Assembly (NCBI GenBank): GCA_964599885.1
Contig: CAZRHH010000010.1
Location: forward strand, 2,507-66,506
Direction of reading: 5' to 3'
Length of the DNA stretch: 64,000 nt
Origin: an uncultured Dehalococcoidia bacterium
GTDB lineage: Bacteria > Chloroflexota > Dehalococcoidia > DSTF01 > JACRBR01
The translations under genes and the position numbers were made by a program. Under the pieces are notes generated by a model. That model saw only the letters and a list, made by a program, of their open reading frames with translations. It was not told where the DNA came from and searched no databases. Below are positions 1 through 64,000 of the stretch, piece by piece. Position 1 is the stretch's first letter. Each line of letters opens with the position of its first letter.

Positions 1-1086
1 CCCGAGTCCGGCGTCGGCCCGACGCATCGGCGCAGCGAGTACTGGGAGTATTTCGGCGCGGACGGGCAACTGGCCACGTTGCGAACAGAGGTTCGCGACG
101 AGGTGAGCGGCAGTCTGTTGAGTACAGGCGAATGGGTTGACGGCGAAATGGTCTTCACCGACGCCGTGACCGGTGAAGTCAACACATACCCGCTCGATTC
201 GTCGATTGAGTCCCTGCGAGCCACCTTGAGCGAGGCCACGAACGCCACGTCCGGCGAGGTTCTGAAGCCCGACGCCGCGCCGGAACGCACGCAGGTCGAC
301 GGAAAGCCCGCATACGTGGTCGAGATGGTTTCCGAAGGCGTCTCGACCCGCATGGTCATCGACGAAGAGAGTTTTCGGCCCGTGCAGTTCGAGAGCGAGA
401 AGGATGGCATGGTCGTTGCGAGCGGCACGATGCCGGTGTTCGAGATCCTCGACGGGAACGCCGTCCCGGCCTCGTGTTCAACTAGTTCGCTCGCTTCTGA
501 ACCAGCGGAAGGGCGCGGAGCGGCGACCAACTGCGGCACCGAGACGCCCTCGCCCAGTTCTAACTGCTGCAGCCTGCAACTCGACTTTGATCTCCGGGAG
601 CCAGGCATCCAGGCTTCGCAAGCTGTGGCCGTGGGGGTGATCACCTACATCGATGTTGTACTGGGCAAATCCGCCACCGATATCAGCGCCCTGCAATTCA
701 CCATCATGTACGACGACACGCTGTTGGCACCGATCCTTGGCGACTCCGGCACGGTCAACGGCAATCCCGATTTCAACGACGGGGTTCTCGGCACCGCGTG
801 GTCATGCGGCTTGTCGCCCGGTTCAGGCACGCCCGACAGTGATCCGGCCACTGGCCCGGGCCACGGAGTCGCTACCCTCTCATGCTTCACGACGACGACG
901 CCCGCAATGCTTACCGCGCCGACCGTGATCGCGACGCTGCGGCTCACTGCCGTCGCGCCCGGCGAGTCGAACCTCGAGATCACGGGCTTGGTGTCCGATT
1001 TCGACGGCGTGCAACTCGGCAGCTGTGAACCGGGATTTGATATCGACATGACATGCGTCGGCGGAACACTCACGGTCGTTCCGTGA
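1..1086 (+). CDS. Secreted/surface protein with C-terminal cohesin-like domain (5' partial)
   Basis: Frame is open from base 1; C-terminal beta-sandwich with cohesin-like pattern 'IDVVLG..DISALQFTIMYDDTLL ... VIATLRLTAVAPGESNLEI'. Confidence 0.55.
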   Translation, partial: PESGVGPTHRRSEYWEYFGADGQLATLRTEVRDEVSGSLLSTGEWVDGEMVFTDAVTGEVNTYPLDSSIESLRATLSEATNATSGEVLKPDAAPERTQVDGKPAYVVEMVSEGVSTRMVIDEESFRPVQFESEKDGMVVASGTMPVFEILDGNAVPASCSTSSLASEPAEGRGAATNCGTETPSPSSNCCSLQLDFDLREPGIQASQAVAVGVITYIDVVLGKSATDISALQFTIMYDDTLLAPILGDSGTVNGNPDFNDGVLGTAWSCGLSPGSGTPDSDPATGPGHGVATLSCFTTTTPAMLTAPTVIATLRLTAVAPGESNLEITGLVSDFDGVQLGSCEPGFDIDMTCVGGTLTVVP

Positions 1087-1108
1087 CCGTCACGTCTCGG
1101 CGTACTAG

Positions 1109-2392
1109 TCAGCGTAGTCGCACAACCGCCGCCACATCCGCCAGCGCCAGCCGCTGTTCGCTGTGATCACCCAGATTCCGCAGCGTCACCTCGCCCGCCC
1201 CCAGCTCGTCCGCGCCGATGATTGCGACATTCCGGGCGCCCTTCGCGTCAGCATGCCGCATCTGCGCCTTCAGGCTGCGGCCAGCGCTTCCGACGAGCAC
1301 CTGCGCGCCGCTCGCCCGCACGGCCGACGCCAGCCGCAGCGCCGCCTCCGCCGCCTCCGGCGTCAGATGCGCGATAAACAGCGCCGGCGCCGACGCGTCC
1401 GGCACTTCGGCGCCGTCTCGCTTGAGATTGATGATTAGCCGCTCGATCCCTGTCCCGAAGCCCACGCCCGGCGTCGGTGGTCCGCCGAGCAGTTCCATCA
1501 GGCCATCGTAGCGGCCGCCGCCACCCAGGCTGCTCTGCGAGCCCTCGACCGACGGCTGCATCTCGAACGCCGTGCGCGCGTAGTAGTCCAGCCCCCGCAC
1601 CAGCCGATCATCAATCTCGAACGCCACGCCCAGCGTGGTGAGATACCCCTGAAGCGCCGAAAAGTGCTCGCGGCACGGGTCGCACAGGTGATCGCGCAGC
1701 CGCGGGGCTCCGGCGATCACGGGCTGGCAGCGCTCGACCTTGCAGTCGAGCAGCCGCATCGGGTTCTTGGCGAACCTCCCACGGTCGTCCGCGCATACCT
1801 GGTCGAGGAACGGTTCGTAGTACGATTTTAGTGCTGTGATATAACCCGGGCGGCAAACCACATCACCAATCGAGTTGATTTTGAGCGTGAACGCCTGCAA
1901 CCCCAGCTCTCGATAAAACGTCGCCAGCAAGTCGATCACTTCCGCGTCGATCAGCGGCCCAGGGTCGCCGATCGCCTCCACACCAAACTGGACGTGCTGG
2001 CGGTACCGCCCCGCCTGCGGGCGGTCGTACCGGAAGTTCGGCGCAATATAGAACAGCCGCACCGGCTGCGGCAGACTGCCCATCCCGTGCTCCAGGTAGG
2101 CCCTTGCCACGCTCGCCGTGCCCTCCGGGCGCAGCGCTAGCGTGTCCTCCCCCCGGTCCGCGAAGAGGTACACCTCTTTGTCGACGATGTCCGTGCCCTC
2201 GCCCGACGTCCGCAGAAACACGCCCGCGTGCTCGAAGATCGGCGTATCGATGCGGTGATATCCGAACAGGCCGCATACCCGCTCCGCCGTGTCCCGGACG
2301 AAGTTCCAGTACGGCCAGTCCTCCGGCAGGATGTCGTAGGTGCCGCGCGGGGAGGCGAACTTTTCGGGCTTGGTAGGGCGTTTGCTGCTCAT
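1109..2392 (-). CDS. hisS: Histidine--tRNA ligase
   Basis: PRGTYDILP, LALRPEGTA, FRYDRPQAGRYRQ, LVRGLDYY, GGGGRYDGL motifs; ATG at 2392. Confidence 0.97.
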   Translation of the reverse strand: MSSKRPTKPEKFASPRGTYDILPEDWPYWNFVRDTAERVCGLFGYHRIDTPIFEHAGVFLRTSGEGTDIVDKEVYLFADRGEDTLALRPEGTASVARAYLEHGMGSLPQPVRLFYIAPNFRYDRPQAGRYRQHVQFGVEAIGDPGPLIDAEVIDLLATFYRELGLQAFTLKINSIGDVVCRPGYITALKSYYEPFLDQVCADDRGRFAKNPMRLLDCKVERCQPVIAGAPRLRDHLCDPCREHFSALQGYLTTLGVAFEIDDRLVRGLDYYARTAFEMQPSVEGSQSSLGGGGRYDGLMELLGGPPTPGVGFGTGIERLIINLKRDGAEVPDASAPALFIAHLTPEAAEAALRLASAVRASGAQVLVGSAGRSLKAQMRHADAKGARNVAIIGADELGAGEVTLRNLGDHSEQRLALADVAAVVRLR

Positions 2393-2495
2393 CTGGCCGA
2401 AGCATACCAGCACCCACCGCGGCCGGGCGATCCGTCCGATACACTACATACGTACGCGCAGGCGTACGGACGTCCAGCAGACCGGGAGCAGCGCG

Positions 2496-2732
2496 ATGAC
2501 CCGACGCATGACCATCGTCTTCGACGACGAGGCGCTCTACACCGCCCTCAAGGTGGAAGCCGCCCGCACCCATCGCCCCGCCAAGGACATCGTCGCCGAC
2601 GCGCTCCACATCCTCTTTGACGCCACCCCCGACGAATGCGAGGCGCTCCTTGGACGCGCCCGCAACCACGGCGCGGAGCGCCGGACGGTGGCCGTCGACC
2701 GCATCCTCGAAGACCTCGGGCTCCGGCGGTAA
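2496..2732 (+). CDS. Small ribbon-helix-helix (CopG-like) protein
   Basis: 78 aa MTRRMTIVFDDEALYTALKVEAAR..KDIVADAL with RHH pattern; GGGAG RBS; ends 9 bp before rel. Confidence 0.6.
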   Translation: MTRRMTIVFDDEALYTALKVEAARTHRPAKDIVADALHILFDATPDECEALLGRARNHGAERRTVAVDRILEDLGLRR

Positions 2733-2741
2733 CGCAGAACC

Positions 2742-4952
2742 ATGACGACCATCGCCCAGGATCCCTCCGTCCAGCCGCTGATCGAGAAGGTCACGCAGTA
2801 CCTGCCCGCCGACCGCATTCCGCTGATCGAGGAAGCGTTCGCGTTCGCCGCGCAGTCCCACGCCGGCCAGACGCGCCTCACCGGCGAGCCCTACATCGTG
2901 CATCCCCTCGACGCCGCGATGACGGTCGCCAACTTGCAGCTCGATTCCGCCGCCGTCGCCGCCACGCTCCTGCACGATGTCCAGGAGGACTGCGGCGTGC
3001 CAAACGCCGAGATCAGCCGCCGCTTCGGCGCCGAAGTCGCCAAGCTCGTTGACGGCGCAACCAAGCTCGACAAGATCGCCTGGCGCGCGCCGAGCGAACG
3101 TCCCGGCGATCAGTCGATCCAGGCCGAGAACCTCCGCAAGATGTTCCTCGCCATGGCCGAGGACATCCGCGTCGTTATCATCAAGCTCGCCGATCGCCTC
3201 CACAACATGCGCACGCTCGATGCGAAGCCGCCCGAGAAGCGCAAGCGCACTGCGCAGGAGACGATGGAGATCTACGCGCCGCTCGCCAACCGGCTCGGCA
3301 TCTGGCAGATCAAGTGGGAACTGGAAGATCTTTCGTTCCGCCACCTCGAACCGGAGCGCTACAAGCAGATCGCCAAGCTGATCCAGTCGAAGCGCACCGT
3401 CCGCGAGCGCTACGTCGCGCAGGTCGAACGCATTCTGAAGGAAGAACTGGAGAAGAACGGCATCACCGCCGAGGTGAAAGGCCGCGCGAAGCACATCTAC
3501 TCGATCGCGCAGAAGGCCGACAAGTACGCCGCGCAAGAGAAAAGCTTCGAGCAGATCTACGATCTGCTCGCGCTGCGCGTCATCGTCGACGGCATCGGCG
3601 ATTGCTATAACGCGCTCGGCGTCGTGCACGGGCTCTGGCACCCGGTCCCCGGCCAGTTCGACGACTACATCGCCAGCCCGAAGGAAAGTCTCTACCAGTC
3701 GTTGCACACAACCGTGATGGCGATCGGCGCCCGCCCCCTCGAAATCCAGATCCGCACCAGCGAGATGCACCAGCTCGCCGAGCATGGCGTCGCCGCGCAC
3801 TGGCGATACAAGGAGACAGCCGACGGCAAGCGCGACGCGCGCTATGAAGATCGCATGGCGTGGCTGCGCCAGCTTCTCGAATGGCAGCGCGAGATGTCCG
3901 CCGCCGAAGAGTTCGTCGAATCCGTAAAGACGGATCTCTTCCGCGATCAGGTCTTCGTCTACACACCGAAGGGCGAGATCAAGGAGATGCCCGCCGGCGC
4001 GACGCCAATCGATTTCGCGTACCGCGTGCATACGGAACTCGGACACCGCACCGTCGGCGCAAAAGCGAATGGCCGTCTCGTACCGCTCAACTACCAGATG
4101 CAAAACGGCGACGTCGTCGAGATTCTCGCCGGTAAAACGTCACGCGGCCCGTCACGCGACTGGCTCAACCAGAATCTCGGCTACATCAAGACGGGCCACT
4201 CACGCGAGAAAATCCGGCAGTGGTACAAGAAGGAAGAACGCGCCGAAAACATCGAACGCGGCCGCGAGATCATCGAGAAGGAACTTCGCCGCCTCAACCT
4301 ATCGCTCAGCGAGTGCCAGGACGACGTGTTGCGCATCTTCAAGTACGAACAGCTCGACGACTTTCTCGCCGCGCTCGGTTACGGCGGCGTCAGCTCCGCG
4401 CACATTCCGGCGCGACTCGCCCCGCTCGTACACAAGGAAGACGAACACGAACTGCCGGACATCGAAGGACCGACGGAGCGCGTCACGACGCATACCGTGC
4501 AGGTACTCGGCGTCGGCGATCTTCTCACGCAGATCGCGCGCTGCTGCAACCCCGTGCCCGGCGACAAGATCATGGGTTACGTCACACGCAGCCGCGGCGT
4601 CACGGTTCACCGCGAGAATTGCTTCAACGTCCTGCACGAAGACGAAAAAGATCGTCTGGTCGATGTCGAATGGGGTCGCACCGGGCAGACGTATCCCGTG
4701 GCCGTCCACATCGAAGCGTGGGACCGTGTCGGCCTGCTCCGCGACGTCTCGACGATCGTCTCCGAAGACAAGGTGAACATGCTCGGCGTCCGCACCGAGC
4801 ACGGCGACCGCACCACCGACGTCTACCTGACGCTCGAGACAACGGGCGTCGCGCAACTCAGCCGCCTCATGGGCCGACTCGAATCCGTGCGCGGTGTGAT
4901 CACCGTCAACCGCCAGGTAGACGGGGCCCGCCGCTCCACCGGCTCCCTCTAA
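2742..4952 (+). CDS. relA: Bifunctional (p)ppGpp synthetase/hydrolase Rel
   Basis: GEPYIVHP, LLHDVQED hydrolase motif, KLADRLHNMRTL, YQSLHTTV, TGS (VFVYTPKG, DFAYRVHT), CC-NP zinc finger, ACT domain. Confidence 0.97.
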   Translation: MTTIAQDPSVQPLIEKVTQYLPADRIPLIEEAFAFAAQSHAGQTRLTGEPYIVHPLDAAMTVANLQLDSAAVAATLLHDVQEDCGVPNAEISRRFGAEVAKLVDGATKLDKIAWRAPSERPGDQSIQAENLRKMFLAMAEDIRVVIIKLADRLHNMRTLDAKPPEKRKRTAQETMEIYAPLANRLGIWQIKWELEDLSFRHLEPERYKQIAKLIQSKRTVRERYVAQVERILKEELEKNGITAEVKGRAKHIYSIAQKADKYAAQEKSFEQIYDLLALRVIVDGIGDCYNALGVVHGLWHPVPGQFDDYIASPKESLYQSLHTTVMAIGARPLEIQIRTSEMHQLAEHGVAAHWRYKETADGKRDARYEDRMAWLRQLLEWQREMSAAEEFVESVKTDLFRDQVFVYTPKGEIKEMPAGATPIDFAYRVHTELGHRTVGAKANGRLVPLNYQMQNGDVVEILAGKTSRGPSRDWLNQNLGYIKTGHSREKIRQWYKKEERAENIERGREIIEKELRRLNLSLSECQDDVLRIFKYEQLDDFLAALGYGGVSSAHIPARLAPLVHKEDEHELPDIEGPTERVTTHTVQVLGVGDLLTQIARCCNPVPGDKIMGYVTRSRGVTVHRENCFNVLHEDEKDRLVDVEWGRTGQTYPVAVHIEAWDRVGLLRDVSTIVSEDKVNMLGVRTEHGDRTTDVYLTLETTGVAQLSRLMGRLESVRGVITVNRQVDGARRSTGSL

Positions 4953-5114
4953 CCCGAAACTCGCCGCACCCCGGCGCTCTCTTTCTCTGCTCTTCGTTCT
5001 CTGTTTCCTGCTCTCTACTCCGGCCTCCGACCTCCGGCCGCCTAAACCCAACTCTCTGTGCCTCTGTGGTGAAAAACCTATCCCGCTACCCGTCTCCCGC
5101 TTCTACAATGCGCC

Positions 5115-6332
5115 ATGATCACGTTCCGCCCGCTACAAAACGACGCCGAATACGTCGCCCACTGCTTCATCGACGCCTACGCCTTCAACGGCGATCGCAC
5201 GCCCGAAGGTACCGAGCGGCGCCGCCCCGTCGAGCCGCCCGACACATGCTTTGGCGCGTTCGATGGCGACGAGCTGATCGCTGGGCTGGCGATCGCACCG
5301 ATGCAGCTCTACATCAACGGCGCGCCGATCGACGCCGGCGGCATCGGCAGCGTCAGTTGTCTGCCGGAACATCGCCGCGCCGGCCACGTCGCCGGCCTGC
5401 TGAAGTACGGGCTGCAGACGATGTTCGATCGCGGACAGGTCCTCTCCGGGCTCTTCACGCCGCACCACGCGTTGTACGGCCGCTACGGCTGGGAAGCCTC
5501 GAGCCGCGTCACGGCATACAGCTTCGAGCCAAAGGCCGTCGCTCTCCGCCACCCGCGTCCGGCCGGAACGATTGCGCGCGCAACGGCCGACGACTGGCCG
5601 CTTCTGCAAGAGATCTACACGCAGCGCGCATCGCACCAGAATCTCGCGCTCGTCCGTGACGAAGCGTGGTGGCGCCATCATGTCATCGGCCAGCGCGACG
5701 GCAAGACGCGTGACGTCGCCGTCTGGCGCAACGCCGCCGGCGACGCGCGCGGCTACATCGTCTACATGAGCATCAGGTCGCAGCGCGGCAACAATCCCTG
5801 GGGTGAAACGACGTTTCGCGTCTTCGACTACATCGCGCTCGACGGCGACGCGTACACCGCGCTGATCGCATTCGCCGCCGGCCACGACCTGAGCGACAAG
5901 ATCATGTTCCTCGGCCCGGCCGATGAGCCGATCAACGCGCTGCTCGAGGAACCCGACATTGTCGAACAGCGCGCCTGGTTCGGCGTCCTGCTGCGCATCG
6001 TCGACGTCCAGAAAGCGCTCGAAGCACGCCCCGCGCTCCCGCACGCGTCCGGGGCGTCGCTGACGATCGCCGTCACCGACAGCATCCTCAGCGCCAACGA
6101 AGCGACATGGCACATCGACTGCCGCGAAGCCCGCGTCTCCGTCGAAACGACGCACGTTGCCGCCGACATCGAGATGGATGTCCGTGCACTCGCGCCGTTA
6201 TTTGCCGGCGCAACCACTCCGTCCGAAGCCGCCCGCACGGGCGCCATCCGCATCAACAACGCGCACGCGCTCGACGCCGCAACAGCAATCTTCGCCGCCA
6301 ACGGCACCCCGTTCTGCCACGACGACTATTAG
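5115..6332 (+). CDS. Eis-like GNAT acetyltransferase with C-terminal sterol-carrier-like domain
   Basis: GGIGSVSCLPEHRRAG, LYGRYGWE, LLRIVDVQKALE, C-terminal PFCHDDY typical of the Eis family. Confidence 0.85.
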   Translation: MITFRPLQNDAEYVAHCFIDAYAFNGDRTPEGTERRRPVEPPDTCFGAFDGDELIAGLAIAPMQLYINGAPIDAGGIGSVSCLPEHRRAGHVAGLLKYGLQTMFDRGQVLSGLFTPHHALYGRYGWEASSRVTAYSFEPKAVALRHPRPAGTIARATADDWPLLQEIYTQRASHQNLALVRDEAWWRHHVIGQRDGKTRDVAVWRNAAGDARGYIVYMSIRSQRGNNPWGETTFRVFDYIALDGDAYTALIAFAAGHDLSDKIMFLGPADEPINALLEEPDIVEQRAWFGVLLRIVDVQKALEARPALPHASGASLTIAVTDSILSANEATWHIDCREARVSVETTHVAADIEMDVRALAPLFAGATTPSEAARTGAIRINNAHALDAATAIFAANGTPFCHDDY

Positions 6333-6650
6333 TTGTACGAACAACGTTACTCAGAAGGCGTAGGGGCAGCTCGGCACTGCAAAACGAAGATTTGTACTTG
6401 CTGTGGCACGGACTTTTCGCCCGTAGCACTCTGGCCCGCCAACATGCGCGCCGCCACGAGCACATCAACGCGAGGTCGCGACGGAAACCACGGTAGGAGC
6501 GCACCCACGCGTGCGCCCGGATCGCGCACCGCAACGAACCACGGAGAACACCGAAGAGACGAACCAAAGCGGTTCGTCCCTCAGAAAAACTGCTTCCAGT
6601 TCTAGTCCAGGCCGCCCCACTTCCCACTTCCCACCTCCAACCGCCCCAGA

Positions 6651-7097
6651 TCACCCCACCCGGATCAGCAAAATAGGCAAGCTCGACTCGTGCAGCACCT
6701 GCTCCGCCACGCTGCCGAACATCAGCCGGTTGATGCCGCGCCGTGAGTGCGTCGCCATCGCGATGCCGTCGGCGTCGACTTCCTTCGCCGCCGTCACGAT
6801 CTGGCGCGCCGCCTGGCCCTGCAGGACCATCGTCTGCACCTTGACGCCCGCCGCGCGCACCTGCGCGGCCAGCCGATCGAGATAACTCTGCGCCTGGTCC
6901 GTGAACGCCGACCACGCCGCCGTGCCCCCGTGACTCTTACCCATCGCGCCGCGCTCGCTCCAGTCGGCGTTCACGGCATCGACGACGCGCAACAGCGTGA
7001 TCTCGGCGCCCATCACGCGCGCCAGGTCGATCGCGTGCGGAATCACAGACTCCGACCGCGCCGTGCCATCCAGCGTCACCAGCAGATGTTTGAACAT
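6651..7097 (-). CDS. Universal stress protein
   Basis: MFKHLLVTLDG ... IAMATHSRRG..RLMFGSVAEQVL. Confidence 0.92.
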   Translation of the reverse strand: MFKHLLVTLDGTARSESVIPHAIDLARVMGAEITLLRVVDAVNADWSERGAMGKSHGGTAAWSAFTDQAQSYLDRLAAQVRAAGVKVQTMVLQGQAARQIVTAAKEVDADGIAMATHSRRGINRLMFGSVAEQVLHESSLPILLIRVG

Positions 7098-7273
7098 GAT
7101 GAACCTCCCCCCGCAAATTTCCAATGCGACTCAAACAGTTATCGTCTCGCGGGGCATGCGGATGTGAGGGGGTAGCACCCGATCGCGCATGGCGATCGGA
7201 TCCCCCAGACCCACTACCCTAACCCGATCTCAGTATCGGCAGCCGGCGCCTATTCCCGTGCTACCATGCCGCG

Positions 7274-8239
7274 ATGTCACGGATTGTCGCCGTACTCGCC
7301 GCCACCGCATTCTGTGCGCTCACCATCGCCTGCGCGGCATCCGTAGACTCGCCGGAAGACGCGCCCGCGGCCACAACCACCTCACAAGGAGCATCCCCAG
7401 GGACGGCGTGTACGCCCAGCCAGCCGCGCGAACCCGGCGCCACGCAGGCCTCGATAGACGCTGGCGGCGTAGCGCGCGCCTACACGCTGCGCGTCCCGCC
7501 CGGGTACGATGGCAGCGCGCGCACGCCGCTCGTCTTCGCGTTTCACGGGTACGCGCAGACCGCCGTCGCAATCGCCAGCTACTCCCAGATCGGGGCGGCC
7601 ACGGACCGGGCCGGATACATCGCCGTTATTCCGGACGGTACGGGCACGCCGCAGTTTTGGAATACGCGGCAGACACCCGGCCGCGCCCAGGACGTCGAGT
7701 TCGTCGATGCGCTGCTGACAAGCGTGTCTGCGGAGTTGTGCGTCGACGCCGACCGCGTCTACGCCACGGGATACTCAAACGGCGGCGGAATGGCGCAGGC
7801 GCTCGCCTGTGCGCTCCCAGGACGGATCGCCGCCGTCGGGGTCGTCGCCGGCACATGGGTTCCGTGCCGCGCCAACGTCCCGCTCATCGCGTTTCACGGC
7901 ATCGAAGACCGCATCGTCCCCTACGCCGGCGGCGAGACGCCGCCCGAACTGGGGAGCATCGTCTTTCCGCCCGTCCGCCGTTCCGTCTCCGAGTGGGCAG
8001 GCGAGAGCGGCTGCAACAAGCTCGCGACGATCGCCCGCGTCTCAACCGAAGTCGAATTATCGATCTTCGGGAGCTGCGATGGCGCCGGTGAAGTCCTGCT
8101 CTACACCGTTATCGGTGGCGGCCACACGTGGCCGGGAGCGACGCCGCTCGACTTCCTCGGCTTCACAACAGCGCAGATCGACGCCTCTCAGCGCATGATG
8201 GAGTTCTTTAGCGCTCACACAGCCTCAGAGCGCCGATAG
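7274..8239 (+). CDS. LpqC/PHB-depolymerase-family esterase, lipoprotein
   Basis: Lipobox-like LTIAC; PLVFAFHG; GYSNGG nucleophile elbow; FHGIED; GGGHTWPG. Confidence 0.85.
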   Translation: MSRIVAVLAATAFCALTIACAASVDSPEDAPAATTTSQGASPGTACTPSQPREPGATQASIDAGGVARAYTLRVPPGYDGSARTPLVFAFHGYAQTAVAIASYSQIGAATDRAGYIAVIPDGTGTPQFWNTRQTPGRAQDVEFVDALLTSVSAELCVDADRVYATGYSNGGGMAQALACALPGRIAAVGVVAGTWVPCRANVPLIAFHGIEDRIVPYAGGETPPELGSIVFPPVRRSVSEWAGESGCNKLATIARVSTEVELSIFGSCDGAGEVLLYTVIGGGHTWPGATPLDFLGFTTAQIDASQRMMEFFSAHTASERR

Positions 8240-8322
8240 CGATCTACAACGACCTATTGACACCTTCGCTTCAAACGCGTAACCTCGCGCTTACGTAACC
8301 CGTACGTTACAGGAGTGTACCG

Positions 8323-8784
8323 ATGACCGCTGCAATCGAAAGCCTGCTGACAGTCCGTCGCTGCATCCACATCAACGCGACACCCGATCGCATCTGGCGC
8401 GAATTCGAAACGCTCGAACGCATGCAAGCGTGGTTCGGGACCGGCCACTCGCTCCTGGAGTACGAGCCGCGCGTCGGCGGCTGGGTCGAACTTGAAGTTG
8501 ATGCCTACGGCGAGACACTTCGCTTCGGCGGACGCATTACCGTCTTCGAGCCGCCGCACGAACTCACGTTCGAGGACGACTGGCTCCCGCCCCGCAACGG
8601 CATCTCCGAAACGATTCTCATCACACTGCGCCTCACACCCAACCGCGCCGGCACCATCGTGGAACTCCTGCTACACGGATTCGAACGCTTGGGCCAACGC
8701 GCAGCCGAAGTGCATCGCGGTCTCGAAGGCGGCTGGACCACGCGTCAGCTTGAAGCGTTGCGCCGCATCATCGAGGGAGCATGA
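8323..8784 (+). CDS. SRPBCC (AHSA1/START-like) domain protein
   Basis: RRCIHINATPDRIW, EPRVGG, EGGWT; overlaps the downstream ArsR gene. Confidence 0.85.
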   Translation: MTAAIESLLTVRRCIHINATPDRIWREFETLERMQAWFGTGHSLLEYEPRVGGWVELEVDAYGETLRFGGRITVFEPPHELTFEDDWLPPRNGISETILITLRLTPNRAGTIVELLLHGFERLGQRAAEVHRGLEGGWTTRQLEALRRIIEGA

Positions 8785-9134
8785 GCCGTCGCACCCAGGC
8801 CGTAGACGACGCCTTCCAGGCATTGTCCGATCCCACGCGCCGCGACATTCTCGACCTCCTGCGGCGTCGCGGCACACTCACGGCGGGTGCCATCGCGACC
8901 GCTCATGCCGAGATCAGCCGCCCGGGGGTCTCGCGCCATCTTCGCATCCTGAGGGAAGCGGGGCTCGTCATTGCCGAAGAGTCCGGCCGCGAACGCTGCT
9001 ACCGGCTCAACGTTGCCGCGCTCGCCAGCGTGCATCGCGATTGGTTCGCGCGCTTCACGCCGATGTGGGAAGACTCACTCACGCAACTCAAGTCGAACGT
9101 CGAAGGCACCACCCGAAAAAGGAAGGCAGGCTAA
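8781..9134 (+). CDS. ArsR/SmtB-family transcriptional regulator
   Basis: FQALSDPTRRDILDLL ... SRPGVSRHLRILREAGLV. Confidence 0.92.
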   Translation: MSRRTQAVDDAFQALSDPTRRDILDLLRRRGTLTAGAIATAHAEISRPGVSRHLRILREAGLVIAEESGRERCYRLNVAALASVHRDWFARFTPMWEDSLTQLKSNVEGTTRKRKAG

Positions 9135-9209
9135 ACCAACGGCCCCACCCGGTGCCCCAGTCCCCAATCCCCAGTCACATCCTCCACATCTGTGTCATCT
9201 GTGGATAGC

Positions 9210-9743
9210 CTAGATCGCCCCGCGCAGCACTTCCCGCTTGAACCAGTCCCACGGCTGCGCCTCCGCAAAGTGCAGCAGATACTCCTGCGCCATCTTCGGG
9301 ACCAACAACAACCCCAGCGGCGTCAGCGTCGAACGCCAAGACGACGGCGTCAATTGCGGCCAGAAGCGCGTCACCGCCGCCACGTACAACCACCAGTTCT
9401 CGAACAGATTCGGGAAGATGAACAGCATGATCCGGTCGTGCGTGATCTCGAAGAGCACCACACCGATCATCCGGTACGGGAACAGCAGCAATGCCGGCCA
9501 CCGCGCCCACGCATTCGTCCATCCGAGCGCCACGTAGAACTCGATCGACAGATAATACGAGTCGAGCACCTTGTCGACTGTGTGATAGCGCCCGTCGAAC
9601 CCGCCGAGATGCATCAGCGAAATCAGCACAACATCGAGCGTGTCGATAATCATCGACGCGATCCCGCCGAACAACGGCCAGCGCAAGATCGTCAGCGGGA
9701 TCAGCAGGCGCAGCGCAATGACGATCAGAGCGCCGGCGCTCAT
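9210..9743 (-). CDS. Hypothetical integral membrane protein
   Basis: Several hydrophobic segments; YHTVDKVLD and FPNLFE motifs; follows the comM 3' fragment. Confidence 0.65.
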   Translation of the reverse strand: MSAGALIVIALRLLIPLTILRWPLFGGIASMIIDTLDVVLISLMHLGGFDGRYHTVDKVLDSYYLSIEFYVALGWTNAWARWPALLLFPYRMIGVVLFEITHDRIMLFIFPNLFENWWLYVAAVTRFWPQLTPSSWRSTLTPLGLLLVPKMAQEYLLHFAEAQPWDWFKREVLRGAI

Positions 9744-9771
9744 GCGTCGCGCTGGGCGGCGCGGCGCGCCA

Positions 9772-10248
9772 TCAACCCCGCACGCGCTGGCGGTACTGGA
9801 TTGCCTCCGCAAGATGCGCCGAAGCGATGTCGTCGGCGCCGGACATGTCGGCGATCGTCCGCGCCAGCTTCAACACGCGATGAAACGCCCGCGCCGAAAG
9901 CGACAACTGCGCCATCGCCAGCCGCAAGAGTGATTGCGCCTGCTCGTCGAGCCGCGCCTGGCAGAATTCGCGCACTTCTGTCGGCGACATCTCCGCGTTG
10001 CACGTGTACCGCGTACAGGCGAACCGGCGCGTCTGCACCGCGCGCGACGCCTCCACCCGCTCCCGCACTTCCGCCGACGATTCGCCGACCGCGTTCGATG
10101 CCAGCTTCTCGTACTCCACGCGCGGCACTTCAACGAAGATGTCGATCCGGTCGAGCAACGGCCCTGAGATCCGCTTCTGGTACCGGCTCACCGTGGACTC
10201 TGAACATGAGCACTCCTTCGTTGGGTCGCCGTAGTACCCGCACGGGCA
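9772..10248 (-). pseudogene. comM: comM (YifB/Mg-chelatase-like ATPase), 3' fragment separated from its 5' part by the element
   Basis: CPCGYYGDPTKECSC..RYQKRISGPLLDRIDI ... LSARAFHRVLKLARTIAD..HLAEAIQYR. Confidence 0.95.
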
Positions 10249-10260
10249 TCCGTGCAGGTA
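10234..10260. repeat. Left attachment junction: 13-bp repeat GTACCCGCACGGG (10234-10246) inside the palindrome TACCCGCACGG-GCAT-CCGTGCAGGTA
   Basis: Same 13-mer at 44450-44462; 11-bp inverted arms with one mismatch centred on CA at 10247-10248. Confidence 0.85.
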
Positions 10261-10294
10261 AGAACTACACCAGGTTGGAGCGTGTGGTGCGGCT

Positions 10295-12928
10295 TTGACG
10301 GCGGGGCGCTCGACCATGCTGGAGAGCGTGATCGACGCTCTCCGCGGCGTCAAGGGCCCGGACCGCGCCGGTTGGTGGACCGCGCACTGCCCGCTCCACG
10401 TCGATCGCAAGCCAAGCCTGCGATTCACGTCGACCGGCTTCGAGTGCATGGGTTGCGGGGAGAAGGGCCACATCGCGCTACTCGCCGCCAAGCTCGGCGT
10501 CGCTGAAGAGAAGCATCGGCCTTTCGACGCGCGCGTACAGGCGACCTACGACTACGTCGACGAGGACGGCCGGCTGCTCTTTCAGTCGGTGCGGCTTCGC
10601 GATCCAAAAGACTTTCGACAGCGCCGACCAGATGGTTCGGGCGGTTGGATCTGGAACCTCAACGGCGTCCGGCGCGCGCTCTACCGGCTGCCAGAAGTGC
10701 TGTCGGCGGCGGCAGACGAGGCCCTTTTTGTCGTAGAAGGCGAGAAGGACGCGAATCGTCTCTGGGCGGAAGGCCTGCCTGCAACCACGAACGCCGGCGG
10801 GGCCGGCAAATGGCTGTCCGAGTACAGCGAGTCACTGCGCGGTAGCACGGCGGTGATCATCCCCGACAACGACGACGCCGGCCGTGGGCACGCCGAACAG
10901 GTTGCACGATCCGGTGATGGTGTCGCCGCGGAAGTGCGTGTGCTTACGCTGCCGAACCTACCGGAGAAGGGCGACGTCAGCGACTGGTTCGATGCCGGCG
11001 GCACCGCCGCCGAGCTGCTACAGCTCGCCGCCGAAACGGCCGTCTTCGTCCCCGATTGTGATGGGCAAGGCGACGCATCCGTCACCGGCACCGGGCAGCA
11101 GCCGACGATCGTCGTCAGCGACCGTCATCTCCACGACATCGCCGCCGACGGCTGGCTCGCGCTGCAGCGTGCCAACGTCCCGGTTCGATCCTTCGTTCAC
11201 GGCCTCGACGTGGCTGAGGTCGTTCGAGACGCGGGCGGACGTTGCTCGATCAAGCACATGGGCGTCGCGGCCCTGCGCGGTCGGTTGGACCGCTGCGCAG
11301 ACTGGCAGCGGGAGGCGAAGGGCGGTCTCGCTCCGGCGCGGCCGCCCAAAGATGTCGTCGAAGACATGCTCGCACTCGAGAAGCCGTTACCGCCGCTCAA
11401 GGGCATCGTCGGAACGCCGATGTTCGCGGACGACGGTTCACTCGACTGCACGCCCGGCTATCAGCCGACGACGCATCTCTATTACGAACCCACAGGCGAA
11501 GCGATCCCGGCTGTGCCGCCCACGCCCGACGCCACCGACCTCATGCGCGCCAAAGCGTATCTGCGCCAGGAGTGGCTCGCGGACTTTCCGTTCCTGGACG
11601 ACGCGTCCTTCGCGCACGCGGTCTCGATAGCGCTCACCGTGATGGCCCGCGAGATGATCCACGGGCCGACACCGCTCTTCGCCGTCGACGCGCCCGCGCC
11701 GGGCAGCGGCAAGGGGTTGCTGTGCTCCAGCGTCGGCATCATCGTCTCCGGTCGCGAGGCCGCAGTCATGACCGAGACGCGGGGCGAGGAAGAGAGGAAG
11801 CGGATCACCGCGCTGGTCCGCGCCGGTCATCCTCTGTTGTTGCTGGACAACGTGAAACGAAAGCTGGAATCAGGCACGTTCGCAGCCATGCTGACCGCCC
11901 CGTTCTGGTCCGACCGCATCCTCGGCGCTACGCAAGACGTCGAACTCCCCGTGCGCGGTGTTTGGATGGCGACGGGCAACAACTTGCAATTCGACAGCGA
12001 CATCAGCCGGCGTGTGGTGTGGATCAGGATCGACGCACGTGTCGATCGTCCATGGGAACGTTCGGAGTTCCGCAAGGGGAATCTTCTGGAGTGGGTCGGT
12101 CGCCACCGCCACGAGTTGGTGTGGTCTTGCCTGGTGCTCATCCAGAACTGGATCGCCGCGGGCCGACCGCTGTGGCAAGGACGTCCACTCGGCTCCTTCG
12201 AGTCCTGGTGCAACGTGATCGGTGGCGTCCTTGAGGCGGCCGGCATCGCAGGCTTCCTCGAGAACCGGGGCGAACTCTACAGCCGTGCCGACGCAGAGAC
12301 CGAGGAATGGCGCACCTTCGTGCGCCAGTGGCAGGCGGCGTTCGGCGATACGCCCATCAAGGCGGCCGAAGTCCTCAGCATCGCGAAGGAGCTCCTGCCA
12401 TCGGTCTTTGAGCGCGTGAGAGACAACGCATCGGATCGGGCGCTCCTCACGCGTTTGGGCATAGCACTGAAGCAACGCGTCGACCGATCGTTCGACGGCT
12501 TATTCATCCGCCGGGCCGGCGCAGACCACCACGACGGCGGCACGCTGTGGCGGCTGGATTGCGGAACCTTCAATGGATCAGATGCCTCAGCATCAGCAGA
12601 GGTTCCGCAAGATAAGTGGTCAACTCCAGATACGTTTGCGGAAGCTGCGGAACCTGCGGAACCTGTTTTGGGGGTCGATGCAACTTTTGACGATCAACCC
12701 CCAACAGAACACGGAGTGTTTCCGACCCCGAAAAAGCATCCGCAGGTTCCGCAGCTTCCGCACGTAGATTCAAATTCAACCGATTTCGGCGCGGAACCTT
12801 TGCGGAAGGTTGACGTCTCTACGACCAAGGTTCCGCAGGAGCGTCCTCGCTGCGGCCGCTGCCGTATGCCGATGAGCGTCGCCCGAGTTGATGACGTCTG
12901 CGGCTTGTGCAAGCAGGTGGCGCGATGA
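10295..12928 (+). CDS. Primase-helicase (Zn-binding + Toprim + P-loop NTPase), replication initiator of the element
   Basis: HCPLH...CMGC zinc motif; YDYVDEDG..VRLRDPKDFRQ; VVEGEKDA, PDND..G and KGDVSDW (Toprim); APGSGKG Walker A; LLLDN Walker B; alternative ATG at 10316. Confidence 0.88.
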   Translation: MTAGRSTMLESVIDALRGVKGPDRAGWWTAHCPLHVDRKPSLRFTSTGFECMGCGEKGHIALLAAKLGVAEEKHRPFDARVQATYDYVDEDGRLLFQSVRLRDPKDFRQRRPDGSGGWIWNLNGVRRALYRLPEVLSAAADEALFVVEGEKDANRLWAEGLPATTNAGGAGKWLSEYSESLRGSTAVIIPDNDDAGRGHAEQVARSGDGVAAEVRVLTLPNLPEKGDVSDWFDAGGTAAELLQLAAETAVFVPDCDGQGDASVTGTGQQPTIVVSDRHLHDIAADGWLALQRANVPVRSFVHGLDVAEVVRDAGGRCSIKHMGVAALRGRLDRCADWQREAKGGLAPARPPKDVVEDMLALEKPLPPLKGIVGTPMFADDGSLDCTPGYQPTTHLYYEPTGEAIPAVPPTPDATDLMRAKAYLRQEWLADFPFLDDASFAHAVSIALTVMAREMIHGPTPLFAVDAPAPGSGKGLLCSSVGIIVSGREAAVMTETRGEEERKRITALVRAGHPLLLLDNVKRKLESGTFAAMLTAPFWSDRILGATQDVELPVRGVWMATGNNLQFDSDISRRVVWIRIDARVDRPWERSEFRKGNLLEWVGRHRHELVWSCLVLIQNWIAAGRPLWQGRPLGSFESWCNVIGGVLEAAGIAGFLENRGELYSRADAETEEWRTFVRQWQAAFGDTPIKAAEVLSIAKELLPSVFERVRDNASDRALLTRLGIALKQRVDRSFDGLFIRRAGADHHDGGTLWRLDCGTFNGSDASASAEVPQDKWSTPDTFAEAAEPAEPVLGVDATFDDQPPTEHGVFPTPKKHPQVPQLPHVDSNSTDFGAEPLRKVDVSTTKVPQERPRCGRCRMPMSVARVDDVCGLCKQVAR
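12561..12836. repeat. Cluster of 9-bp GCGGAACCT-like repeats in both orientations (candidate iteron origin)
   Basis: Forward at 12561, 12638/12647/12656 (tandem), 12791, 12802; reverse at 12600, 12735/12744/12753 (tandem), 12828. Confidence 0.75.
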
Positions 12929-12964
12929 CGCACACCATGACCGAATCGTGATGGAGAGCCGCTC

Positions 12965-14209
12965 ATGACGAAGATGATCACCGCCGCACCCCTCCAGATC
13001 GAGCACGTTGCGATCGACGAACTGAAGCCCGACCCGGCCAACCCGCGCCGGATCTCCGACGCCGAACTAGAGTCGCTCACGCGCAGCCTGCGCGAGTATG
13101 GGTTCGTGCAGCCCGTGCTCGCGCGGCGTGAAGACAAGACGGTCATCGGCGGCCACCAGCGGCTGCTGGCGGCGCGGCGCCTCGGGATGAAGACCGTGCC
13201 CGTGACGTACCTCGACGTGACGATCGAGCAAGCGCGTGTCCTCAACCTCGCCCTCAACAAGATCAGCGGCTCGTGGGATCAGGAGCTGCTCGCCCGACTG
13301 GTGGCTGACCTCGCCGGCGTGGCCGACCTGGACATCACGCTCTCCGGCTTCGCGGAGGACGAACTCGACCAGTTGCTCAAGTCGCTCGACGTGCGCGAGA
13401 AGCGGGAGAAGGTCGAGGCCTTCGACGTCGAGGCGGCGCTTGAGGCCGCACGCGCGGCCACACGCGCCCAACCGGGCGACCTGTGGGCGATGGGCGACCA
13501 CCGGCTGCTGGTCGGCGACGCTGGCGACGCGGCGGCGGTGACGCGGCTGCTCGATGGCAAGCGTCCGGCGATGGCGTTCACCGACCCGCCCTACAACGTG
13601 GCCTACGGCGATCACGGCGGCCAGCAGCAGGGACAGCGCAAGCGGCGCATCCAGAACGACGCGATGCCGCGCGATCAGTTCGAGACGTTCTGTCGCGGCT
13701 GGGTGCGCAACCTCCTGGAACACGTCGACGGCGCGATCTACTGCTGCATGTCGAGCAAGGAACTGCCGCTCGTCTCGCGCGTGTTCGAAGAAGAAGGCGG
13801 TCACTGGAGCGACACGGTCATCTGGCGCAAAGACCGCTTCACGCTCGGACGCGCGGACTACCAGCGGCAGTACGAGCCGATCTGGTTCGGCTGGCGCGAA
13901 GGCGCGAAACACCAGTGGCACGGCGGCCGCAACCAGGGCGACGTGTGGGACGTGGACCGTCCGTCCGACAGCGACGCGCACCCAACGATGAAGCCGCTCG
14001 CGCTCGTCGAGAAGGCGATCGAGAACTCGTCCTCCTCCGGTGACATCGTGCTCGACCTCTTTCTGGGTTCGGGCTCGACGCTGATCGCCGCGGAGCGTAC
14101 CGGCCGCGTCTGCTACGGCACCGAACTCGACCCGCACTATGGCAGCGTCGTGTTGGCGCGCTGGGAGTCTTTTGCAGGGAAGGTCGCGGAATGCCTCAGC
14201 CGTTCGTGA
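12965..14209 (+). CDS. ParB/Srx-like domain fused to N6A/N4C DNA methyltransferase (beta class)
   Basis: LKPDPANPRRI..GFVQPV..GGHQRL (ParB-N); FTDPPYN precedes HPTMKP and DLFLGSGST. Confidence 0.92.
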   Translation: MTKMITAAPLQIEHVAIDELKPDPANPRRISDAELESLTRSLREYGFVQPVLARREDKTVIGGHQRLLAARRLGMKTVPVTYLDVTIEQARVLNLALNKISGSWDQELLARLVADLAGVADLDITLSGFAEDELDQLLKSLDVREKREKVEAFDVEAALEAARAATRAQPGDLWAMGDHRLLVGDAGDAAAVTRLLDGKRPAMAFTDPPYNVAYGDHGGQQQGQRKRRIQNDAMPRDQFETFCRGWVRNLLEHVDGAIYCCMSSKELPLVSRVFEEEGGHWSDTVIWRKDRFTLGRADYQRQYEPIWFGWREGAKHQWHGGRNQGDVWDVDRPSDSDAHPTMKPLALVEKAIENSSSSGDIVLDLFLGSGSTLIAAERTGRVCYGTELDPHYGSVVLARWESFAGKVAECLSRS

Positions 14210-14391
14210 TCACGAAGGACCCGCGCGGCCCGCAGATGCACGTCCGCCGGCGCGACGACGTCGCCTGCGTCGGCTGCATCGAGGTCGGGCTGTTCGCGAT
14301 CGTGCAAGCGGTGATCGAGGAAGAGGCAGCGGCCTCGGCTGGGGAGGGCACACCAACCGAGGCCGCTAGAGAGGCGATGGTAGCACGATGA
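14206..14391 (+). CDS. Small hypothetical protein
   Basis: GTG overlaps the MTase stop (GTGA); CxxC motif. Confidence 0.35.
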   Translation: MITKDPRGPQMHVRRRDDVACVGCIEVGLFAIVQAVIEEEAAASAGEGTPTEAAREAMVAR

Positions 14392-14414
14392 GGCTGCGTT
14401 GCGTTTATCCGGCG

Positions 14415-14813
14415 TCAATCACTGGCCACGACGCGCCCGTCGATGCCGACCGCCGCATCGCCGAACAGGATCGCCGCCCAGGCCTCGGCGTCGGCGCGGT
14501 TACTGCCGAACGTCGTGCAATGCTCGGCGCAATGGCGGACGAGGGCGAGCCGACCCTCGGCGCTGTCGGGAAACGCCGGCGTGATCGGCGTGCCCTCGCT
14601 GACGGCTTCGTACGCGGCGACCTCGCATTGATCAGCCGTCAAGCCTTCGGTGGTCGGCATCGTGCCCCCGCATTCGGCGCGGTGGGCGTCGCTGTCGAAG
14701 ACGTAGTTCGCCGGCAGCAGCGGCTCGTGCCGCCCGCGATCGTCTCTCGGGTGCTGCCAGCCTTTCGGGAATCGCCGCACCTCGCGGCCTCCGACGGAGT
14801 AGAACTCGCTCAT
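14415..14813 (-). CDS. Hypothetical phage-like protein
   Basis: AAGGAG RBS before ATG 14813; GREVRRFPKGWQHP ... YEAVSEGTPITPAF. Confidence 0.65.
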   Translation of the reverse strand: MSEFYSVGGREVRRFPKGWQHPRDDRGRHEPLLPANYVFDSDAHRAECGGTMPTTEGLTADQCEVAAYEAVSEGTPITPAFPDSAEGRLALVRHCAEHCTTFGSNRADAEAWAAILFGDAAVGIDGRVVASD

Positions 14814-14826
14814 CTGATTCTCCTTT

Positions 14827-14945
14827 CGCCACCATACATCACTCTGGCGAACGCACGAGTCAACGCCTCGCCGGCCGGAGTTTCGAGTGTTAACGAACTG
14901 ACACACCCGTTGACTTCGCTCCGCACCGGAGTGATGTATGGCGGC
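14827..14945. promoter_or_regulatory. Back-to-back duplicated promoter motif CGTTGACT-N10-CC-R-GAGTGATGTATGG-Y-GGC
   Basis: Minus copy 14827-14865 and plus copy 14908-14945 with identical spacing; each precedes an RBS and ATG. Confidence 0.6.
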
Positions 14946-14991
14946 ACCAACGAGACGGCCTCAGACGAGGCCCAGCGAGAGGAGCGGCGCG

Positions 14992-15435
14992 ATGCCGATC
15001 GAGAACAGGAATCTGGAGCCAGGGACCGTGCTGGTGGCGCGGCACAAGAAGGCGGAGCACCGCTGCGAGGTGGTGCAGACGGACGCGGGGCTGCGCTACC
15101 GCCTGACGGACGGCAAGGAGTTCAACAGCCCGTCGTCGGCGGGACGGGAGATCACCGGCGGCGTTGCGGTGAACGGCTGGCGGTTCTGGAGCCTCGAAGG
15201 CGACCTGAAGCCGCGCGCGGCCAAGACGGCGAAGCCCAAGGCAGAAAAGACCGCCACCAAGAAGGCGCCAGCGAAGAAGGCCAGCGGCAAGAAGAAGGGC
15301 GCGAAGAAGCCGGCCGCGAAGAAGGCGGCACGGGCGGCGAGCCGCGGTTCGTACGGGTGCGGCGTGTGCGGCGACGAGTTCCCGACGATGAAGGCCGCGA
15401 CCGACCACGCGACGGAAGCGCACATCGCCAACTAA
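14992..15435 (+). CDS. RAMA/DUF2924-like domain + Lys/Ala-rich histone-like tract + C2H2 finger
   Basis: GTVLVARHK..GKEFNSPSSAGREITGG..NGWRFW; PAKK/AAKK repeats; CGVC-x12-H-x4-H; GAGGAG RBS. Confidence 0.65.
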   Translation: MPIENRNLEPGTVLVARHKKAEHRCEVVQTDAGLRYRLTDGKEFNSPSSAGREITGGVAVNGWRFWSLEGDLKPRAAKTAKPKAEKTATKKAPAKKASGKKKGAKKPAAKKAARAASRGSYGCGVCGDEFPTMKAATDHATEAHIAN

Positions 15436-15452
15436 CCCTCGCCTTGGATCGC

Positions 15453-15482
15453 GCAGCGGGTCGCTTCGGCGGCTCGCTGTCG
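15453..15482 (+). terminator. Hairpin terminator candidate
   Basis: GCAGCGGGTCGC-TTCG-GCGGCTCGCTGT after the stop at 15435. Confidence 0.55.
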
Positions 15483-15565
15483 TTGTGTCTCGTCGGTGCT
15501 CGTCGGACGCACACGATGGCAAGATCGTGTGGACTACCAACCGCGGTGACTAGCAGAGGTAATCA

Positions 15566-15967
15566 ATGGTAGTCTCGCGCACCTGCAGGGAGATTCGATC
15601 AAACGGCGAGCCGTGTCGCGCCGCTCCCCTGCGCGACAGCAATTTCTGCCTGTGGCACGACCCCGAACAGGCCGACGTCGTCGCCGAAGCGCGGCGTCTG
15701 GGCGGCGTCCGCAGGAAGCGAGAGACGACGCTCGCCGGCGCCTACGAGATCGAAGGTCTTGGCTCGGTGAGCGAGATTCGCCGGATTGTCGAGATCGCGG
15801 TGCTGGACGCGCTCAGCCTCGACAACAGCGTCGCCCGCGGCCGTCTGCTCGTAGCCTGTGCGCTGGCCGGCGCCAAGCTTCTCGAAGTCGGTGAGTTGGA
15901 GCAGCGGTTGGAAGCGGTGGAGGGCGCGCTCAAGCCGCGTCTCGTCAAGACGGTCGGTCGACGATGA
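15566..15967 (+). CDS. Hypothetical protein with N-terminal C-x9-C-x10-C-x2-H zinc knuckle (HGGxSTG/DUF5763-like)
   Basis: RTCREIRSNGEPCRAAPLRDSNFCLWHDP. Confidence 0.6.
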   Translation: MVVSRTCREIRSNGEPCRAAPLRDSNFCLWHDPEQADVVAEARRLGGVRRKRETTLAGAYEIEGLGSVSEIRRIVEIAVLDALSLDNSVARGRLLVACALAGAKLLEVGELEQRLEAVEGALKPRLVKTVGRR

Positions 15968-17070
15968 GCGGCGCAGAGAAGCGACTCGATCGATTGCTGC
16001 CGGCGCTCAGCGCGAAGGAGCGTGCGATCCTCATGCTCCGCGACTTCAAGGCGGACAAGACGCAGGAGCGCCAGTTGATCCGCTCTGCGCCCGACGCGCA
16101 GGCGCTCGAACTCAACCGCCTCATTGGCTTAATGAACGCCGCCAACGGCGACCTCGCCCATGTGCTCCTCGTCATCCGCGAGCGAGCGCGGCTGGAGGAG
16201 GTGCGCTTCAGCTGGTTGCAATGGGCGCGGATGTGCGCGCTCGAGATGTGGGGCGTCCGGGCACACTTCCTCACCAGCGGGAAGGACGCGATCACCGAGA
16301 GCGATTATCGCGAGCGCGAGGCAGAAGCACGCGGCGAGCTGCTGTCGCTCGACGAGTGCGCGACGATCTATGCGGAGGATTACCACATCTGGGACGAAGC
16401 GGACTACACGACGGACGAGAAGAGCGGGGAACAGTTCCCCACGGACGAGGCCTGGTTCCGGGTGCGCAACCAGAAGGCCAAGGAGTTGCACGCGCTCGTT
16501 GCGGCCGGCGCGCTTCCCGGCAAAGGGAAGGGCAAGCGCCTGAAGATCGCTTGCGGGGCGTTCTACGACTGGCTCGGCCAGCCGGTGCCGGTCGCACCCG
16601 ACTTCGGCATCGAGTTCGACGTCCAGCCCGATCATCGCGAACGGGAGGTGGGGCGGTCGCACCGCGAACACGAGTTCATCCGGGACATCCTCGATCGTGG
16701 CGCATTCAACGTGGAGCTACCGCTCGACATGACGTCATCGCTCGTCATGTCACGGCCCAACGGTCGGTTCGGCGTCGAGCTGGCGCGCGTCGTCGCCGTC
16801 ATCATCCGCACTGGCGTGCAGGAGAACTGGCGGCAGCTGCGCGCGATCGAGGAACAGATTGACGCGATCACGGAAGAGTACGACGGTGAGGATGTGCTGC
16901 ATGAGCGGATGCGGGGATGTCTGGAAGACGCGAAAGCCACGCTCGTCGATGTCCACAAAGATCTGCAGGCGTACACGGGACCGTTCGATCTACCGGAACC
17001 GGATGAGGATCTGCGATCTACGATCCAGCGCATCGTCGATAGAGAGGTCCAGCACGTTCCGACGCTCTAG
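15964..17070 (+). CDS. Hypothetical helical protein (element backbone)
   Basis: 368-aa ORF with ATGA overlap to the upstream gene; natural amino-acid composition. Confidence 0.7.
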   Translation: MSGAEKRLDRLLPALSAKERAILMLRDFKADKTQERQLIRSAPDAQALELNRLIGLMNAANGDLAHVLLVIRERARLEEVRFSWLQWARMCALEMWGVRAHFLTSGKDAITESDYREREAEARGELLSLDECATIYAEDYHIWDEADYTTDEKSGEQFPTDEAWFRVRNQKAKELHALVAAGALPGKGKGKRLKIACGAFYDWLGQPVPVAPDFGIEFDVQPDHREREVGRSHREHEFIRDILDRGAFNVELPLDMTSSLVMSRPNGRFGVELARVVAVIIRTGVQENWRQLRAIEEQIDAITEEYDGEDVLHERMRGCLEDAKATLVDVHKDLQAYTGPFDLPEPDEDLRSTIQRIVDREVQHVPTL

Positions 17071-17421
17071 CGACGCACACCATCGAACCATCGTGTGGCG
17101 CGATCTTGTAGGATCGGCGTAGCAGGACTACCACGAAGGCGCTCGTGTGATCCTCGTCCTGTTGTCCGGCACCTACGTCTGTTTCGATAGCCTGCGCGCG
17201 GGCGAGACGCTCCTCGAGGCGAAACGCCCCGACGCCGCGCGGATCGTGCTATGGCAACGAGAACCGCCGCAGTCAAGATCAATGGCACCCGTACAGGCCG
17301 CCAGTATCGTTTGGTGACGATGGTCTCCGCTTCCAAACGAAGGTCAGCGTCGACTGCTGCGTGCTCGCTGACGGCTACGACGAGACGTGGACGCGCAATC
17401 ATGATTGGGGAAGGAATAGAA

Positions 17422-18429
17422 ATGTCGAGCAAGCGCCATCACTTCGTTCCGCAGTTCTACCTGCGGCGTTTTGCTGACGGCGAGGGCAAGCTACGTATCT
17501 ATCGTTCCGGTACTGCTCTTGAACCCATCCGCTCTTCAGTCAAAGACGCTGCCGTGAGGACGGGCTTCTACAAGATCGACATGGACGGGCCCGGCGATCC
17601 AATGCAACTCGAAGCCGAGCTGTCAAGAATCGAAGGCGATGCCGCTGGCGCAATCGCGAGGATCTGTGCCGGCGGTTTTCCGCCGACCGACTTTGATCGT
17701 GGCGTGCTGTCGGTCTTCATGGCCCTTCAGCTCACACGCACGCCTGAGCACAGGCTGGTGATGGAGAAACAGGTAGACACTCTCGAGAAAGTCTTTTACG
17801 AGAACATGACACCAGAATGGGCGCGCCAGCGTCTGACAGAGATCGGCCTGGACCCTACTGAGGAGAGCGTCGCCGCGATCATGGACATCGCCGAGAATCC
17901 CGACCAATATGTCTTCAGTCCCGATCGGAACGAGTTCCTTCAAATGATGATGGGTGTTGCTCTGCAAATCGCGCCCATTCTTGAAGCACGTGCATGGCGG
18001 CTTGGGATTAGCCCGGGGCCGGGCATCGTGGCCGGTGATCATGCGCCAGTCCGTTTCACACTCCCTGAGGCGCGGAGACCGTTCCTTGGCATCGGCCTCA
18101 GGGACGCACAGGAGGTGGACTTTCCCCTCGACCGCTACCACGCACTCGTCACATTCAAAGCCGGCCCTGAGGAGACATTCGTTCTGACCCGCGAGAACGT
18201 CATCTTCATCAATTCGCTCGTCGCGGAAACCAGCCATGACTTCGTGTTTCAGCACCCGGATGACCCGCGTATTGACTACATGGTGCCGAAGAGCCGACGA
18301 CCCCTCATGCTGGTTAATCAGCAGCCCGTCTATGCTGCCGACAAGAAGATACGCCGACTCGCGCCGATCTTTGCGCCGCACTCCGTGCGTTCTGGCAGCC
18401 CCTTCGACGACGAGCCACCGAAGACCTGA
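17422..18429 (+). CDS. DUF4238 domain protein
   Basis: N-terminal KRHHFVPQFYLRRF; LEAELSRIE; QLTRTP; GDHAP; FPLD. Confidence 0.85.
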   Translation: MSSKRHHFVPQFYLRRFADGEGKLRIYRSGTALEPIRSSVKDAAVRTGFYKIDMDGPGDPMQLEAELSRIEGDAAGAIARICAGGFPPTDFDRGVLSVFMALQLTRTPEHRLVMEKQVDTLEKVFYENMTPEWARQRLTEIGLDPTEESVAAIMDIAENPDQYVFSPDRNEFLQMMMGVALQIAPILEARAWRLGISPGPGIVAGDHAPVRFTLPEARRPFLGIGLRDAQEVDFPLDRYHALVTFKAGPEETFVLTRENVIFINSLVAETSHDFVFQHPDDPRIDYMVPKSRRPLMLVNQQPVYAADKKIRRLAPIFAPHSVRSGSPFDDEPPKT

Positions 18430-18454
18430 GCTTGAAATCCGCACCATGTGGACA

Positions 18455-18742
18455 TCGTGTGGCGCCTATCACGTAACGGCCAAGTGATCCCGACGCATGA
18501 CGGCTCACCCGGTGCTGTTCGTGCTGCGGAAGCGAGCCGAGGAAGCGGGCGTCGGCAAGTTCTCGCCCCACGACCTGCGGCGCACGTTCATCAGCGACCT
18601 ACTCGACGCGGGCGCGGACATTTCGACGGTGCAGGGGCTCGCCGGTCACGCGAACGTGCAGACGACGGTGCGCTACGACCGGCGCGGCGAACAGGCGAAG
18701 CAGAGGGCGGCAGCGCTCATTCATGTACCCTACATCGAATGA
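18455..18742 (+). pseudogene. C-terminal remnant of a XerC/D-like tyrosine recombinase
   Basis: [42 protein letters not shown]; N-terminal part absent. Confidence 0.85.
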
Positions 18743-19689
18743 GGTCGTCACAACGAAAGAGCGTTTCAAGAAAGCTGCGCCTGATTCGCGAGGCAGTCCG
18801 AAAATGGGACAGCCTCGAAGACCTGACCGAATACTACGTCACCACTGATTCCGGGCGATGGCCAAGAAACGAACGCCTCTTGCGGCAGGTGGCTCCCCGC
18901 CTTCGAACCATCGCGAGCGAACTTTCGCCCGAACTCGACGCCGTGAACCGTATGGCGACGCAGCAATTAATATTCCTCTTGCAGGTCGGGCCACGCTTTG
19001 ACAGCCCGGATTTTAGAGTTCTCTACGCGCAAGTTCGCGGTCACATGACTCGCGCAGAGGGGCATCTGCGACAACGGCTGGAGGAAGCAATGGAAGCGGA
19101 GCGGCGAACGATAACTGAATACCTCGCTCGCCATGAATCCGAATCGCCGGGAAAGCTCGCCGAAGCCGACGAGATAGCAGCGGCGGTCGGGCTCGATGGG
19201 AAGCGGGTGAGAATCCAGTTGCGATTGTTGAAGAACGATGGACTAGTGCAGTTGTCGGAAGCACACGGAGATTCGGTGAGCGCCATTATCACCGCCGAGG
19301 GGCACAGATATCTCGAAGAAGGACGGCCAACTTCGCAGCCATCGATTCGCATCGGTCAGGTAGTGGTGGGGCACAACTACGGGATACAAGCGGCCGATGT
19401 CGGCGTAGTGATTCAGGGGGAGACCGGCCTATCGGCCTCACTTCAGCCGCTGATAGAGCAACTGTTGGTCTGCATCCGAGACAGCGGGAATTCTGATGAG
19501 GAGAAAGATGATGCGTCCATTGAACTAGCGCAGGTTGCAGCAGAGGCGAAGAAGCACAAGCCCAACCGCGAGCGCCTCATCGGGTTCATCAAGAATCTGG
19601 CAACAATATCGCAAGCTCTGGCGCTCGGGCCCAACGCTGCGGTAGTCATCGAGCAGATGACATCAATCGTTGAGGCGATGCCCTTATAA
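18739..19689 (+). CDS. Hypothetical protein with central winged-helix domain
   Basis: [26 protein letters not shown]...[10 protein letters not shown]; ATG overlaps the stop of the recombinase remnant. Confidence 0.65.
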
Positions 19690-19700
19690 CGGCAAGCCAA

Positions 19701-20042
19701 CTATCCGTGCAACCCGAGGCCGTCGTCCTCGCGGAGTGACAGGTTGCCATCGTCGTCCTCGACGTAGTCGCAGCCGTAGCAGTTCCGCTCGTCGTCGAAG
19801 CCCTGCCCGCAATGGATACAGAGATGCCCCACCTCGAAACTCCTCACGGTCGTGCAGTCGTCCTCGTCGCAGAGGCAGACTTCGGCGAGCGGGCCGTACA
19901 GCGAGGGCCACTTGTCGATGAGTTCGTCGCCGTGTGGCAGACGCGCACGACCGCGACGTTCGCCGGGGGAGACGGCCCAACCGAGGGCGAGAGCCCGCGC
20001 AAGTGCGGACGCCGGTTGACGCGAAATGGACTGTCGGTTCAC
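19701..20042 (-). CDS. Small Cys-rich hypothetical protein
   Basis: CLC, CIHC and CYGC motifs; start uncertain. Confidence 0.4.
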   Translation of the reverse strand: MNRQSISRQPASALARALALGWAVSPGERRGRARLPHGDELIDKWPSLYGPLAEVCLCDEDDCTTVRSFEVGHLCIHCGQGFDDERNCYGCDYVEDDDGNLSLREDDGLGLHG

Positions 20043-20302
20043 GATGCACCTTCACGCTTCTTCGGACTCTTGCCGGGTCGGCGAGGAGGGCACTTCGGGC
20101 AGAAGGTCGGCACAACGGTGATGTCCCACCGCTTCTGGCGTACGCGCCGCGCCTCCGCTAAACAGGTAGGCACAGGGACATCGCTGCCCGACACGATGAG
20201 CCGATCGTGCCGCGCCGGACGCGCGAGGCCATTCGGCAAGTAATGACAGAGCCCGGCACGTGCCGGGCTCTCAGATTGATCTCGCTCCGGCGACGAGGCG
20301 AA

Positions 20303-20659
20303 CTAGCTCTTCGCGTAGTTCGTTGCACCCTGCCAATCGATCGCGACAACCGCCTCATCACCGACAACCCACGCGTCGTGCCCGGACGGCATGACGGCGA
20401 CATCGCCCGGTCCCATCTCGAACTCCTGACCGTCGGCCATCTTCACATGCATTCGGCCGGAGATCTGGTACATGAAGTGCGGTGCTTCGCACCACTCGGT
20501 CTTGGCGATCGGCTTCACATGCTCCGACCACCGCCAGCCAGGCTCGAAGGTCGCTTTGCCGACGCTGCCGCCACCGATGTTCACCAAGTCGATGTGACCG
20601 CGATCGAACTTGCGCGTCTCGTCGGGCTTTCCCACGTTCTTGGACTCTGCTTTCGCCAT
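20303..20659 (-). CDS. Cupin domain protein
   Basis: FEPGWRWSEHVKP..CEAPH..GRMHV..PGDV..MPSGHDAWVVG; GGAGG RBS. Confidence 0.9.
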   Translation of the reverse strand: MAKAESKNVGKPDETRKFDRGHIDLVNIGGGSVGKATFEPGWRWSEHVKPIAKTEWCEAPHFMYQISGRMHVKMADGQEFEMGPGDVAVMPSGHDAWVVGDEAVVAIDWQGATNYAKS

Positions 20660-20983
20660 GGCTTCCTCCCTTAATGTATGGATCGCCGCTAGGGCGGCAG
20701 ATAGAGTGTCGATCCGTCCATAGGCACTGTCAACGAGCGGACACGATTGTGCCATCGTGTCCTGCGTCGGGCGGTCCGCTCATAGGGCGCTTCGACTCCA
20801 AGAGCCTTTCGCAGGAGGATGGATGAACCCGGCATGTTCTATAGGGCAACCCCTCATGCCGAGATCCCGCAGCAAGGGTTACGGTTTCTCAGAAGACCCC
20901 GAGCGACGGCGGCAGACTTGGCGATGAGAGCCTTCACGGAGACCGCCGCCAGTAGCGCAATCACGTGAACCGAGGAGGCTCAG

Positions 20984-21625
20984 ATGCACACGAGATCAAA
21001 ACCGAGGGCGGATGAGCCCGACGCTACTGAGGACGGCGGAATCGTCGAGAGGGAAGTGGAGACTGTTCGAACGCGGGAGCATGTCGCTGGTGCAGCCGTG
21101 GACGTCGCCCTACCAGACTCACGGGCTGCTCTCAGCGAGCGGAGGGTGGGCTATTTCGAATTGCTTCCGGAGCGACTCAGAGCCGTAGGGTTAGTCGCGC
21201 GGACCGCGATCGTAGGGCTGCTCGGCATCAGGTTCCTGCTCCTCGCATCAGGTGTCGGCACAAACAGCACATTTGGCGGGCTCATTGGGGATGTGTCGTG
21301 GTTCTTCGCGCGTCCATTCGCCAACGTCTTCAGCAACCGTTCGTTAGGCTCGGCTGTCATCGAAGCCTCTACGCTCGTGGCGATGATCGTCTATTTCTTG
21401 CTCTTCGCGCTCCTTGGCACGCTGGTCGCGGCATTGGCGCCTCGGCTGAGTCGGGTTCCGGGACGGCGCCGCGTAACGACCTTTCGGGCATCGACCGCGG
21501 TGCCCGAGTCGACTCCGCTACTGGACGGTGGCGAACGCCACCGGCCGTCACGCCCGATCGCTGCGACGGACGATGTGCGTAAGCATCGCCGGCTCTTACG
21601 CCTGGCGCGTGCACGAAAGTTGTAG
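20984..21625 (+). CDS. YggT-like membrane protein
   Basis: LLGIRFLLLASG..FARPFANVF..IEASTLVAMIVY; GAGGAGG RBS. Confidence 0.6.
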   Translation: MHTRSKPRADEPDATEDGGIVEREVETVRTREHVAGAAVDVALPDSRAALSERRVGYFELLPERLRAVGLVARTAIVGLLGIRFLLLASGVGTNSTFGGLIGDVSWFFARPFANVFSNRSLGSAVIEASTLVAMIVYFLLFALLGTLVAALAPRLSRVPGRRRVTTFRASTAVPESTPLLDGGERHRPSRPIAATDDVRKHRRLLRLARARKL

Positions 21626-21729
21626 TTCTGCTATGACGGCTCAGCAGGGCAATCTGCAGTTGCCGGCGTCATTTCCCGGAGTGGTGCACGACGCGTCCAC
21701 AGACCGCCACCACTTGGTCATGGTGTCAG

Positions 21730-22290
21730 CTATTTCGGCTGCCGCAGACGCGCGAAGTACTGGTGTGAGCATGTTCGCGAGCACACGACTGGTGCCGCCT
21801 GATAGCGCCGGCGCCGTTCTCGCTGAACGGTCCAGGGGAAGTGCTCCTTGCATATGATGCAGGTCGCTTCGCCAAGCACGCGGGCATGGTGACGCCGCTG
21901 GCGCTCCGCGCGTCGTTCGCGAAGCTCGTCCGGACTCGAAGCCCGATGTGTCGGCAATCCAAGGTCCCGGCACAGGCGTACGAGGACTGCCTTCGGGACA
22001 TCTGCGTCGCGAGCGATCTCGTCCCACGAAGTCCCTGACGCCCCGTAGCGATTGCGCAGCGCTTCCGGATGTGCGCGCAGGTACCTGCGAACTCGCGTGG
22101 CAAAGACGCGTTGACGCTTCGCGGTGTAGCCAGGGAGGAGTGTAAAGGCCATCTGTCGTGTCACGCCGATCGCGCGCGCGATGTCGGCCAAGGTGTAGTG
22201 TGCGTGGGGCTTGGGATGCGTCGCGAGGAACGACTGCAGACGCCCTTCAGCCGTCTCGCCGGCACGCGCTGGAAGATGCTTCCCGCCCAC
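21730..22290 (-). CDS. Tandem-HTH protein with C-terminal Zn ribbon
   Basis: TLADIARAIGVTRQ; SWDEIARDADV; CIIC...CSRTC. Confidence 0.6.
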   Translation of the reverse strand: MGGKHLPARAGETAEGRLQSFLATHPKPHAHYTLADIARAIGVTRQMAFTLLPGYTAKRQRVFATRVRRYLRAHPEALRNRYGASGTSWDEIARDADVPKAVLVRLCRDLGLPTHRASSPDELRERRAERQRRHHARVLGEATCIICKEHFPWTVQRERRRRYQAAPVVCSRTCSHQYFARLRQPK

Positions 22291-22521
22291 ACGCGCAGCC
22301 TAGCAGCCCTGTGCTGCGCGAGGAATCTCCCCACTGCCGCGGTCAACGGGTCCGCAGGCTGGCCACGCGAGGTCGCCGGTCAACGCCGCCGAGGCTAACG
22401 CCCTGCAACGGCCTAGCGGCAGGCGCACAGACACAATCAAACAATCGTGCATGGAGTCGTCGAGAGCGCGAGGCATGACTACAAAGCGCGTTGTCCTGCG
22501 CTCGAACTCAAGCATGGCAAC

Positions 22522-23259
22522 CTAACGTTTGCAATCCGCGCATCCCCGCCAACGATGAACGGTCAAGCCGTGGCGGGTCGCATCCACGACCGCAGCGTGG
22601 AACTTTTCAGGCGGGAAGCGCCTCGTCGTCTCGAATCGGATCGAGATTTCCCAGTCCGAGTGGAGGGGCATTTCGAAGGCTGGGTTGCGCCACAGACCCG
22701 ACCCGGCGGCCACCCAGTGATAACTCTCGTTTGTAAATCCCCACGCGCTCTTGTCGCCATCGTACTTCTGGGCGAGCGTCATGCTGACTTTGCGACGTGG
22801 TGGTATTTCCATGTAACGCCCGGCCTCGATGCTTCCCGGACCGGTCGGTTCTGGGGCGCCCGCCCATCGTCCGTAATACCCAAACGCCAAGATCGACCCG
22901 CCATGCGCCTGGGAATCCGGCGTGAACGGTCGAAAGCTCAGAACTGCATCAGTGGCCCACGCAGTGCTTCTTGGAAACATCGAGAGCGGCCAGCTGCCGT
23001 GATGCCTGTTATCAACCCACAGGCTGTAATAAGACAAATTCTTCTCGTACGACCCGGCTGGAGGTGGAACTAGATCGTCCCGAATTCGGATCTCCGTTGC
23101 GCCATTCGCCGCGACTCGATACGTCAAGTCTTCCCGGTATGGTTCCCCGGTTATCTTGACGTCCGGTTGTTGAACCCAAGCTCCAAGCAGAAACACTGCT
23201 CCGCCGGCCAAGAGGCTCGTCCCGAACCCAAGAGTAAAACCTACCGCGATCGCATCCAT
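22522..23259 (-). CDS. Hypothetical protein with N-terminal membrane anchor
   Basis: MDAIAVGFTLGFGTSLLAGGAVFLLGAW followed by a soluble domain; start uncertain. Confidence 0.5.
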   Translation of the reverse strand: MDAIAVGFTLGFGTSLLAGGAVFLLGAWVQQPDVKITGEPYREDLTYRVAANGATEIRIRDDLVPPPAGSYEKNLSYYSLWVDNRHHGSWPLSMFPRSTAWATDAVLSFRPFTPDSQAHGGSILAFGYYGRWAGAPEPTGPGSIEAGRYMEIPPRRKVSMTLAQKYDGDKSAWGFTNESYHWVAAGSGLWRNPAFEMPLHSDWEISIRFETTRRFPPEKFHAAVVDATRHGLTVHRWRGCADCKR

Positions 23260-23532
23260 CGAACGATTGATCCTCGAACACCTTACGGTGTGTCTCCCGC
23301 CACGTTGTCCAAATTGAAACTTCGCGGCCGATAAGAATATGTAGGCATTAGACCCAAGCACCAGCACCTCGCCATCCACAATCTTGTCATCGATGGCGCG
23401 AACAGAGTAACGGCCTAAGGCACGGCGAACTTGTCGCGCTACGATGGCACGGCCGGTTGCAGAAGGCATTGTTCGCCACCGTTCGATGGTCTGCAGTAAC
23501 CAAGCTCAGAGCACGTCAATTGGAGGTGCGGC

Positions 23533-24453
23533 ATGATCGTACAGGTGCCTAAGTCGGCTGACTTTGCCGAGGCCGGGATCTCATTGCTGAACCTGTCGTG
23601 GGACACAGTGTCCTCGCTCTATATGGAGCTCGAAAACGGAGAGGTGGAAGAGTGGGATGACGACGGAACGGTGACGGACGAGTTCTGGGCTGCCGCTCAG
23701 CGACCGCTAGCTAACGCCGTCACGCTCGTGCTGCAGGGAGCGGAGTTCCTGCTCAAAGGCCGAATCGCCGAGGTCAGCCCCTACCTACTGTTGCTTGGAC
23801 CACCTCGTGAATGGCCGGGAGGCTGTGCGGAACAGGACACGCCTTTCGCGGCGTTTCGAACCATCGACGCGCAGGATCTGACGCGAGTGCACGACTCGGT
23901 GCGCACCGACCGACTCGACCGAGCATTTCGAGGGCGCATCGATGAGATGCGAACACTGCGAAACTCGATAATGCATAGTGTAGATAAGCAGACCAGACAC
24001 GCACCGTCTGAACTCTGGACCCGCATCCTGGACATCTATCACTTCCTCGTGGGGCCGTCGCCATGGATGACCGCACGGCGCGAGTATCTGATTGTGGCAC
24101 CATCTGCCGTTGCCTACGGCGATGAGCACATCTCTTGGCAAGTCACACGGGAGGCGTTGAAGCTGTTGGAATTGCTGGAACCTGCCGCGGTCCGACTGTA
24201 CCTCGGCGTTGAGAAGAAAAAGCGGTTCCACACATGCCGGCACTGTCAAGACAAGGGCGGGGACTACGACGATATGGACCCAGAGACCGCGCAGTTGAGA
24301 CCCGCCAACTCGACGGCGACAAAAATTTACTGTTTCGTCTGCGGCCAGGAGGACGAAGTCTTACGAGTTAGTTGCTCTGAGACAGGTTGTCGGGGGAGAA
24401 TCATCCTGGCGGCCACTGGAATCTGCGTTGAATGTGGTGAGAGGCAGCAGTGA
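23533..24453 (+). CDS. HEPN-like protein with C-terminal Zn ribbons
   Basis: EFLLKGRIAEVSPYLL; RNSIMH (RX4H); CRHC, CFVC, C-x4-C, CVEC; GGAGG RBS. Confidence 0.65.
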   Translation: MIVQVPKSADFAEAGISLLNLSWDTVSSLYMELENGEVEEWDDDGTVTDEFWAAAQRPLANAVTLVLQGAEFLLKGRIAEVSPYLLLLGPPREWPGGCAEQDTPFAAFRTIDAQDLTRVHDSVRTDRLDRAFRGRIDEMRTLRNSIMHSVDKQTRHAPSELWTRILDIYHFLVGPSPWMTARREYLIVAPSAVAYGDEHISWQVTREALKLLELLEPAAVRLYLGVEKKKRFHTCRHCQDKGGDYDDMDPETAQLRPANSTATKIYCFVCGQEDEVLRVSCSETGCRGRIILAATGICVECGERQQ

Positions 24454-24499
24454 CGATGTTGTCATCGTGTCGCTGCTTCACCGCTTCGCCCTTGGCCAT

Positions 24500-27400
24500 T
24501 CATCGCGCCCAATCGTCCGCTACTAGTTCGGCCTGTTGCAGCACCAGTTGCACGGCAGCGTCCGCGAAGTCGGGTGGGTAACCAAACTTGTTCAGGACTC
24601 GCTTTACGTCTCGACGCAGGCGCGCCCGTACGCTCTCTTTCGTCGTCCAGTCAACGGTGACGGCGGCTCGAATCGCTTTCACGACCTCCACCGCGATGAC
24701 CTTCAGTTTGTCATCACCCAACACTTCGTACGCGCTCTCGTTCTCGGCCAGTGCGTCGTAGAATGCCACCTCGTCATCAGTCAGACCGAGTTCCTCTCCG
24801 CGTTCCTCGGCCTGTTTGATTTCCTTCGCAATTTGGATGAGTTCTTCGATGACCTGTGCGGCCTCGATGCTCCGCGCCTGATAGCGCCGTAGCGTTTGTT
24901 CTAACATCTCGGAAAAGGTGCGAGCCTTTACGACGTTCTTCTTCGAAGTCTTCTTGATGGTGTCGTCGAGCAGACGCTGAAGAAGTTCGACCGCAAGATT
25001 TCGCTGCGGTAAATCGCGCACCTCGGCGAGGAACTCGTCCGAGAGGATAGAGATGTCGGGCTTGTCGAGTCCGGCGACCTTGAAAATGTCTACGACTTCG
25101 TCACTGACGAGTGCCTTGGAGACAATCTGTCTGATGGCGTGGTCGAGTTGCGCTGGCGACTGGCCGCTCCCATTTGTCCGCTTCGCGAGCGCCGCTCGCA
25201 CGGACTGAAAGAAGCCGACATCATCGCGTATCGCAATTGCGGCGTCGTGAGGGACGGCTAGTGCGAACGCTGCCGACAACTTCGAGACGCCATCGAGCAA
25301 CCGAGCCTTGCCGTCCTCCTGCGTGAGGATGTGTTCGATTGCGCGAGCGATGACCGTGAGCCGTTCTGTCTCCGCCGTTGTCGCATGGTACGGCTGCCAG
25401 TCGAACCCGTGGAACATGCCGCACACGATTTCATACTTACCTTGCATGGCCTTCGCGGCCTCATCCTGATTGATGGCCGTTTCGCCCTTGCCGCCACTCT
25501 GGGTGTAGGTCGCAAGTGCGGTACGGAGTTCGTTCGCGAGGCCGAGATAATCGACGACGAGTCCACCGGGCTTGTCACGGAAGACGCGGTTCACTCTGGC
25601 GATGGCCTGCATCAACGAGTGCCCGTGCATCGGCTTATCAATGTACATGGTGTGCAGCGGCGGCACGTCGAATCCGGTAAGCCACATGTCGCGCACGATG
25701 ACTACCTTCAACGGGTCTTCGGGATTCTTGAACCGCTTGGCGATGCGCTCACGAGCGTCCTTTGTACGGACATGTTGCTGCCACTCTGTTGGGTCGTCTG
25801 TCGAGCCGGTCATCACGACCTTCAGTTCGCCGGTAGCGTCGTCGGTGCTACCCCATTGAGGACGGAGCTTCACCAACTCCCCATACATGGCAACCGCAAT
25901 GGTGCGGCTCATACATACAATCATCGCCTTACCTTCGAGAGCGCCCTGCCGAGCCTCGAAGTGGTCTACGAGGTCAGCGGCAATGAGGGCGAGGCGCTTC
26001 TCCGTGCCAGCGATGGCTTCAAGTGCTGCCCACTTCGACATGAGCTTATTCTTGTGCTGCGGCTCCTCACCCTCGGTGACCTCGTCGAACTCAGCATCGA
26101 GGGTCGGCTTCTCTTCTTCGTTGAGTTCGAGCTTTGCTAGGCGAGACTCGTAGTAGATGCGCACGGTTGCGCCGTCTTCGACCGCTTGCCGGATGTCGTA
26201 GATGGAGATGTAGTCGCCGAACACCGCCTTCGTGTTCGCGTCTGTCAGTTCGATAGGTGTGCCGGTGAATCCGATGAACGCGGCGTTCGGAAGCGCATCA
26301 CGAATGTGCTTTGCGAAGCCGTCGACGAAGTCGTACTGGCTGCGGTGCGCCTCGTCGGCAATCACGATGATGTTGTGCCTGTCGGAAAGCAGCGGATGCG
26401 TGCCCTCCGCCTCGAAGAACTTCTGAATCGTCGTGAAGATAACACCGCCCGACGCCACCGAAAGGCGCTGCCTCATATCCTCGCGGCTCTCAGCCTGTAC
26501 CGGCGTCTGTCGCACGAGTTCACGGCACATGGAGAACACGCCGAATAGTTGGTCATCGAGGTCGTTACGGTCGGTTAGTATGACGATTGTTGGATTCTCC
26601 ATCGTAGGTTCGAGAATCAGTCGTCCCGCGTAGAACACCATCGTGAGCGACTTGCCCGACCCCTGCGTGTGCCAAACAACGCCGATGCGTCCGTCGCCAT
26701 CCTCCGCCGCTGCGGTGAGCGTTGCGTCTACCGCTTGTTGCACCGCGTGGAACTGGTGATAGGCGGCAATCTTCTTCAGCACTTGTTCGCCGCTGTCCTC
26801 GAACACGATGAAGTGACGGAGGAACGCGAGGAGCCGATGCTTATCGAACAGCCCCTGCACCAGCACTTGTAGTTGAGGCAATCCGGCAGGAGCGAGTTCC
26901 TCTCCGCGAATGGTCTTCCACGGCACAAATCGTTCGCTATCCGACGTGAGAGAGCCGACACGCGCCTCCAACCCATCGGAGATGACGAGAAGTTCGTTCG
27001 GCACGAAGAGTGCGGGTATCTGCTCCTTGTAGTTCTGCAACTTCCTAAACGCTGTCCAGATGTCCGCGCCTTCGTCGGCGACGTTCTTCAGTTCGATGAC
27101 GCCGACTGGCATCCCGTTGATGAACACGACGACATCCGGGCGACGTGTGAACTCACCGTCGATGACCGTGAACTGATTGACCACTAGCCAGTCGTTGTTG
27201 TCGGGGTCGTTGAAGTCGATGAGCTTCGCAGCGGCGCCGACGATGTGTCCGTCGTCATCGGCCGCGTACTCTACTTCTACGCCGTCTACAAGGCGGCGAT
27301 GGAAGGTGCGGTTGTCGAGAACAAGAGATGGCGTCTCGCGGCGAAGCAGCTTGCGGACGGCTTCGTCTTGTGCGCTGAAGGGGATGTCGGGATTGAGTCT

Positions 27401-27574
27401 CGACACCGCCTCGCGCAACCGGCGTTCGAGGAACACGTCACCGTAAGAGTCACGCTCCGGCGCAGGTTCACCGGGCGAAAGGTCTAGCGGCGGGAGAACG
27501 GTATAGCCGAGTCCCTCGAACCAAGCGAGAGTTGCTTGTTCCACTGCTGACTCTGTGAACCGCCCGGTCTTCAC
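24500..27574 (-). CDS. hsdR: Type I restriction endonuclease subunit R
   Basis: [20 protein letters not shown]; HTQGSGKS; DEAHRSQY; FTGTP; MWLTGFD; QAIARVNR. Confidence 0.97.
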
Positions 27575-28341
27575 TCTGCGACCTCCGGCTCCGCCACCGC
27601 TTCAGCAACGTCCGGCTCCTTCACCACTTCACCGGCCTCCGGAGAATCGCCCACAGCGGCGGCGTCATCACCACTGAAGGTTTGGAGAACGTCGAGGTAA
27701 GCCTCGGTATCCACCTTGAACAACACTTCGCTCGCCGGGTACGCCCCGTCGAAGATTCGAACAAGGTCGTGGGCGTCGTCGATGTATTCGTTGAGAGGAG
27801 GATTGTCGTCGTACGCGACAGGCCGGGTGCGTGGCGGCAAGTACGCGAAGTGCGCCCCAAATAGGTAGCTGACGAACGTATCGGCTGCACGAGCAACGAG
27901 GAGCGCCTGTAAAGCGTCAAAGCTGCCATCGCCCTTGTCCCGACCGTGCGCGGCGAAGCCGTGTGCCTTTCGTAACTCGCAAACGCCTTGGACGACAGTG
28001 TGAAGTCCGCCGAGAGTCTTTCGTAGACTCGCGGCGGCGGAGTCATCTTCGGCAACCTCATCCGGCACCAACCTAAGCCGGTTCGTCGTCTCTTTGAAGA
28101 GCGTTCCAAGCTCCCACGTTTTTTCGTACTGCCATCCGCGCTCCGTGAGAATCGTTCGACACGCGCTCTCCATAATGGTGCGGGAAAGGTCGAATGCATA
28201 CTCAGGCTGTTCAGACACGGCTTTCTCAATCGCGAGTACATGTTGCGTGATGTGTGTAACTCCCCGGTCGATGACCTCGCGAGAGCCGCTCATCGTGAAC
28301 TCTCCATTGGACAAAGCACCTAGGCTGTTATCGCTCACCAA
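27571..28341 (-). CDS. Abortive-infection family (Abi_C, HEPN-like) protein
   Basis: [13 protein letters not shown] ... [13 protein letters not shown] ... ALLVARAA; lies between hsdS and hsdR; alternative ATG at 28293. Confidence 0.75.
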
Positions 28342-28342
28342 C

Positions 28343-29686
28343 TCAGTTCACCTGTGGTTCGGGCGCGACCCGTACTTCGCCTGACAATAACTTCGGGAGC
28401 AGCGCGTCACGCAGGGTGGTGAGCGTCTGAGACTCCCGGATGTTGGCGACCAGACGCCGGTATAACGGCTCCACTTGCTCCACGTACCAACCGAGGACTT
28501 CGCCAGATGGGACGACGCATGGGATGGGACGAAATCCGGCTTTCGAGACTTCAAGGAACGTTGTGCCGTTCGCTCGCGCCTTGATGCCCTCCATATTCGC
28601 GGCACACCATCGCAACACGAAGTGATTTGGAAGGTCGCGGTCGCAGACCATAGCGATGAACCCTTGGTTCACCGACACCGGAACTTCGGCGATAGCGAGG
28701 TAGCCGATGGGCGCACGCGATGACAACAGAACGGTTCCCGGCGGCAACAGTCCTGAACTGATTTGGGCAAGTCCATCCTGCGTGATGTGACGTTCGGTAT
28801 CGAGTAGCGCAGGATGTTCCAGCCGCGACAAATCCTTCGGGGTAGCGAAGCACACATCTCCGTTCCAAAACGACTCTTCGGCGGTGCGAGGCGTGCTGCC
28901 GCCTACCACTCGCGTAACATCGCCGATGGGCGCGACTCGCCACCCTCGCGGAATCTCGCCGAGTTCGCTTGCCTCAAACTCATTCGGGAACAACGCGGCA
29001 GTCGCGGCATCCATACCCCACGGCTCCTCACCGCTCGCCCTTGCTCGCACGGGGTCAAAGTCCTCGAACCACGACTTGAAGAGGGCGCGTGCCAAAGCTT
29101 CCAGCGCCTCGTCGGTGCGCCGGTTCAGGTGAATCTTGTCATCGAGGGCATTCAGCATCGACGCTATCTCGCGTTGCTCGTCCAGCGATGGCACGACCAC
29201 CGGCAATGCTGACAGCGTCCCCGTGTTGAGGTTGGGCATAGTCGCACCGATTGCGTGACGCACAATCCATGACCTAGTGGCGGGATGAGCCAGATAGTAG
29301 GACAAATAGGTCGATTCAAGGCGACCGACGCCTGGGCGAACTCTTAGACATCCCGTTCCACAAAGCCAGCCATCTTCCTGCTGGCGAATCAACGCTCGCC
29401 TCTCAACATCTCCTCGTCGGCTGTAGATGATGTCGCCCTCTCGAACGAGATAGCGCGACAGGCGTTGGGCGTCTTCAGGTGTGATGCGAGCGATGCCCTC
29501 CGGGTTCACCCGGTTTTCGCCGATGTTTTGCGGCATGATTGATGGCACGCCGACAGGAACGTAGTCGGCCGCGTGAAGCTGGCTCCCAAAGGGCCCTGTC
29601 TGGATGTCTCCTCCGCCGCCTCGGCAAAGCTCTCCGAGAGGCACGACATCCCATTCACGCCGCAACTCGAATAGTGATTCAGTCAC
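28343..29686 (-). CDS. hsdS: Type I RM specificity subunit S
   Basis: [13 protein letters not shown]; [15 protein letters not shown]; EIPRGW; [13 protein letters not shown]. Confidence 0.96.
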
Positions 29687-31268
29687 CGGTCACGCTCGCT
29701 AGGCTTGTTCTGATGACTTGTTCCAGTTCGTCGCCCTCGGCAAAGAGTTCGTCCAGCCGCGCAGTCAGCCGCTGCATCTTCTCTTCGAACGGTTCCGCAT
29801 CATCCTCGATGTCCTCCGCACCGACGTACCGTCCGGGTGTCAGTGCATAGGTGTGCGCCGCAATGTCATCGGTTGTCGCTGCCTTGCAGTAACCGGGAAC
29901 GTCGGTATATTTCCTCACTTCATCCTTGTCCTCGCGCCATGCGTGATACGTATCGGACACGCGCTTGATGTCGTCATCGCTCAACTCGCGATGTGTCCGG
30001 TCGCTCATGTGGCCGAGCTTTCGAGCGTCGATGAAGAGTGTCTGTCGTCGCCGGTCGCGGAACGAGCCGTTGCGCTTGTCGCGAGCGAGGAACCACAAAC
30101 ACACGGGAATCTGGGTGTTGTCGAACAATTGCGATGGCAGCGCAACGATGCAGTCCACGAGGTCTGCTTCGACGATGCTTTGGCGGATGACACCCTCATT
30201 CGAGGTATTCGACGACATTGAGCCGTTCGCCATGACGAACCCTGCCGTGCCTGTGGGTGAGAGATGGTGGATGAAGTGCTGTATCCACGCGAAGTTCGCG
30301 TTGCCGACCGGTGGCGTGCCGTATTTCCAGCGCACGTCGTCGCGCAGCGTGTTGCCACCCCAGTCCGACATGTTGAACGGCGGATTCGCGAGGACGAAGT
30401 CGGCCTTCAAGTCTTTGTGCCGGTCGTTATGAAACGTGTCGCCCTGCTCGATGTGGCCTTCGATGCCACGGATAGCAAGGTTCATCACGCACATCTTGTA
30501 GGTGTTGTCGTTCATCTCCTGTCCATAGAACGCAACGTGTCCGCGTCTACCACCGTGGGTTTCGATGAACTGCTCGCTCTGCACAAACATGCCGCCCGAA
30601 CCGCAGCACGGGTCGTAGATACGTGCGCTGTCGTGCGGGGCGAGCATCGACACGAGCAGACGGACAACGTGTCGCGGCGTGTAGAACTCGCCACCCTTCT
30701 TTCCTTCGGCGGCGGCGAACTGCCGCAGGAAGTACTGGTACACGTAGCCGAGTACATCTTTGGAGCGATTGTCTTCCGCGCCAAGCCCGATGGTGCCGAT
30801 GAGGTCGATGAGTTCGCCGAGTCGGCGCTTGTCGAGCGCCTCGCGGCCGAACTGCTTGAAAAGCTTGCCGCGCAATCGTTGGTTGTCGCGTTCGATGAGC
30901 GTCATCGCATCGTCGAGCGCCTTACCAATCTCAGGGAGTTTCGCCTTTGCTTGGAGTGTAGACCATCGTGCATCCGGGGGTATCCAGAACACGTTGTCGG
31001 CGAGGTACTCGTCGCGGTCCTCCGGGTTCGCATCGGGGTCTGCGGCTACCTCGGCGTGTTTCTCCGCGAAGGCGTCACCGATGTATTTGAGGAACACGAG
31101 GCCAAGGACGACGTGCTTGTACTCGGACGAGTCGAGGTTGCCGCGCAGCTTGTCGGCGGCTTGCCAGAGGGTGGCTTCGAACTCGCCGTTCGTACCGTTG
31201 CCCCCGTTGCGTGTGGCCGGTCGGGGAGGGTTCCCCCTGTCACCTAATGATGTCACGTCGTCCTCCAT
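29679..31268 (-). CDS. hsdM: Type I RM methyltransferase subunit M
   Basis: [10 protein letters not shown]; GEFYTP; [11 protein letters not shown]; ANPPFN. Confidence 0.97.
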
Positions 31269-31348
31269 ACTCCTGGTGAAACGAGTTTACACTCGCGGTT
31301 GACGATGTTCGCTTGACTTCGTGCGACACGACGCCAATATCGTGTCCG

Positions 31349-32149
31349 TTAGGACAGTCTTATTGTTTCGACCTCGCCTGGCTCGCCCAAAGCCTCCATT
31401 GAGATGCCGAATGCGACGAACGACGGCAGAGCGGCGAGTTCGACGTAGGCGCTGACGCCGGGAGACACGCGATCGCCGCTCCCAAACCATGACACCTGTT
31501 CTCCGTTGAATTCGCCAGTGCTCTCGACTGCGGTCGTCTTCGTTGCCGAAATGCCACCGCCACCAGCAGGTCCGTGTCCCCAATTCACCACTTCGGCATC
31601 CGCGGGGACAATAAAGCGCCAGTACAGAGCCTCCCCGAAACGCGGCCTCACTTCGACGGTCACGCCATTTCGTGCGGTGTAACTGACATTCCACACGTAC
31701 TGGGTCGCCGCAGTAGCGGGGAGGTCTGGCGCCCGGTGTTCAATCGCAGATCGGACTTCTTCACACCAGTTAGGATTCGCCATACTGATGCAAAGCCGTA
31801 CCCTCAGGGCCGGGGGCACATCCTCAATTGCAATATCGTGAAGCAGTCCGATGAGAGGAAAATCCGTCCCTCGGTCGCTTAAGGCGCGATGAAGGGCATA
31901 CGCAAGCTCTTCCCTACATGCTTCGCTTTCGACAGAGTTTGCGGTTAGCAAATACGCCCAACCGGCATAATCGCCTTCGATGATCTGCTTCGCGATTTGT
32001 TCCCATAGACGCTGCCCGCGGTGCAACGCGACCTTGTCGTACTTCGCGCGCACTCCGCAATTCGCGAGTTGCTGCACGAGATACTCGAAATCTCCCTCGT
32101 CATCGTCAACCCATGCGTAAGTGACCCAAACCTCAGGTGGACTCTGCAT
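31349..32149 (-). CDS. TIR-domain protein with unknown beta-rich C-terminal domain
   Basis: VWVTYAWVD; LLTANSVESEACREEL (position of the TIR catalytic Glu); VPPALR. Confidence 0.8.
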   Translation of the reverse strand: MQSPPEVWVTYAWVDDDEGDFEYLVQQLANCGVRAKYDKVALHRGQRLWEQIAKQIIEGDYAGWAYLLTANSVESEACREELAYALHRALSDRGTDFPLIGLLHDIAIEDVPPALRVRLCISMANPNWCEEVRSAIEHRAPDLPATAATQYVWNVSYTARNGVTVEVRPRFGEALYWRFIVPADAEVVNWGHGPAGGGGISATKTTAVESTGEFNGEQVSWFGSGDRVSPGVSAYVELAALPSFVAFGISMEALGEPGEVETIRLS

Positions 32150-32220
32150 ATCGGCTCCCTTCTACTTGATAGTGTCGCGCAAAGAGGCAATATGGTGCGA
32201 CCCGAAGGAGGGGTCGCGCC

Positions 32221-33156
32221 ATGGAAACCAGATTCATCGAACAGCCCAATGACGAAGTCTCCGGCTGGGATCGTGCCCTGTACGCATTCCTTGCCGAGAA
32301 GGAGCGCCGCACCGGCTCGAAGCGCACCGTCGAAGGCTACGCGCGCATGCTGCGTCACTTCTTCTCTGGCGCCGGCAAGCCGCCCGACCGCATCACGAGC
32401 CAGGACGCGTTCACCTGGGCGTACGGCGCCGGCCTCTCTGGCAAGCAGCCGTCGCAGGTGACGATCGGCGCGCGGCTCGCGTGCCTCAGCAGCTTCTACC
32501 GCTTTCTGCTCCGCATGGGCGCGACGACGTCCAACCCCTGCGACGCGCTCGAACGCCCGAAGGTGCAACCCTCACCGCCGCGCGGCCTGACCGCCGACAA
32601 TATTCGCTGGCTGCTTTCGGCGATTCCTGTTACGCCGGTCGGGCTTCGCGACCGCGCGATCGTCCTCACACTCACACTGACCGGGAGACGACGTGCAGAG
32701 GTGCTCAACTTGAAGGCGGACGACGTGACGATCGAAGATGGCCGCGTCTGGTATCGCTACCGTGGCAAGGGCGGCAAGAACGGCAAGCGCGAACTGCCAC
32801 AACCGGCCTACGACGCCACCGTGTTCGCCCTGGCGGCGTTCGGCTGGGATATCGCGGCCATGCCGCCGGATGCGTCACTATGGCCGGCACGCCGCGGCGA
32901 CACGCGCGGGATCACCAGCGGCACGTTTTACGGCAACCTACAGCGTTACTTTCGACTTGCAGGTCTGCCGCAGGCAGGCGTACACATCTTCCGCCACTCG
33001 GCCGCGAAGTTACGCCGCGACGCAGGCGAGAGCATCGAGGATGTGTCGCGCTTCCTCGACCACTCCTCGCTCGCAGTGACGACGATCTACTTGCGGCGTC
33101 TCGAAGGCGAGTCTGATAGCGGCTGGGCTAAGGTCGCGGAAGCGATCGGCGAGTAG
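32221..33156 (+). CDS. Tyrosine recombinase/integrase (XerC/D-like), intact
   Basis: SKRTVEGY (core-binding); LTGRRRAE (R), GKGGK (K), HIFRH, LDHSS, TTIY; GAAGGAGG RBS. Confidence 0.93.
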   Translation: METRFIEQPNDEVSGWDRALYAFLAEKERRTGSKRTVEGYARMLRHFFSGAGKPPDRITSQDAFTWAYGAGLSGKQPSQVTIGARLACLSSFYRFLLRMGATTSNPCDALERPKVQPSPPRGLTADNIRWLLSAIPVTPVGLRDRAIVLTLTLTGRRRAEVLNLKADDVTIEDGRVWYRYRGKGGKNGKRELPQPAYDATVFALAAFGWDIAAMPPDASLWPARRGDTRGITSGTFYGNLQRYFRLAGLPQAGVHIFRHSAAKLRRDAGESIEDVSRFLDHSSLAVTTIYLRRLEGESDSGWAKVAEAIGE

Positions 33157-33256
33157 CAAGGAGGGCGCACCAACGCCGCCCTCCACTTAACGCTTCGGCC
33201 AGAGTCCCTTTTGCGGCCGAGTTCATCCCGTGCCGAACGTTCATCGGCGGCGCCGC

Positions 33257-34321
33257 CTATTCGGCGCGCTCCGAGTGAATGCGCAAGCCGAAGGTCAACG
33301 CCAGGCCGCCGACAGCCGTGGTGACCAGCGCAAGTAGCACGTTGGAATCCCCGCCCTGAGAGGGACCTCCACCCGCACTGGGCAGATCAGGAACGCGCGG
33401 CGGTGCGGTGAATGCCGGCGGCATCCCTTGGTCGGTGGGCGGCTGGATCGGTGATGCGGGCGGCGCTCCGGGTGGCCCACCGACCGGCGTGGGAGAGGAC
33501 GCAGCCGAAGGCGGACTGGTGGGCGTGCCCGCCGGCGCGGTTGCGGTGGCATCCGGCGGCGACGCGGTGGGAGTGGAGGTCGGCGCCGTGGTGGGCGTCG
33601 CGCTGGGTACGCCAGCGGCGCAACTCGAACTGGTGATCGTGTTGGTGTCCATCGTCACGGCGGCGTTTTGCGCCAGCGCCCTGCCGAACAGGATGGTGCC
33701 TGACTGCAGGCTGATGCTCTGGTCGGCGATGATGTTCCCCACGAATGTTGTGTTCGTAAAGAGCACCGCCGAGCTGCCAATCTGCCAGAAGACATTACAC
33801 GGCTGGGCGCCGATCAAGGCAACAGTGGCGCCAACCGCTGTCGTCAGCGTGCTCACCGTCTTAAAGATGAACACTCCATCGCCGTTGAGCGTCAGCGTTC
33901 CAGTCAGGAGCGCCGACGACGAGAAGCAATAGACGCCAGGCGGGAGAATGAGGTCACCCAGTTCCACATCGCTACCCGTGAACGACTGCGTACACGACTC
34001 GGCCGTGAGCGCAGTGTTGGCGGCAGTGACATCCGTCTGGGCCTGAAGCGCAATCGCATCACCCGCGTGGGATGCTCCCCCGTTCGTGAGCGTGATCGTT
34101 CCCAGATCCGTGATCGCCGAACCTGGGCTCACGCCAATGTTCCCGTTCATGGAAGTCGCGCCGGTGTTGGTGACCGTACTGGCACCGAGGACGGCGAAAC
34201 TTGTCGCCGTTCCTAGGGATGGTGCGGTCGCCGCGACGGCCGGGCTGGCGTTCGAGCAGAGCAACGCTGCGGCGGCCAATCCCGCAACGACCGCGAGTTT
34301 GTTGCAGTGAAGTAGGTTCAT
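33257..34321 (-). CDS. Ice-binding protein (DUF3494) with signal peptide, PT-rich linker and LPxTG-like anchor
   Basis: LGTATSFAVLGASTVTNTG; GNIGVSPGSAIT; PGVYCFSSSA; NVFWQIGSSA; GRALAQNAAVTMDTN; LPSAG + TM helix + basic tail. Confidence 0.9.
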   Translation of the reverse strand: MNLLHCNKLAVVAGLAAAALLCSNASPAVAATAPSLGTATSFAVLGASTVTNTGATSMNGNIGVSPGSAITDLGTITLTNGGASHAGDAIALQAQTDVTAANTALTAESCTQSFTGSDVELGDLILPPGVYCFSSSALLTGTLTLNGDGVFIFKTVSTLTTAVGATVALIGAQPCNVFWQIGSSAVLFTNTTFVGNIIADQSISLQSGTILFGRALAQNAAVTMDTNTITSSSCAAGVPSATPTTAPTSTPTASPPDATATAPAGTPTSPPSAASSPTPVGGPPGAPPASPIQPPTDQGMPPAFTAPPRVPDLPSAGGGPSQGGDSNVLLALVTTAVGGLALTFGLRIHSERAE

Positions 34322-34633
34322 GTGGGTTTCCTCATCAAAAGTGCCGGGCGGTGCACGCATCCTGCAATCGTTTTGCAGTGCCTCGCCCTATCTCGAGCGA
34401 TCTTCATGACCCGAGATGCGGCCAGACGCGATGCAAGGGGGATAGCCGTCTGGTCGCGTTCTCCGGCCACTCGGTGCCGTTCGCGAGACTCTTGATGTGA
34501 TCATCGTCGGCGCCGCTCGCACGACCAGCACTGGCGCAGGGTCTCAAAGGGGTACGATGGCGTCACAAGTGCGTGTCGTTCCGCGGCGCCCCGGCCACCA
34601 CCCTCAGCACCCAACCTGCGGAGTGTTTGCGCC

Positions 34634-34854
34634 TACAGTCTGCAGCGCTATTCCGCCTTGAGTACGGCGAGGCGGGCGTGCACATCTTCCGCCATTCCGC
34701 AGCCTAGCTAAGGTGCGACGCGGGCGAGAGCATTGAGGAAGGGTCACGGTCCCTCGATCATTCATCGCTGGCCGTCACCACCATTTATCTGCGGCGGCTC
34801 GAAGGAGAGTCTGACGGCGGTTGGGCGAAGGTCGCCGAAGCGATCGGCGCATGA
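34634..34854 (+). pseudogene. Degenerate copy of the 3' end of the 32221-33156 recombinase
   Basis: Encodes AGVHIFRHSAA*..DAGESIE..SLDHSSLAVTTIYLRRLEGESDGGWAKVAEAIGA with an in-frame TAG; collinear with ~32930-33156. Confidence 0.88.
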
Positions 34855-34975
34855 AGCCGCCTTTGACTCCATTGCTCTGAGCCCATCGCCGACACCTTTC
34901 ATCCTCCGGGTTGGCTCGCTATTGAATACTCGCAGTTGCGGGTGTACGATCGCGGCCACCTTGAAGGGGGAGCCA

Positions 34976-35671
34976 ATGTTGAAAGTCATCGTCGCTGGGA
35001 TCGCGCTGCCGCTCGCGCTCGCGGCGGCTCCACAGGTCGACGCAACACATCCGACTTGCACGGTCGATCGCGTTGTCGACGGCGACACGTTCGATTGCAC
35101 CGACGGTACCCGCGTCCGCATGCTGCAGATCGACACGGTCGAGCGCGGTGAATGCGGATATGAGTGGGCGACCGCGGCGCTCGCCAACATCTTCCTGCCC
35201 GCCGGCAAGCAGGTGCGACTCGACTATGACGCCGTGTACGTCGACCGCTATGACCGTCATCTTGCGGCGCCGATCGTCATCGGGACGGATGGCAACGAGT
35301 ACAACATCTCTATCGTCATGGTGTACGTCGGCCTCGCGAGAGCCGCGTATTACGGCGACAACGCGAAGTACCTGGACTGGGCGAATGCATCGCAAACATG
35401 GGCGCAGAACGCGCAATGGAACATGTGGGCGCCCGGCGGGCCGTACAACGGGGGCGCCAACTGCGGCGGCTCCGCACCACCACCGGCGCCGCCCCTGCCT
35501 GTTGTGCCGCCTGCAGGTGGGAACTGCGACCCTTCGTATCCTGACGTGTGCATTCCGTCGCCGCCGCCCGATCTCGACTGCGGTGACATTTCACACAAAC
35601 GGTTCCGCGTGGTTGGTTCGGATCCGCATCGGTTCGATGGAGACCACGACGGCATCGGCTGTGAGAGTTGA
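34976..35671 (+). CDS. Secreted thermonuclease (SNase) with C-terminal Excalibur-like Ca-binding domain
   Basis: Signal peptide; RVVDGDT, VRMLQIDT, DRYDR; CDPSYPDVCIP..DLDC..FDGDHDGIGCE. Confidence 0.88.
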   Translation: MLKVIVAGIALPLALAAAPQVDATHPTCTVDRVVDGDTFDCTDGTRVRMLQIDTVERGECGYEWATAALANIFLPAGKQVRLDYDAVYVDRYDRHLAAPIVIGTDGNEYNISIVMVYVGLARAAYYGDNAKYLDWANASQTWAQNAQWNMWAPGGPYNGGANCGGSAPPPAPPLPVVPPAGGNCDPSYPDVCIPSPPPDLDCGDISHKRFRVVGSDPHRFDGDHDGIGCES

Positions 35672-35712
35672 TACGACCTCGGGCTTGGTGATCGGAATAC
35701 GCAAGGCGGCCG

Positions 35713-35967
35713 ATGCCTCGGTATGAATTCCAAGTCAAAGGCATGCTCTCGTGGCGCACGCTGCGACGCGGGGAAGCGGTCGAGTTCCAGCACATTGTCT
35801 GGGCTAAGTTCCAGGCCGCCACCAAGGACTATGTGTGCAAGAAGTGCTCGTCGTTCATCGCTAGAGGGCGACCGTACTGTCGGATCAGCCGCGGCACTCG
35901 TGGCCCGGCGGAGACGCGATGCATCTCATGCTCACCGATCAGTGTCCGGGTCGTCGAGATCGTCTGA
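35713..35967 (+). CDS. Small Zn-ribbon hypothetical protein
   Basis: 84 aa with CKKC...C...CISC. Confidence 0.4.
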   Translation: MPRYEFQVKGMLSWRTLRRGEAVEFQHIVWAKFQAATKDYVCKKCSSFIARGRPYCRISRGTRGPAETRCISCSPISVRVVEIV

Positions 35968-36151
35968 CTCCAGACGACCACTGCACTATGTGGCGATCGT
36001 GCGTAGCTCCGCACAGCGGTGCGTGACCATGTTGGTCGCCACTCTGTGCCACAAGCCTCTTGACAACTCGCTGACGCAGTAGTATCTTCGCCACACATCC
36101 CCGCAAGGACTCACGGATTGAGCGAGACCGACTTCGCACGGAGGCGTTGCT

Positions 36152-39100
36152 GTGTACATTTTTCGCTGGCTCGTCCTCTGGTCCGTAGTCGGAATCGCCA
36201 TCGCATCTCCGGCCTGGTTCGACCGGGACCAACCGGGCCTAGTCCGGCAGATCGCGGATGTGCGAGCTGCGCTCGCGCAGGAAGTAGTCCCGACCTCGAG
36301 CCCCGCCGTCGCGCCGACGCCGACTCCAGCGGCGGCTGGGTTAGCATCGCCAACGTCGGATGTTCAGCCGGAGCCAACTCTCACGTTCACATCGACTGCC
36401 ATGGCTACCGCCACCACCCTCGCTACTGAGACCCCCACGAGCGATCTCCCCGTCGAAAGCGAAACCGGTACGGCCACGGCGACGCCGACGGCGGTTGAAA
36501 GCGTCACGCCCACGCCCACGATCGCCGCGACTCCCACGGCGATCTCGGAAGTGGTCATCGACAGCACCGGCGGCGCTCTGAGCAGCCCGGATGGGCACGC
36601 CACGCTGACGTTTCCGCCTGGGGCTACGGACGAACCGCTGCGCATTACTGTCCGTCCCGCTGATCCTCTCGACGCCGAACCACTACCGGAATCTGAACTG
36701 CTCACGCTTTGGCAGTTCGATGCAGTCGCGGTGAACAGAGGTGACGCGGCGATACACACGTTCAGCGCCGACGTCACGATCGATCTTCGATACGACCGCG
36801 ATGAACTCTTCGGCCTCAGCGAATCGGTTATCCGGTACTGGTACTTCGATGAAGCGCTCGACGCTTGGATTGAGGTGCCGACGACTCCGGTAGCGCCATA
36901 TCACTGGCAGGTGAAGGTAAACCACTTCAGCGCCGCTGCCGCGAGCAGCGATGGTGCAATCGTTGTTCCGCCCATTCTCGAGTCGGCGCAGGTAGATTTG
37001 AATGCGGGAGCCGCCGTCTTCAGCTATCCCCTCCTGCCGTCCCCGGGCGTGGCGGGACTAGAGCCGTCGCTGAACCTCAATTACAGTTCGGCCCGCGTCG
37101 ACGATACGGACCAGAAAGTCGTAGCGCCGTGGACTGGTATTGGCTGGGATCTGGCAATGCCCTCGATCACTCGATCCGGCGAGCGCTTCTTCCTCAACTT
37201 GGGAGGTGTGGGCAGCGAGATCGTCAAGACGGGCGTTGCGACCGAATGGGTTACGCGCAACCAACAGTTCATGCGCATCACACACAGTTCCGCTTGCGAC
37301 GATGGAGGTTGGAGCCAATCGAGCTCCGTGGCGTTTGTTGCCGACACCTATCAATGCGCTTGGACTGTTAAAGACCAGTCAGGTCGGACATACGCGTTTG
37401 GCGGTGATGCTCAGAGCCGTCGGTACTATGGCTCGCTGCAGAATTTCGCATTCAGCGGCTTCAGGCACTACCAGTGGGATCTTTCATCCGTCACCGACGT
37501 CCACGGGAATGCCGCGATTTACAAGTACAACCAGGTACGGGGCCGTTCGCAGATGTCATGGCCGGATATCTTTCCCGAGAGCTGGATGTCATGGGTCATC
37601 TCGTCGTATCCAACGGAAGTCTTGTACCCAGGCGGGAAGGTCATCTTCACGCTGGAGGACGGCCTGATTGATTACAGTTCAACTTCATCGAGCTATTTGG
37701 CGGACGATGGAACCACCCTGCAGGTCCGTGCCGATGTAGCCCCGTGCATCTCTGGCAACTTTCAATTCGTCTTTGAAACACGTGCATTGGCGAAAGTCGA
37801 GATGCAAAGCTGGGACGCGGCGGGACTCTTTCACAGCCGCGCCTACGAGTTCGATGTCGATTCTTCGTCGTCTCCGCGTTGCGAGGACGCAACTAGGCTG
37901 GACTCGGTCAAACTGGCGGGCCGCGACGGCGGGTTCATGCCAGCGTCGAGTTTCGCGTACACCGATTACACCACCTGCAGTGGTGTGTCGACCCGGACGC
38001 GTGCTCGTCTGAGCACCATCCTGAACGGGTTTGGCGGGAGCGTGGTGTTCGCACCGTACATCAAGAAGACCTCGACCTCCTGCGCGAGGGACAGGTTCGT
38101 CCCCCAGCGGCGCACCGTGAAGGCGGGTACCTACTGGTCACCGTACAGTCCGGACGTCGTCACGGACTATGACTTCCAAGGTGGGCCGACCTGGGGGCCG
38201 GACGGATACCGTGGGTTCAGCAACGTCACGGAGACAGACGCAGTCGGCAACCGCAACGTGCATACGTTCGTCGTGTGGGGCGAACTGGCGGGACGCGAGC
38301 TAAGGGTTGAGCGATATGGAACCGAATCGCCCACCAATCTGCTTTGGCAACGCGTCGAAAACGCGTACGAATCGACGGCCGCCAACTTCATTGACGTCTT
38401 TGGCACACCGACGGCGAACGCGTTCCACAACAAGCTCACGAGCACGACCACGACGACGAAGGACGGGAACAGGAGCCGCGTCGCCTATGCTTACGACCCA
38501 ACGCACGGCGGCATCACGAGTGTCACTGAAGACGCGAGTGTCGATTTTCCCTACACGGATAGCTGCCGCAAGCGTACGACGTCCTACTATCCCACCCCGA
38601 GCGACGTGCTCCTCATCGTTCCGCAGGCAAAGCAGGTTTTAACGACGTGCGCCGCAAGTCCGGGGATCGCCGCCGAAACACGCTTTTTCTACGACGGTAC
38701 GTCCGGTGGGCCGCGGACTGCGAGCAACGGGGGCCGGGGGAATCTCACGGCGACGCGATCGTTGGTCGATCCTAGCCTCGCGGAAAGTAACGTCGAAAAA
38801 TACGTCTGGACGCTCCAGAGCTACAGCACCACGGGGTTGCTCAAGGAGCTGTCAGTACCGGCGTACGACAATTCGACGTTGCCCCTCCCGGCTGGCGCGG
38901 GCGGCGCCGTTTGGAGCAACAAGGGTCGAACGGTCTACACATACGACGCCGGCTCGGTTTCCGGTGGCAACGCAGGACACGGCCGGTTCGTCTCGTCCGA
39001 AACAACGTACGCCTACGATCCCAGCGGATTGCCCGCGTACATCCCGGCGTTCACAACGAACTTGACCTACGACCGTCGACTTGGCACCGCTACGTCGGTT

Positions 39101-42100
39101 ACCGAGCCGAACGGCCTCACATCCACAACAGAATACGACGAATTTGGTCGCACGGTGAAACGCTACCAAACTCCGGATACCTCGACGTTCCCGACAACCG
39201 AGTTCGAGTACGACTGGTCTGGCGCCGGTTCCGGAGGAGGAACGAACAGCACGACGGTAAAGCACCGCATGATCCAGGGATCATCAACGACTGTAGACGA
39301 GAAGGTGTGTACGGACGGACTCGGACGCGCGAGTCAAACGATCACCCCGTTGGGGTCGTCGCTGCCGAGCGTCTACGAAACTGTACGCTATGACGCGCGT
39401 GGGCTGCCGTGGGCCTCGGGGCCCGCCACTGACTACAATTTCGACTGCACATCCCCCCTGTCCGCAATGACGTCGCCAACCACCCTGCGCGAGTACGACG
39501 CATCCAATCAGATCGAGAAGACCACGTTCGCAGGAAGTTCGTCCGTCACATCGTGTGCCCCATCCTGTACGAAGGTCGTGCGAGACGGTCTTTGGACGAC
39601 GGCGTACGACGAGCTCGGACACAAGACGCTAACGACGCGCGATGGCTTCGGGCAGCCGTACATCATCTACGAGTACTTCGGCACAGGGACGCCGCAAGAC
39701 CCGCATTCAGCGGTCGTTGCAACAACCTACGACTACGATGTTCTGGGCAATGTAACCAAAGTCACGGACGGACTGGGAAATTCCACCGTGATGACCTACG
39801 ACGCGCTCTCCCGGAGGAAGACCCTGGACGACCCGGACATGTCCGGCGGCGGGAAGGCGTGGAAGTACAAATACGATGCCGCGGGCAATCTCGTCCAACA
39901 GGAGGACGCACGATCCAGTTCCATCAATCCAGATGATCGCGTTCGGACGACGCTGTCATATGACTCATTGAATCGAATCCGCACCAAGTCCTATTCAGTG
40001 CCTACGGGGGCGGGCGGCCTTACATGCCCCGCCGCAGCATGCGTCCCGAACCCTGGCGCCATCGAGTACTTCTACGACCGGTATATCATCGCAAGTCAAA
40101 ACAGGTGCTTTGGATACGCGGCGAATACAGCGATCGGGAAACTCACGAGAATGACCGACGGCAGCGGCCAGACCCGTTGGTGCTATGACATTCGGGGGCG
40201 CGAAACTCGCTCTCACTACACCGTAAACCATCCGGAGTGTTTGACCGGCCACATTGCGACGACGAAGTACATCCACCATTCATACGACTCAGGGAACCGA
40301 GTGCAGACCCTCATGTATCCGGACGGCGAAAGCTTGACCTACACCTACGATGACGGGGCGGACGGGAGCGGTAGGCTGAAGGGTATTCAGAGCAGCCTCG
40401 GCGTGAGCTACGCTGACAATATCTCGTATCACGCAAGCGGCGGTCCGTCGGCACTACCACTCGGAAACGGATACACCACGAATTACTCGTACGATTCCCG
40501 TCACCGGCTCAGCGGAATCACTACCGGAAACGGCACGACGACTGTGCAGGACCTCGACTACGAGTACTACGAGGACGGTAACATCGCGCGGTTGAACGAT
40601 GTTGGCGTCGAGGACGCCTGGTTCAAGTACGATTCGCTCTCGCGCCTCACCGAAATGCGCAAGGACAGCCTGTCCGGTCAGCTGCTTGCTTCCTACCAGT
40701 ACAGCTCTGGCGCCGACGACGACCGCCGCGCATTAGTGAGCAAGCAGGAGGGGGCAAACGTCGTCGCGCTAACGTATGGTGACGCGAACCATGTTCACGC
40801 TCCCTCGTCCGCGAACGGACAGTTGATCGGGTACGACGCGAACGGAAATATCTCTGTCCGAACCGGCAACGAACAGTTCCTCTTCGATGCGGCGAATCGT
40901 CTGACACGCATGGCCCATGTCACGGGCTGGCCGAATTTTAGGCTCCAAACCGACTACACCCACGATGGTCAAGGACGTGTCACACGCCAACGCGTTACGT
41001 CACCGTCCCTCCCAAACATCGATAGCAAGAAAACGTCGATCGGTGGAATCTATGAGGAACAAAATACCGCTTGCGATGCGCCGCTCGACAGTCAGAAATA
41101 CTACTACGCCCTGGGGCGGCTAATCGGTTGGCGCTACACGTCAAACGGCGCCTCAACCCTGCAGTATCTCCTTACCGATCACCTCGACAGCACGGTCGGT
41201 CGCATCGATAGCACGAGTGGCGCCTTCACGAAGATGAGCTACTGGCCGTTCGGTGCGTCGCGCGGGCATGGATATTTCGGGCGTGAATTCACCGGACAGC
41301 GAAACGAGAGCGGGTTCGCGATCGGCGCGTACAACTACAACGCGCGGTTCTACTCGACGACGCTCGGGACGTTCTTATCGGCTGATCCGCTCACGGTCGA
41401 TGGGCTGAATCGGTACGCTTACGTGCGGAACAATCCGCTGCGGTACAACGATCCGAGTGGACTCTGTACGGGCGGCGAGATGGTGATCTTGTGGAACTGC
41501 GCGACTGGCAAGGCGGCGGAATATAAGGCGGGCGACGTAACGCCTGTGCCACTTGGCTGCAACTCCGTCTGCGCAGCGGAAACCCAGCACAGTTATGCGA
41601 TGGCCGAAGGCATGCGCGCAGGCGCCGCATACGCGGAGCTCAAGGCGGCGATGGAGTACGGCGCCTACCGAAACGCTATGTATGCGTTGGCGTGGCCCGG
41701 ATCCCAATCCATCGCGGACGGAAACGCGATCGCGTACGCTAACAAGCCGTCTCCGGCGAAGGACGGAGGGAGCGTGGGGGACAAGTTCAAGGACTGGGGA
41801 AGCAAGGTACTTGAGGTCGAAACCCTCGTTGAGAACGTGGTTATTAGCGCAGGTTCCGAGATCCCGTACGGGCAATATTACGTGAGCTACTACGGCATGG
41901 AAGCTATCCATGACCTTCCAGCGCCTGCGCAAGCAGTCGTCCTTCCGGAAGTAAGACTCGCGCTTGTTGTCAACCAGGCAATCGGACTTGGCGTGACGGA
42001 GACGCTCGACTACTATCGCGCAGCCCGCTTCGGGCGGGATCGGCACGAAGACCGATACGCACCAATCTGGGGCAATCACACCGACGGTCAGCTGCGCGAA

Positions 42101-42181
42101 TTGGGTGTACCACTGCCGGGTTGGGAAATGTACTTTCCCGGTAGCCATGCGGACGGCTCTTATGACTTCGCCTGCTGCTAG
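36152..42181 (+). CDS. RHS/YD-repeat polymorphic toxin-like protein (signal, PT linker, ZU5-like, SpvB/TcB-like, RHS core, variable tip)
   Basis: IDSTGGALSSPDG..FPPGA, VNHFS; PSLNLNYSS..GIGWDL; YRGFSNVTETD; many YD repeats; YNARFY..GTFLSADP..NRYAYVRNNPLRYNDPSG. Confidence 0.92.
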   Translation: MYIFRWLVLWSVVGIAIASPAWFDRDQPGLVRQIADVRAALAQEVVPTSSPAVAPTPTPAAAGLASPTSDVQPEPTLTFTSTAMATATTLATETPTSDLPVESETGTATATPTAVESVTPTPTIAATPTAISEVVIDSTGGALSSPDGHATLTFPPGATDEPLRITVRPADPLDAEPLPESELLTLWQFDAVAVNRGDAAIHTFSADVTIDLRYDRDELFGLSESVIRYWYFDEALDAWIEVPTTPVAPYHWQVKVNHFSAAAASSDGAIVVPPILESAQVDLNAGAAVFSYPLLPSPGVAGLEPSLNLNYSSARVDDTDQKVVAPWTGIGWDLAMPSITRSGERFFLNLGGVGSEIVKTGVATEWVTRNQQFMRITHSSACDDGGWSQSSSVAFVADTYQCAWTVKDQSGRTYAFGGDAQSRRYYGSLQNFAFSGFRHYQWDLSSVTDVHGNAAIYKYNQVRGRSQMSWPDIFPESWMSWVISSYPTEVLYPGGKVIFTLEDGLIDYSSTSSSYLADDGTTLQVRADVAPCISGNFQFVFETRALAKVEMQSWDAAGLFHSRAYEFDVDSSSSPRCEDATRLDSVKLAGRDGGFMPASSFAYTDYTTCSGVSTRTRARLSTILNGFGGSVVFAPYIKKTSTSCARDRFVPQRRTVKAGTYWSPYSPDVVTDYDFQGGPTWGPDGYRGFSNVTETDAVGNRNVHTFVVWGELAGRELRVERYGTESPTNLLWQRVENAYESTAANFIDVFGTPTANAFHNKLTSTTTTTKDGNRSRVAYAYDPTHGGITSVTEDASVDFPYTDSCRKRTTSYYPTPSDVLLIVPQAKQVLTTCAASPGIAAETRFFYDGTSGGPRTASNGGRGNLTATRSLVDPSLAESNVEKYVWTLQSYSTTGLLKELSVPAYDNSTLPLPAGAGGAVWSNKGRTVYTYDAGSVSGGNAGHGRFVSSETTYAYDPSGLPAYIPAFTTNLTYDRRLGTATSVTEPNGLTSTTEYDEFGRTVKRYQTPDTSTFPTTEFEYDWSGAGSGGGTNSTTVKHRMIQGSSTTVDEKVCTDGLGRASQTITPLGSSLPSVYETVRYDARGLPWASGPATDYNFDCTSPLSAMTSPTTLREYDASNQIEKTTFAGSSSVTSCAPSCTKVVRDGLWTTAYDELGHKTLTTRDGFGQPYIIYEYFGTGTPQDPHSAVVATTYDYDVLGNVTKVTDGLGNSTVMTYDALSRRKTLDDPDMSGGGKAWKYKYDAAGNLVQQEDARSSSINPDDRVRTTLSYDSLNRIRTKSYSVPTGAGGLTCPAAACVPNPGAIEYFYDRYIIASQNRCFGYAANTAIGKLTRMTDGSGQTRWCYDIRGRETRSHYTVNHPECLTGHIATTKYIHHSYDSGNRVQTLMYPDGESLTYTYDDGADGSGRLKGIQSSLGVSYADNISYHASGGPSALPLGNGYTTNYSYDSRHRLSGITTGNGTTTVQDLDYEYYEDGNIARLNDVGVEDAWFKYDSLSRLTEMRKDSLSGQLLASYQYSSGADDDRRALVSKQEGANVVALTYGDANHVHAPSSANGQLIGYDANGNISVRTGNEQFLFDAANRLTRMAHVTGWPNFRLQTDYTHDGQGRVTRQRVTSPSLPNIDSKKTSIGGIYEEQNTACDAPLDSQKYYYALGRLIGWRYTSNGASTLQYLLTDHLDSTVGRIDSTSGAFTKMSYWPFGASRGHGYFGREFTGQRNESGFAIGAYNYNARFYSTTLGTFLSADPLTVDGLNRYAYVRNNPLRYNDPSGLCTGGEMVILWNCATGKAAEYKAGDVTPVPLGCNSVCAAETQHSYAMAEGMRAGAAYAELKAAMEYGAYRNAMYALAWPGSQSIADGNAIAYANKPSPAKDGGSVGDKFKDWGSKVLEVETLVENVVISAGSEIPYGQYYVSYYGMEAIHDLPAPAQAVVLPEVRLALVVNQAIGLGVTETLDYYRAARFGRDRHEDRYAPIWGNHTDGQLRELGVPLPGWEMYFPGSHADGSYDFACC

Positions 42182-42208
42182 CGTAAAAAACGTCGGAGAT
42201 GTGGTGCC

Positions 42209-42577
42209 ATGATGCCCGCGGCAGTGCCGAGCTTTGTAATCGTCGTGGTGCTGGCGTTGATGGCGGCGAGCTGTCGGGAGGGAAGCGTGACATCCGTACA
42301 AATCGAAAATGACACGGAGGAGATAGTAACGGTTCGTTCCTGCGGCCGCGCTCCTTGGGATTACGTGCTCGGGCGGAGCGTATGCGACGTCGTCCATCGT
42401 CCAAAGAGGATCGACCCTGGTGCAGTTCTTGATATTCGGGTGACCAACCGCATCACAACGTGGTTTGTCGTCGAGGAAGACGGGCGCCGGGTGGGATGCC
42501 TTCGTTTGAGGTTCGACGAGCACTCAGAAATGATCGAGCAGGTCGCTGTGAGCGCGTTCGTCATCTGCCCAAGCTGA
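42209..42577 (+). CDS. Small lipoprotein, candidate immunity protein of the RHS toxin
   Basis: 27 bp downstream of RHS; hydrophobic signal ending LMAASC; GGAG RBS. Confidence 0.55.
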   Translation: MMPAAVPSFVIVVVLALMAASCREGSVTSVQIENDTEEIVTVRSCGRAPWDYVLGRSVCDVVHRPKRIDPGAVLDIRVTNRITTWFVVEEDGRRVGCLRLRFDEHSEMIEQVAVSAFVICPS

Positions 42578-42685
42578 GCGAGCATCGTCTATCGACAACA
42601 CGGCAACATCGCCCCCTAATCGCCCAGGGGTAGCACATTAGTTCTTGCCGTCATACAATGGCTCCACCCTCGAACGGAGCCATGC

Positions 42686-42892
42686 ATGCGAAAGCACCGC
42701 AGCCTCACGCTAACCAAGTTCGTCGCTGTCATTTCGCCCCGGTCTGATACGACGTTACTTGACCTCGTTGAATCCCTTGAATCCTCCCAGCCCGTGGGGG
42801 GAGTTCAACGGTCACGCGTTGGAAAGCTACCTCGCCCGACCCGAGAACGCGACGGTCTCGGCGCTCGTGCACGCTGACTTCGATCGCATTGC
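42686..42892 (+). pseudogene. Frameshifted duplicate of the 5' end of the 42965-44086 gene
   Basis: MRKHRSLTLTKFVAVIS vs MTVHRSLTLAKFVSVIS; FNGHALESYLARPENA vs LNGEALEAFLGRPENA; DFDRI vs DFRRI. Confidence 0.8.
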
Positions 42893-42964
42893 CTCAGCGG
42901 GGCTCTTCGTCCGTTGCTCCGCACAACGGGACACAGGCGCATTCGCGGACTCGGAGGACATTGG

Positions 42965-44086
42965 ATGACCGTGCATCGCAGCCTGACGCTCGCGAAGTTC
43001 GTCTCGGTCATTTCCCACGACGTGCTACAGCGGTACTTCGCTCGCCTTAACCTGGTCAACAAGCCGGAAGGGTGGGAAACGCTCAACGGTGAAGCCTTAG
43101 AAGCGTTTCTCGGCCGACCCGAGAACGCTGATGCCGACAGCATTATTCGTGAGGACTTTCGAAGAATTAACGACGTGTCCGAGACAGCGATGGGCGTCGT
43201 GTTCCGCGCCTATGAGAAATACAACATCCCGTATCCTGCGGACCGCACCGCTGAGGAGAACGCGTTCCGTCTTTTCCTCGACTACCCGAAGGCTTTTGCG
43301 TTCACGTGGAGCCGCTATCTCCTCTTTCAGTCCGGGTCGCGATTGAGCGTACATTTGATTGAGCGCCGAGAGTTCACTGTCGAGGAACACGGACTCAAGG
43401 AATTCGAGGCAGGCGTCCGGAAGTGGTACGAGGAGCAAGGCAAGGGCAGTCACGTACAAATTACTCCCTACGAGGATCAAGGCGAGGACATCCTTTTGAT
43501 CCGGCGTGGCAACTACATGAAGGCGCTTACGCACTGGAACGATGAAGGAGACGACATCGATGTAAGCCCGTTGCGGATCGCGACAGAAGATGTCGTGGTC
43601 TACGAGCGCGACACGGGCTTGCTCAAGATTAAGACGCCCTTTCCCCGCGATCGATTGGAATACGTTCGACTGTTTGCGGCATGCATCGTAGGAGAAGAGG
43701 GCGTCGCCGAGTCGGCGGTGAACAGCGAGGTATTCACGCTCACACCGATACAAGACGGAACGTTTCGCTTCGAGGGAGCCGGGCCGGTGATTCGGGTGGA
43801 ACTGAAGAGCGCGCGTATCAAACTGTACGGACTCACGAATCCGACGATACAGATACGTGCGTCGGATGTACTCGCTGCGCTGAAATACGACCTTGGTTCA
43901 CTCGGTCTGGATGCCGGCGTACTTCTCAGCGTCGGGATGAAGTTCCACATCCTCCGTCCAGGGACGAAGAAGGTGGTCCCGCGCGCGTTCACGATCACGC
44001 CGCCCTCCCATACAAACCTGCCTGATCGCATCGACAACGACGTGATCTTGCAGTTTCTTCGAGACCAGGGGATCAAGCTGCGGTGA
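42965..44086 (+). CDS. Hypothetical protein (373 aa), probably element backbone
   Basis: GGAGGA RBS; EDVVVYERDTGLLKI, FTLTPI, FLRDQGI; no recognisable catalytic motif. Confidence 0.75.
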   Translation: MTVHRSLTLAKFVSVISHDVLQRYFARLNLVNKPEGWETLNGEALEAFLGRPENADADSIIREDFRRINDVSETAMGVVFRAYEKYNIPYPADRTAEENAFRLFLDYPKAFAFTWSRYLLFQSGSRLSVHLIERREFTVEEHGLKEFEAGVRKWYEEQGKGSHVQITPYEDQGEDILLIRRGNYMKALTHWNDEGDDIDVSPLRIATEDVVVYERDTGLLKIKTPFPRDRLEYVRLFAACIVGEEGVAESAVNSEVFTLTPIQDGTFRFEGAGPVIRVELKSARIKLYGLTNPTIQIRASDVLAALKYDLGSLGLDAGVLLSVGMKFHILRPGTKKVVPRAFTITPPSHTNLPDRIDNDVILQFLRDQGIKLR

Positions 44087-44484
44087 TCGAGTGGTTGCTC
44101 GCGCGTGTTGAGAAGAACCCTCACTCAACATTCACTAACAGTGAGCTATTGCAGCTAACTTCTCAGGCCATGGAAGCGCTGGGCGCGCCGGGGAGTTTTC
44201 GGCGTGTTCCGATCGAGCCCGAGTGTGCCGAGATCACATGGCGGGACGGGCGCACGCTAACTGTGATGGTCACCGAAGACGGCATGGAGGCGTTCGACGA
44301 GAGAGATCCGGACTTTGAACCCGTAGCCGTTGACATGGCGGATCTCGAATCTTGGCAGTTCGACCTCCTTGCCTTCGCGAAAGTAGTTCAAAGTCCGAAT
44401 GGGCTTGTTGGCGAACCGGCGCTGATCCACGAGCGGATTGTATTCGCCGGTACCCGCACGGGTTCTGCGCGCAGACGAGCATGA
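44083..44484 (+). CDS. Hypothetical protein interrupted by the right junction
   Basis: GTGA overlap with the upstream gene; the last ~9 codons are antisense comM. Confidence 0.65.
44450..44462. repeat. Right attachment junction, 13-bp repeat GTACCCGCACGGG
   Basis: Identical to 10234-10246; comM 5' half begins here. Confidence 0.85.
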
Positions 44485-45514
44485 AGTTCGCGGGATAGGT
44501 GATCGTGCCCTGCGCGCGCGAGATCGTCACGGTGCGATCCTCCAGCGGCTGACGCATCACTTCGAGCACTTGCTGGGCAAACTCGGGCAGCTCGTCCAAA
44601 AAGAGCACCCCACGGTGACTGAGCGTAATCTCGCCCGGTCGCGGATTGCGCCCGCCGCCGACAAGACCCGCGTGCGAGATTGTGTGATGCGGTGCGCGAA
44701 AGGGTCGCCGACTGATCAGCGGCTTGCCCGACGAGAGCAACCCCGCGACGGAATAGATCTTCGTCGCTTCGAGCGTTTCCTCCGGCGTCATGCTGGGGAG
44801 AATCGATGGCATCGCGCGCGCAAGCAAGGTCTTTCCGCTACCGGGCGGCCCGCTGAGGAGAACGTTGTGTCCGCCGGCTGCCGCCACCTCCAGCGCGCGC
44901 TTCACATGCTCCTGCCCCTTGATCGAACCGAAGTCCGTGCCTTCCCACACGTCCTCTGTGACCGCCGGGATGCCCGTGAACGGCACGGGCTCCAGTGGCT
45001 CGACACCCGCCAGATGCCGCAGCAGCGCGCCCAGCGTCTCGACGGCGTACACCGTCATCCCGGGCAGCAGCGCCGCCTCCGCCGCATCGACCGCCGGCAC
45101 GTACGCCGTCTTGATGCCCCGCTCCCGCGCGAGCGCCACCATCGGCAGGATGCCCGACGCATGCCGCAGCGTCCCGTCGAGCGACAGCTCGCCGAGGAAC
45201 ACGCACTCCGAGACATCGGCAAGCGCCTCCCCGGCCGCGACCATGATGCCGACCGCGATCGGCAGGTCATACGTCGGCCCTTCTTTGCGAATGTCCGCCG
45301 GCGCCAGGTTGACGACGATGCGCCCGGTCGGAAACCGGAACCCCGAATTCTTTATCGCCGACTCGACGCGGTCCTTCGCTTCCTTGACCGCCGCGTCCGG
45401 CAGCCCGACCATCGCCAGGCTGTTTAGCCCGCGCCGCGCAGCGTCGACTTCACACTCGACGATCTCTCCGTCGAGCCCAACCACAGCGCACGAAAGTACC
45501 TTCGCGAGTGCCAT
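44456..45514 (-). pseudogene. comM: comM 5' fragment
   Basis: [73 protein letters not shown], then diverges. Confidence 0.96.
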
Positions 45515-45534
45515 ACCCCGCGATAATCCCACAT

Positions 45535-45548
45535 AGAACACCCGTTCG
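45535..45548 (-). promoter_or_regulatory. LexA (SOS) box candidate upstream of comM
   Basis: CGAACGGGTGTTCT matches GAAC-N4-GTTC, the Firmicutes/Actinobacteria/Chloroflexota-type box; ~20 bp before ATG. Confidence 0.7.
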
Positions 45549-45703
45549 CAAGGGCTGACTGGACATTCTGCGCGAATACAAACGGCGAGCGTGGTCTTGC
45601 CGCGAAATCGGTGGCGGCACAGCTTGCTGTGCCCTCGACGTTCGGGACTAACTGAACGACATGGGCGGAGGCTTCGTCAGCCCCGTACTCCCGCCGCCCC
45701 TGG

Positions 45704-46027
45704 TTACGTCGCTTCCCCCGCACGCGGATCCGCAGCCGCCTCCACGACGTCCTTCCCCTTCTCCGTCACCTCCGATGGCGCCGCCGGCCCGCCGCCGTCC
45801 AGCCCGCCGATCGCCGCGTACACGTTCGCGATCTCGCCCTGCAAGTCCGCCATCGACTCATACGTCCGATCGGGCAGATTCTCCAGCGTGTGCAGCACCT
45901 CCGTATCGATGCCGCCGACGTCCGCCGCTTTCCGCGCAATCGCCGACTTCGACGCCGGAAAGTCCAGCCCCTCCAACGCTTTCCGATAATCCTTGAGCTC
46001 AGCGTGATTGCCGTTCATCGCGTCCAC
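45704..46027 (-). CDS. DUF2795 domain protein
   Basis: ALEGLDFPASKSAI..LENLPDRTYESMADL. Confidence 0.8.
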   Translation of the reverse strand: MDAMNGNHAELKDYRKALEGLDFPASKSAIARKAADVGGIDTEVLHTLENLPDRTYESMADLQGEIANVYAAIGGLDGGGPAAPSEVTEKGKDVVEAAADPRAGEAT

Positions 46028-46212
46028 CTTTCACTCACATCGAGTGTAAGCACCTTGAAGCGCGCGCCACCGTTTCCGCCACCCGGCTCCACATTGCAGC
46101 AACACGTCATTCCGCCCCCACGCTGAAATCAAAAGAACAGAGCCCCATCCGCGAAGCTCTGTTCTCTGCTCTCTGTTCTCTGCTCTCTGTTCTGCGAAGC
46201 GCTGTCGAGGTT

Positions 46213-47097
46213 CTAGATCCTCGGGCGCGCAGCCCGCAAGTGCGGCGCCACCCCCACCACATCCAACCGCGTGCTGTACACGGCCGTACGCGCCGTAATG
46301 ATCAGCGTGGAGCCGTCGTCTGCCCCCCACGCGCAGTTCGCCGGCGACTGCGGGCATTCGATCGCCCCGAGCGGATCGCCCGCTGCGTCGAACACCTGCA
46401 ACGTCCCGGCCGCGACGTAAAGCCGGCCGTCGCGGTCAACCTTCATGCCGTCCGGCCGTCCGTTGTCCGCCATCGACGCGAAGATGCGGTCGCCGCTCAG
46501 CACGCCACCCTCGCTGACGTCAAACGCCCGCACGTGCAGCCGGGCCGTGTCGGCGATGTACAACGTCCGCTCATCCGGCGAGAGCGCCAGCCCGTTCGGC
46601 CGCTCGAAGTCCGACGCCAGCAGAGATAACTCGCCGTCGCTCCCAATCGTATACACGCCGTTGAACGGCAACTCCCGCTGCTCTTCCCGGATGCCGTACG
46701 GCGGGTCCGTGAAGAAGATGCGCCCATCACTTCGCACGACGACATCGTTCGGGCTGTTGAGCCGCTTGCCTTCATAGTGCGTGGCCAGCGCTTCCGTGGC
46801 GTCGTAGCCCTCGCCGTCGCGCCCGACGGACACGCGCCGCCCCTCGTGTTCGCACGCGATCACCCGCATGTCCAAGTCCAACGTCAGCCCGTTCGACTGC
46901 CCGCTCGGCGCGCGGTAGACGGACATACCGCCGTCGCTCACGCGATGGATGCGACTGTTCGGGATATCGCTGAACAACAGTGACCCGTCAGGCAACCAGA
47001 CGGGGCCTTCAGAGAAGGTGACGCCCTCGGCAATCGCCGTCCACGGCTCGGGCGGGACGAACTCGCCCAGACCGTGATCGTCCCGCACCGCTGGCAT
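46213..47097 (-). CDS. SMP-30/gluconolactonase family protein
   Basis: FSEGPVW, SNGL, RLNSPNDV, FFTDPPYG, PNGLALSPD, PDGMKVD. Confidence 0.93.
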   Translation of the reverse strand: MPAVRDDHGLGEFVPPEPWTAIAEGVTFSEGPVWLPDGSLLFSDIPNSRIHRVSDGGMSVYRAPSGQSNGLTLDLDMRVIACEHEGRRVSVGRDGEGYDATEALATHYEGKRLNSPNDVVVRSDGRIFFTDPPYGIREEQRELPFNGVYTIGSDGELSLLASDFERPNGLALSPDERTLYIADTARLHVRAFDVSEGGVLSGDRIFASMADNGRPDGMKVDRDGRLYVAAGTLQVFDAAGDPLGAIECPQSPANCAWGADDGSTLIITARTAVYSTRLDVVGVAPHLRAARPRI

Positions 47098-47099
47098 TG

Positions 47100-47759
47100 C
47101 TAGGGCGCGGTCTCAGCAGGCACGAGCGTTCCTACAGGCACAGGCGTGTCCGAGACCGGCGTGATATCGCCCGCCTTAAGAGCGGCCACACGACGCGCAA
47201 CGATCGTGTTGAGTCGATCGAACTCTTCTTCGTTCTCCGCATCGGCGTTGGGAATACTCTGATCGTTCGTCACCCGCTGCACGTACGTCACGAACGGCTC
47301 GCTAATCGTGACCCCTGTGAAGCCCGACACACTTGGCTTGGTGTACTTGAAGGCCGCGTTGGCGCCTTCGACTTCATCGTTCTCCTCCGTCCAGCCAGAC
47401 TCGATCATCACACCCCGATATCGCGCCAGGCTCCGCTCCGCGTCAGCGTCCGTCGGCATCCAGACGACGCTCGCCTGCGTGTAGATCGTTTCGCTGCGAG
47501 AGATCGACTCCGCCACCAACCCCACGTCTCCCGCGACCGACACGCCGATCACTGTCTCGTAGCCATCCGGAAGATCGTCCTCGCGGAAGATCGCCTGCGC
47601 CAGCACCTGCGGGTCAATCGACTCCGGCGTCGGCACCGGCGTGGGCGCGTCACCGCCACCATCGCCCCCGCACGCCGACCCGACGAGCGCCAGCAGACAG
47701 ACGATCGCGATCCCGTACCAGCCGATATGACTCCCGCGAACCCGAATGCGCATGCCCAA
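47100..47759 (-). CDS. Hypothetical lipoprotein
   Basis: Lipobox LVGSAC followed by a PT linker. Confidence 0.65.
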   Translation of the reverse strand: MGMRIRVRGSHIGWYGIAIVCLLALVGSACGGDGGGDAPTPVPTPESIDPQVLAQAIFREDDLPDGYETVIGVSVAGDVGLVAESISRSETIYTQASVVWMPTDADAERSLARYRGVMIESGWTEENDEVEGANAAFKYTKPSVSGFTGVTISEPFVTYVQRVTNDQSIPNADAENEEEFDRLNTIVARRVAALKAGDITPVSDTPVPVGTLVPAETAP

Positions 47760-47777
47760 CCCCTTGTGACGCCGGCG

Positions 47778-49001
47778 CTACAGCAGATCGCCGGTCGCCA
47801 TTCTCGTACTCTTGTGTTCCTTGTACGCCGCGATGACGTTCCGCGCGATCGTCTGCTGATGCACTTCATCCGCCCCATCTACAAGCCGAGCGGAACGCGC
47901 GTTACGCATCAGCCGCTCGAGCGGCGTGTCCGTCGAATACCCCAGCGCGCCATGTACCTGAATTGCCCGGTCAACGATGCGCCACAGCGCGTTGGCGACG
48001 TGATGCTTTGCGAACGACACTTCCTGCTTGAACGGCAGCCCGTTCTCGATCCGGTACGCCGCGTGCAGCACCATCAACTTGCCGGCATACAGTTCCATCG
48101 CCGAGTCCGCCATCATCCACTGGATCGCCTGCTTGTCCGCCAGCAGCGAGCCGTGCGCTTCGCGGTTCAGCGCGCGGTCGACGAGCATCTCCAGCGCCAC
48201 TTCCGCCTGCCCGATCCAGCGCATGCAGTGCGCCAGCCGCGCCGGCCCTAACCGGGCCTGCCCGAGCAAATGACCGTGCCCGCGGGCGCCCAGCATGTTC
48301 TCAGCCGGTACGCGCAGATTCGTGATCCGGATCTCGCAATGATTCCCCTGGCCCGCCATCGTGTCGATGTCACGGACGATCTCCCACCCTTCCGACGGCA
48401 GGTCGACGAGAAACGCGGAGTTGCGCGCTTGCGGCGGGTCGGCGTCCGGGTCCGTGCGCGCGATCAGGATCGCGAAGCGCGCGCCCTTCGCGCCGGAGAT
48501 GAACCACTTGTGACCGTTGATCACCCAGTCGTCGCCGTCTTTCTCTGCGTGCGTCAGGATGCCCGTCGGATCTGAGCCCGCCACCTCCGGCTCCGTCATC
48601 GCGAAGCACGAGCGCGAACGCCCTTCGGCGAGCGGCCGTAGATACTTCTCTTTCTGCTCCGTCGTTGCGTGGTGCAGCAGCGTGTGCATGTTGCCCTCAT
48701 CGGGCGCCTGCGCGTTCAGCACGTACGGGCCGATGCCCGTGCGCCCGGCCTCAGCCGAAACGAACGCCATCGCCACGTTGCCCAGATCCATGCCGCCCCA
48801 TTCTTTGGGCAGGTGAGGATTCCACAGCCCGAGATCCTTCGCGCGCTGGCGCAGACCGCCGATCGCCGAGATGTACCCGTTGCGGTCAGACTCGCCTTGA
48901 CGTAGCTTCTCTTCGGTGGGGCGAACCTCCTCGTCCATGAACGTCCGGACGCGCTTCCGGACATCCTCGACTTCGGGAGACAGCGTGAAATCAACGGCCA
49001 T
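47778..49001 (-). CDS. Acyl-CoA dehydrogenase
   Basis: APDEGNM, FAMTEPEVAGSD, INGHKWFIS, RLGPARLAHCMR, AIQVHGALG, DGADEVH. Confidence 0.95.
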   Translation of the reverse strand: MAVDFTLSPEVEDVRKRVRTFMDEEVRPTEEKLRQGESDRNGYISAIGGLRQRAKDLGLWNPHLPKEWGGMDLGNVAMAFVSAEAGRTGIGPYVLNAQAPDEGNMHTLLHHATTEQKEKYLRPLAEGRSRSCFAMTEPEVAGSDPTGILTHAEKDGDDWVINGHKWFISGAKGARFAILIARTDPDADPPQARNSAFLVDLPSEGWEIVRDIDTMAGQGNHCEIRITNLRVPAENMLGARGHGHLLGQARLGPARLAHCMRWIGQAEVALEMLVDRALNREAHGSLLADKQAIQWMMADSAMELYAGKLMVLHAAYRIENGLPFKQEVSFAKHHVANALWRIVDRAIQVHGALGYSTDTPLERLMRNARSARLVDGADEVHQQTIARNVIAAYKEHKSTRMATGDLL

Positions 49002-49106
49002 GATGATCCTCCTTCGCGCCACCCGCTCGCAGGAGACGCTCGATGCGTGCAGCATTGTAGTCGTCGTTCCGGCCTGCGTCACCCACGAGCCAACGGAGCG
49101 GCAACG

Positions 49107-50159
49107 ATGATCCAGAGCGTACCCGGCATCGACTTCGAACGCCTGCTTCCGTGGTTCCGCGAGCACGTCGCGCCCGTCGACGCCCTGCACGCCGAAGTCA
49201 TCGGCCACGGACGTTCGAACCTGACCTACCGCCTGTCATCCGGCGACGACGAGTGGGTGCTGCGGCGGCCGCCGCTCTCGCACGTCATGCCGACCGCCCA
49301 CGACATGAAGCGCGAGTTTCGCGTCATCTCCGCCGTCGAAGGCACGAAGGTGCCCGTGCCCCACGCCATCGCCCTCTGCGACGACACGTCCGTCAACGAC
49401 GCGCCGTTCTACATCATGTCGTTCGTCCGCGGCATCGTGCCGACGGACGCGCAGGATGTCGCCAGGCGCTTCGACGAGCCAACGCTTCGACGCATGGGCG
49501 AAGAACTCATCGACACGCTCGCCGAACTGCACCTGCTCGACCCCGCATCCGTCGGCCTCGGCGATCTTGGCAAGCCCAACGGCTTCGTCACCCGACAGGT
49601 GAAGCGCTTCACCGGACAGATCGAACAGCACAAGACGCGCGATGTCCCCGAACTCGAAGAACTCGCGCGGCGCCTCGGCGCCGCTATCCCGCCGGAGTCA
49701 GGCGCCGCGATCATCCACGGCGACTACCGCCTCGATAACTGCGTGATCAGCGAAGACGGCAAGATCGCCGCCGTCCTCGATTGGGAGATGGCGACGCTTG
49801 GCGATCCGCTGGCCGACGTCGGCCAGCAGATCATGTACTGGGCCGGCGGCGAAGGCGACCGTCAGAGCGCGCCCGGCATCGCCAGCGGCTCCGTCACCGC
49901 GCTCCCCGGCTTCCTGCCCCGAGACGAGGCGATCGCCCGCTACGCCAAACGCACGGGACTCGATCTCTCGAACCTCGACTTCTACGTCGTGCTCGCCTAC
50001 TTCAAACTCGCCGTCATCGTCGAGGGTATCTACGCCCGCTTCCTGGAAGGCGGTACCGTCGGCGCCGGCTTTGAAGCGACCGGCGCGCAAGCGATGTCGC
50101 TCGCCCGCGGTGGCCTCGCGATCGCCAACGCGTCCTCCGTCCCCGCCCTCCGGGGCTAA
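49107..50159 (+). CDS. Phosphotransferase (APH/ACAD10-11 kinase-like) family protein
   Basis: GRSNLTY, VLRRPP, AHDMKRE, IHGDYRLDN, LDWEMATLGDPLAD. Confidence 0.92.
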   Translation: MIQSVPGIDFERLLPWFREHVAPVDALHAEVIGHGRSNLTYRLSSGDDEWVLRRPPLSHVMPTAHDMKREFRVISAVEGTKVPVPHAIALCDDTSVNDAPFYIMSFVRGIVPTDAQDVARRFDEPTLRRMGEELIDTLAELHLLDPASVGLGDLGKPNGFVTRQVKRFTGQIEQHKTRDVPELEELARRLGAAIPPESGAAIIHGDYRLDNCVISEDGKIAAVLDWEMATLGDPLADVGQQIMYWAGGEGDRQSAPGIASGSVTALPGFLPRDEAIARYAKRTGLDLSNLDFYVVLAYFKLAVIVEGIYARFLEGGTVGAGFEATGAQAMSLARGGLAIANASSVPALRG

Positions 50160-50195
50160 AGCCGTGTCGCCACGCCTCAACCAACGAACATGGAT

Positions 50196-50219
50196 GTAGC
50201 CGCGGAGCTTTAGCTCCGC
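50196..50219 (+). repeat. REP-like GTAG-headed palindrome
   Basis: GTAGCCGCGGAGCTTTAGCTCCGC; near-identical copy at 51483-51506; related hairpins near 55658 and 58426. Confidence 0.6.
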
Positions 50220-50482
50220 CCGCGCTGCGATCCGCCGCCGGGACGCCCGCTGCGCGCGCGCGCGTTCGCATCGGCGCCGGCAGGGACCAACGAGATCCGG
50301 TGACACGGTCTTTCAGACCGTGTCACCGGGCGCGCCACCCCGCACGATCACCCCGCGCAAGTCCGAGCCCGACAGTCACGGCCGCGTCCACGCTTCCACG
50401 GATCGATTTCCATCGCGTTCCGCCGCCCGCCCACCTCCCGCTTCTCGCGTCCCGCTTCCCGCTTCCGTATAGTGAACAGCGC

Positions 50483-50557
50483 GCCCCCGTAGCTCAGTGG
50501 ATAGAGTACTGGCCTCCGAAGCCAGGGGCACAGGTTCGAGTCCTGTCGGGGGTACCA
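50483..50557 (+). tRNA. tRNA-Arg (anticodon CCG)
   Basis: GCCCCCG/CGGGGGT acceptor stem; D arm AGCTCAGTGGATAGAGT; CTGGC-CTCCGAA-GCCAG anticodon arm; GGTTCGAGTCC T arm; encoded CCA. Confidence 0.97.
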
Positions 50558-50639
50558 TCTCCGCCTGTCATAACCGAAAACGCTAGACTTGATGGCCGCC
50601 GCCCCGCCAGCGACGCATGTAAGCCACGGATGATCACGA

Positions 50640-51446
50640 ATGCCACGTAAGAAGCAGACCGTCCAGCGACAGAAGCGCCAGAAGACGTACCGCGAGGGCG
50701 ACTTCTCCGGCACCGCTACGCATATCAAGCCCAAGGGCTTCTTCAGGCTCTTCTTCAACTACAAACTCTTCGCCGTCATCGGCGTCGGCGGTTTGGTCGC
50801 CGGTCTCGCCATCTTCGCCCTGCCGCAGGGCGGCGGCCTCAACAGCGGCAGCGTCCGCGCCCCTGACGACGTCATCCAGCGCAGCACGCCCGAAGCCGCC
50901 GAGACCGCCGAGCCCGGCCAGGCGAACACCCGCAAGACCTACTCCAGCCCGCCCGAGATGGTGATCGATGCGGCGAAGAACTACACCGCGACGATCAAGA
51001 CGGCAAAGGGCGACTTCACCGTCGACCTGCTGACCGACGAAGCGCCGGCGACGGTGAACAACTTCGTCTTCCTCGCCCGCGAAGGCTTCTACGAGGGTGT
51101 GACGTTCCATCGCGTACTCGCTGACTTCGTCGCGCAGGGCGGCGACCCCACCGGCACCGGCTCTGGCGGCCCCGGCTACGACCTCCCCGTCGAGCGCACC
51201 GATGAAACGTTCGCCACCGGCGTGATCGGCATGGCAAAGCCCGATGAAGCAGGCGCCGAGAACAACGGCAGTCAGTTCTTCATCGTCCTCGAAGATCAGC
51301 CCACCTTCGACGACAAGTTCACCGCGTTCGGCAAGGTCACCGACGGCCTGGACGTCGTCCGCAGCCTCACCGAGCGCGACCCGTCCCGGGAAGAAGGCCT
51401 CGACCCCGGCGACGCTATCGAGTCCATCACCATCAACGAAGCCTGA
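50640..51446 (+). CDS. Membrane-anchored cyclophilin-type peptidyl-prolyl isomerase
   Basis: APATVNNFVFLA, FYEGVTFHRV, QGGDPTGTGSGGPGY, NGSQFFI, FGKVTDG. Confidence 0.95.
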   Translation: MPRKKQTVQRQKRQKTYREGDFSGTATHIKPKGFFRLFFNYKLFAVIGVGGLVAGLAIFALPQGGGLNSGSVRAPDDVIQRSTPEAAETAEPGQANTRKTYSSPPEMVIDAAKNYTATIKTAKGDFTVDLLTDEAPATVNNFVFLAREGFYEGVTFHRVLADFVAQGGDPTGTGSGGPGYDLPVERTDETFATGVIGMAKPDEAGAENNGSQFFIVLEDQPTFDDKFTAFGKVTDGLDVVRSLTERDPSREEGLDPGDAIESITINEA

Positions 51447-51482
51447 CCGCGCCAATCGCGGGACGCCGGAAATCTGCGGATC

Positions 51483-51506
51483 GTAGCCGCGGAGCTTCAG
51501 CTCCGC
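51483..51506 (+). repeat. REP-like palindrome, second copy
   Basis: GTAGCCGCGGAGCTTCAGCTCCGC. Confidence 0.6.
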
Positions 51507-51660
51507 CGGACGTCAATCCACGGATGCCCGCTGCTCATGCCACCCGCTTCTCACCCCTCTAGAAACCTTTGCGTCCCTCTGCGCCCCCAAACCCTCCAGA
51601 AAACCTTTGCGTCCCTCTGCGCTCTCTGCGTCTTTGCGGTGAACCGCAATCGAATGGATA

Positions 51661-51694
51661 GCAAAAGGCCACCGGCGTACCGGTGGCCCTTTGC
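51661..51694 (-). terminator. Hairpin terminator downstream of 51714-52019
   Basis: GCAAAAGGCCACCGG-CGTA-CCGGTGGCCCTTTGC. Confidence 0.6.
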
Positions 51695-51713
51695 CGTTGG
51701 AGGAGGAGGCTGA

Positions 51714-52019
51714 CTAACTAGTTGAGTGACGGCCCGTTCGCACCTTCGCGACATACTCAGCGCAACTGCGTACCTGACCGTCAATACGCGCCAATTCGAA
51801 TCGCGTGGCGCACGCGTGACACAACCGCATCTCCGTCTCGTATTCGATCGAACCCGCCAGCGAAGCCGACATCCCGCATGCTGAACACGGGAACCTGTCC
51901 GAGTCCATGCCGCGGTGTGTGTCTTCCTCGAGGATGATCCTCATCGCTTCTTCGATCGCCTGCCGCTGCCCTTCCGTACTGCCTGCCGCCCGCGTTCCAC
52001 TGCTGCGAACGATCCCCAA
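51714..52019 (-). CDS. Small Zn-finger hypothetical protein downstream of the c-di-AMP riboswitch
   Basis: GGGAGG RBS; CSAC-x18-CHAC plus an extra Cys. Confidence 0.7.
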   Translation of the reverse strand: MGIVRSSGTRAAGSTEGQRQAIEEAMRIILEEDTHRGMDSDRFPCSACGMSASLAGSIEYETEMRLCHACATRFELARIDGQVRSCAEYVAKVRTGRHSTS

Positions 52020-52052
52020 TCCACGCCTCCCAATTCCTTATCCGAGGGGAAC

Positions 52053-52084
52053 AAAAAACGACCGAAGGCTGTAACCTTCGATCG
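52053..52084 (-). terminator. Intrinsic terminator (riboswitch expression platform)
   Basis: Minus strand CGATCGAAGG-TTACAG-CCTTCGGTCG-TTTTTT. Confidence 0.8.
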
Positions 52085-52102
52085 GTTCACCCTCTCCTCT
52101 TT

Positions 52103-52225
52103 ATGCCTACGGGGTTAGCTGACGGGTTCGGCTCAAAGGAGTTCGCCTACGCATCTTTCGATGCGATTCACCCCGGGAACGGTTGGTTCCCCCGTCTCGC
52201 TTGCGCGAGTTAGGCTCTATTCAGT
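52103..52225 (-). ncRNA. c-di-AMP riboswitch (ydaO-yuaA)
   Basis: Minus strand GGGGAACCAA..GGGGTGAATC..GTAGG..CCGAACCCGTCAGCTAACCCCGTAGGC matches the ydaO consensus blocks. Confidence 0.92.
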
Positions 52226-52342
52226 TGTACGACCATCGTACTGAGTCCCCGCACAAAAATCAATGCTCCGAACCCCTAACGTCATAACAATCCGGTGATC
52301 TCGGTCACCAAAATCAATCCTGTCGTTGACGCGTTCTCAGCG

Positions 52343-54688
52343 TTATGTGAACACTACCTCCAGCACCGCCGCGGCATCAATCACCACCTCGAAAACGTAC
52401 GCCCGCCACGCGCGACCCACCGCGATCTCCACGCCATCCAGCCGCGCCCCCATCACCTCCGCGTCCGCCACAACGAACACCCGCCGCGCCGCCCGCCCCT
52501 CCGCCCCAAGCTCCACGCGCAACGTCCGGCTCTTCGCATCCCACGTCTGCCCCACAACATCCAGCGCGCCGCACCCGATGTGTGCGTTCGTGCCAACGAC
52601 ACGCGGCGTGCCGTCGGCAGGCCGCAGCGCCACCACGCGGCAGGCATGCGGATCGACGAGCGAGAACCTCACTTCGCCCTCGACCGCTCCGAGGTACCGC
52701 TCGCTCCACAACTCGAAGGCATGCCAGGGTCCGTCCGGCAGCGTCAGCGTCAGATCGCGCGCCTCATCCGCAAAGTTGAACAGCCCGACAACCCGCAACG
52801 GATCGTACGCGCGCTCGAAACTCACTTCGTAGCGCTCCGGCATGTCGCGCTCGATCAGATCGACCGGCGTGGCCGCGACCGGCAGCACCGGCAGCAGCAT
52901 CGACAGCATCTCCAACCGCTCGGCCGGCACCCGCTCCAGATCGTCGCTCGCAAGCATCATTCCCGCCGACAGCCCGATCGCGCTCGCCAGCGTCCGCGTC
53001 TCGTCGAGCGTCATCTTTGTCCGGTCCGTGCGCACCAGCCCGCAGTCCGGGTCGTTCGCCCACAACCGTCCGTGCATCCACGATCGCGTCAGCGTGTTGC
53101 GGATTGCCGTCTCCGCGCTGAGTTGATCGTCCGCGCGCCGCGGCCGCGGACGCGGCGTCGCGCGTTCTTCCGTCGTCAGGTTTCGCCAGAACGGCGCCAC
53201 ATCCGGCCCGATCCGGTTGCCATCGAACACTCCCACAGACGGCGCCATCAGCGAACCGCAGCCGAGGATGAAGCGCGCCTGGCCGACGCCCTCCCGAACC
53301 GACGCCAGCGCATCACGATACGCCCGCACGCGCGGCGCGTTCGCATCGAAGCGCCGCCCCGACAGCGCGGCCCCGAACAGAAAGTCGATCTTGACGTAGT
53401 CGTAGCCCCAGCCGTCGCACACCTCGCGAAACAGCGACGTCAGCCACGCGCGCGCCTCCGGATGCGACCCGTCGAGGCCGTAGTTCTCGCGCTGCCAGTT
53501 GTGCGTCGCCACCAGCGGCGCCCCCGCATCGTCGCGGATCACCCACTCCGGGTGCGCCGCATACGTCTGCGACGACTCCGCGATCAGAAACGGCGCCAGC
53601 CAAATTCCCGGCGTGTATCCCGCCGCCTTGATCTCCGACGCCAGCCACGCCATCCCGCGCGGGAACTTCTCGTTGACGGTCAGCCAGTCGCCGATGTCCG
53701 CCTGGTACCCGTCGTCGATCTGCACCGTATCGATCGGCAGCTCCCGCCGGTGCTGCTCGAGAAACCGCAGGTTGCGCACGACATCGTCTTCCGTCACCTG
53801 CGTGTAGAAGTAGTACCAGGAGCACCACCCCGCCGGCGTCGTCGCCGGCACGCGCGCGCCCATCAGACGTCCCAGCGCGTCCCCGTATCGCTCGAGCTGA
53901 TCGTTCGGCGTCGTCCCGCACACGTCGACGAGCACGCGCTCCGACCACACCGTCTCGCCCGCCGCCACGCTCGCGCCATCGACGAGACACCGCGCGTCGA
54001 TCGCCTTCGCCGGTGCATCGATCTGCACCTGCGTGATGAAGTCGAACGCGGTCACGGCGCCAGCCAGCAGCGACCGCCGCGCTTCCGGATCGAACAACAC
54101 CGCCACGTCGTCCGAAGCGAAGCTCCCCGCGGCGCTCTGCGGCGCTTCCGGCGAGAGATCCGGCGGCCGGCTCTGGACGTCCATCGAAGCGCCGCCAAGC
54201 GACATCGTCGGCGCCCACGATTGCCAGCCGTTGCGATACACGCGCCAGCCCGCCGGCTTCGACGCCAACTGCAGCTTCCCGCGCCCTGCCACTGGCGTCG
54301 TGAACGCGTGCAAAGACACCAACGGCAACGGCGCCGCCGTCTCGTTCGTCACGCCGACGCGCGTCACGCAATACGGATGCGTGTCATACATGACAATTTC
54401 GCGCCGCAGCGTCACACCGCGTCGCGCGTCACGCGACGTTAGCGTCAGTTGCCGCCCGCTTCCGAGCGCATCGCTGTAGGGTTGAACGTTGTACTCCGCG
54501 CGCTCGAACCCAAGCGCCGCGCCATCCAGCGGCTGTACCCGCGCGATCGCGCGTTCAACCGGCCGAAACGCGCCGGCAAGCGCTACCGGCGCGATGCTTC
54601 CGTCGTCCTGCCGCGTCTCGATCCGCAGCCATGCGTTCTGTAGCCACGGCCCGTTCCGCCCCAGTCCGGAGCTAGTCGCTTCGGGCAC
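52343..54688 (-). CDS. Glycoside hydrolase family 36 (alpha-galactosidase-like)
   Basis: NGWQSW, PAGWCSWY, QIDDGYQ, KFPRGM, GIWLAPF, YVKIDF, RIGPDV, WANDPDC. Confidence 0.9.
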   Translation of the reverse strand: MPEATSSGLGRNGPWLQNAWLRIETRQDDGSIAPVALAGAFRPVERAIARVQPLDGAALGFERAEYNVQPYSDALGSGRQLTLTSRDARRGVTLRREIVMYDTHPYCVTRVGVTNETAAPLPLVSLHAFTTPVAGRGKLQLASKPAGWRVYRNGWQSWAPTMSLGGASMDVQSRPPDLSPEAPQSAAGSFASDDVAVLFDPEARRSLLAGAVTAFDFITQVQIDAPAKAIDARCLVDGASVAAGETVWSERVLVDVCGTTPNDQLERYGDALGRLMGARVPATTPAGWCSWYYFYTQVTEDDVVRNLRFLEQHRRELPIDTVQIDDGYQADIGDWLTVNEKFPRGMAWLASEIKAAGYTPGIWLAPFLIAESSQTYAAHPEWVIRDDAGAPLVATHNWQRENYGLDGSHPEARAWLTSLFREVCDGWGYDYVKIDFLFGAALSGRRFDANAPRVRAYRDALASVREGVGQARFILGCGSLMAPSVGVFDGNRIGPDVAPFWRNLTTEERATPRPRPRRADDQLSAETAIRNTLTRSWMHGRLWANDPDCGLVRTDRTKMTLDETRTLASAIGLSAGMMLASDDLERVPAERLEMLSMLLPVLPVAATPVDLIERDMPERYEVSFERAYDPLRVVGLFNFADEARDLTLTLPDGPWHAFELWSERYLGAVEGEVRFSLVDPHACRVVALRPADGTPRVVGTNAHIGCGALDVVGQTWDAKSRTLRVELGAEGRAARRVFVVADAEVMGARLDGVEIAVGRAWRAYVFEVVIDAAAVLEVVFT

Positions 54689-54691
54689 GCG

Positions 54692-55597
54692 CTACCGCCA
54701 CCCGCCGAAGCGGATGACCGTCGTCTCGCTCTGCTCGCGCTGCTTCGCGATGGCTTTCTCATCGGCCGGCCGCGTGTAGTCGCGCCCCGCCCGCGTCTGC
54801 CGGAATCCCAGCCGCACGTACAGCCGGATCGCAGCGCCGTTATCGGAGTCCGTGGTCAGCCCGACTTCCGTCGCGCCCCCCGCGAACAGCCGCTTCGCCG
54901 CACGCGCGGTCAGCGCCGCGCCCACACCACGACCGCGGTGCGCCTCATCGGCGGCAAGTCCCTGGATCCAGCCGCGTCCCGCTTCCACCTGCCCGAAGAC
55001 ACAGAACCCGGCGATCGCGCCGCCCGCAGTCGCGACGATGATCCCGCCGTGTTCGGCAATCGACGCACGGAGTCCGTCCTGGCCGAGCGGATGATCCGGA
55101 AACCCTTCGCGGTCGATGCGCGCCAGCTCCGGCAGATCGCCCGGCGCCATGTCGCGAAACTTCACGCCGCGCGGCGCCGGCTGCGCGACGAGCCGCCGCT
55201 TGTCCAGCGCGAACTCCAGCCAGTCGCGCTTCCGCGTGAACCCTAATCGGCGCACCACGGGCTCTACCATCGGACGCGCCGTACTGTACGCCAGCCGAAA
55301 GCGCACCATCTCGACCGCGCGCTGCTTGCGCAGCTTCGGCAGCAGCTTCTCGAACATCGCCGGAAAGTGATCGAAGAACACGCGCTCGTTCTCGAACCCG
55401 TACAGCAGCAGCGATTCGCCGCGCACGGTCGCCGCGAGCAAGCTCTCCCCGTCCCGCACGATCAGTTCCGGATGCTCGCGCTCGACCGCGTCGCTTTGGC
55501 TACGCCACCCCACATTGTGCAGAAGTTGCGCCCCCAGCCAGTCATGCAACGTATCGTTAACCGGCGCGCTAAGTCGCCGCAATTGTCGAACCGTCAT
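54692..55597 (-). CDS. GNAT family acetyltransferase
   Basis: LAADEAHRGRGVGAAL ... NGAAIRLYVRLGF. Confidence 0.85.
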   Translation of the reverse strand: MTVRQLRRLSAPVNDTLHDWLGAQLLHNVGWRSQSDAVEREHPELIVRDGESLLAATVRGESLLLYGFENERVFFDHFPAMFEKLLPKLRKQRAVEMVRFRLAYSTARPMVEPVVRRLGFTRKRDWLEFALDKRRLVAQPAPRGVKFRDMAPGDLPELARIDREGFPDHPLGQDGLRASIAEHGGIIVATAGGAIAGFCVFGQVEAGRGWIQGLAADEAHRGRGVGAALTARAAKRLFAGGATEVGLTTDSDNGAAIRLYVRLGFRQTRAGRDYTRPADEKAIAKQREQSETTVIRFGGWR

Positions 55598-55772
55598 CGC
55601 TCACAACCCATTCTGTTCTCTCGCCTCACTCAACCGCGGCCGCATCAGCATGCAAACGTAGGGACGCACCTTTAGGTCCGTCCCGGTCGCCCAGCGCATC
55701 CGTCACAAATGCGCCACACCCTCAACCGCGTCGACCCCATCCAAAAATTCTGCGTCATCTGTGGAAAAACCC

Positions 55773-56615
55773 CTACCCCGGCCAGATCCCCCGAAACGAC
55801 TCGACCACGGGTCCGCTCAGAATCACGTCGCCTTCGCCGTCCCACTCCAGATCGAGCACACCGCCCGGCACCGTCAGCGCCAGCTTGCCGTCAACCCGGT
55901 CGAGCAGCCGCGCCGCCACCATCGTCGCCGATGCGCCCGACCCGCACGACAGCGTCTCGCCGACGCCGCGCTCCCACACGCGCATCTCGGCGTGCGCCCG
56001 GTCGACCACGCGCACGACCTCAAAGTTCGTCCGGTTCGGAAACAGCCGGTGATGCTCCACGAGCGGCCCGATCTCCCGCAACGGATACTGCGCCACCGGC
56101 CCGCGCTGGAACAGCACCGCGTGCGGATTCCCCATCGACACCGGCGTCACCCGCATCGACTGCCCGCCGACGTCAATCTCGAACTCCGTGACGGGCGGCG
56201 GCGCATCAATCGCCACCGGAATCTCTTTCGGGTCGAGGCGTGGCGGCCCCATGCTCTGACGCACGCTGCTGACGTGCCCGTCTTCGTCCATCGCGACGCG
56301 CACGCCCAGCACCCCGGCACCCGTCTCCACTTCGAACGCACCATCGCGCGGCGAAACGATCCCCGCATCGACGACGAACTTCACCAGGCACCGCATCCCG
56401 TTGCCCGACATCTCCGCTTCCGAACCGTCGGCGTTGAAAATCCGCATCCGCGTATCAGCGCGCTCGGACTCCGAAGCCAGAATCAGCCCGTCCGCCCCGA
56501 CCCCGAAATGCCGGTCACACACCGCCACAGCCAGCGCCGCCCAGTCGCGCTCGACCGCGCGCCCATCGACGACCACAAAGTCGTTCCCAGTCCCATGCAG
56601 CTTCACAAAGTCCAT
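55773..56615 (-). CDS. dapF: Diaminopimelate epimerase
   Basis: FVKLHGTGNDF, DRHFGVGADG, NADGSEAEMSGNG, SMGNPH, ERGVGETLSCGSG. Confidence 0.92.
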   Translation of the reverse strand: MDFVKLHGTGNDFVVVDGRAVERDWAALAVAVCDRHFGVGADGLILASESERADTRMRIFNADGSEAEMSGNGMRCLVKFVVDAGIVSPRDGAFEVETGAGVLGVRVAMDEDGHVSSVRQSMGPPRLDPKEIPVAIDAPPPVTEFEIDVGGQSMRVTPVSMGNPHAVLFQRGPVAQYPLREIGPLVEHHRLFPNRTNFEVVRVVDRAHAEMRVWERGVGETLSCGSGASATMVAARLLDRVDGKLALTVPGGVLDLEWDGEGDVILSGPVVESFRGIWPG

Positions 56616-56700
56616 AGCGATCAAGCATACCGACCCGACGCCCGAGCCGGAAATTGCGCCGCTCAACTGGATCTTCCGTGCCTCCGTGCCTCTGTGGTTC

Positions 56701-57606
56701 CTAACCGATCCCATCCAACACGTCGGCGACATCCACCGACAACCCATCCACCCACACGATCCGCCCGTCCGCCGCCCCAAACCACGCATGCTGCATCCGC
56801 GCCAAACGATGCGTCTCCGTCTTGATCCGGGCCACCGCCTCATCCAAGGTGCACTCCCTCGCAAGAAACTCACAGATCTGCCGGTACCCGATCCCGCTCA
56901 TCGACGGCAGCTCGCAGCCATACCCCGCCACCTGCAGTCCGCGCACCTCCTCGACAAACCCCGCGGCCATCATCGAGTCGACGCGCGCATCGATCCGCGC
57001 GTAGAGCGCCGCGCGCTCCACCCGCAGCCCGACGATCTTCGCGTCGAACGCCGGCGTATCGCGCACCCGCCATTCGCTGAACGGCCGTCCCGTCGCACGC
57101 GTCACTTCGATCGCCCGCACGACCCGCCGCACGTTCCGCGCATCAATCACGTCCGCACTCGCCGGATCGACTGCGCGCAGTTCCGCGAACAGCGCGTCTG
57201 CGCCGTCGCGCGCGGCGATCGCTTCTAGCTCCGCGCGCAGCGTCAGATCCGGCGGCACGCGCGGGACGCGCCACCCCTCGATCAACGCCCACACGTACTG
57301 CCCCGTCCCACCCGCGACGATTGGCGTCTTCCCGCGCGCGACGATGTCATCCATCACGGCGCGCGCCGCATCAAGAAAGTCCGCAAGTGTGAAAGGTTCG
57401 TCGGGCGCAGCGACGTCGATAAGCCAGTGCCGCGCCGCGCGTCGTTCGTCCGGCGTTGGCTTCGCCGTTCCGATGTCCATGGCCCGGTAGATCTGCCGCG
57501 AGTCGGCGTTGATGATCTCGCCATCAAGCGCCTGCGCCAGCGCGATGGCCAGCGCCGTCTTTCCGCTCGCCGTCGGCCCGACGATCGCGACCACGCGCGG
57601 ACGCAT
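56701..57606 (-). CDS. miaA: tRNA dimethylallyltransferase
   Basis: GPTASGKT, NADSRQIYRAMDIGTAKP, GGTGQY, IGYRQ. Confidence 0.96.
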   Translation of the reverse strand: MRPRVVAIVGPTASGKTALAIALAQALDGEIINADSRQIYRAMDIGTAKPTPDERRAARHWLIDVAAPDEPFTLADFLDAARAVMDDIVARGKTPIVAGGTGQYVWALIEGWRVPRVPPDLTLRAELEAIAARDGADALFAELRAVDPASADVIDARNVRRVVRAIEVTRATGRPFSEWRVRDTPAFDAKIVGLRVERAALYARIDARVDSMMAAGFVEEVRGLQVAGYGCELPSMSGIGYRQICEFLARECTLDEAVARIKTETHRLARMQHAWFGAADGRIVWVDGLSVDVADVLDGIG

Positions 57607-58373
57607 CAGGCCTGCGCGGTCACCGCCGCCGCCGCGCCATCGATGATCGCCGCGAACACGTCGGCCTTCAGCGACGCGCCGCCAACCAGACCGCCGTCGA
57701 TGTCCGCCCGCACCATGAACTCGGCGATGTTGTCCGGCGTCACCGAACCGCCGTACAAGATGCGTACGTGGTCCGCGACATCTCCCGCGATCTCGCGCAC
57801 CGTCGCCCGGATCAACGCGATCGCTTCCTGCGCGATCGCGCCATCAGCCGCCAACCCGCTCCCAATCGCCCACACCGGTTCGTACGCGATGATGAACTCC
57901 GCGGTCACCTTGACGCCATCAAGCCCGCCGCGCGTCTGCGACCTCAGCACGTCCGCCGTCTCGCCGGCCTCGCGATGCGCCAGCGTCTCGCCGACGCACA
58001 TGATGGGCTTCACGCCATGCGCCAGAGCGCCCTGAACTCGTTTGTTCACGGTTTCGTCCGTCTCGCTGAAGAACAGCCTCCTTTCGCTATGCCCAACCAG
58101 GACGTACGACGCGGCTTCGGCGATCTGTGTGATGCTTACCTCGCCTGTGAACGGGCCATCCTCTTCCCAGTACGCGCTTTGCGCACCGATGCGGATCGTC
58201 GAGCCGTCCAAAGCAGCCCGCACGTCGTGCAAGTACACCAACGGCGGACAGACGATCTTTTCGACGCCGCGCACACCGTCCGAGAGCGACCGCACGCCGC
58301 TCGCCAGGGCGATCGCGTCCCTGCGCAGCGTGTTCATCTTCCAGTTGCCCGCGATGATCGGGATCCGCGCCAT
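57606..58373 (-). CDS. tpiA: Triosephosphate isomerase
   Basis: AGNWKMN, GHSERR, AYEPVWAIG, YGGSV, LVGGASL. Confidence 0.97.
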   Translation of the reverse strand: MARIPIIAGNWKMNTLRRDAIALASGVRSLSDGVRGVEKIVCPPLVYLHDVRAALDGSTIRIGAQSAYWEEDGPFTGEVSITQIAEAASYVLVGHSERRLFFSETDETVNKRVQGALAHGVKPIMCVGETLAHREAGETADVLRSQTRGGLDGVKVTAEFIIAYEPVWAIGSGLAADGAIAQEAIALIRATVREIAGDVADHVRILYGGSVTPDNIAEFMVRADIDGGLVGGASLKADVFAAIIDGAAAAVTAQA

Positions 58374-58512
58374 CTCTCTCTCTCTCCGAATCCTGACAGG
58401 GTACTGAAGGTCCCCGCGAACATCTGTGGAGCGGGCTTTCAGCCCGCGTTCGTCGGTGCAGTACAATACTCGAACGCCAGACTCTGTGGTTTGGACCCTC
58501 TAAGCACCCCTG

Positions 58513-59715
58513 CTACGCGCCGTACTTCGTCAGACGCCCCGCGTGCGCCATCGCCAACGACAGCACTTCCTTCGCCGGAAACGTCCCGAGCGACCCGAGA
58601 CGGCAGCCCTTCTCGCTGAAGCCCTCGCTCAGATCCCGAAATGAAAAGTTTTTCGTGTGAAACAAAAACGGAACCGGATGCCACGAGTGTCCCGCGACGA
58701 CGGCCGGCGTCGAATGATCGCCCGCCACCATGAACACGTCCGGCCCCAATGCGTGCAACTCGTCGACGAATCCGTCTACTTCCTCGAGCGCGCGTATCTT
58801 CGCCTGGAAGTCGCCGTCTTCGCCGGCCGCGTCCGCCGGCTTGTAGTGAATGAAAAAGAAGTCGTAGTTGTCCCACTGCGCCTTCAACGTCTCCACTTCC
58901 TCGGCGAACGTCGTCCCCGTCTTGATGACGTCCATCCCGACGAGCTTCGCCAGTCCGCGGTACATCGGGTACGCCGCGATCGCCGCTGCACGGAACTTGC
59001 ACGCTTCCGCGATCGATGGCATCGGCGGCGTCTTCGCGATCCCGCGCAGCGTCAGCATGTTTGCGGGCGCCTGATCGCGCAGCAGCGCCGCCGCCTGTGC
59101 GATGAAATCGTTGAGCAGTCCGGCCGTCGCCTCCGCTTCCGGCGCCAGCGCCCGCGATGGCATTGGCGCGTAGCCTTCGCGCTGAGGGTCCGTCTCCGTC
59201 ACCGCGTCCGACAACCCCTCGCCCCGCAGCACCAGCACGAAGCGATGCTCCTTCACCGGTTCGACGAACACCTGCACACCCGCGAGCTTGATCGCGCGCA
59301 ACTTCGCGCACAGTTCGATCGTCTTCTCGTTTGCGATCCGCCCCGCCCGCCGGTCGGTGATCAACCCACCAGCGTCGACCGTGCAAAAGTTCCCCCGCGC
59401 CGCCACATCCGTATCGCGCAGATCGAAGTCAATCCCCAACGCCTCCAGCACGCCGCGTCCGACCGTGTACTGCATCGGGTCGTACCCGAACAACGCCAGA
59501 TGTCCCGGTCCGCTCCCCGGCGTTACGCCGTAATCAACGGGCACCGTTAGGCCGCACAAACTCTCGCGTTGCAGCCGATCGAGCGCGGCGACATGCGCCT
59601 GCTCAAGCTCCGACCGCCCCGACTCGTTGGGCAACCCACCCAACCCGTCGATGACGAGCAGCAAAATCTTCGTGTCGTTGGTAATGGAAAGTTCGCTCAG
59701 CAGCTCAAGGTTCAC
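58513..59715 (-). CDS. apgM: 2,3-bisphosphoglycerate-independent phosphoglycerate mutase (ApgM type)
   Basis: DGLGG, PGSGPGHLALFGYDP, GRGVLEALG, DRRAGRI, GDHSTP, HSWHPVP. Confidence 0.93.
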   Translation of the reverse strand: MNLELLSELSITNDTKILLLVIDGLGGLPNESGRSELEQAHVAALDRLQRESLCGLTVPVDYGVTPGSGPGHLALFGYDPMQYTVGRGVLEALGIDFDLRDTDVAARGNFCTVDAGGLITDRRAGRIANEKTIELCAKLRAIKLAGVQVFVEPVKEHRFVLVLRGEGLSDAVTETDPQREGYAPMPSRALAPEAEATAGLLNDFIAQAAALLRDQAPANMLTLRGIAKTPPMPSIAEACKFRAAAIAAYPMYRGLAKLVGMDVIKTGTTFAEEVETLKAQWDNYDFFFIHYKPADAAGEDGDFQAKIRALEEVDGFVDELHALGPDVFMVAGDHSTPAVVAGHSWHPVPFLFHTKNFSFRDLSEGFSEKGCRLGSLGTFPAKEVLSLAMAHAGRLTKYGA

Positions 59716-59860
59716 AAGGCGGATTCTATCACGGGGTTTCCGTTAGAACTCCCACCGCTAACGATGGCGACGAGCCTCGATTCAAGTCGTTGCGCAACTG
59801 CAACGGCGAGACACCCGGAGGGGGCCGCAAACGTCGCATCGCAGCGCCTACGATGTTCAC

Positions 59861-60079
59861 ATGGAACCGACCGCCCGCGTGATGATCATCGGCTCGATCA
59901 CCATCGCCGGCGCGTGCCTCGCGATACTCGCCGCCGCCCGCCTCAACTCGGGCCGCCTCCCCGGCGACCTCATGCTCGAACGGGGCAGCGTTCGCGTCAT
60001 GTTTCCCATCGTCACGTCGATCATCCTCAGCATCGCCCTGACCATCATCCTCAACATCGCCCTCCGCCTCTGGCGCTGA
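59861..60079 (+). CDS. DUF2905 family small membrane protein
   Basis: GRLPGDL..FPIVTSIILSIALT. Confidence 0.85.
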   Translation: MEPTARVMIIGSITIAGACLAILAAARLNSGRLPGDLMLERGSVRVMFPIVTSIILSIALTIILNIALRLWR

Positions 60080-60120
60080 TCCCGTCGTCCGGCCTTCGAT
60101 TTCCGACCTCCCTACCTCAA

Positions 60121-60206
60121 CCTCTGTGCCTCCGTGCCTCTGTGGTGAAACCCCTTTGCTCGAAGCTTTGCGCTCCTCTGCGCCCTTTGCGCCTTTGCGG
60201 TGAACC
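60121..60206 (+). repeat. Intergenic pyrimidine-rich repeat family (CTCTGTGCCTCTGTGGTGAA / CTTTGCGCCTTTGCGGTGAACC)
   Basis: Related copies near 5054, 51565-51643, 56672-56700 and 61475-61551. Confidence 0.7.
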
Positions 60207-60212
60207 GAACAT

Positions 60213-61373
60213 TCACCCATCCCGAAAACCCACCGGCACCCCATCCACCACACCCCGCCCCTGCAGCAGCACCCGCACCCGTCCCAACTTCCCCGGATCG
60301 ACCAGCGCCAGCAGCACCCCGCGCCGTGCGAAATACTCCTCCATCTCACCACCGCGCTCCGGCCCCGCCGCCGCCACCCCCTCGCCGATCCCCAACCGCA
60401 CCAGAAACGACGACTGGTCCGTCATCGCAATCGTCGTCAGCCCCGCCGCCTCACCCACCCGCCGCAACGTCGTGAAGTCGACGCTCGACGTGATGTCCTG
60501 CTTTCCCACCCGCTGATACGGATCGCTTCCCACCGACTGACGGTAGTAGCACGCCAGCGTCCCGTCCCGGCGCCACGGCGCGTACAACTCCGGCGCCTCG
60601 TAGCCGTAGTCGAACGTCAGCACGTACCCGCGCCGCAACGACCGCGCTACATCGCCCATCCAGCGCGTCGCATCGAGATTCACCTCCGCGTAACAGCCGT
60701 CGCCCGGCAACACGCCCGCCGCATCGAAGTACGCCGCCAGCACCGAATCCGACAGCGGCATCAGCACATCGTGAAACCGCGCGCCGTCGTGCCCGACGAA
60801 CACCTCGCGCAACACGTCGCCATCGCGCACCACCCGATGCACCGGAAACGCATCCAGCAGTTCGTTCGAAAGCACACACCCTTCGATCGCATCCGGCAAC
60901 GCGTCCACCCACTCGACGCGATCCACCGCACCCGCCGCCGCCAGCACACGCCGCTGCTCGTCCCGCAACACTCCAGCCGCCTCGACGATCCGGTACCGCA
61001 CCGCCGACGCAAACGCCCCATCCGCACCCGAAGCCCGCTGCACGATGTCCCGCGCCAGCAGCCCACGCCCCGCCCCCTGCTCCACCACATCGAACCGCGC
61101 CGGCCGCTCCATCAGCGTCCACAGCTCGTGGAGCTGCTTCGCGACAAGCGCCCCGAACACCGGATGCACCTCCGGGCTCGTCACGTAGTCGCCACTCCGC
61201 CCCGTCACCGCCGCATCGGTCCGGTAGTACCCGTACCGAGGGTGATACAACGCCGCCTCCATAAACTCCCGAAACCGCATCGGACCATCGCGCGCAATCC
61301 TCGCGCGCAGCTCGGCGACGAGCGGCCCCGATTCGGAGATCGAACCAAAATCGTCCGTAGAATCCCACGTCAT
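60213..61373 (-). CDS. SAM-dependent methyltransferase, MidA/NDUFAF7 (DUF185) family
   Basis: FMEAALYHPRYGYY, GDYVTSPE, EQGAGRG, SNELLDAFP, FDYG, QDITSSVDF. Confidence 0.92.
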   Translation of the reverse strand: MTWDSTDDFGSISESGPLVAELRARIARDGPMRFREFMEAALYHPRYGYYRTDAAVTGRSGDYVTSPEVHPVFGALVAKQLHELWTLMERPARFDVVEQGAGRGLLARDIVQRASGADGAFASAVRYRIVEAAGVLRDEQRRVLAAAGAVDRVEWVDALPDAIEGCVLSNELLDAFPVHRVVRDGDVLREVFVGHDGARFHDVLMPLSDSVLAAYFDAAGVLPGDGCYAEVNLDATRWMGDVARSLRRGYVLTFDYGYEAPELYAPWRRDGTLACYYRQSVGSDPYQRVGKQDITSSVDFTTLRRVGEAAGLTTIAMTDQSSFLVRLGIGEGVAAAGPERGGEMEEYFARRGVLLALVDPGKLGRVRVLLQGRGVVDGVPVGFRDG

Positions 61374-61581
61374 GCGCCCATCCTAACCCAGCTCTCGAAC
61401 CAAGCTCCCGAGCGGTGAGGCCGCGTCGTGCAAACACACCGCGCGTCCATCTGTCCTTCCCTACTCGAAACATCCTCTGTGCCTCTGTGGTTCACCCCGC
61501 CCATCCAAACCCTTTGCGCCCCTCTGCGCTCTTTGCGCCTTTGCGGTGAACCGTCCCTCACATGCTAGAATCCCCGAACAA

Positions 61582-61836
61582 GCGCAGACAGAGACCAGTA
61601 CCAGGCGCGCGAGCCAGAGAGAGCCGCCCACTAGCTGCAATGGCGGCGCCGCACACCCTGCGAAGACGCTCTCGAGTGCGAGGACCAACCGCGTCAACCA
61701 ACGCGCACTAAGCCTCGACGGCCAGCCCCCGTTACCCGGCCCAAAGATCGTCGCGCGCCCACGTCCAATAGCGCGACGATGAACTGCGGTGGCACCACGA
61801 GCGCGCCCCTCGTCCGCATGACGAGGGGCGTTGCTG
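61582..61836 (+). ncRNA. T-box leader with Asp (GAC) specifier
   Basis: AGAGACCAGTA, AGAGAGCCG AG box, GAA-GAC specifier at 61665, T-box AACTGCGGTGGCACCACG, hairpin CGCCCCTCGTC/GACGAGGGGCG. Confidence 0.85.
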
Positions 61837-61867
61837 TATCCGCGTACCCATGCGAGGAGGTGCCATC

Positions 61868-63181
61868 GTGTCGCTCGAACCAGGCCGTATCTACACCGAC
61901 GAACTCCACGAGCACGCCGGCGAACGCGTCCGCATCGCCGGCTGGCTCCACCGCGTCCGCCGCCTCAGCAACGTCACGTTCGTCATCGTCCGGGACGCCC
62001 GCGGCCTCGCCCAGGTGATCGTTGCCGATGCAACCACCGCCGCGCAGCTCGACAACCTCCACGCCGAATCTGTCATCGCCATCACCGGCGTGGTCGTCGA
62101 AAACGCGCAGGCGCCGTCCGGCTACGAGATCCACAAACCAGCGATCGACGTTATCTCCGCGTCCAGCGCGCCACCGCCAATCGACATGTTCCGGCCCACC
62201 CTCAAAGCCACGCTCCCGGTCCTGCTCGACAACGCTGCTCTCACCCTGCGCCATCCGCGACGCCGAGCGCTTTGGCGTCTCGCCGCCGCGTCCGTCGCCG
62301 GCTTCCGCGCCACGCTCGACGCCACGAGCTTCGTCGAGATCCACACGCCCAAACTCGTTGCCGCCGCAACCGAGGGCGGCGCCAATGTCTTCCCGGTCGA
62401 CTACTTCGGTCGCCCCGCCTACCTCGCGCAGAGCCCACAGTTCTACAAGCAGATCATGGTCGGCGTCTTCGAGCGCGTCTACGAAGTCGGGCCAGTCTTC
62501 CGCGCCGAACCCCACGACACCACCCGTCACCTCAACGAATACACGTCACTCGACGCCGAGATGGGCTTCATCGTTGACCACACAACCATCATGGCGACCC
62601 TCACGCGCAGCATCGCCGGCATGCTCGACGCCATCAGTGCTCGCGAACCCGAAGCCCTGCGCCTGCTCGACCTCACCCTGCCCGACGTCCCTGCCGAGAT
62701 CCCCGCGATCCAATTCAGTGACGCCCTCCGCCTCATCCACGAAGCCACCGGCGAAGACTGCCTCGCGGAACCCGACCTCGCACCGGCCCACGAGCGCTGG
62801 CTCGGCGCCTGGGCGCGCGAGCAACGCAACTCCGACTTCCTCTTCGTCGTCGGCTACCCCATGACGAAGCGCCCCTTCTACACCCACCCCGATCCCGACC
62901 GCCCCGCATACTCCAACAGCTTCGACCTCCTCTTCCGAGGCCTCGAACTCGTCACCGGCGGCCAGCGCCTCCACCGCTACGACCACTACATCGCCGCCCT
63001 CGCCGCCCGCAATCAGGACCCCGACCAGCTCGCCGGCTACCTCGACGCCTTCCGCTACGGCATGCCCCCGCACGGCGGCTTCGCCATCGGCCTCGAACGC
63101 TTCATCGCCCAGCTCACCAACACCGCAAACGTGCGAGAAGTAGCCCTCTTCCCCAGAGACCAACAACGACTCTCGCCGTAG
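61868..63181 (+). CDS. aspS: Aspartate--tRNA(Asp/Asn) ligase, archaeal-type non-discriminating
   Basis: EGGANVF, LAQSPQFYKQ, FRAEPHDTTRHLNE, SFDLLFRGLE, GMPPHGG, LFPRD; GAGGAGG RBS before GTG 61868. Confidence 0.93.
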   Translation: MSLEPGRIYTDELHEHAGERVRIAGWLHRVRRLSNVTFVIVRDARGLAQVIVADATTAAQLDNLHAESVIAITGVVVENAQAPSGYEIHKPAIDVISASSAPPPIDMFRPTLKATLPVLLDNAALTLRHPRRRALWRLAAASVAGFRATLDATSFVEIHTPKLVAAATEGGANVFPVDYFGRPAYLAQSPQFYKQIMVGVFERVYEVGPVFRAEPHDTTRHLNEYTSLDAEMGFIVDHTTIMATLTRSIAGMLDAISAREPEALRLLDLTLPDVPAEIPAIQFSDALRLIHEATGEDCLAEPDLAPAHERWLGAWAREQRNSDFLFVVGYPMTKRPFYTHPDPDRPAYSNSFDLLFRGLELVTGGQRLHRYDHYIAALAARNQDPDQLAGYLDAFRYGMPPHGGFAIGLERFIAQLTNTANVREVALFPRDQQRLSP

Positions 63182-63269
63182 CCGTGTCGCGTGCAGCGGG
63201 CTGTCGCCCGAGGCGTCGGGCGTTGCAGCGCGTTCGTCGTGCGGTGCCGCTGCGAGCTAAACTCTCTCC

Positions 63270-64000
63270 ATGAACCGGCGCGCTCCCGGGCTGATCGGCA
63301 TCGCGCTGCTCGCGGTGCTCCTGAGCGCCACCGCCTGCGGTGACTCCGACGCGACCCGCACGCCACCTGGCTCGACGGACACCTCCGCGGCCGCCTCCCG
63401 CAGCGCCACATCGACTACCGGCGCGTCCCAGCCCATCCCCTTCACCCTCACGCCTGGGAAGCGTCCAGACCCCCATCCCCTCCCAGTTGCCTCGCGGCTC
63501 CCGGCATGGGAGGACGTCCCGGATGCGATCACAGCGGTATCGCTGCCCGAGCCCGGCGTCACGATCTTGCAGTCGGGCGGCACGACGCTCGCCGTCGATA
63601 CGGCAAGTGGCGTTGTGCGGATCATCGCCGAGTTGCCGCCGGAGGTGCCTTCGGAGCGCTACCACAACGTGCAGTTCGCACCTTCGCCCGACGGCACGCG
63701 GTTCGCCTTCGCCTGCGACGACGGCGCTGCATGGACTCACTTCCGCGCCGCGAATCTCTGCATCGCCGCCCCCGGTGTGCCCGCAACGATCGTCGCCAGC
63801 GTGAGCGCGCTCGCGCCAACCGCCGCCATCAAGCGGGAATCGGGCAACGGCGTCACGCTCGTCTGGAGCCCCGACGGCCGCCGCATCGCCTTCCAGGCCT
63901 ACGTCGAGACCGGCACCCCACAACGGGAGGATTCGCGAGCGCAGATCTACGTCACCGATCTCGACAGCGGCTTCACGGCGCTCATCGTGGAAAACGAACG
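63270..64000 (+). CDS. Lipoprotein with TolB-like (PD40) repeats, 3' partial
   Basis: MNRRAPGLIGIALLAVLLSATAC lipobox; PSPDGTRFAF and WSPDGRRIAF; runs off the window end. Confidence 0.8.
   Translation, partial: MNRRAPGLIGIALLAVLLSATACGDSDATRTPPGSTDTSAAASRSATSTTGASQPIPFTLTPGKRPDPHPLPVASRLPAWEDVPDAITAVSLPEPGVTILQSGGTTLAVDTASGVVRIIAELPPEVPSERYHNVQFAPSPDGTRFAFACDDGAAWTHFRAANLCIAAPGVPATIVASVSALAPTAAIKRESGNGVTLVWSPDGRRIAFQAYVETGTPQREDSRAQIYVTDLDSGFTALIVENE

Follow-up and report, generated by a model that had tools for sequence, protein, structure and literature searches.

A comM island of a Dehalococcoidia bacterium as a probable decayed member of a Chloroflexota element family with attP inside its serine recombinase gene

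The window, the whole 64,000-nucleotide stretch of Dehalococcoidia DNA that was analysed, contains a comM coding sequence interrupted by a 34.2-kb insert. This island is probably a decayed member of a family of comM-targeting elements in which attP lies inside the 3′ end of a large serine recombinase (LSR) gene that overlaps the start of a replication gene, a deletion having removed the LSR from the window copy. The family appears from sequence comparison to be widespread in Chloroflexota, and its members are possibly phage satellites. The window copy itself is very probably immobile, excising neither on its own nor in trans: it has no recombinase and no element-side attR arm and thus would not act as a switch, and its primase, since the copy would not excise, would be permanently cut off from the upstream operon. 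In the source genome (G000), the island would be a fossil without an integrase, its switch inoperative and comM permanently broken.

The interrupted gene and the island comprise the following features (window coordinates, strand, description).

9772..10246, minus: comM 3′ fragment of 157 C-terminal codons, with the comM-side attL arm at its end; Pfam Mg_chelatase_C and the end of Mg_chelatase, 65-85% identity to relatives' comM
10221..10272, plus: attL, with the comM-side arm, the inferred crossover CA (10247-10248) and the conserved element-side P′ arm (10249-10272)
10248..10298, plus: putative remnant of the lost recombinase gene, its orphaned last 16 codons and TGA, with a TTGA overlap with the primase start; homologous NTGA tail in 9/9 elements
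10295..12928, plus: primase-helicase (CHC2 zinc finger, primase core, helicase part), 877-codon ORF; Pfam, NCBIfam and PHROG matches
12560..12845, no strand: candidate replication origin, an array of 10 or more 8-9 base iterons, some in each orientation, within the 3′-terminal part of the primase gene
12965..14209, plus: ParB-N/N6-N4 DNA methyltransferase fusion; Pfam, PHROG; 66-74% identical and syntenic in G401, G402, G403 and L098
14388..17070, plus: three conserved genes of unassigned function (14388-15572, 15566-15967, 15964-17070), syntenic after the ParB-methylase in G401, G402 and G403
17251..32149, no strand: cargo, with DUF4238 and unknown genes; Pfam, PADLOC
24500-31268, minus: cargo, type I restriction-modification with an Abi_C gene; Pfam, PADLOC
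31349-32149, minus: cargo, TIR-domain gene; Pfam, PADLOC
32221..33156, plus: Xer-like tyrosine recombinase, a conserved family gene; Pfam, NCBIfam
33257..42968, no strand: ~9.7 kb inserted between Xer and A, with an ice-binding-like gene, an SNase/Excalibur gene, a 2009-aa RHS-repeat protein and small ORFs; Pfam
42965..44086, plus: gene A, 373 aa, unnamed family, RdgC/CENP-N-like predicted fold; homologues of 367-390 aa
44083..44484, plus: gene B remnant, residues 1 to ~124, homology stopping at 44451 in an alignment with six full-length homologues
44449..44462, no strand: right junction, non-canonical, without the P arm and without one 6-base unit of the comM tandem repeat, by comparison with 8 canonical attR junctions
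44459..45541, minus: comM 5′ fragment; Pfam ChlI and Mg_chelatase, 63-86% identity to relatives

The comM fragments are split at 10234-10246 and 44450-44462, the two copies of an exact 13-base repeat that has no third copy in the 64-kb window. Distributed over the two pieces is the full ComM domain set, composed of the ChlI N-terminal domain, the Mg_chelatase AAA+ core and Mg_chelatase_C (Pfam). GC skew is ~0 within 10-45 kb and negative in both flanks. At the left end, junction position and P′ arm match those of eight related elements (G401, G402, G403, G415, G421, G432, G340 and G407) base for base. The insertion point falls on the comM site coding for N-P-C-P-C-G, with the conserved P′ arm on the comM 3′ side. 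Crossover was assigned to the midpoint of the attP inverted repeat, both in an unintegrated contig (L098) and in the joined ends. The inferred CA of the right junction is at 44457-44458. A transposition target-site duplication is ruled out as the source of the repeat, the left junction being the conserved recombinase site. The original prediction that excision would restore comM needs one correction: the joined pieces form a single open frame of 517 codons, but deleting one repeat yields ...N-P-C-G-Y..., 6 bases short of the N-P-C-P-C-G that relatives have in 18/18 uninterrupted comM genes. Metagenome contigs contained 0 exact matches to 44 bases from the comM side of the junction.

In G401, G402 and G403, the comM 5′ junction marks the end of an LSR gene (Resolvase, Recombinase and Zn_ribbon_recom domains), and tblastn places an LSR there in G415, G407, G432 and G340 as well, giving 7/7 recovered right junctions; G421 stands outside this count, its contig stopping 64 bases past its junction. 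The window has no LSR at the junction and no element-side attR arm. Searching the source genome (90.6% complete, 161 contigs) recovered no LSR orthologue, the nearest tblastn match being 25-29% identical and located on C120; the gene may lie on an unassembled contig.

Three metagenome contigs are unintegrated, with an LSR gene crossing attP. Contig L098 (10,609 bases) encodes, in order, Xer, an HTH/ImmA-like gene, A, B (299 aa) and an LSR (539 aa) that meets a PrimPol-D5 helicase gene through a GTGA overlap, followed by a small terminase (TerS) and a ParB-methylase. Its attP inverted repeat is intact and its LSR ORF runs contiguously through attP; the integrated LSR tails differ in G401, G402, G403, G432 and G340. 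In L197 and L200, the LSR lies directly upstream of the P′ arm. TerS was found in G402, G403 and L098 and in neither the window nor G401, and Pfam and PHROG gave no capsid or terminase match in the window, in agreement with the first description of the island. That description had also read 42965, 44083, the primase and the ParB-methyltransferase as one unit of the circle. They do form a co-oriented array that the attachment site cuts, and L098 has 42965-like and 44083-like genes followed by the primase and ParB-methylase genes, but the LSR lies between.

Rather than crossing attP, as had been proposed, ORF 44083 is truncated, the crossing gene in intact elements being the LSR. Its homologues, collected by tblastn beside gene A homologues and by profile search, identify it as the first third of a gene (B) encoding about 290-400 aa. 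Full-length copies of 299-408 aa occur in L031, L032, L033, L034, L036, G401 and L098, and the profile search recovered 652 representatives, with a length of at least 280 aa in 123 of the 149 listed (median 304). The earlier caveat that a secondary deletion might explain the truncation is borne out: B ends at residue ~124, where relatives continue with the rest of B and the LSR, and a longer 44083-like gene followed by a recombinase precedes att in G401, G403 and L098. The B stump is joined in frame to 11 bases resembling the last LSR codons or else the comM arm, and then to 22 bases of comM antisense. The C-terminal part of B was not found by tblastn anywhere in G000, and a word-indexed protein search with ORF 44083 returned itself as the sole match.

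Structural modelling of B (model m8655e8e5e166, pLDDT 90.3) suggests an N-terminal domain, a PD-(D/E)xK-like middle domain and an OmpR-type winged helix, with middling VIA Z scores of 5.6-6.5 against nuclease-fold chains (residues 94-207) and 7.0-7.9 against OmpR-family DNA-binding domains (232-346). Foldseek found no match to the B model in the PDB at E 0.001 or better. The gene A model (pLDDT 78.8) matched RdgC (E 2.4e-4) and CENP-N (E 1.5e-5) in Foldseek with TM of 0.30-0.43, and comparing the A sequence with solved structures gave nothing below E 0.08. PADLOC assigned no defence-system model to A, B or Xer. With these queries, A and B both occur in G401, G403 and L098, B alone in G415 and G407, and neither in G402, G432 and G340.

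Seven relatives and L098 have an Xer copy, 58-80% identical, at a distance of 1.4-3.7 kb upstream of their LSR. Besides the Xer-like recombinase, relatives have an LSR right at the junction, and the Xer-like gene is ruled out as the comM integrase on this ground. Xer directly adjoins A in L031, L032 and L033. The ~9.7-kb insert between these genes in the window is flanked by partial copies of the Xer 3′ end (34670-34849) and the A 5′ end (42759-42968), which correspond to repeats D1 and D2.

The reading that makes ORF 44083 the natural end of the gene array at attP, and the window element an excision-competent switch, is very improbable. ORF 44083 (44083-44484) spans the right junction, its frame crosses the joint to the primase start, and 42965, 44083, the primase and the ParB-methylase share one orientation, all as that reading holds; against it, the ORF is a truncated third of its family, 7/7 relatives have an LSR between the 44083-like gene and comM, and G000 yielded no LSR orthologue. 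The right junction moreover lacks the P arm and 6 core bases, and the island's only recombinase gene, the Xer-like one, lies 11 kb from the end and in relatives accompanies an LSR.

It is barely conceivable that the right junction is an assembly chimera and that the real genome carries an intact element. The source genome is a MAG of 161 contigs, and X1 contigs break at 44456-44485 with a 30-base overlap; yet a contig of the X2 per-run assembly (record 14) bridges 44142-46907 with no difference, indicating a real junction rather than an assembly artefact, 33538-44485 lies on one X1 contig, and contig depths of element and flank are equal (14.8 vs 14.4; 6.5 vs 6.6), X1 and X2 being from one sample and not fully independent. 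Among the joints and loose ends listed for contigs of three runs from that sample, none falls at 44462, and contigs cannot show rare circular joints or empty sites. The X1 break may come from a coexisting variant, an empty site or an intact element, in a population that is not uniform.

As to the origin of the junction, illegitimate recombination of gene B with an empty comM site, on a sister chromosome or incoming DNA, would leave 13 comM-derived bases beside the B stump, a real possibility that we lean slightly against. The right junction matches attL's comM-side arm at 13/13 positions, with a further 6-base match two bases upstream, and the P arms of G403, G401 and G402 differ at 4 of the last 13 positions. 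Such an event, however, requires a second molecule and the loss of one 6-base repeat unit, and the 11 bases match the last LSR codons of G403, G407 and G421 at 8-9/11, in the LSR frame. The comM identity would suit empty-site recombination no less well than an internal deletion sparing the last LSR codons.

The frame of ORF 44083 does read through the joint as predicted, for 16 further codons (10248-10295) to a TGA (10296-10298) that overlaps the primase TTG at 10295. This TTG is most likely the primase start, judging from the alignments. Residues ahead of the internal ATG at 10316 are shared with the homologues of G340, L184 and L195, and homology to these three starts directly after the overlapping start codon, ruling out ATG 10316. 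An open run of this length is in itself expected by chance, a fraction of 0.71 of the 17-codon windows of the element being open. To this extent, the original caveat about ~18 stop-free codons holds; it fails in that the tail is conserved. In 9/9 family members, 16-17 codons past the crossover are open and end in a TGA overlapping the start codon of the first gene (NTGA), which is GTG in 5, TTG in 3 and ATG in 1, and the first genes belong to at least four unrelated types. The P′ arm motif identified 25 metagenome loci, 2 of them cut by contig ends. NTGA with ATG, GTG or TTG is present in 18/23 scorable loci, many of them near-duplicates, so that the counts overstate independence; the other five have CTGA (one), no stop in the sequence at hand (three) or an unrelated sequence (one). 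The recurrence of the same tail, phase and NTGA overlap in 9/9 members and 18/23 loci indicates inheritance rather than chance.

Seventeen distinct tails show entropies at codon positions 1/2/3 of 0.71/0.44/1.21 in codons 9-16 and 0.13/0.57/0.23 in codons 1-8. The dominant third-position variation of codons 9-16 reads as a coding signature, and the pattern of codons 1-8 would fit a recombinase-binding arm. The attP arm and the replication gene's ribosome-binding site must account for part of the tail conservation.

The window carries the left module of the family, with the replication gene ~50 bases from the crossover, the ParB-methyltransferase and the 15566/15964 homologues. Left ends of G401, G402 and G403 are collinear, running from the comM 3′ fragment through the P′ arm, a replication gene ~50 bases in and the ParB-methylase to the 15566 and 15964 homologues; G402 and G401 have iterons of their own at the place of the candidate origin. 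The genes at 14388-17070 have no family match in Pfam, NCBIfam, PHROG and PADLOC searches.

Together, these comparisons suggest the following life cycle for the decayed island's intact relatives. Phage- or satellite-like elements of Chloroflexota would integrate through the LSR at the N-P-C-P-C-G site of comM. Their circular order would be Xer-like, (regulator), A, B, LSR, attP, primase-helicase with iteron origin, (small terminase), ParB-methyltransferase and cargo, with the last 16-17 LSR codons and TGA beyond the crossover and the TGA overlapping the replication-gene start. Integration would swap the LSR tail for a short comM-encoded tail and leave the replication gene ~47 bases inside attL, with its ribosome-binding site and no upstream gene; excision would rebuild the LSR-replication gene pair. 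In the window, the deletion would have taken B from codon ~125, the entire LSR gene and the element-side attR arm, leaving the B stump in the LSR frame. At the family level, replication would be gated to the excised state.

The same architecture may also lack any regulatory role, representing ordinary gene packing of a small circular genome with attP by chance in the LSR 3′ end and a replication gene served by its own promoter in both states, which we think rather unlikely. Compact phage genomes often have stop/start overlaps. Each replication gene has a ribosome-binding-site-like motif ahead of it (codons 11-14), which permits independent translation, and in L113 a related LSR with a longer tail ends 3 bases before a different next gene. 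On the other hand, the replication gene of every member begins only ~47 bases from the crossover, a distance taken up mostly by the recombinase-binding arm, and the overlap is retained though the replication gene is exchanged for unrelated types. Scans for promoters and terminators at both junctions gave no promoter-like site (chance expectation 0.1 and 1.0) and, in DNA of 60-66% GC, are uninformative; a consensus promoter scan likewise found nothing at the junction or upstream of gene A and cannot decide. Among the sequencing runs listed as containing this DNA, none was an RNA run. The replication gene may be driven by a promoter within the P′ arm or by read-through from the plus-strand genes at 7274-8784.

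A functional coupling is a real possibility, though at somewhat less than even odds. The family, possibly of phage satellites, would then hard-wire its life cycle in the att site, the recombinase gene being translationally coupled to the replication gene: only the excised circle would produce, from a single operon, the replication protein and the full-length recombinase with its conserved tail of 16-17 residues, and the integrated form would have a tail-swapped recombinase with replication off. An attP inside the recombinase gene, 16-17 codons before NTGA, is kept across dozens of elements despite exchanged replication genes. If functional, the coupling would be a simple way of tying replication to excision and would provide a natural experiment on whether directionality depends on a serine integrase's C-terminal tail.

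Literature searches, covering main article texts, turned up neither an LSR frame that spans attP in coupling with a replication gene nor any Chloroflexota elements with a comM-specific LSR. Several known systems share parts of this arrangement. A118 and SPbeta have an LSR, a short core and an insertion that disrupts a competence or sporulation gene. Their target and phylum differ from those of the comM family, and an LSR-frame attP coupled to a replication gene was not found for them in the literature searches; the portion of the A118 account consulted places this LSR prophage in comK (PMC3556126). With the AbaR/Tn6022 islands the family shares comM as target, but AbaR/Tn6022 is Tn7-like and has no LSR. 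AbaR/Tn6022-type islands target Acinetobacter comM as Tn7-like transposons, with a 5-bp target duplication and another comM position. PICI/SaPI satellites combine an integrase at one end with a primase-helicase, an iteron origin inside or beside it and a small terminase, and have no capsid or large terminase. Candidate PICI-like traits of the comM family are the replication gene with iterons and the TerS of G402, G403 and L098; the family is not known to use a helper phage, to be packaged or to be induced, and the window copy has no TerS.

Joint-dependent transcription is shown by Tn916. In ICEKp1, ICEclc and ICEEc1, joining the ends likewise connects genes of one end with a promoter located at the other, according to the sections consulted (PMC13023037). 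These ICEs are conjugative, use tyrosine integrases and regulate int or transfer genes, and no ORF is known to cross the joint, unlike in the comM family. The Mx8 integrase is a tyrosine integrase. In the passages on myxophage Mx8, attP lies inside the integrase coding sequence, and integration yields a recombinant gene whose 3′ end is new (PMC6070905). The comM family resembles Mx8, as those passages present it, in a recombinase gene that contains attP and whose 3′ end changes on integration; it differs in that they mention no stop/start coupling to a replication gene and comM is not the target. An ORF across attP, with a C-terminus that changes between the integrated and the free state, is present in the comM family, and mycobacteriophage BPs and its relatives, in the extracts consulted, likewise have attP in a gene whose integrated and free forms differ in their C-terminus, deciding the state (PMC4557955). 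As those extracts have it, BPs splits a repressor and acts through a degradation tag, whereas the comM family splits the LSR, with a proposed effect on the replication gene.

A ~34.2-kb island splits comM into two parts:

45541 to the 44450-44462 junction, minus strand, comM 5' part with ChlI and Mg_chelatase domains (Pfam)
10246 down to 9772, minus strand, comM 3' part with the end of Mg_chelatase and Mg_chelatase_C (Pfam)

A 13-base exact repeat occupies 10234-10246 and 44450-44462, with no further copy in the window, and GC skew is about zero at 10-45 kb and clearly negative in both flanks. The right junction is real, since a contig from one sequencing run of the sample (X2) bridges 44142-46907 with zero differences and a contig from another run (X1) covers 33538-44485. 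Element and flank have equal contig depth (14.8 vs 14.4, and 6.5 vs 6.6), giving no sign of extra element copies. The sequence facts of the original prediction, namely the split comM, ORF 44083 (44083-44484) crossing the right junction and the frame leading to the primase TTG, were all confirmed.

Comparison of 30 comM 3' loci, the window's own and 29 from relatives of the same family or order, reveals 18 uninterrupted copies reading N-P-C-P-C-G (N-P-C-Q-C-G in one) and 7 carrying the element-side arm of attL (P' arm) typical of comM-targeting elements of Chloroflexota (the window's own, G415, G421, G432, G340, G418 and G407), with 5 not resolved; the G418 locus is identical in place and coordinates to that of G403. 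Complete or two-ended elements stand at the identical comM position in three relatives: G401 (a complete chromosome; element ~39 kb), G402 (~43.6 kb, single contig) and G403 (right end L033, left end L046). Each of the three has a large serine recombinase of 520-549 aa (LSR; Resolvase, Recombinase and Zn_ribbon_recom domains) that stops exactly at the comM 5' junction, co-oriented with the preceding genes, which in G401 and G403 are a Xer-like gene, gene A (window 42965-44086) and gene B (ORF 44083 and homologues). tblastn places an LSR at this junction also in G415 (frame disturbed close to the 3' end), G407, G432 and G340. The LSR is thus carried by 7/7 recovered right junctions, a count outside which G421 falls, its contig stopping 64 bases beyond the junction; the LSRs are mutually just 36-41% identical. 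The window has none, and its own genome (90.6% complete) yielded no match, tblastn finding nothing closer than a serine recombinase of 25-29% identity on contig C120. The Xer-like gene (32221-33156), 58-80% identical in relatives, was rejected as the comM integrase: it is a conserved family passenger, which in relatives stands 1.4-3.7 kb upstream of the LSR that ends at the junction.

At a contig end of L133 (IMGVR_UViG_3300023707_000208), a low-GC prophage fragment encodes a distantly related LSR (29% identity) and adjoins sequence resembling the comM side of the junction; because of this pairing, comM-targeting LSRs may also occur outside Chloroflexota. A second comM interruption, near codon 200, is present in two relatives (G403, C30/C36, L033:14200-20500; and G340:C24:14751-24356), and in G403 the DNA past this break codes for an AAA_25 protein and a phage capsid protein. 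Within this order, comM seems to be a repeated insertion target.

The original prediction was to be refuted by homologous elements with a much longer 44083-like gene and a recombinase ahead of the attachment site, and this is what G401 and G403 show. A word-indexed protein search with ORF 44083 matched only itself. Gene A (373 aa; homologue family 367-390 aa) led to five loci in which a B homologue of 301-408 aa directly follows A. With an E-value cutoff of 0.001, profile search of the B family recovered 652 cluster representatives; the 149 matches listed, the window's own excluded, have a median length of 304 aa, with 123 reaching 280 aa or more, 14 at 200-279 aa and 12 below that. The window B is a stump, because only the first ~124 residues of these far longer homologues align to it and the C-terminal part was found nowhere in its genome. 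The full-length B model (pLDDT 90.3) has two recognisable domains, an OmpR-type winged helix (residues 232-346, VIA Z 7.0-7.9) and a nuclease-like fold (residues 94-207, VIA Z 5.6-6.5), both with middling scores; Foldseek alone gave no match at E 0.001 or better. For the A model (pLDDT 78.8), the similar folds are RdgC and CENP-N, with E 1.5e-5 to 8e-4 and TM 0.30-0.50. Neither A nor B is a member of any known replication family. A second Xer, A and full-length B (374 aa) lie on the G401 chromosome at L031, ~100 kb from the comM element; a PrimPol gene and a short ParB-N gene come after them, with no comM or LSR nearby, so the trio is carried in other settings too.

Throughout the family, the element side of attL shows base-for-base conservation. 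The joined ends and the natural attP of L098, a viral-collection contig, form an inverted repeat centred on the dinucleotide TG (comM sense; CA on the window plus strand), which we take as the putative crossover at 10247-10248 and 44457-44458. In 8/8 canonical attR junctions, both units of the comM tandem CCNTGY-CCNTGY are kept and followed by the element-side arm of attR (P arm), which forms the final LSR codons. The window right junction has a single CCNTGY unit and no P arm, as the sequence passes straight into B after 11-13 bases. This structure fits an internal deletion that starts at B codon ~125 and reaches the last four codons of the LSR, with the junction's 11 bases standing in the LSR frame and matching G403, G407 and G421 at 8-9 of 11 positions, although one 6-base repeat unit must additionally have been lost. 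Illegitimate recombination between B and an empty comM site requires the same loss and also fits: 13/13 bases equal the comM arm, and another 6-base match lies two bases upstream. Under either origin, the window has lost the recombinase gene and its binding arm. X1 contigs break at 44456-44485 with a 30-base overlap, where X2 reads through. Such a break is expected from a co-existing variant, because position 44455 has a different base in both the empty comM site and canonical attR; it may mark either an intact element or an empty site. No metagenome contig matched exactly the 44 bases searched on the comM side of the junction.

Across the joint, the window frame runs through 10248-10295 to a TGA at 10296-10298 overlapping TTG 10295 of an 877-codon primase-helicase ORF. 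The original caveat that ~18 stop-free codons arise by chance holds for the open run, as 17 open codons alone say little when a fraction of 0.71 of such element windows is open, but not for these codons between crossover and TGA (the tail), whose conservation in the family is not chance. When the ends of intact relatives are joined, the frame continuing over attP is that of the LSR, and its continuation of 16-17 codons is homologous to the window tail. Among nine tails (window, G401, G402, G403, G415, G421, G432, G340 and L098), the core Q-N-Y occurs in 7, K or I replacing Q in the window and G432, and is followed by hydrophobic-x-R-V-V-x-hydrophobic; the G403 tail has a 3-base insertion that keeps phase. 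An NTGA overlap joins the stop to the start of the first gene in 9/9 elements (GTG 5, TTG 3, ATG 1), and these first genes fall into at least four unrelated types: CHC2 primase-helicase, Toprim with AAA_25, PrimPol with a helicase part, and D5_N helicase. Over 17 distinct 17-codon tails, entropy at codon positions 1/2/3 is 0.13/0.57/0.23 in codons 1-8, the recombinase-binding arm, and 0.71/0.44/1.21 in codons 9-16, the latter a pattern that reads as translated sequence. An arm-motif scan of metagenome contigs found 25 loci, with comM upstream in 17 (integrated form), an LSR directly upstream in 3 (unintegrated form: L197, L200 and L179, part of L098) and neither in 5. Excluding two cut by contig ends, the 23 scorable loci comprise 18 with NTGA and a standard start, 1 with CTGA, 3 without a stop and 1 apparently unrelated, counts that are not independent because many loci are near-duplicates. 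TTG 10295 is the likely primase start, since the residues ahead of internal ATG 10316 are shared with homologues in G340, L184 and L195.

L098 (10,609 bases) has an intact attP within the LSR 3' end and all genes on one strand:

22-951, Xer
1460-2566, HTH/ImmA-like gene
2816-3919, A
3916-4815, B (299 aa)
5045-6664, LSR (539 aa)
6661-8880, PrimPol-D5 helicase, GTGA overlap with the LSR stop
9172-9645, small terminase subunit
from 9645, ParB-methyltransferase

The circular gene order predicted for the window is seen here, with the LSR in place of ORF 44083 as the gene crossing attP. The small terminase gene is shared by G402, G403 and L098, whose examined stretches showed neither a large terminase nor a capsid gene. 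Phage-like contig L113 (IMGVR_UViG_3300013772_000519) encodes a ParB-methylase, small and large terminases and then a related LSR that crosses an attP-like site and has a longer tail (28 codons); PrimPol and AAA_25 genes come next. This contig may link the island family to complete phages.

At the sequence level, these comparisons show that the family enters comM via an LSR whose attP stands 16-17 codons before its own stop, and that integration swaps the LSR tail for 3-9 comM-encoded residues and leaves the replication gene ~47 bases inside attL. In the circular, excised form, the LSR gene would be co-transcribed and translationally coupled with the replication gene, which would tie replication to excision. 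The replication-gene 3' end carries iterons and is the likely origin. The element may be a phage satellite. The window copy is a decayed family member: with LSR and P arm missing, it appears fixed in comM, its primase permanently separated from the operon.

In the window, the primase-helicase 3' end (12560-12845) contains an 8-9 base iteron (TGCGGAAC-like) repeated at least 10 times in both orientations, among them two inverted triplets separated by 52 bases; other iterons occupy the corresponding place in G402 and G401, and the region is likely a replication origin with element-specific iterons. Partial second copies of the Xer 3' end (32972-33151 vs 34670-34849, 80% over 180 bases) and the A 5' end (42794-42850 vs 43072-43128, 74% over 57 bases, within a 69-codon ORF) enclose most of the ~9.7 kb cargo parting Xer from A, genes that are adjacent in relatives. 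The enclosed cargo comprises SNase, RHS protein and small ORFs, an ice-binding-like gene lying outside it between Xer and its copy, and the copies suggest recombination of two related elements or cassette insertion. The RHS-repeat protein (36152-42181; 2009 aa) has an SpvB-like N-terminal stretch, and RHS-repeat genes also occur in the G403 and G402 elements. Type I restriction-modification genes, with an Abi_C gene separating hsdR from hsdS, and a TIR gene occupy 24500-32149, the restriction-modification and TIR genes on the strand opposite to Xer; the G401 TIR gene points the same way as Xer, A, B and LSR, and the window block may be inverted.

Expression in Tn916 depends on the joining of its ends. 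For ICEKp1, ICEclc and ICEEc1 the same dependence is described in PMC13023037, and the family may share it. In Mx8 (PMC6070905) and mycobacteriophage BPs (PMC4557955), attP lies inside a gene, integration giving the Mx8 integrase a new 3' end and shortening the BPs repressor with removal of a degradation tag; attP within a gene is common to these phages and the family, in which the gene is the LSR's own frame. We found no description in open-access literature text of such an LSR-replication arrangement or of comM-specific LSR elements in Chloroflexota. Both ideas are combined here in a serine-recombinase element whose LSR frame crosses attP and stops on the start codon of a replication gene; attP inside a gene and joint-dependent expression were already known, and their proposed combination in an LSR element appears to be new.
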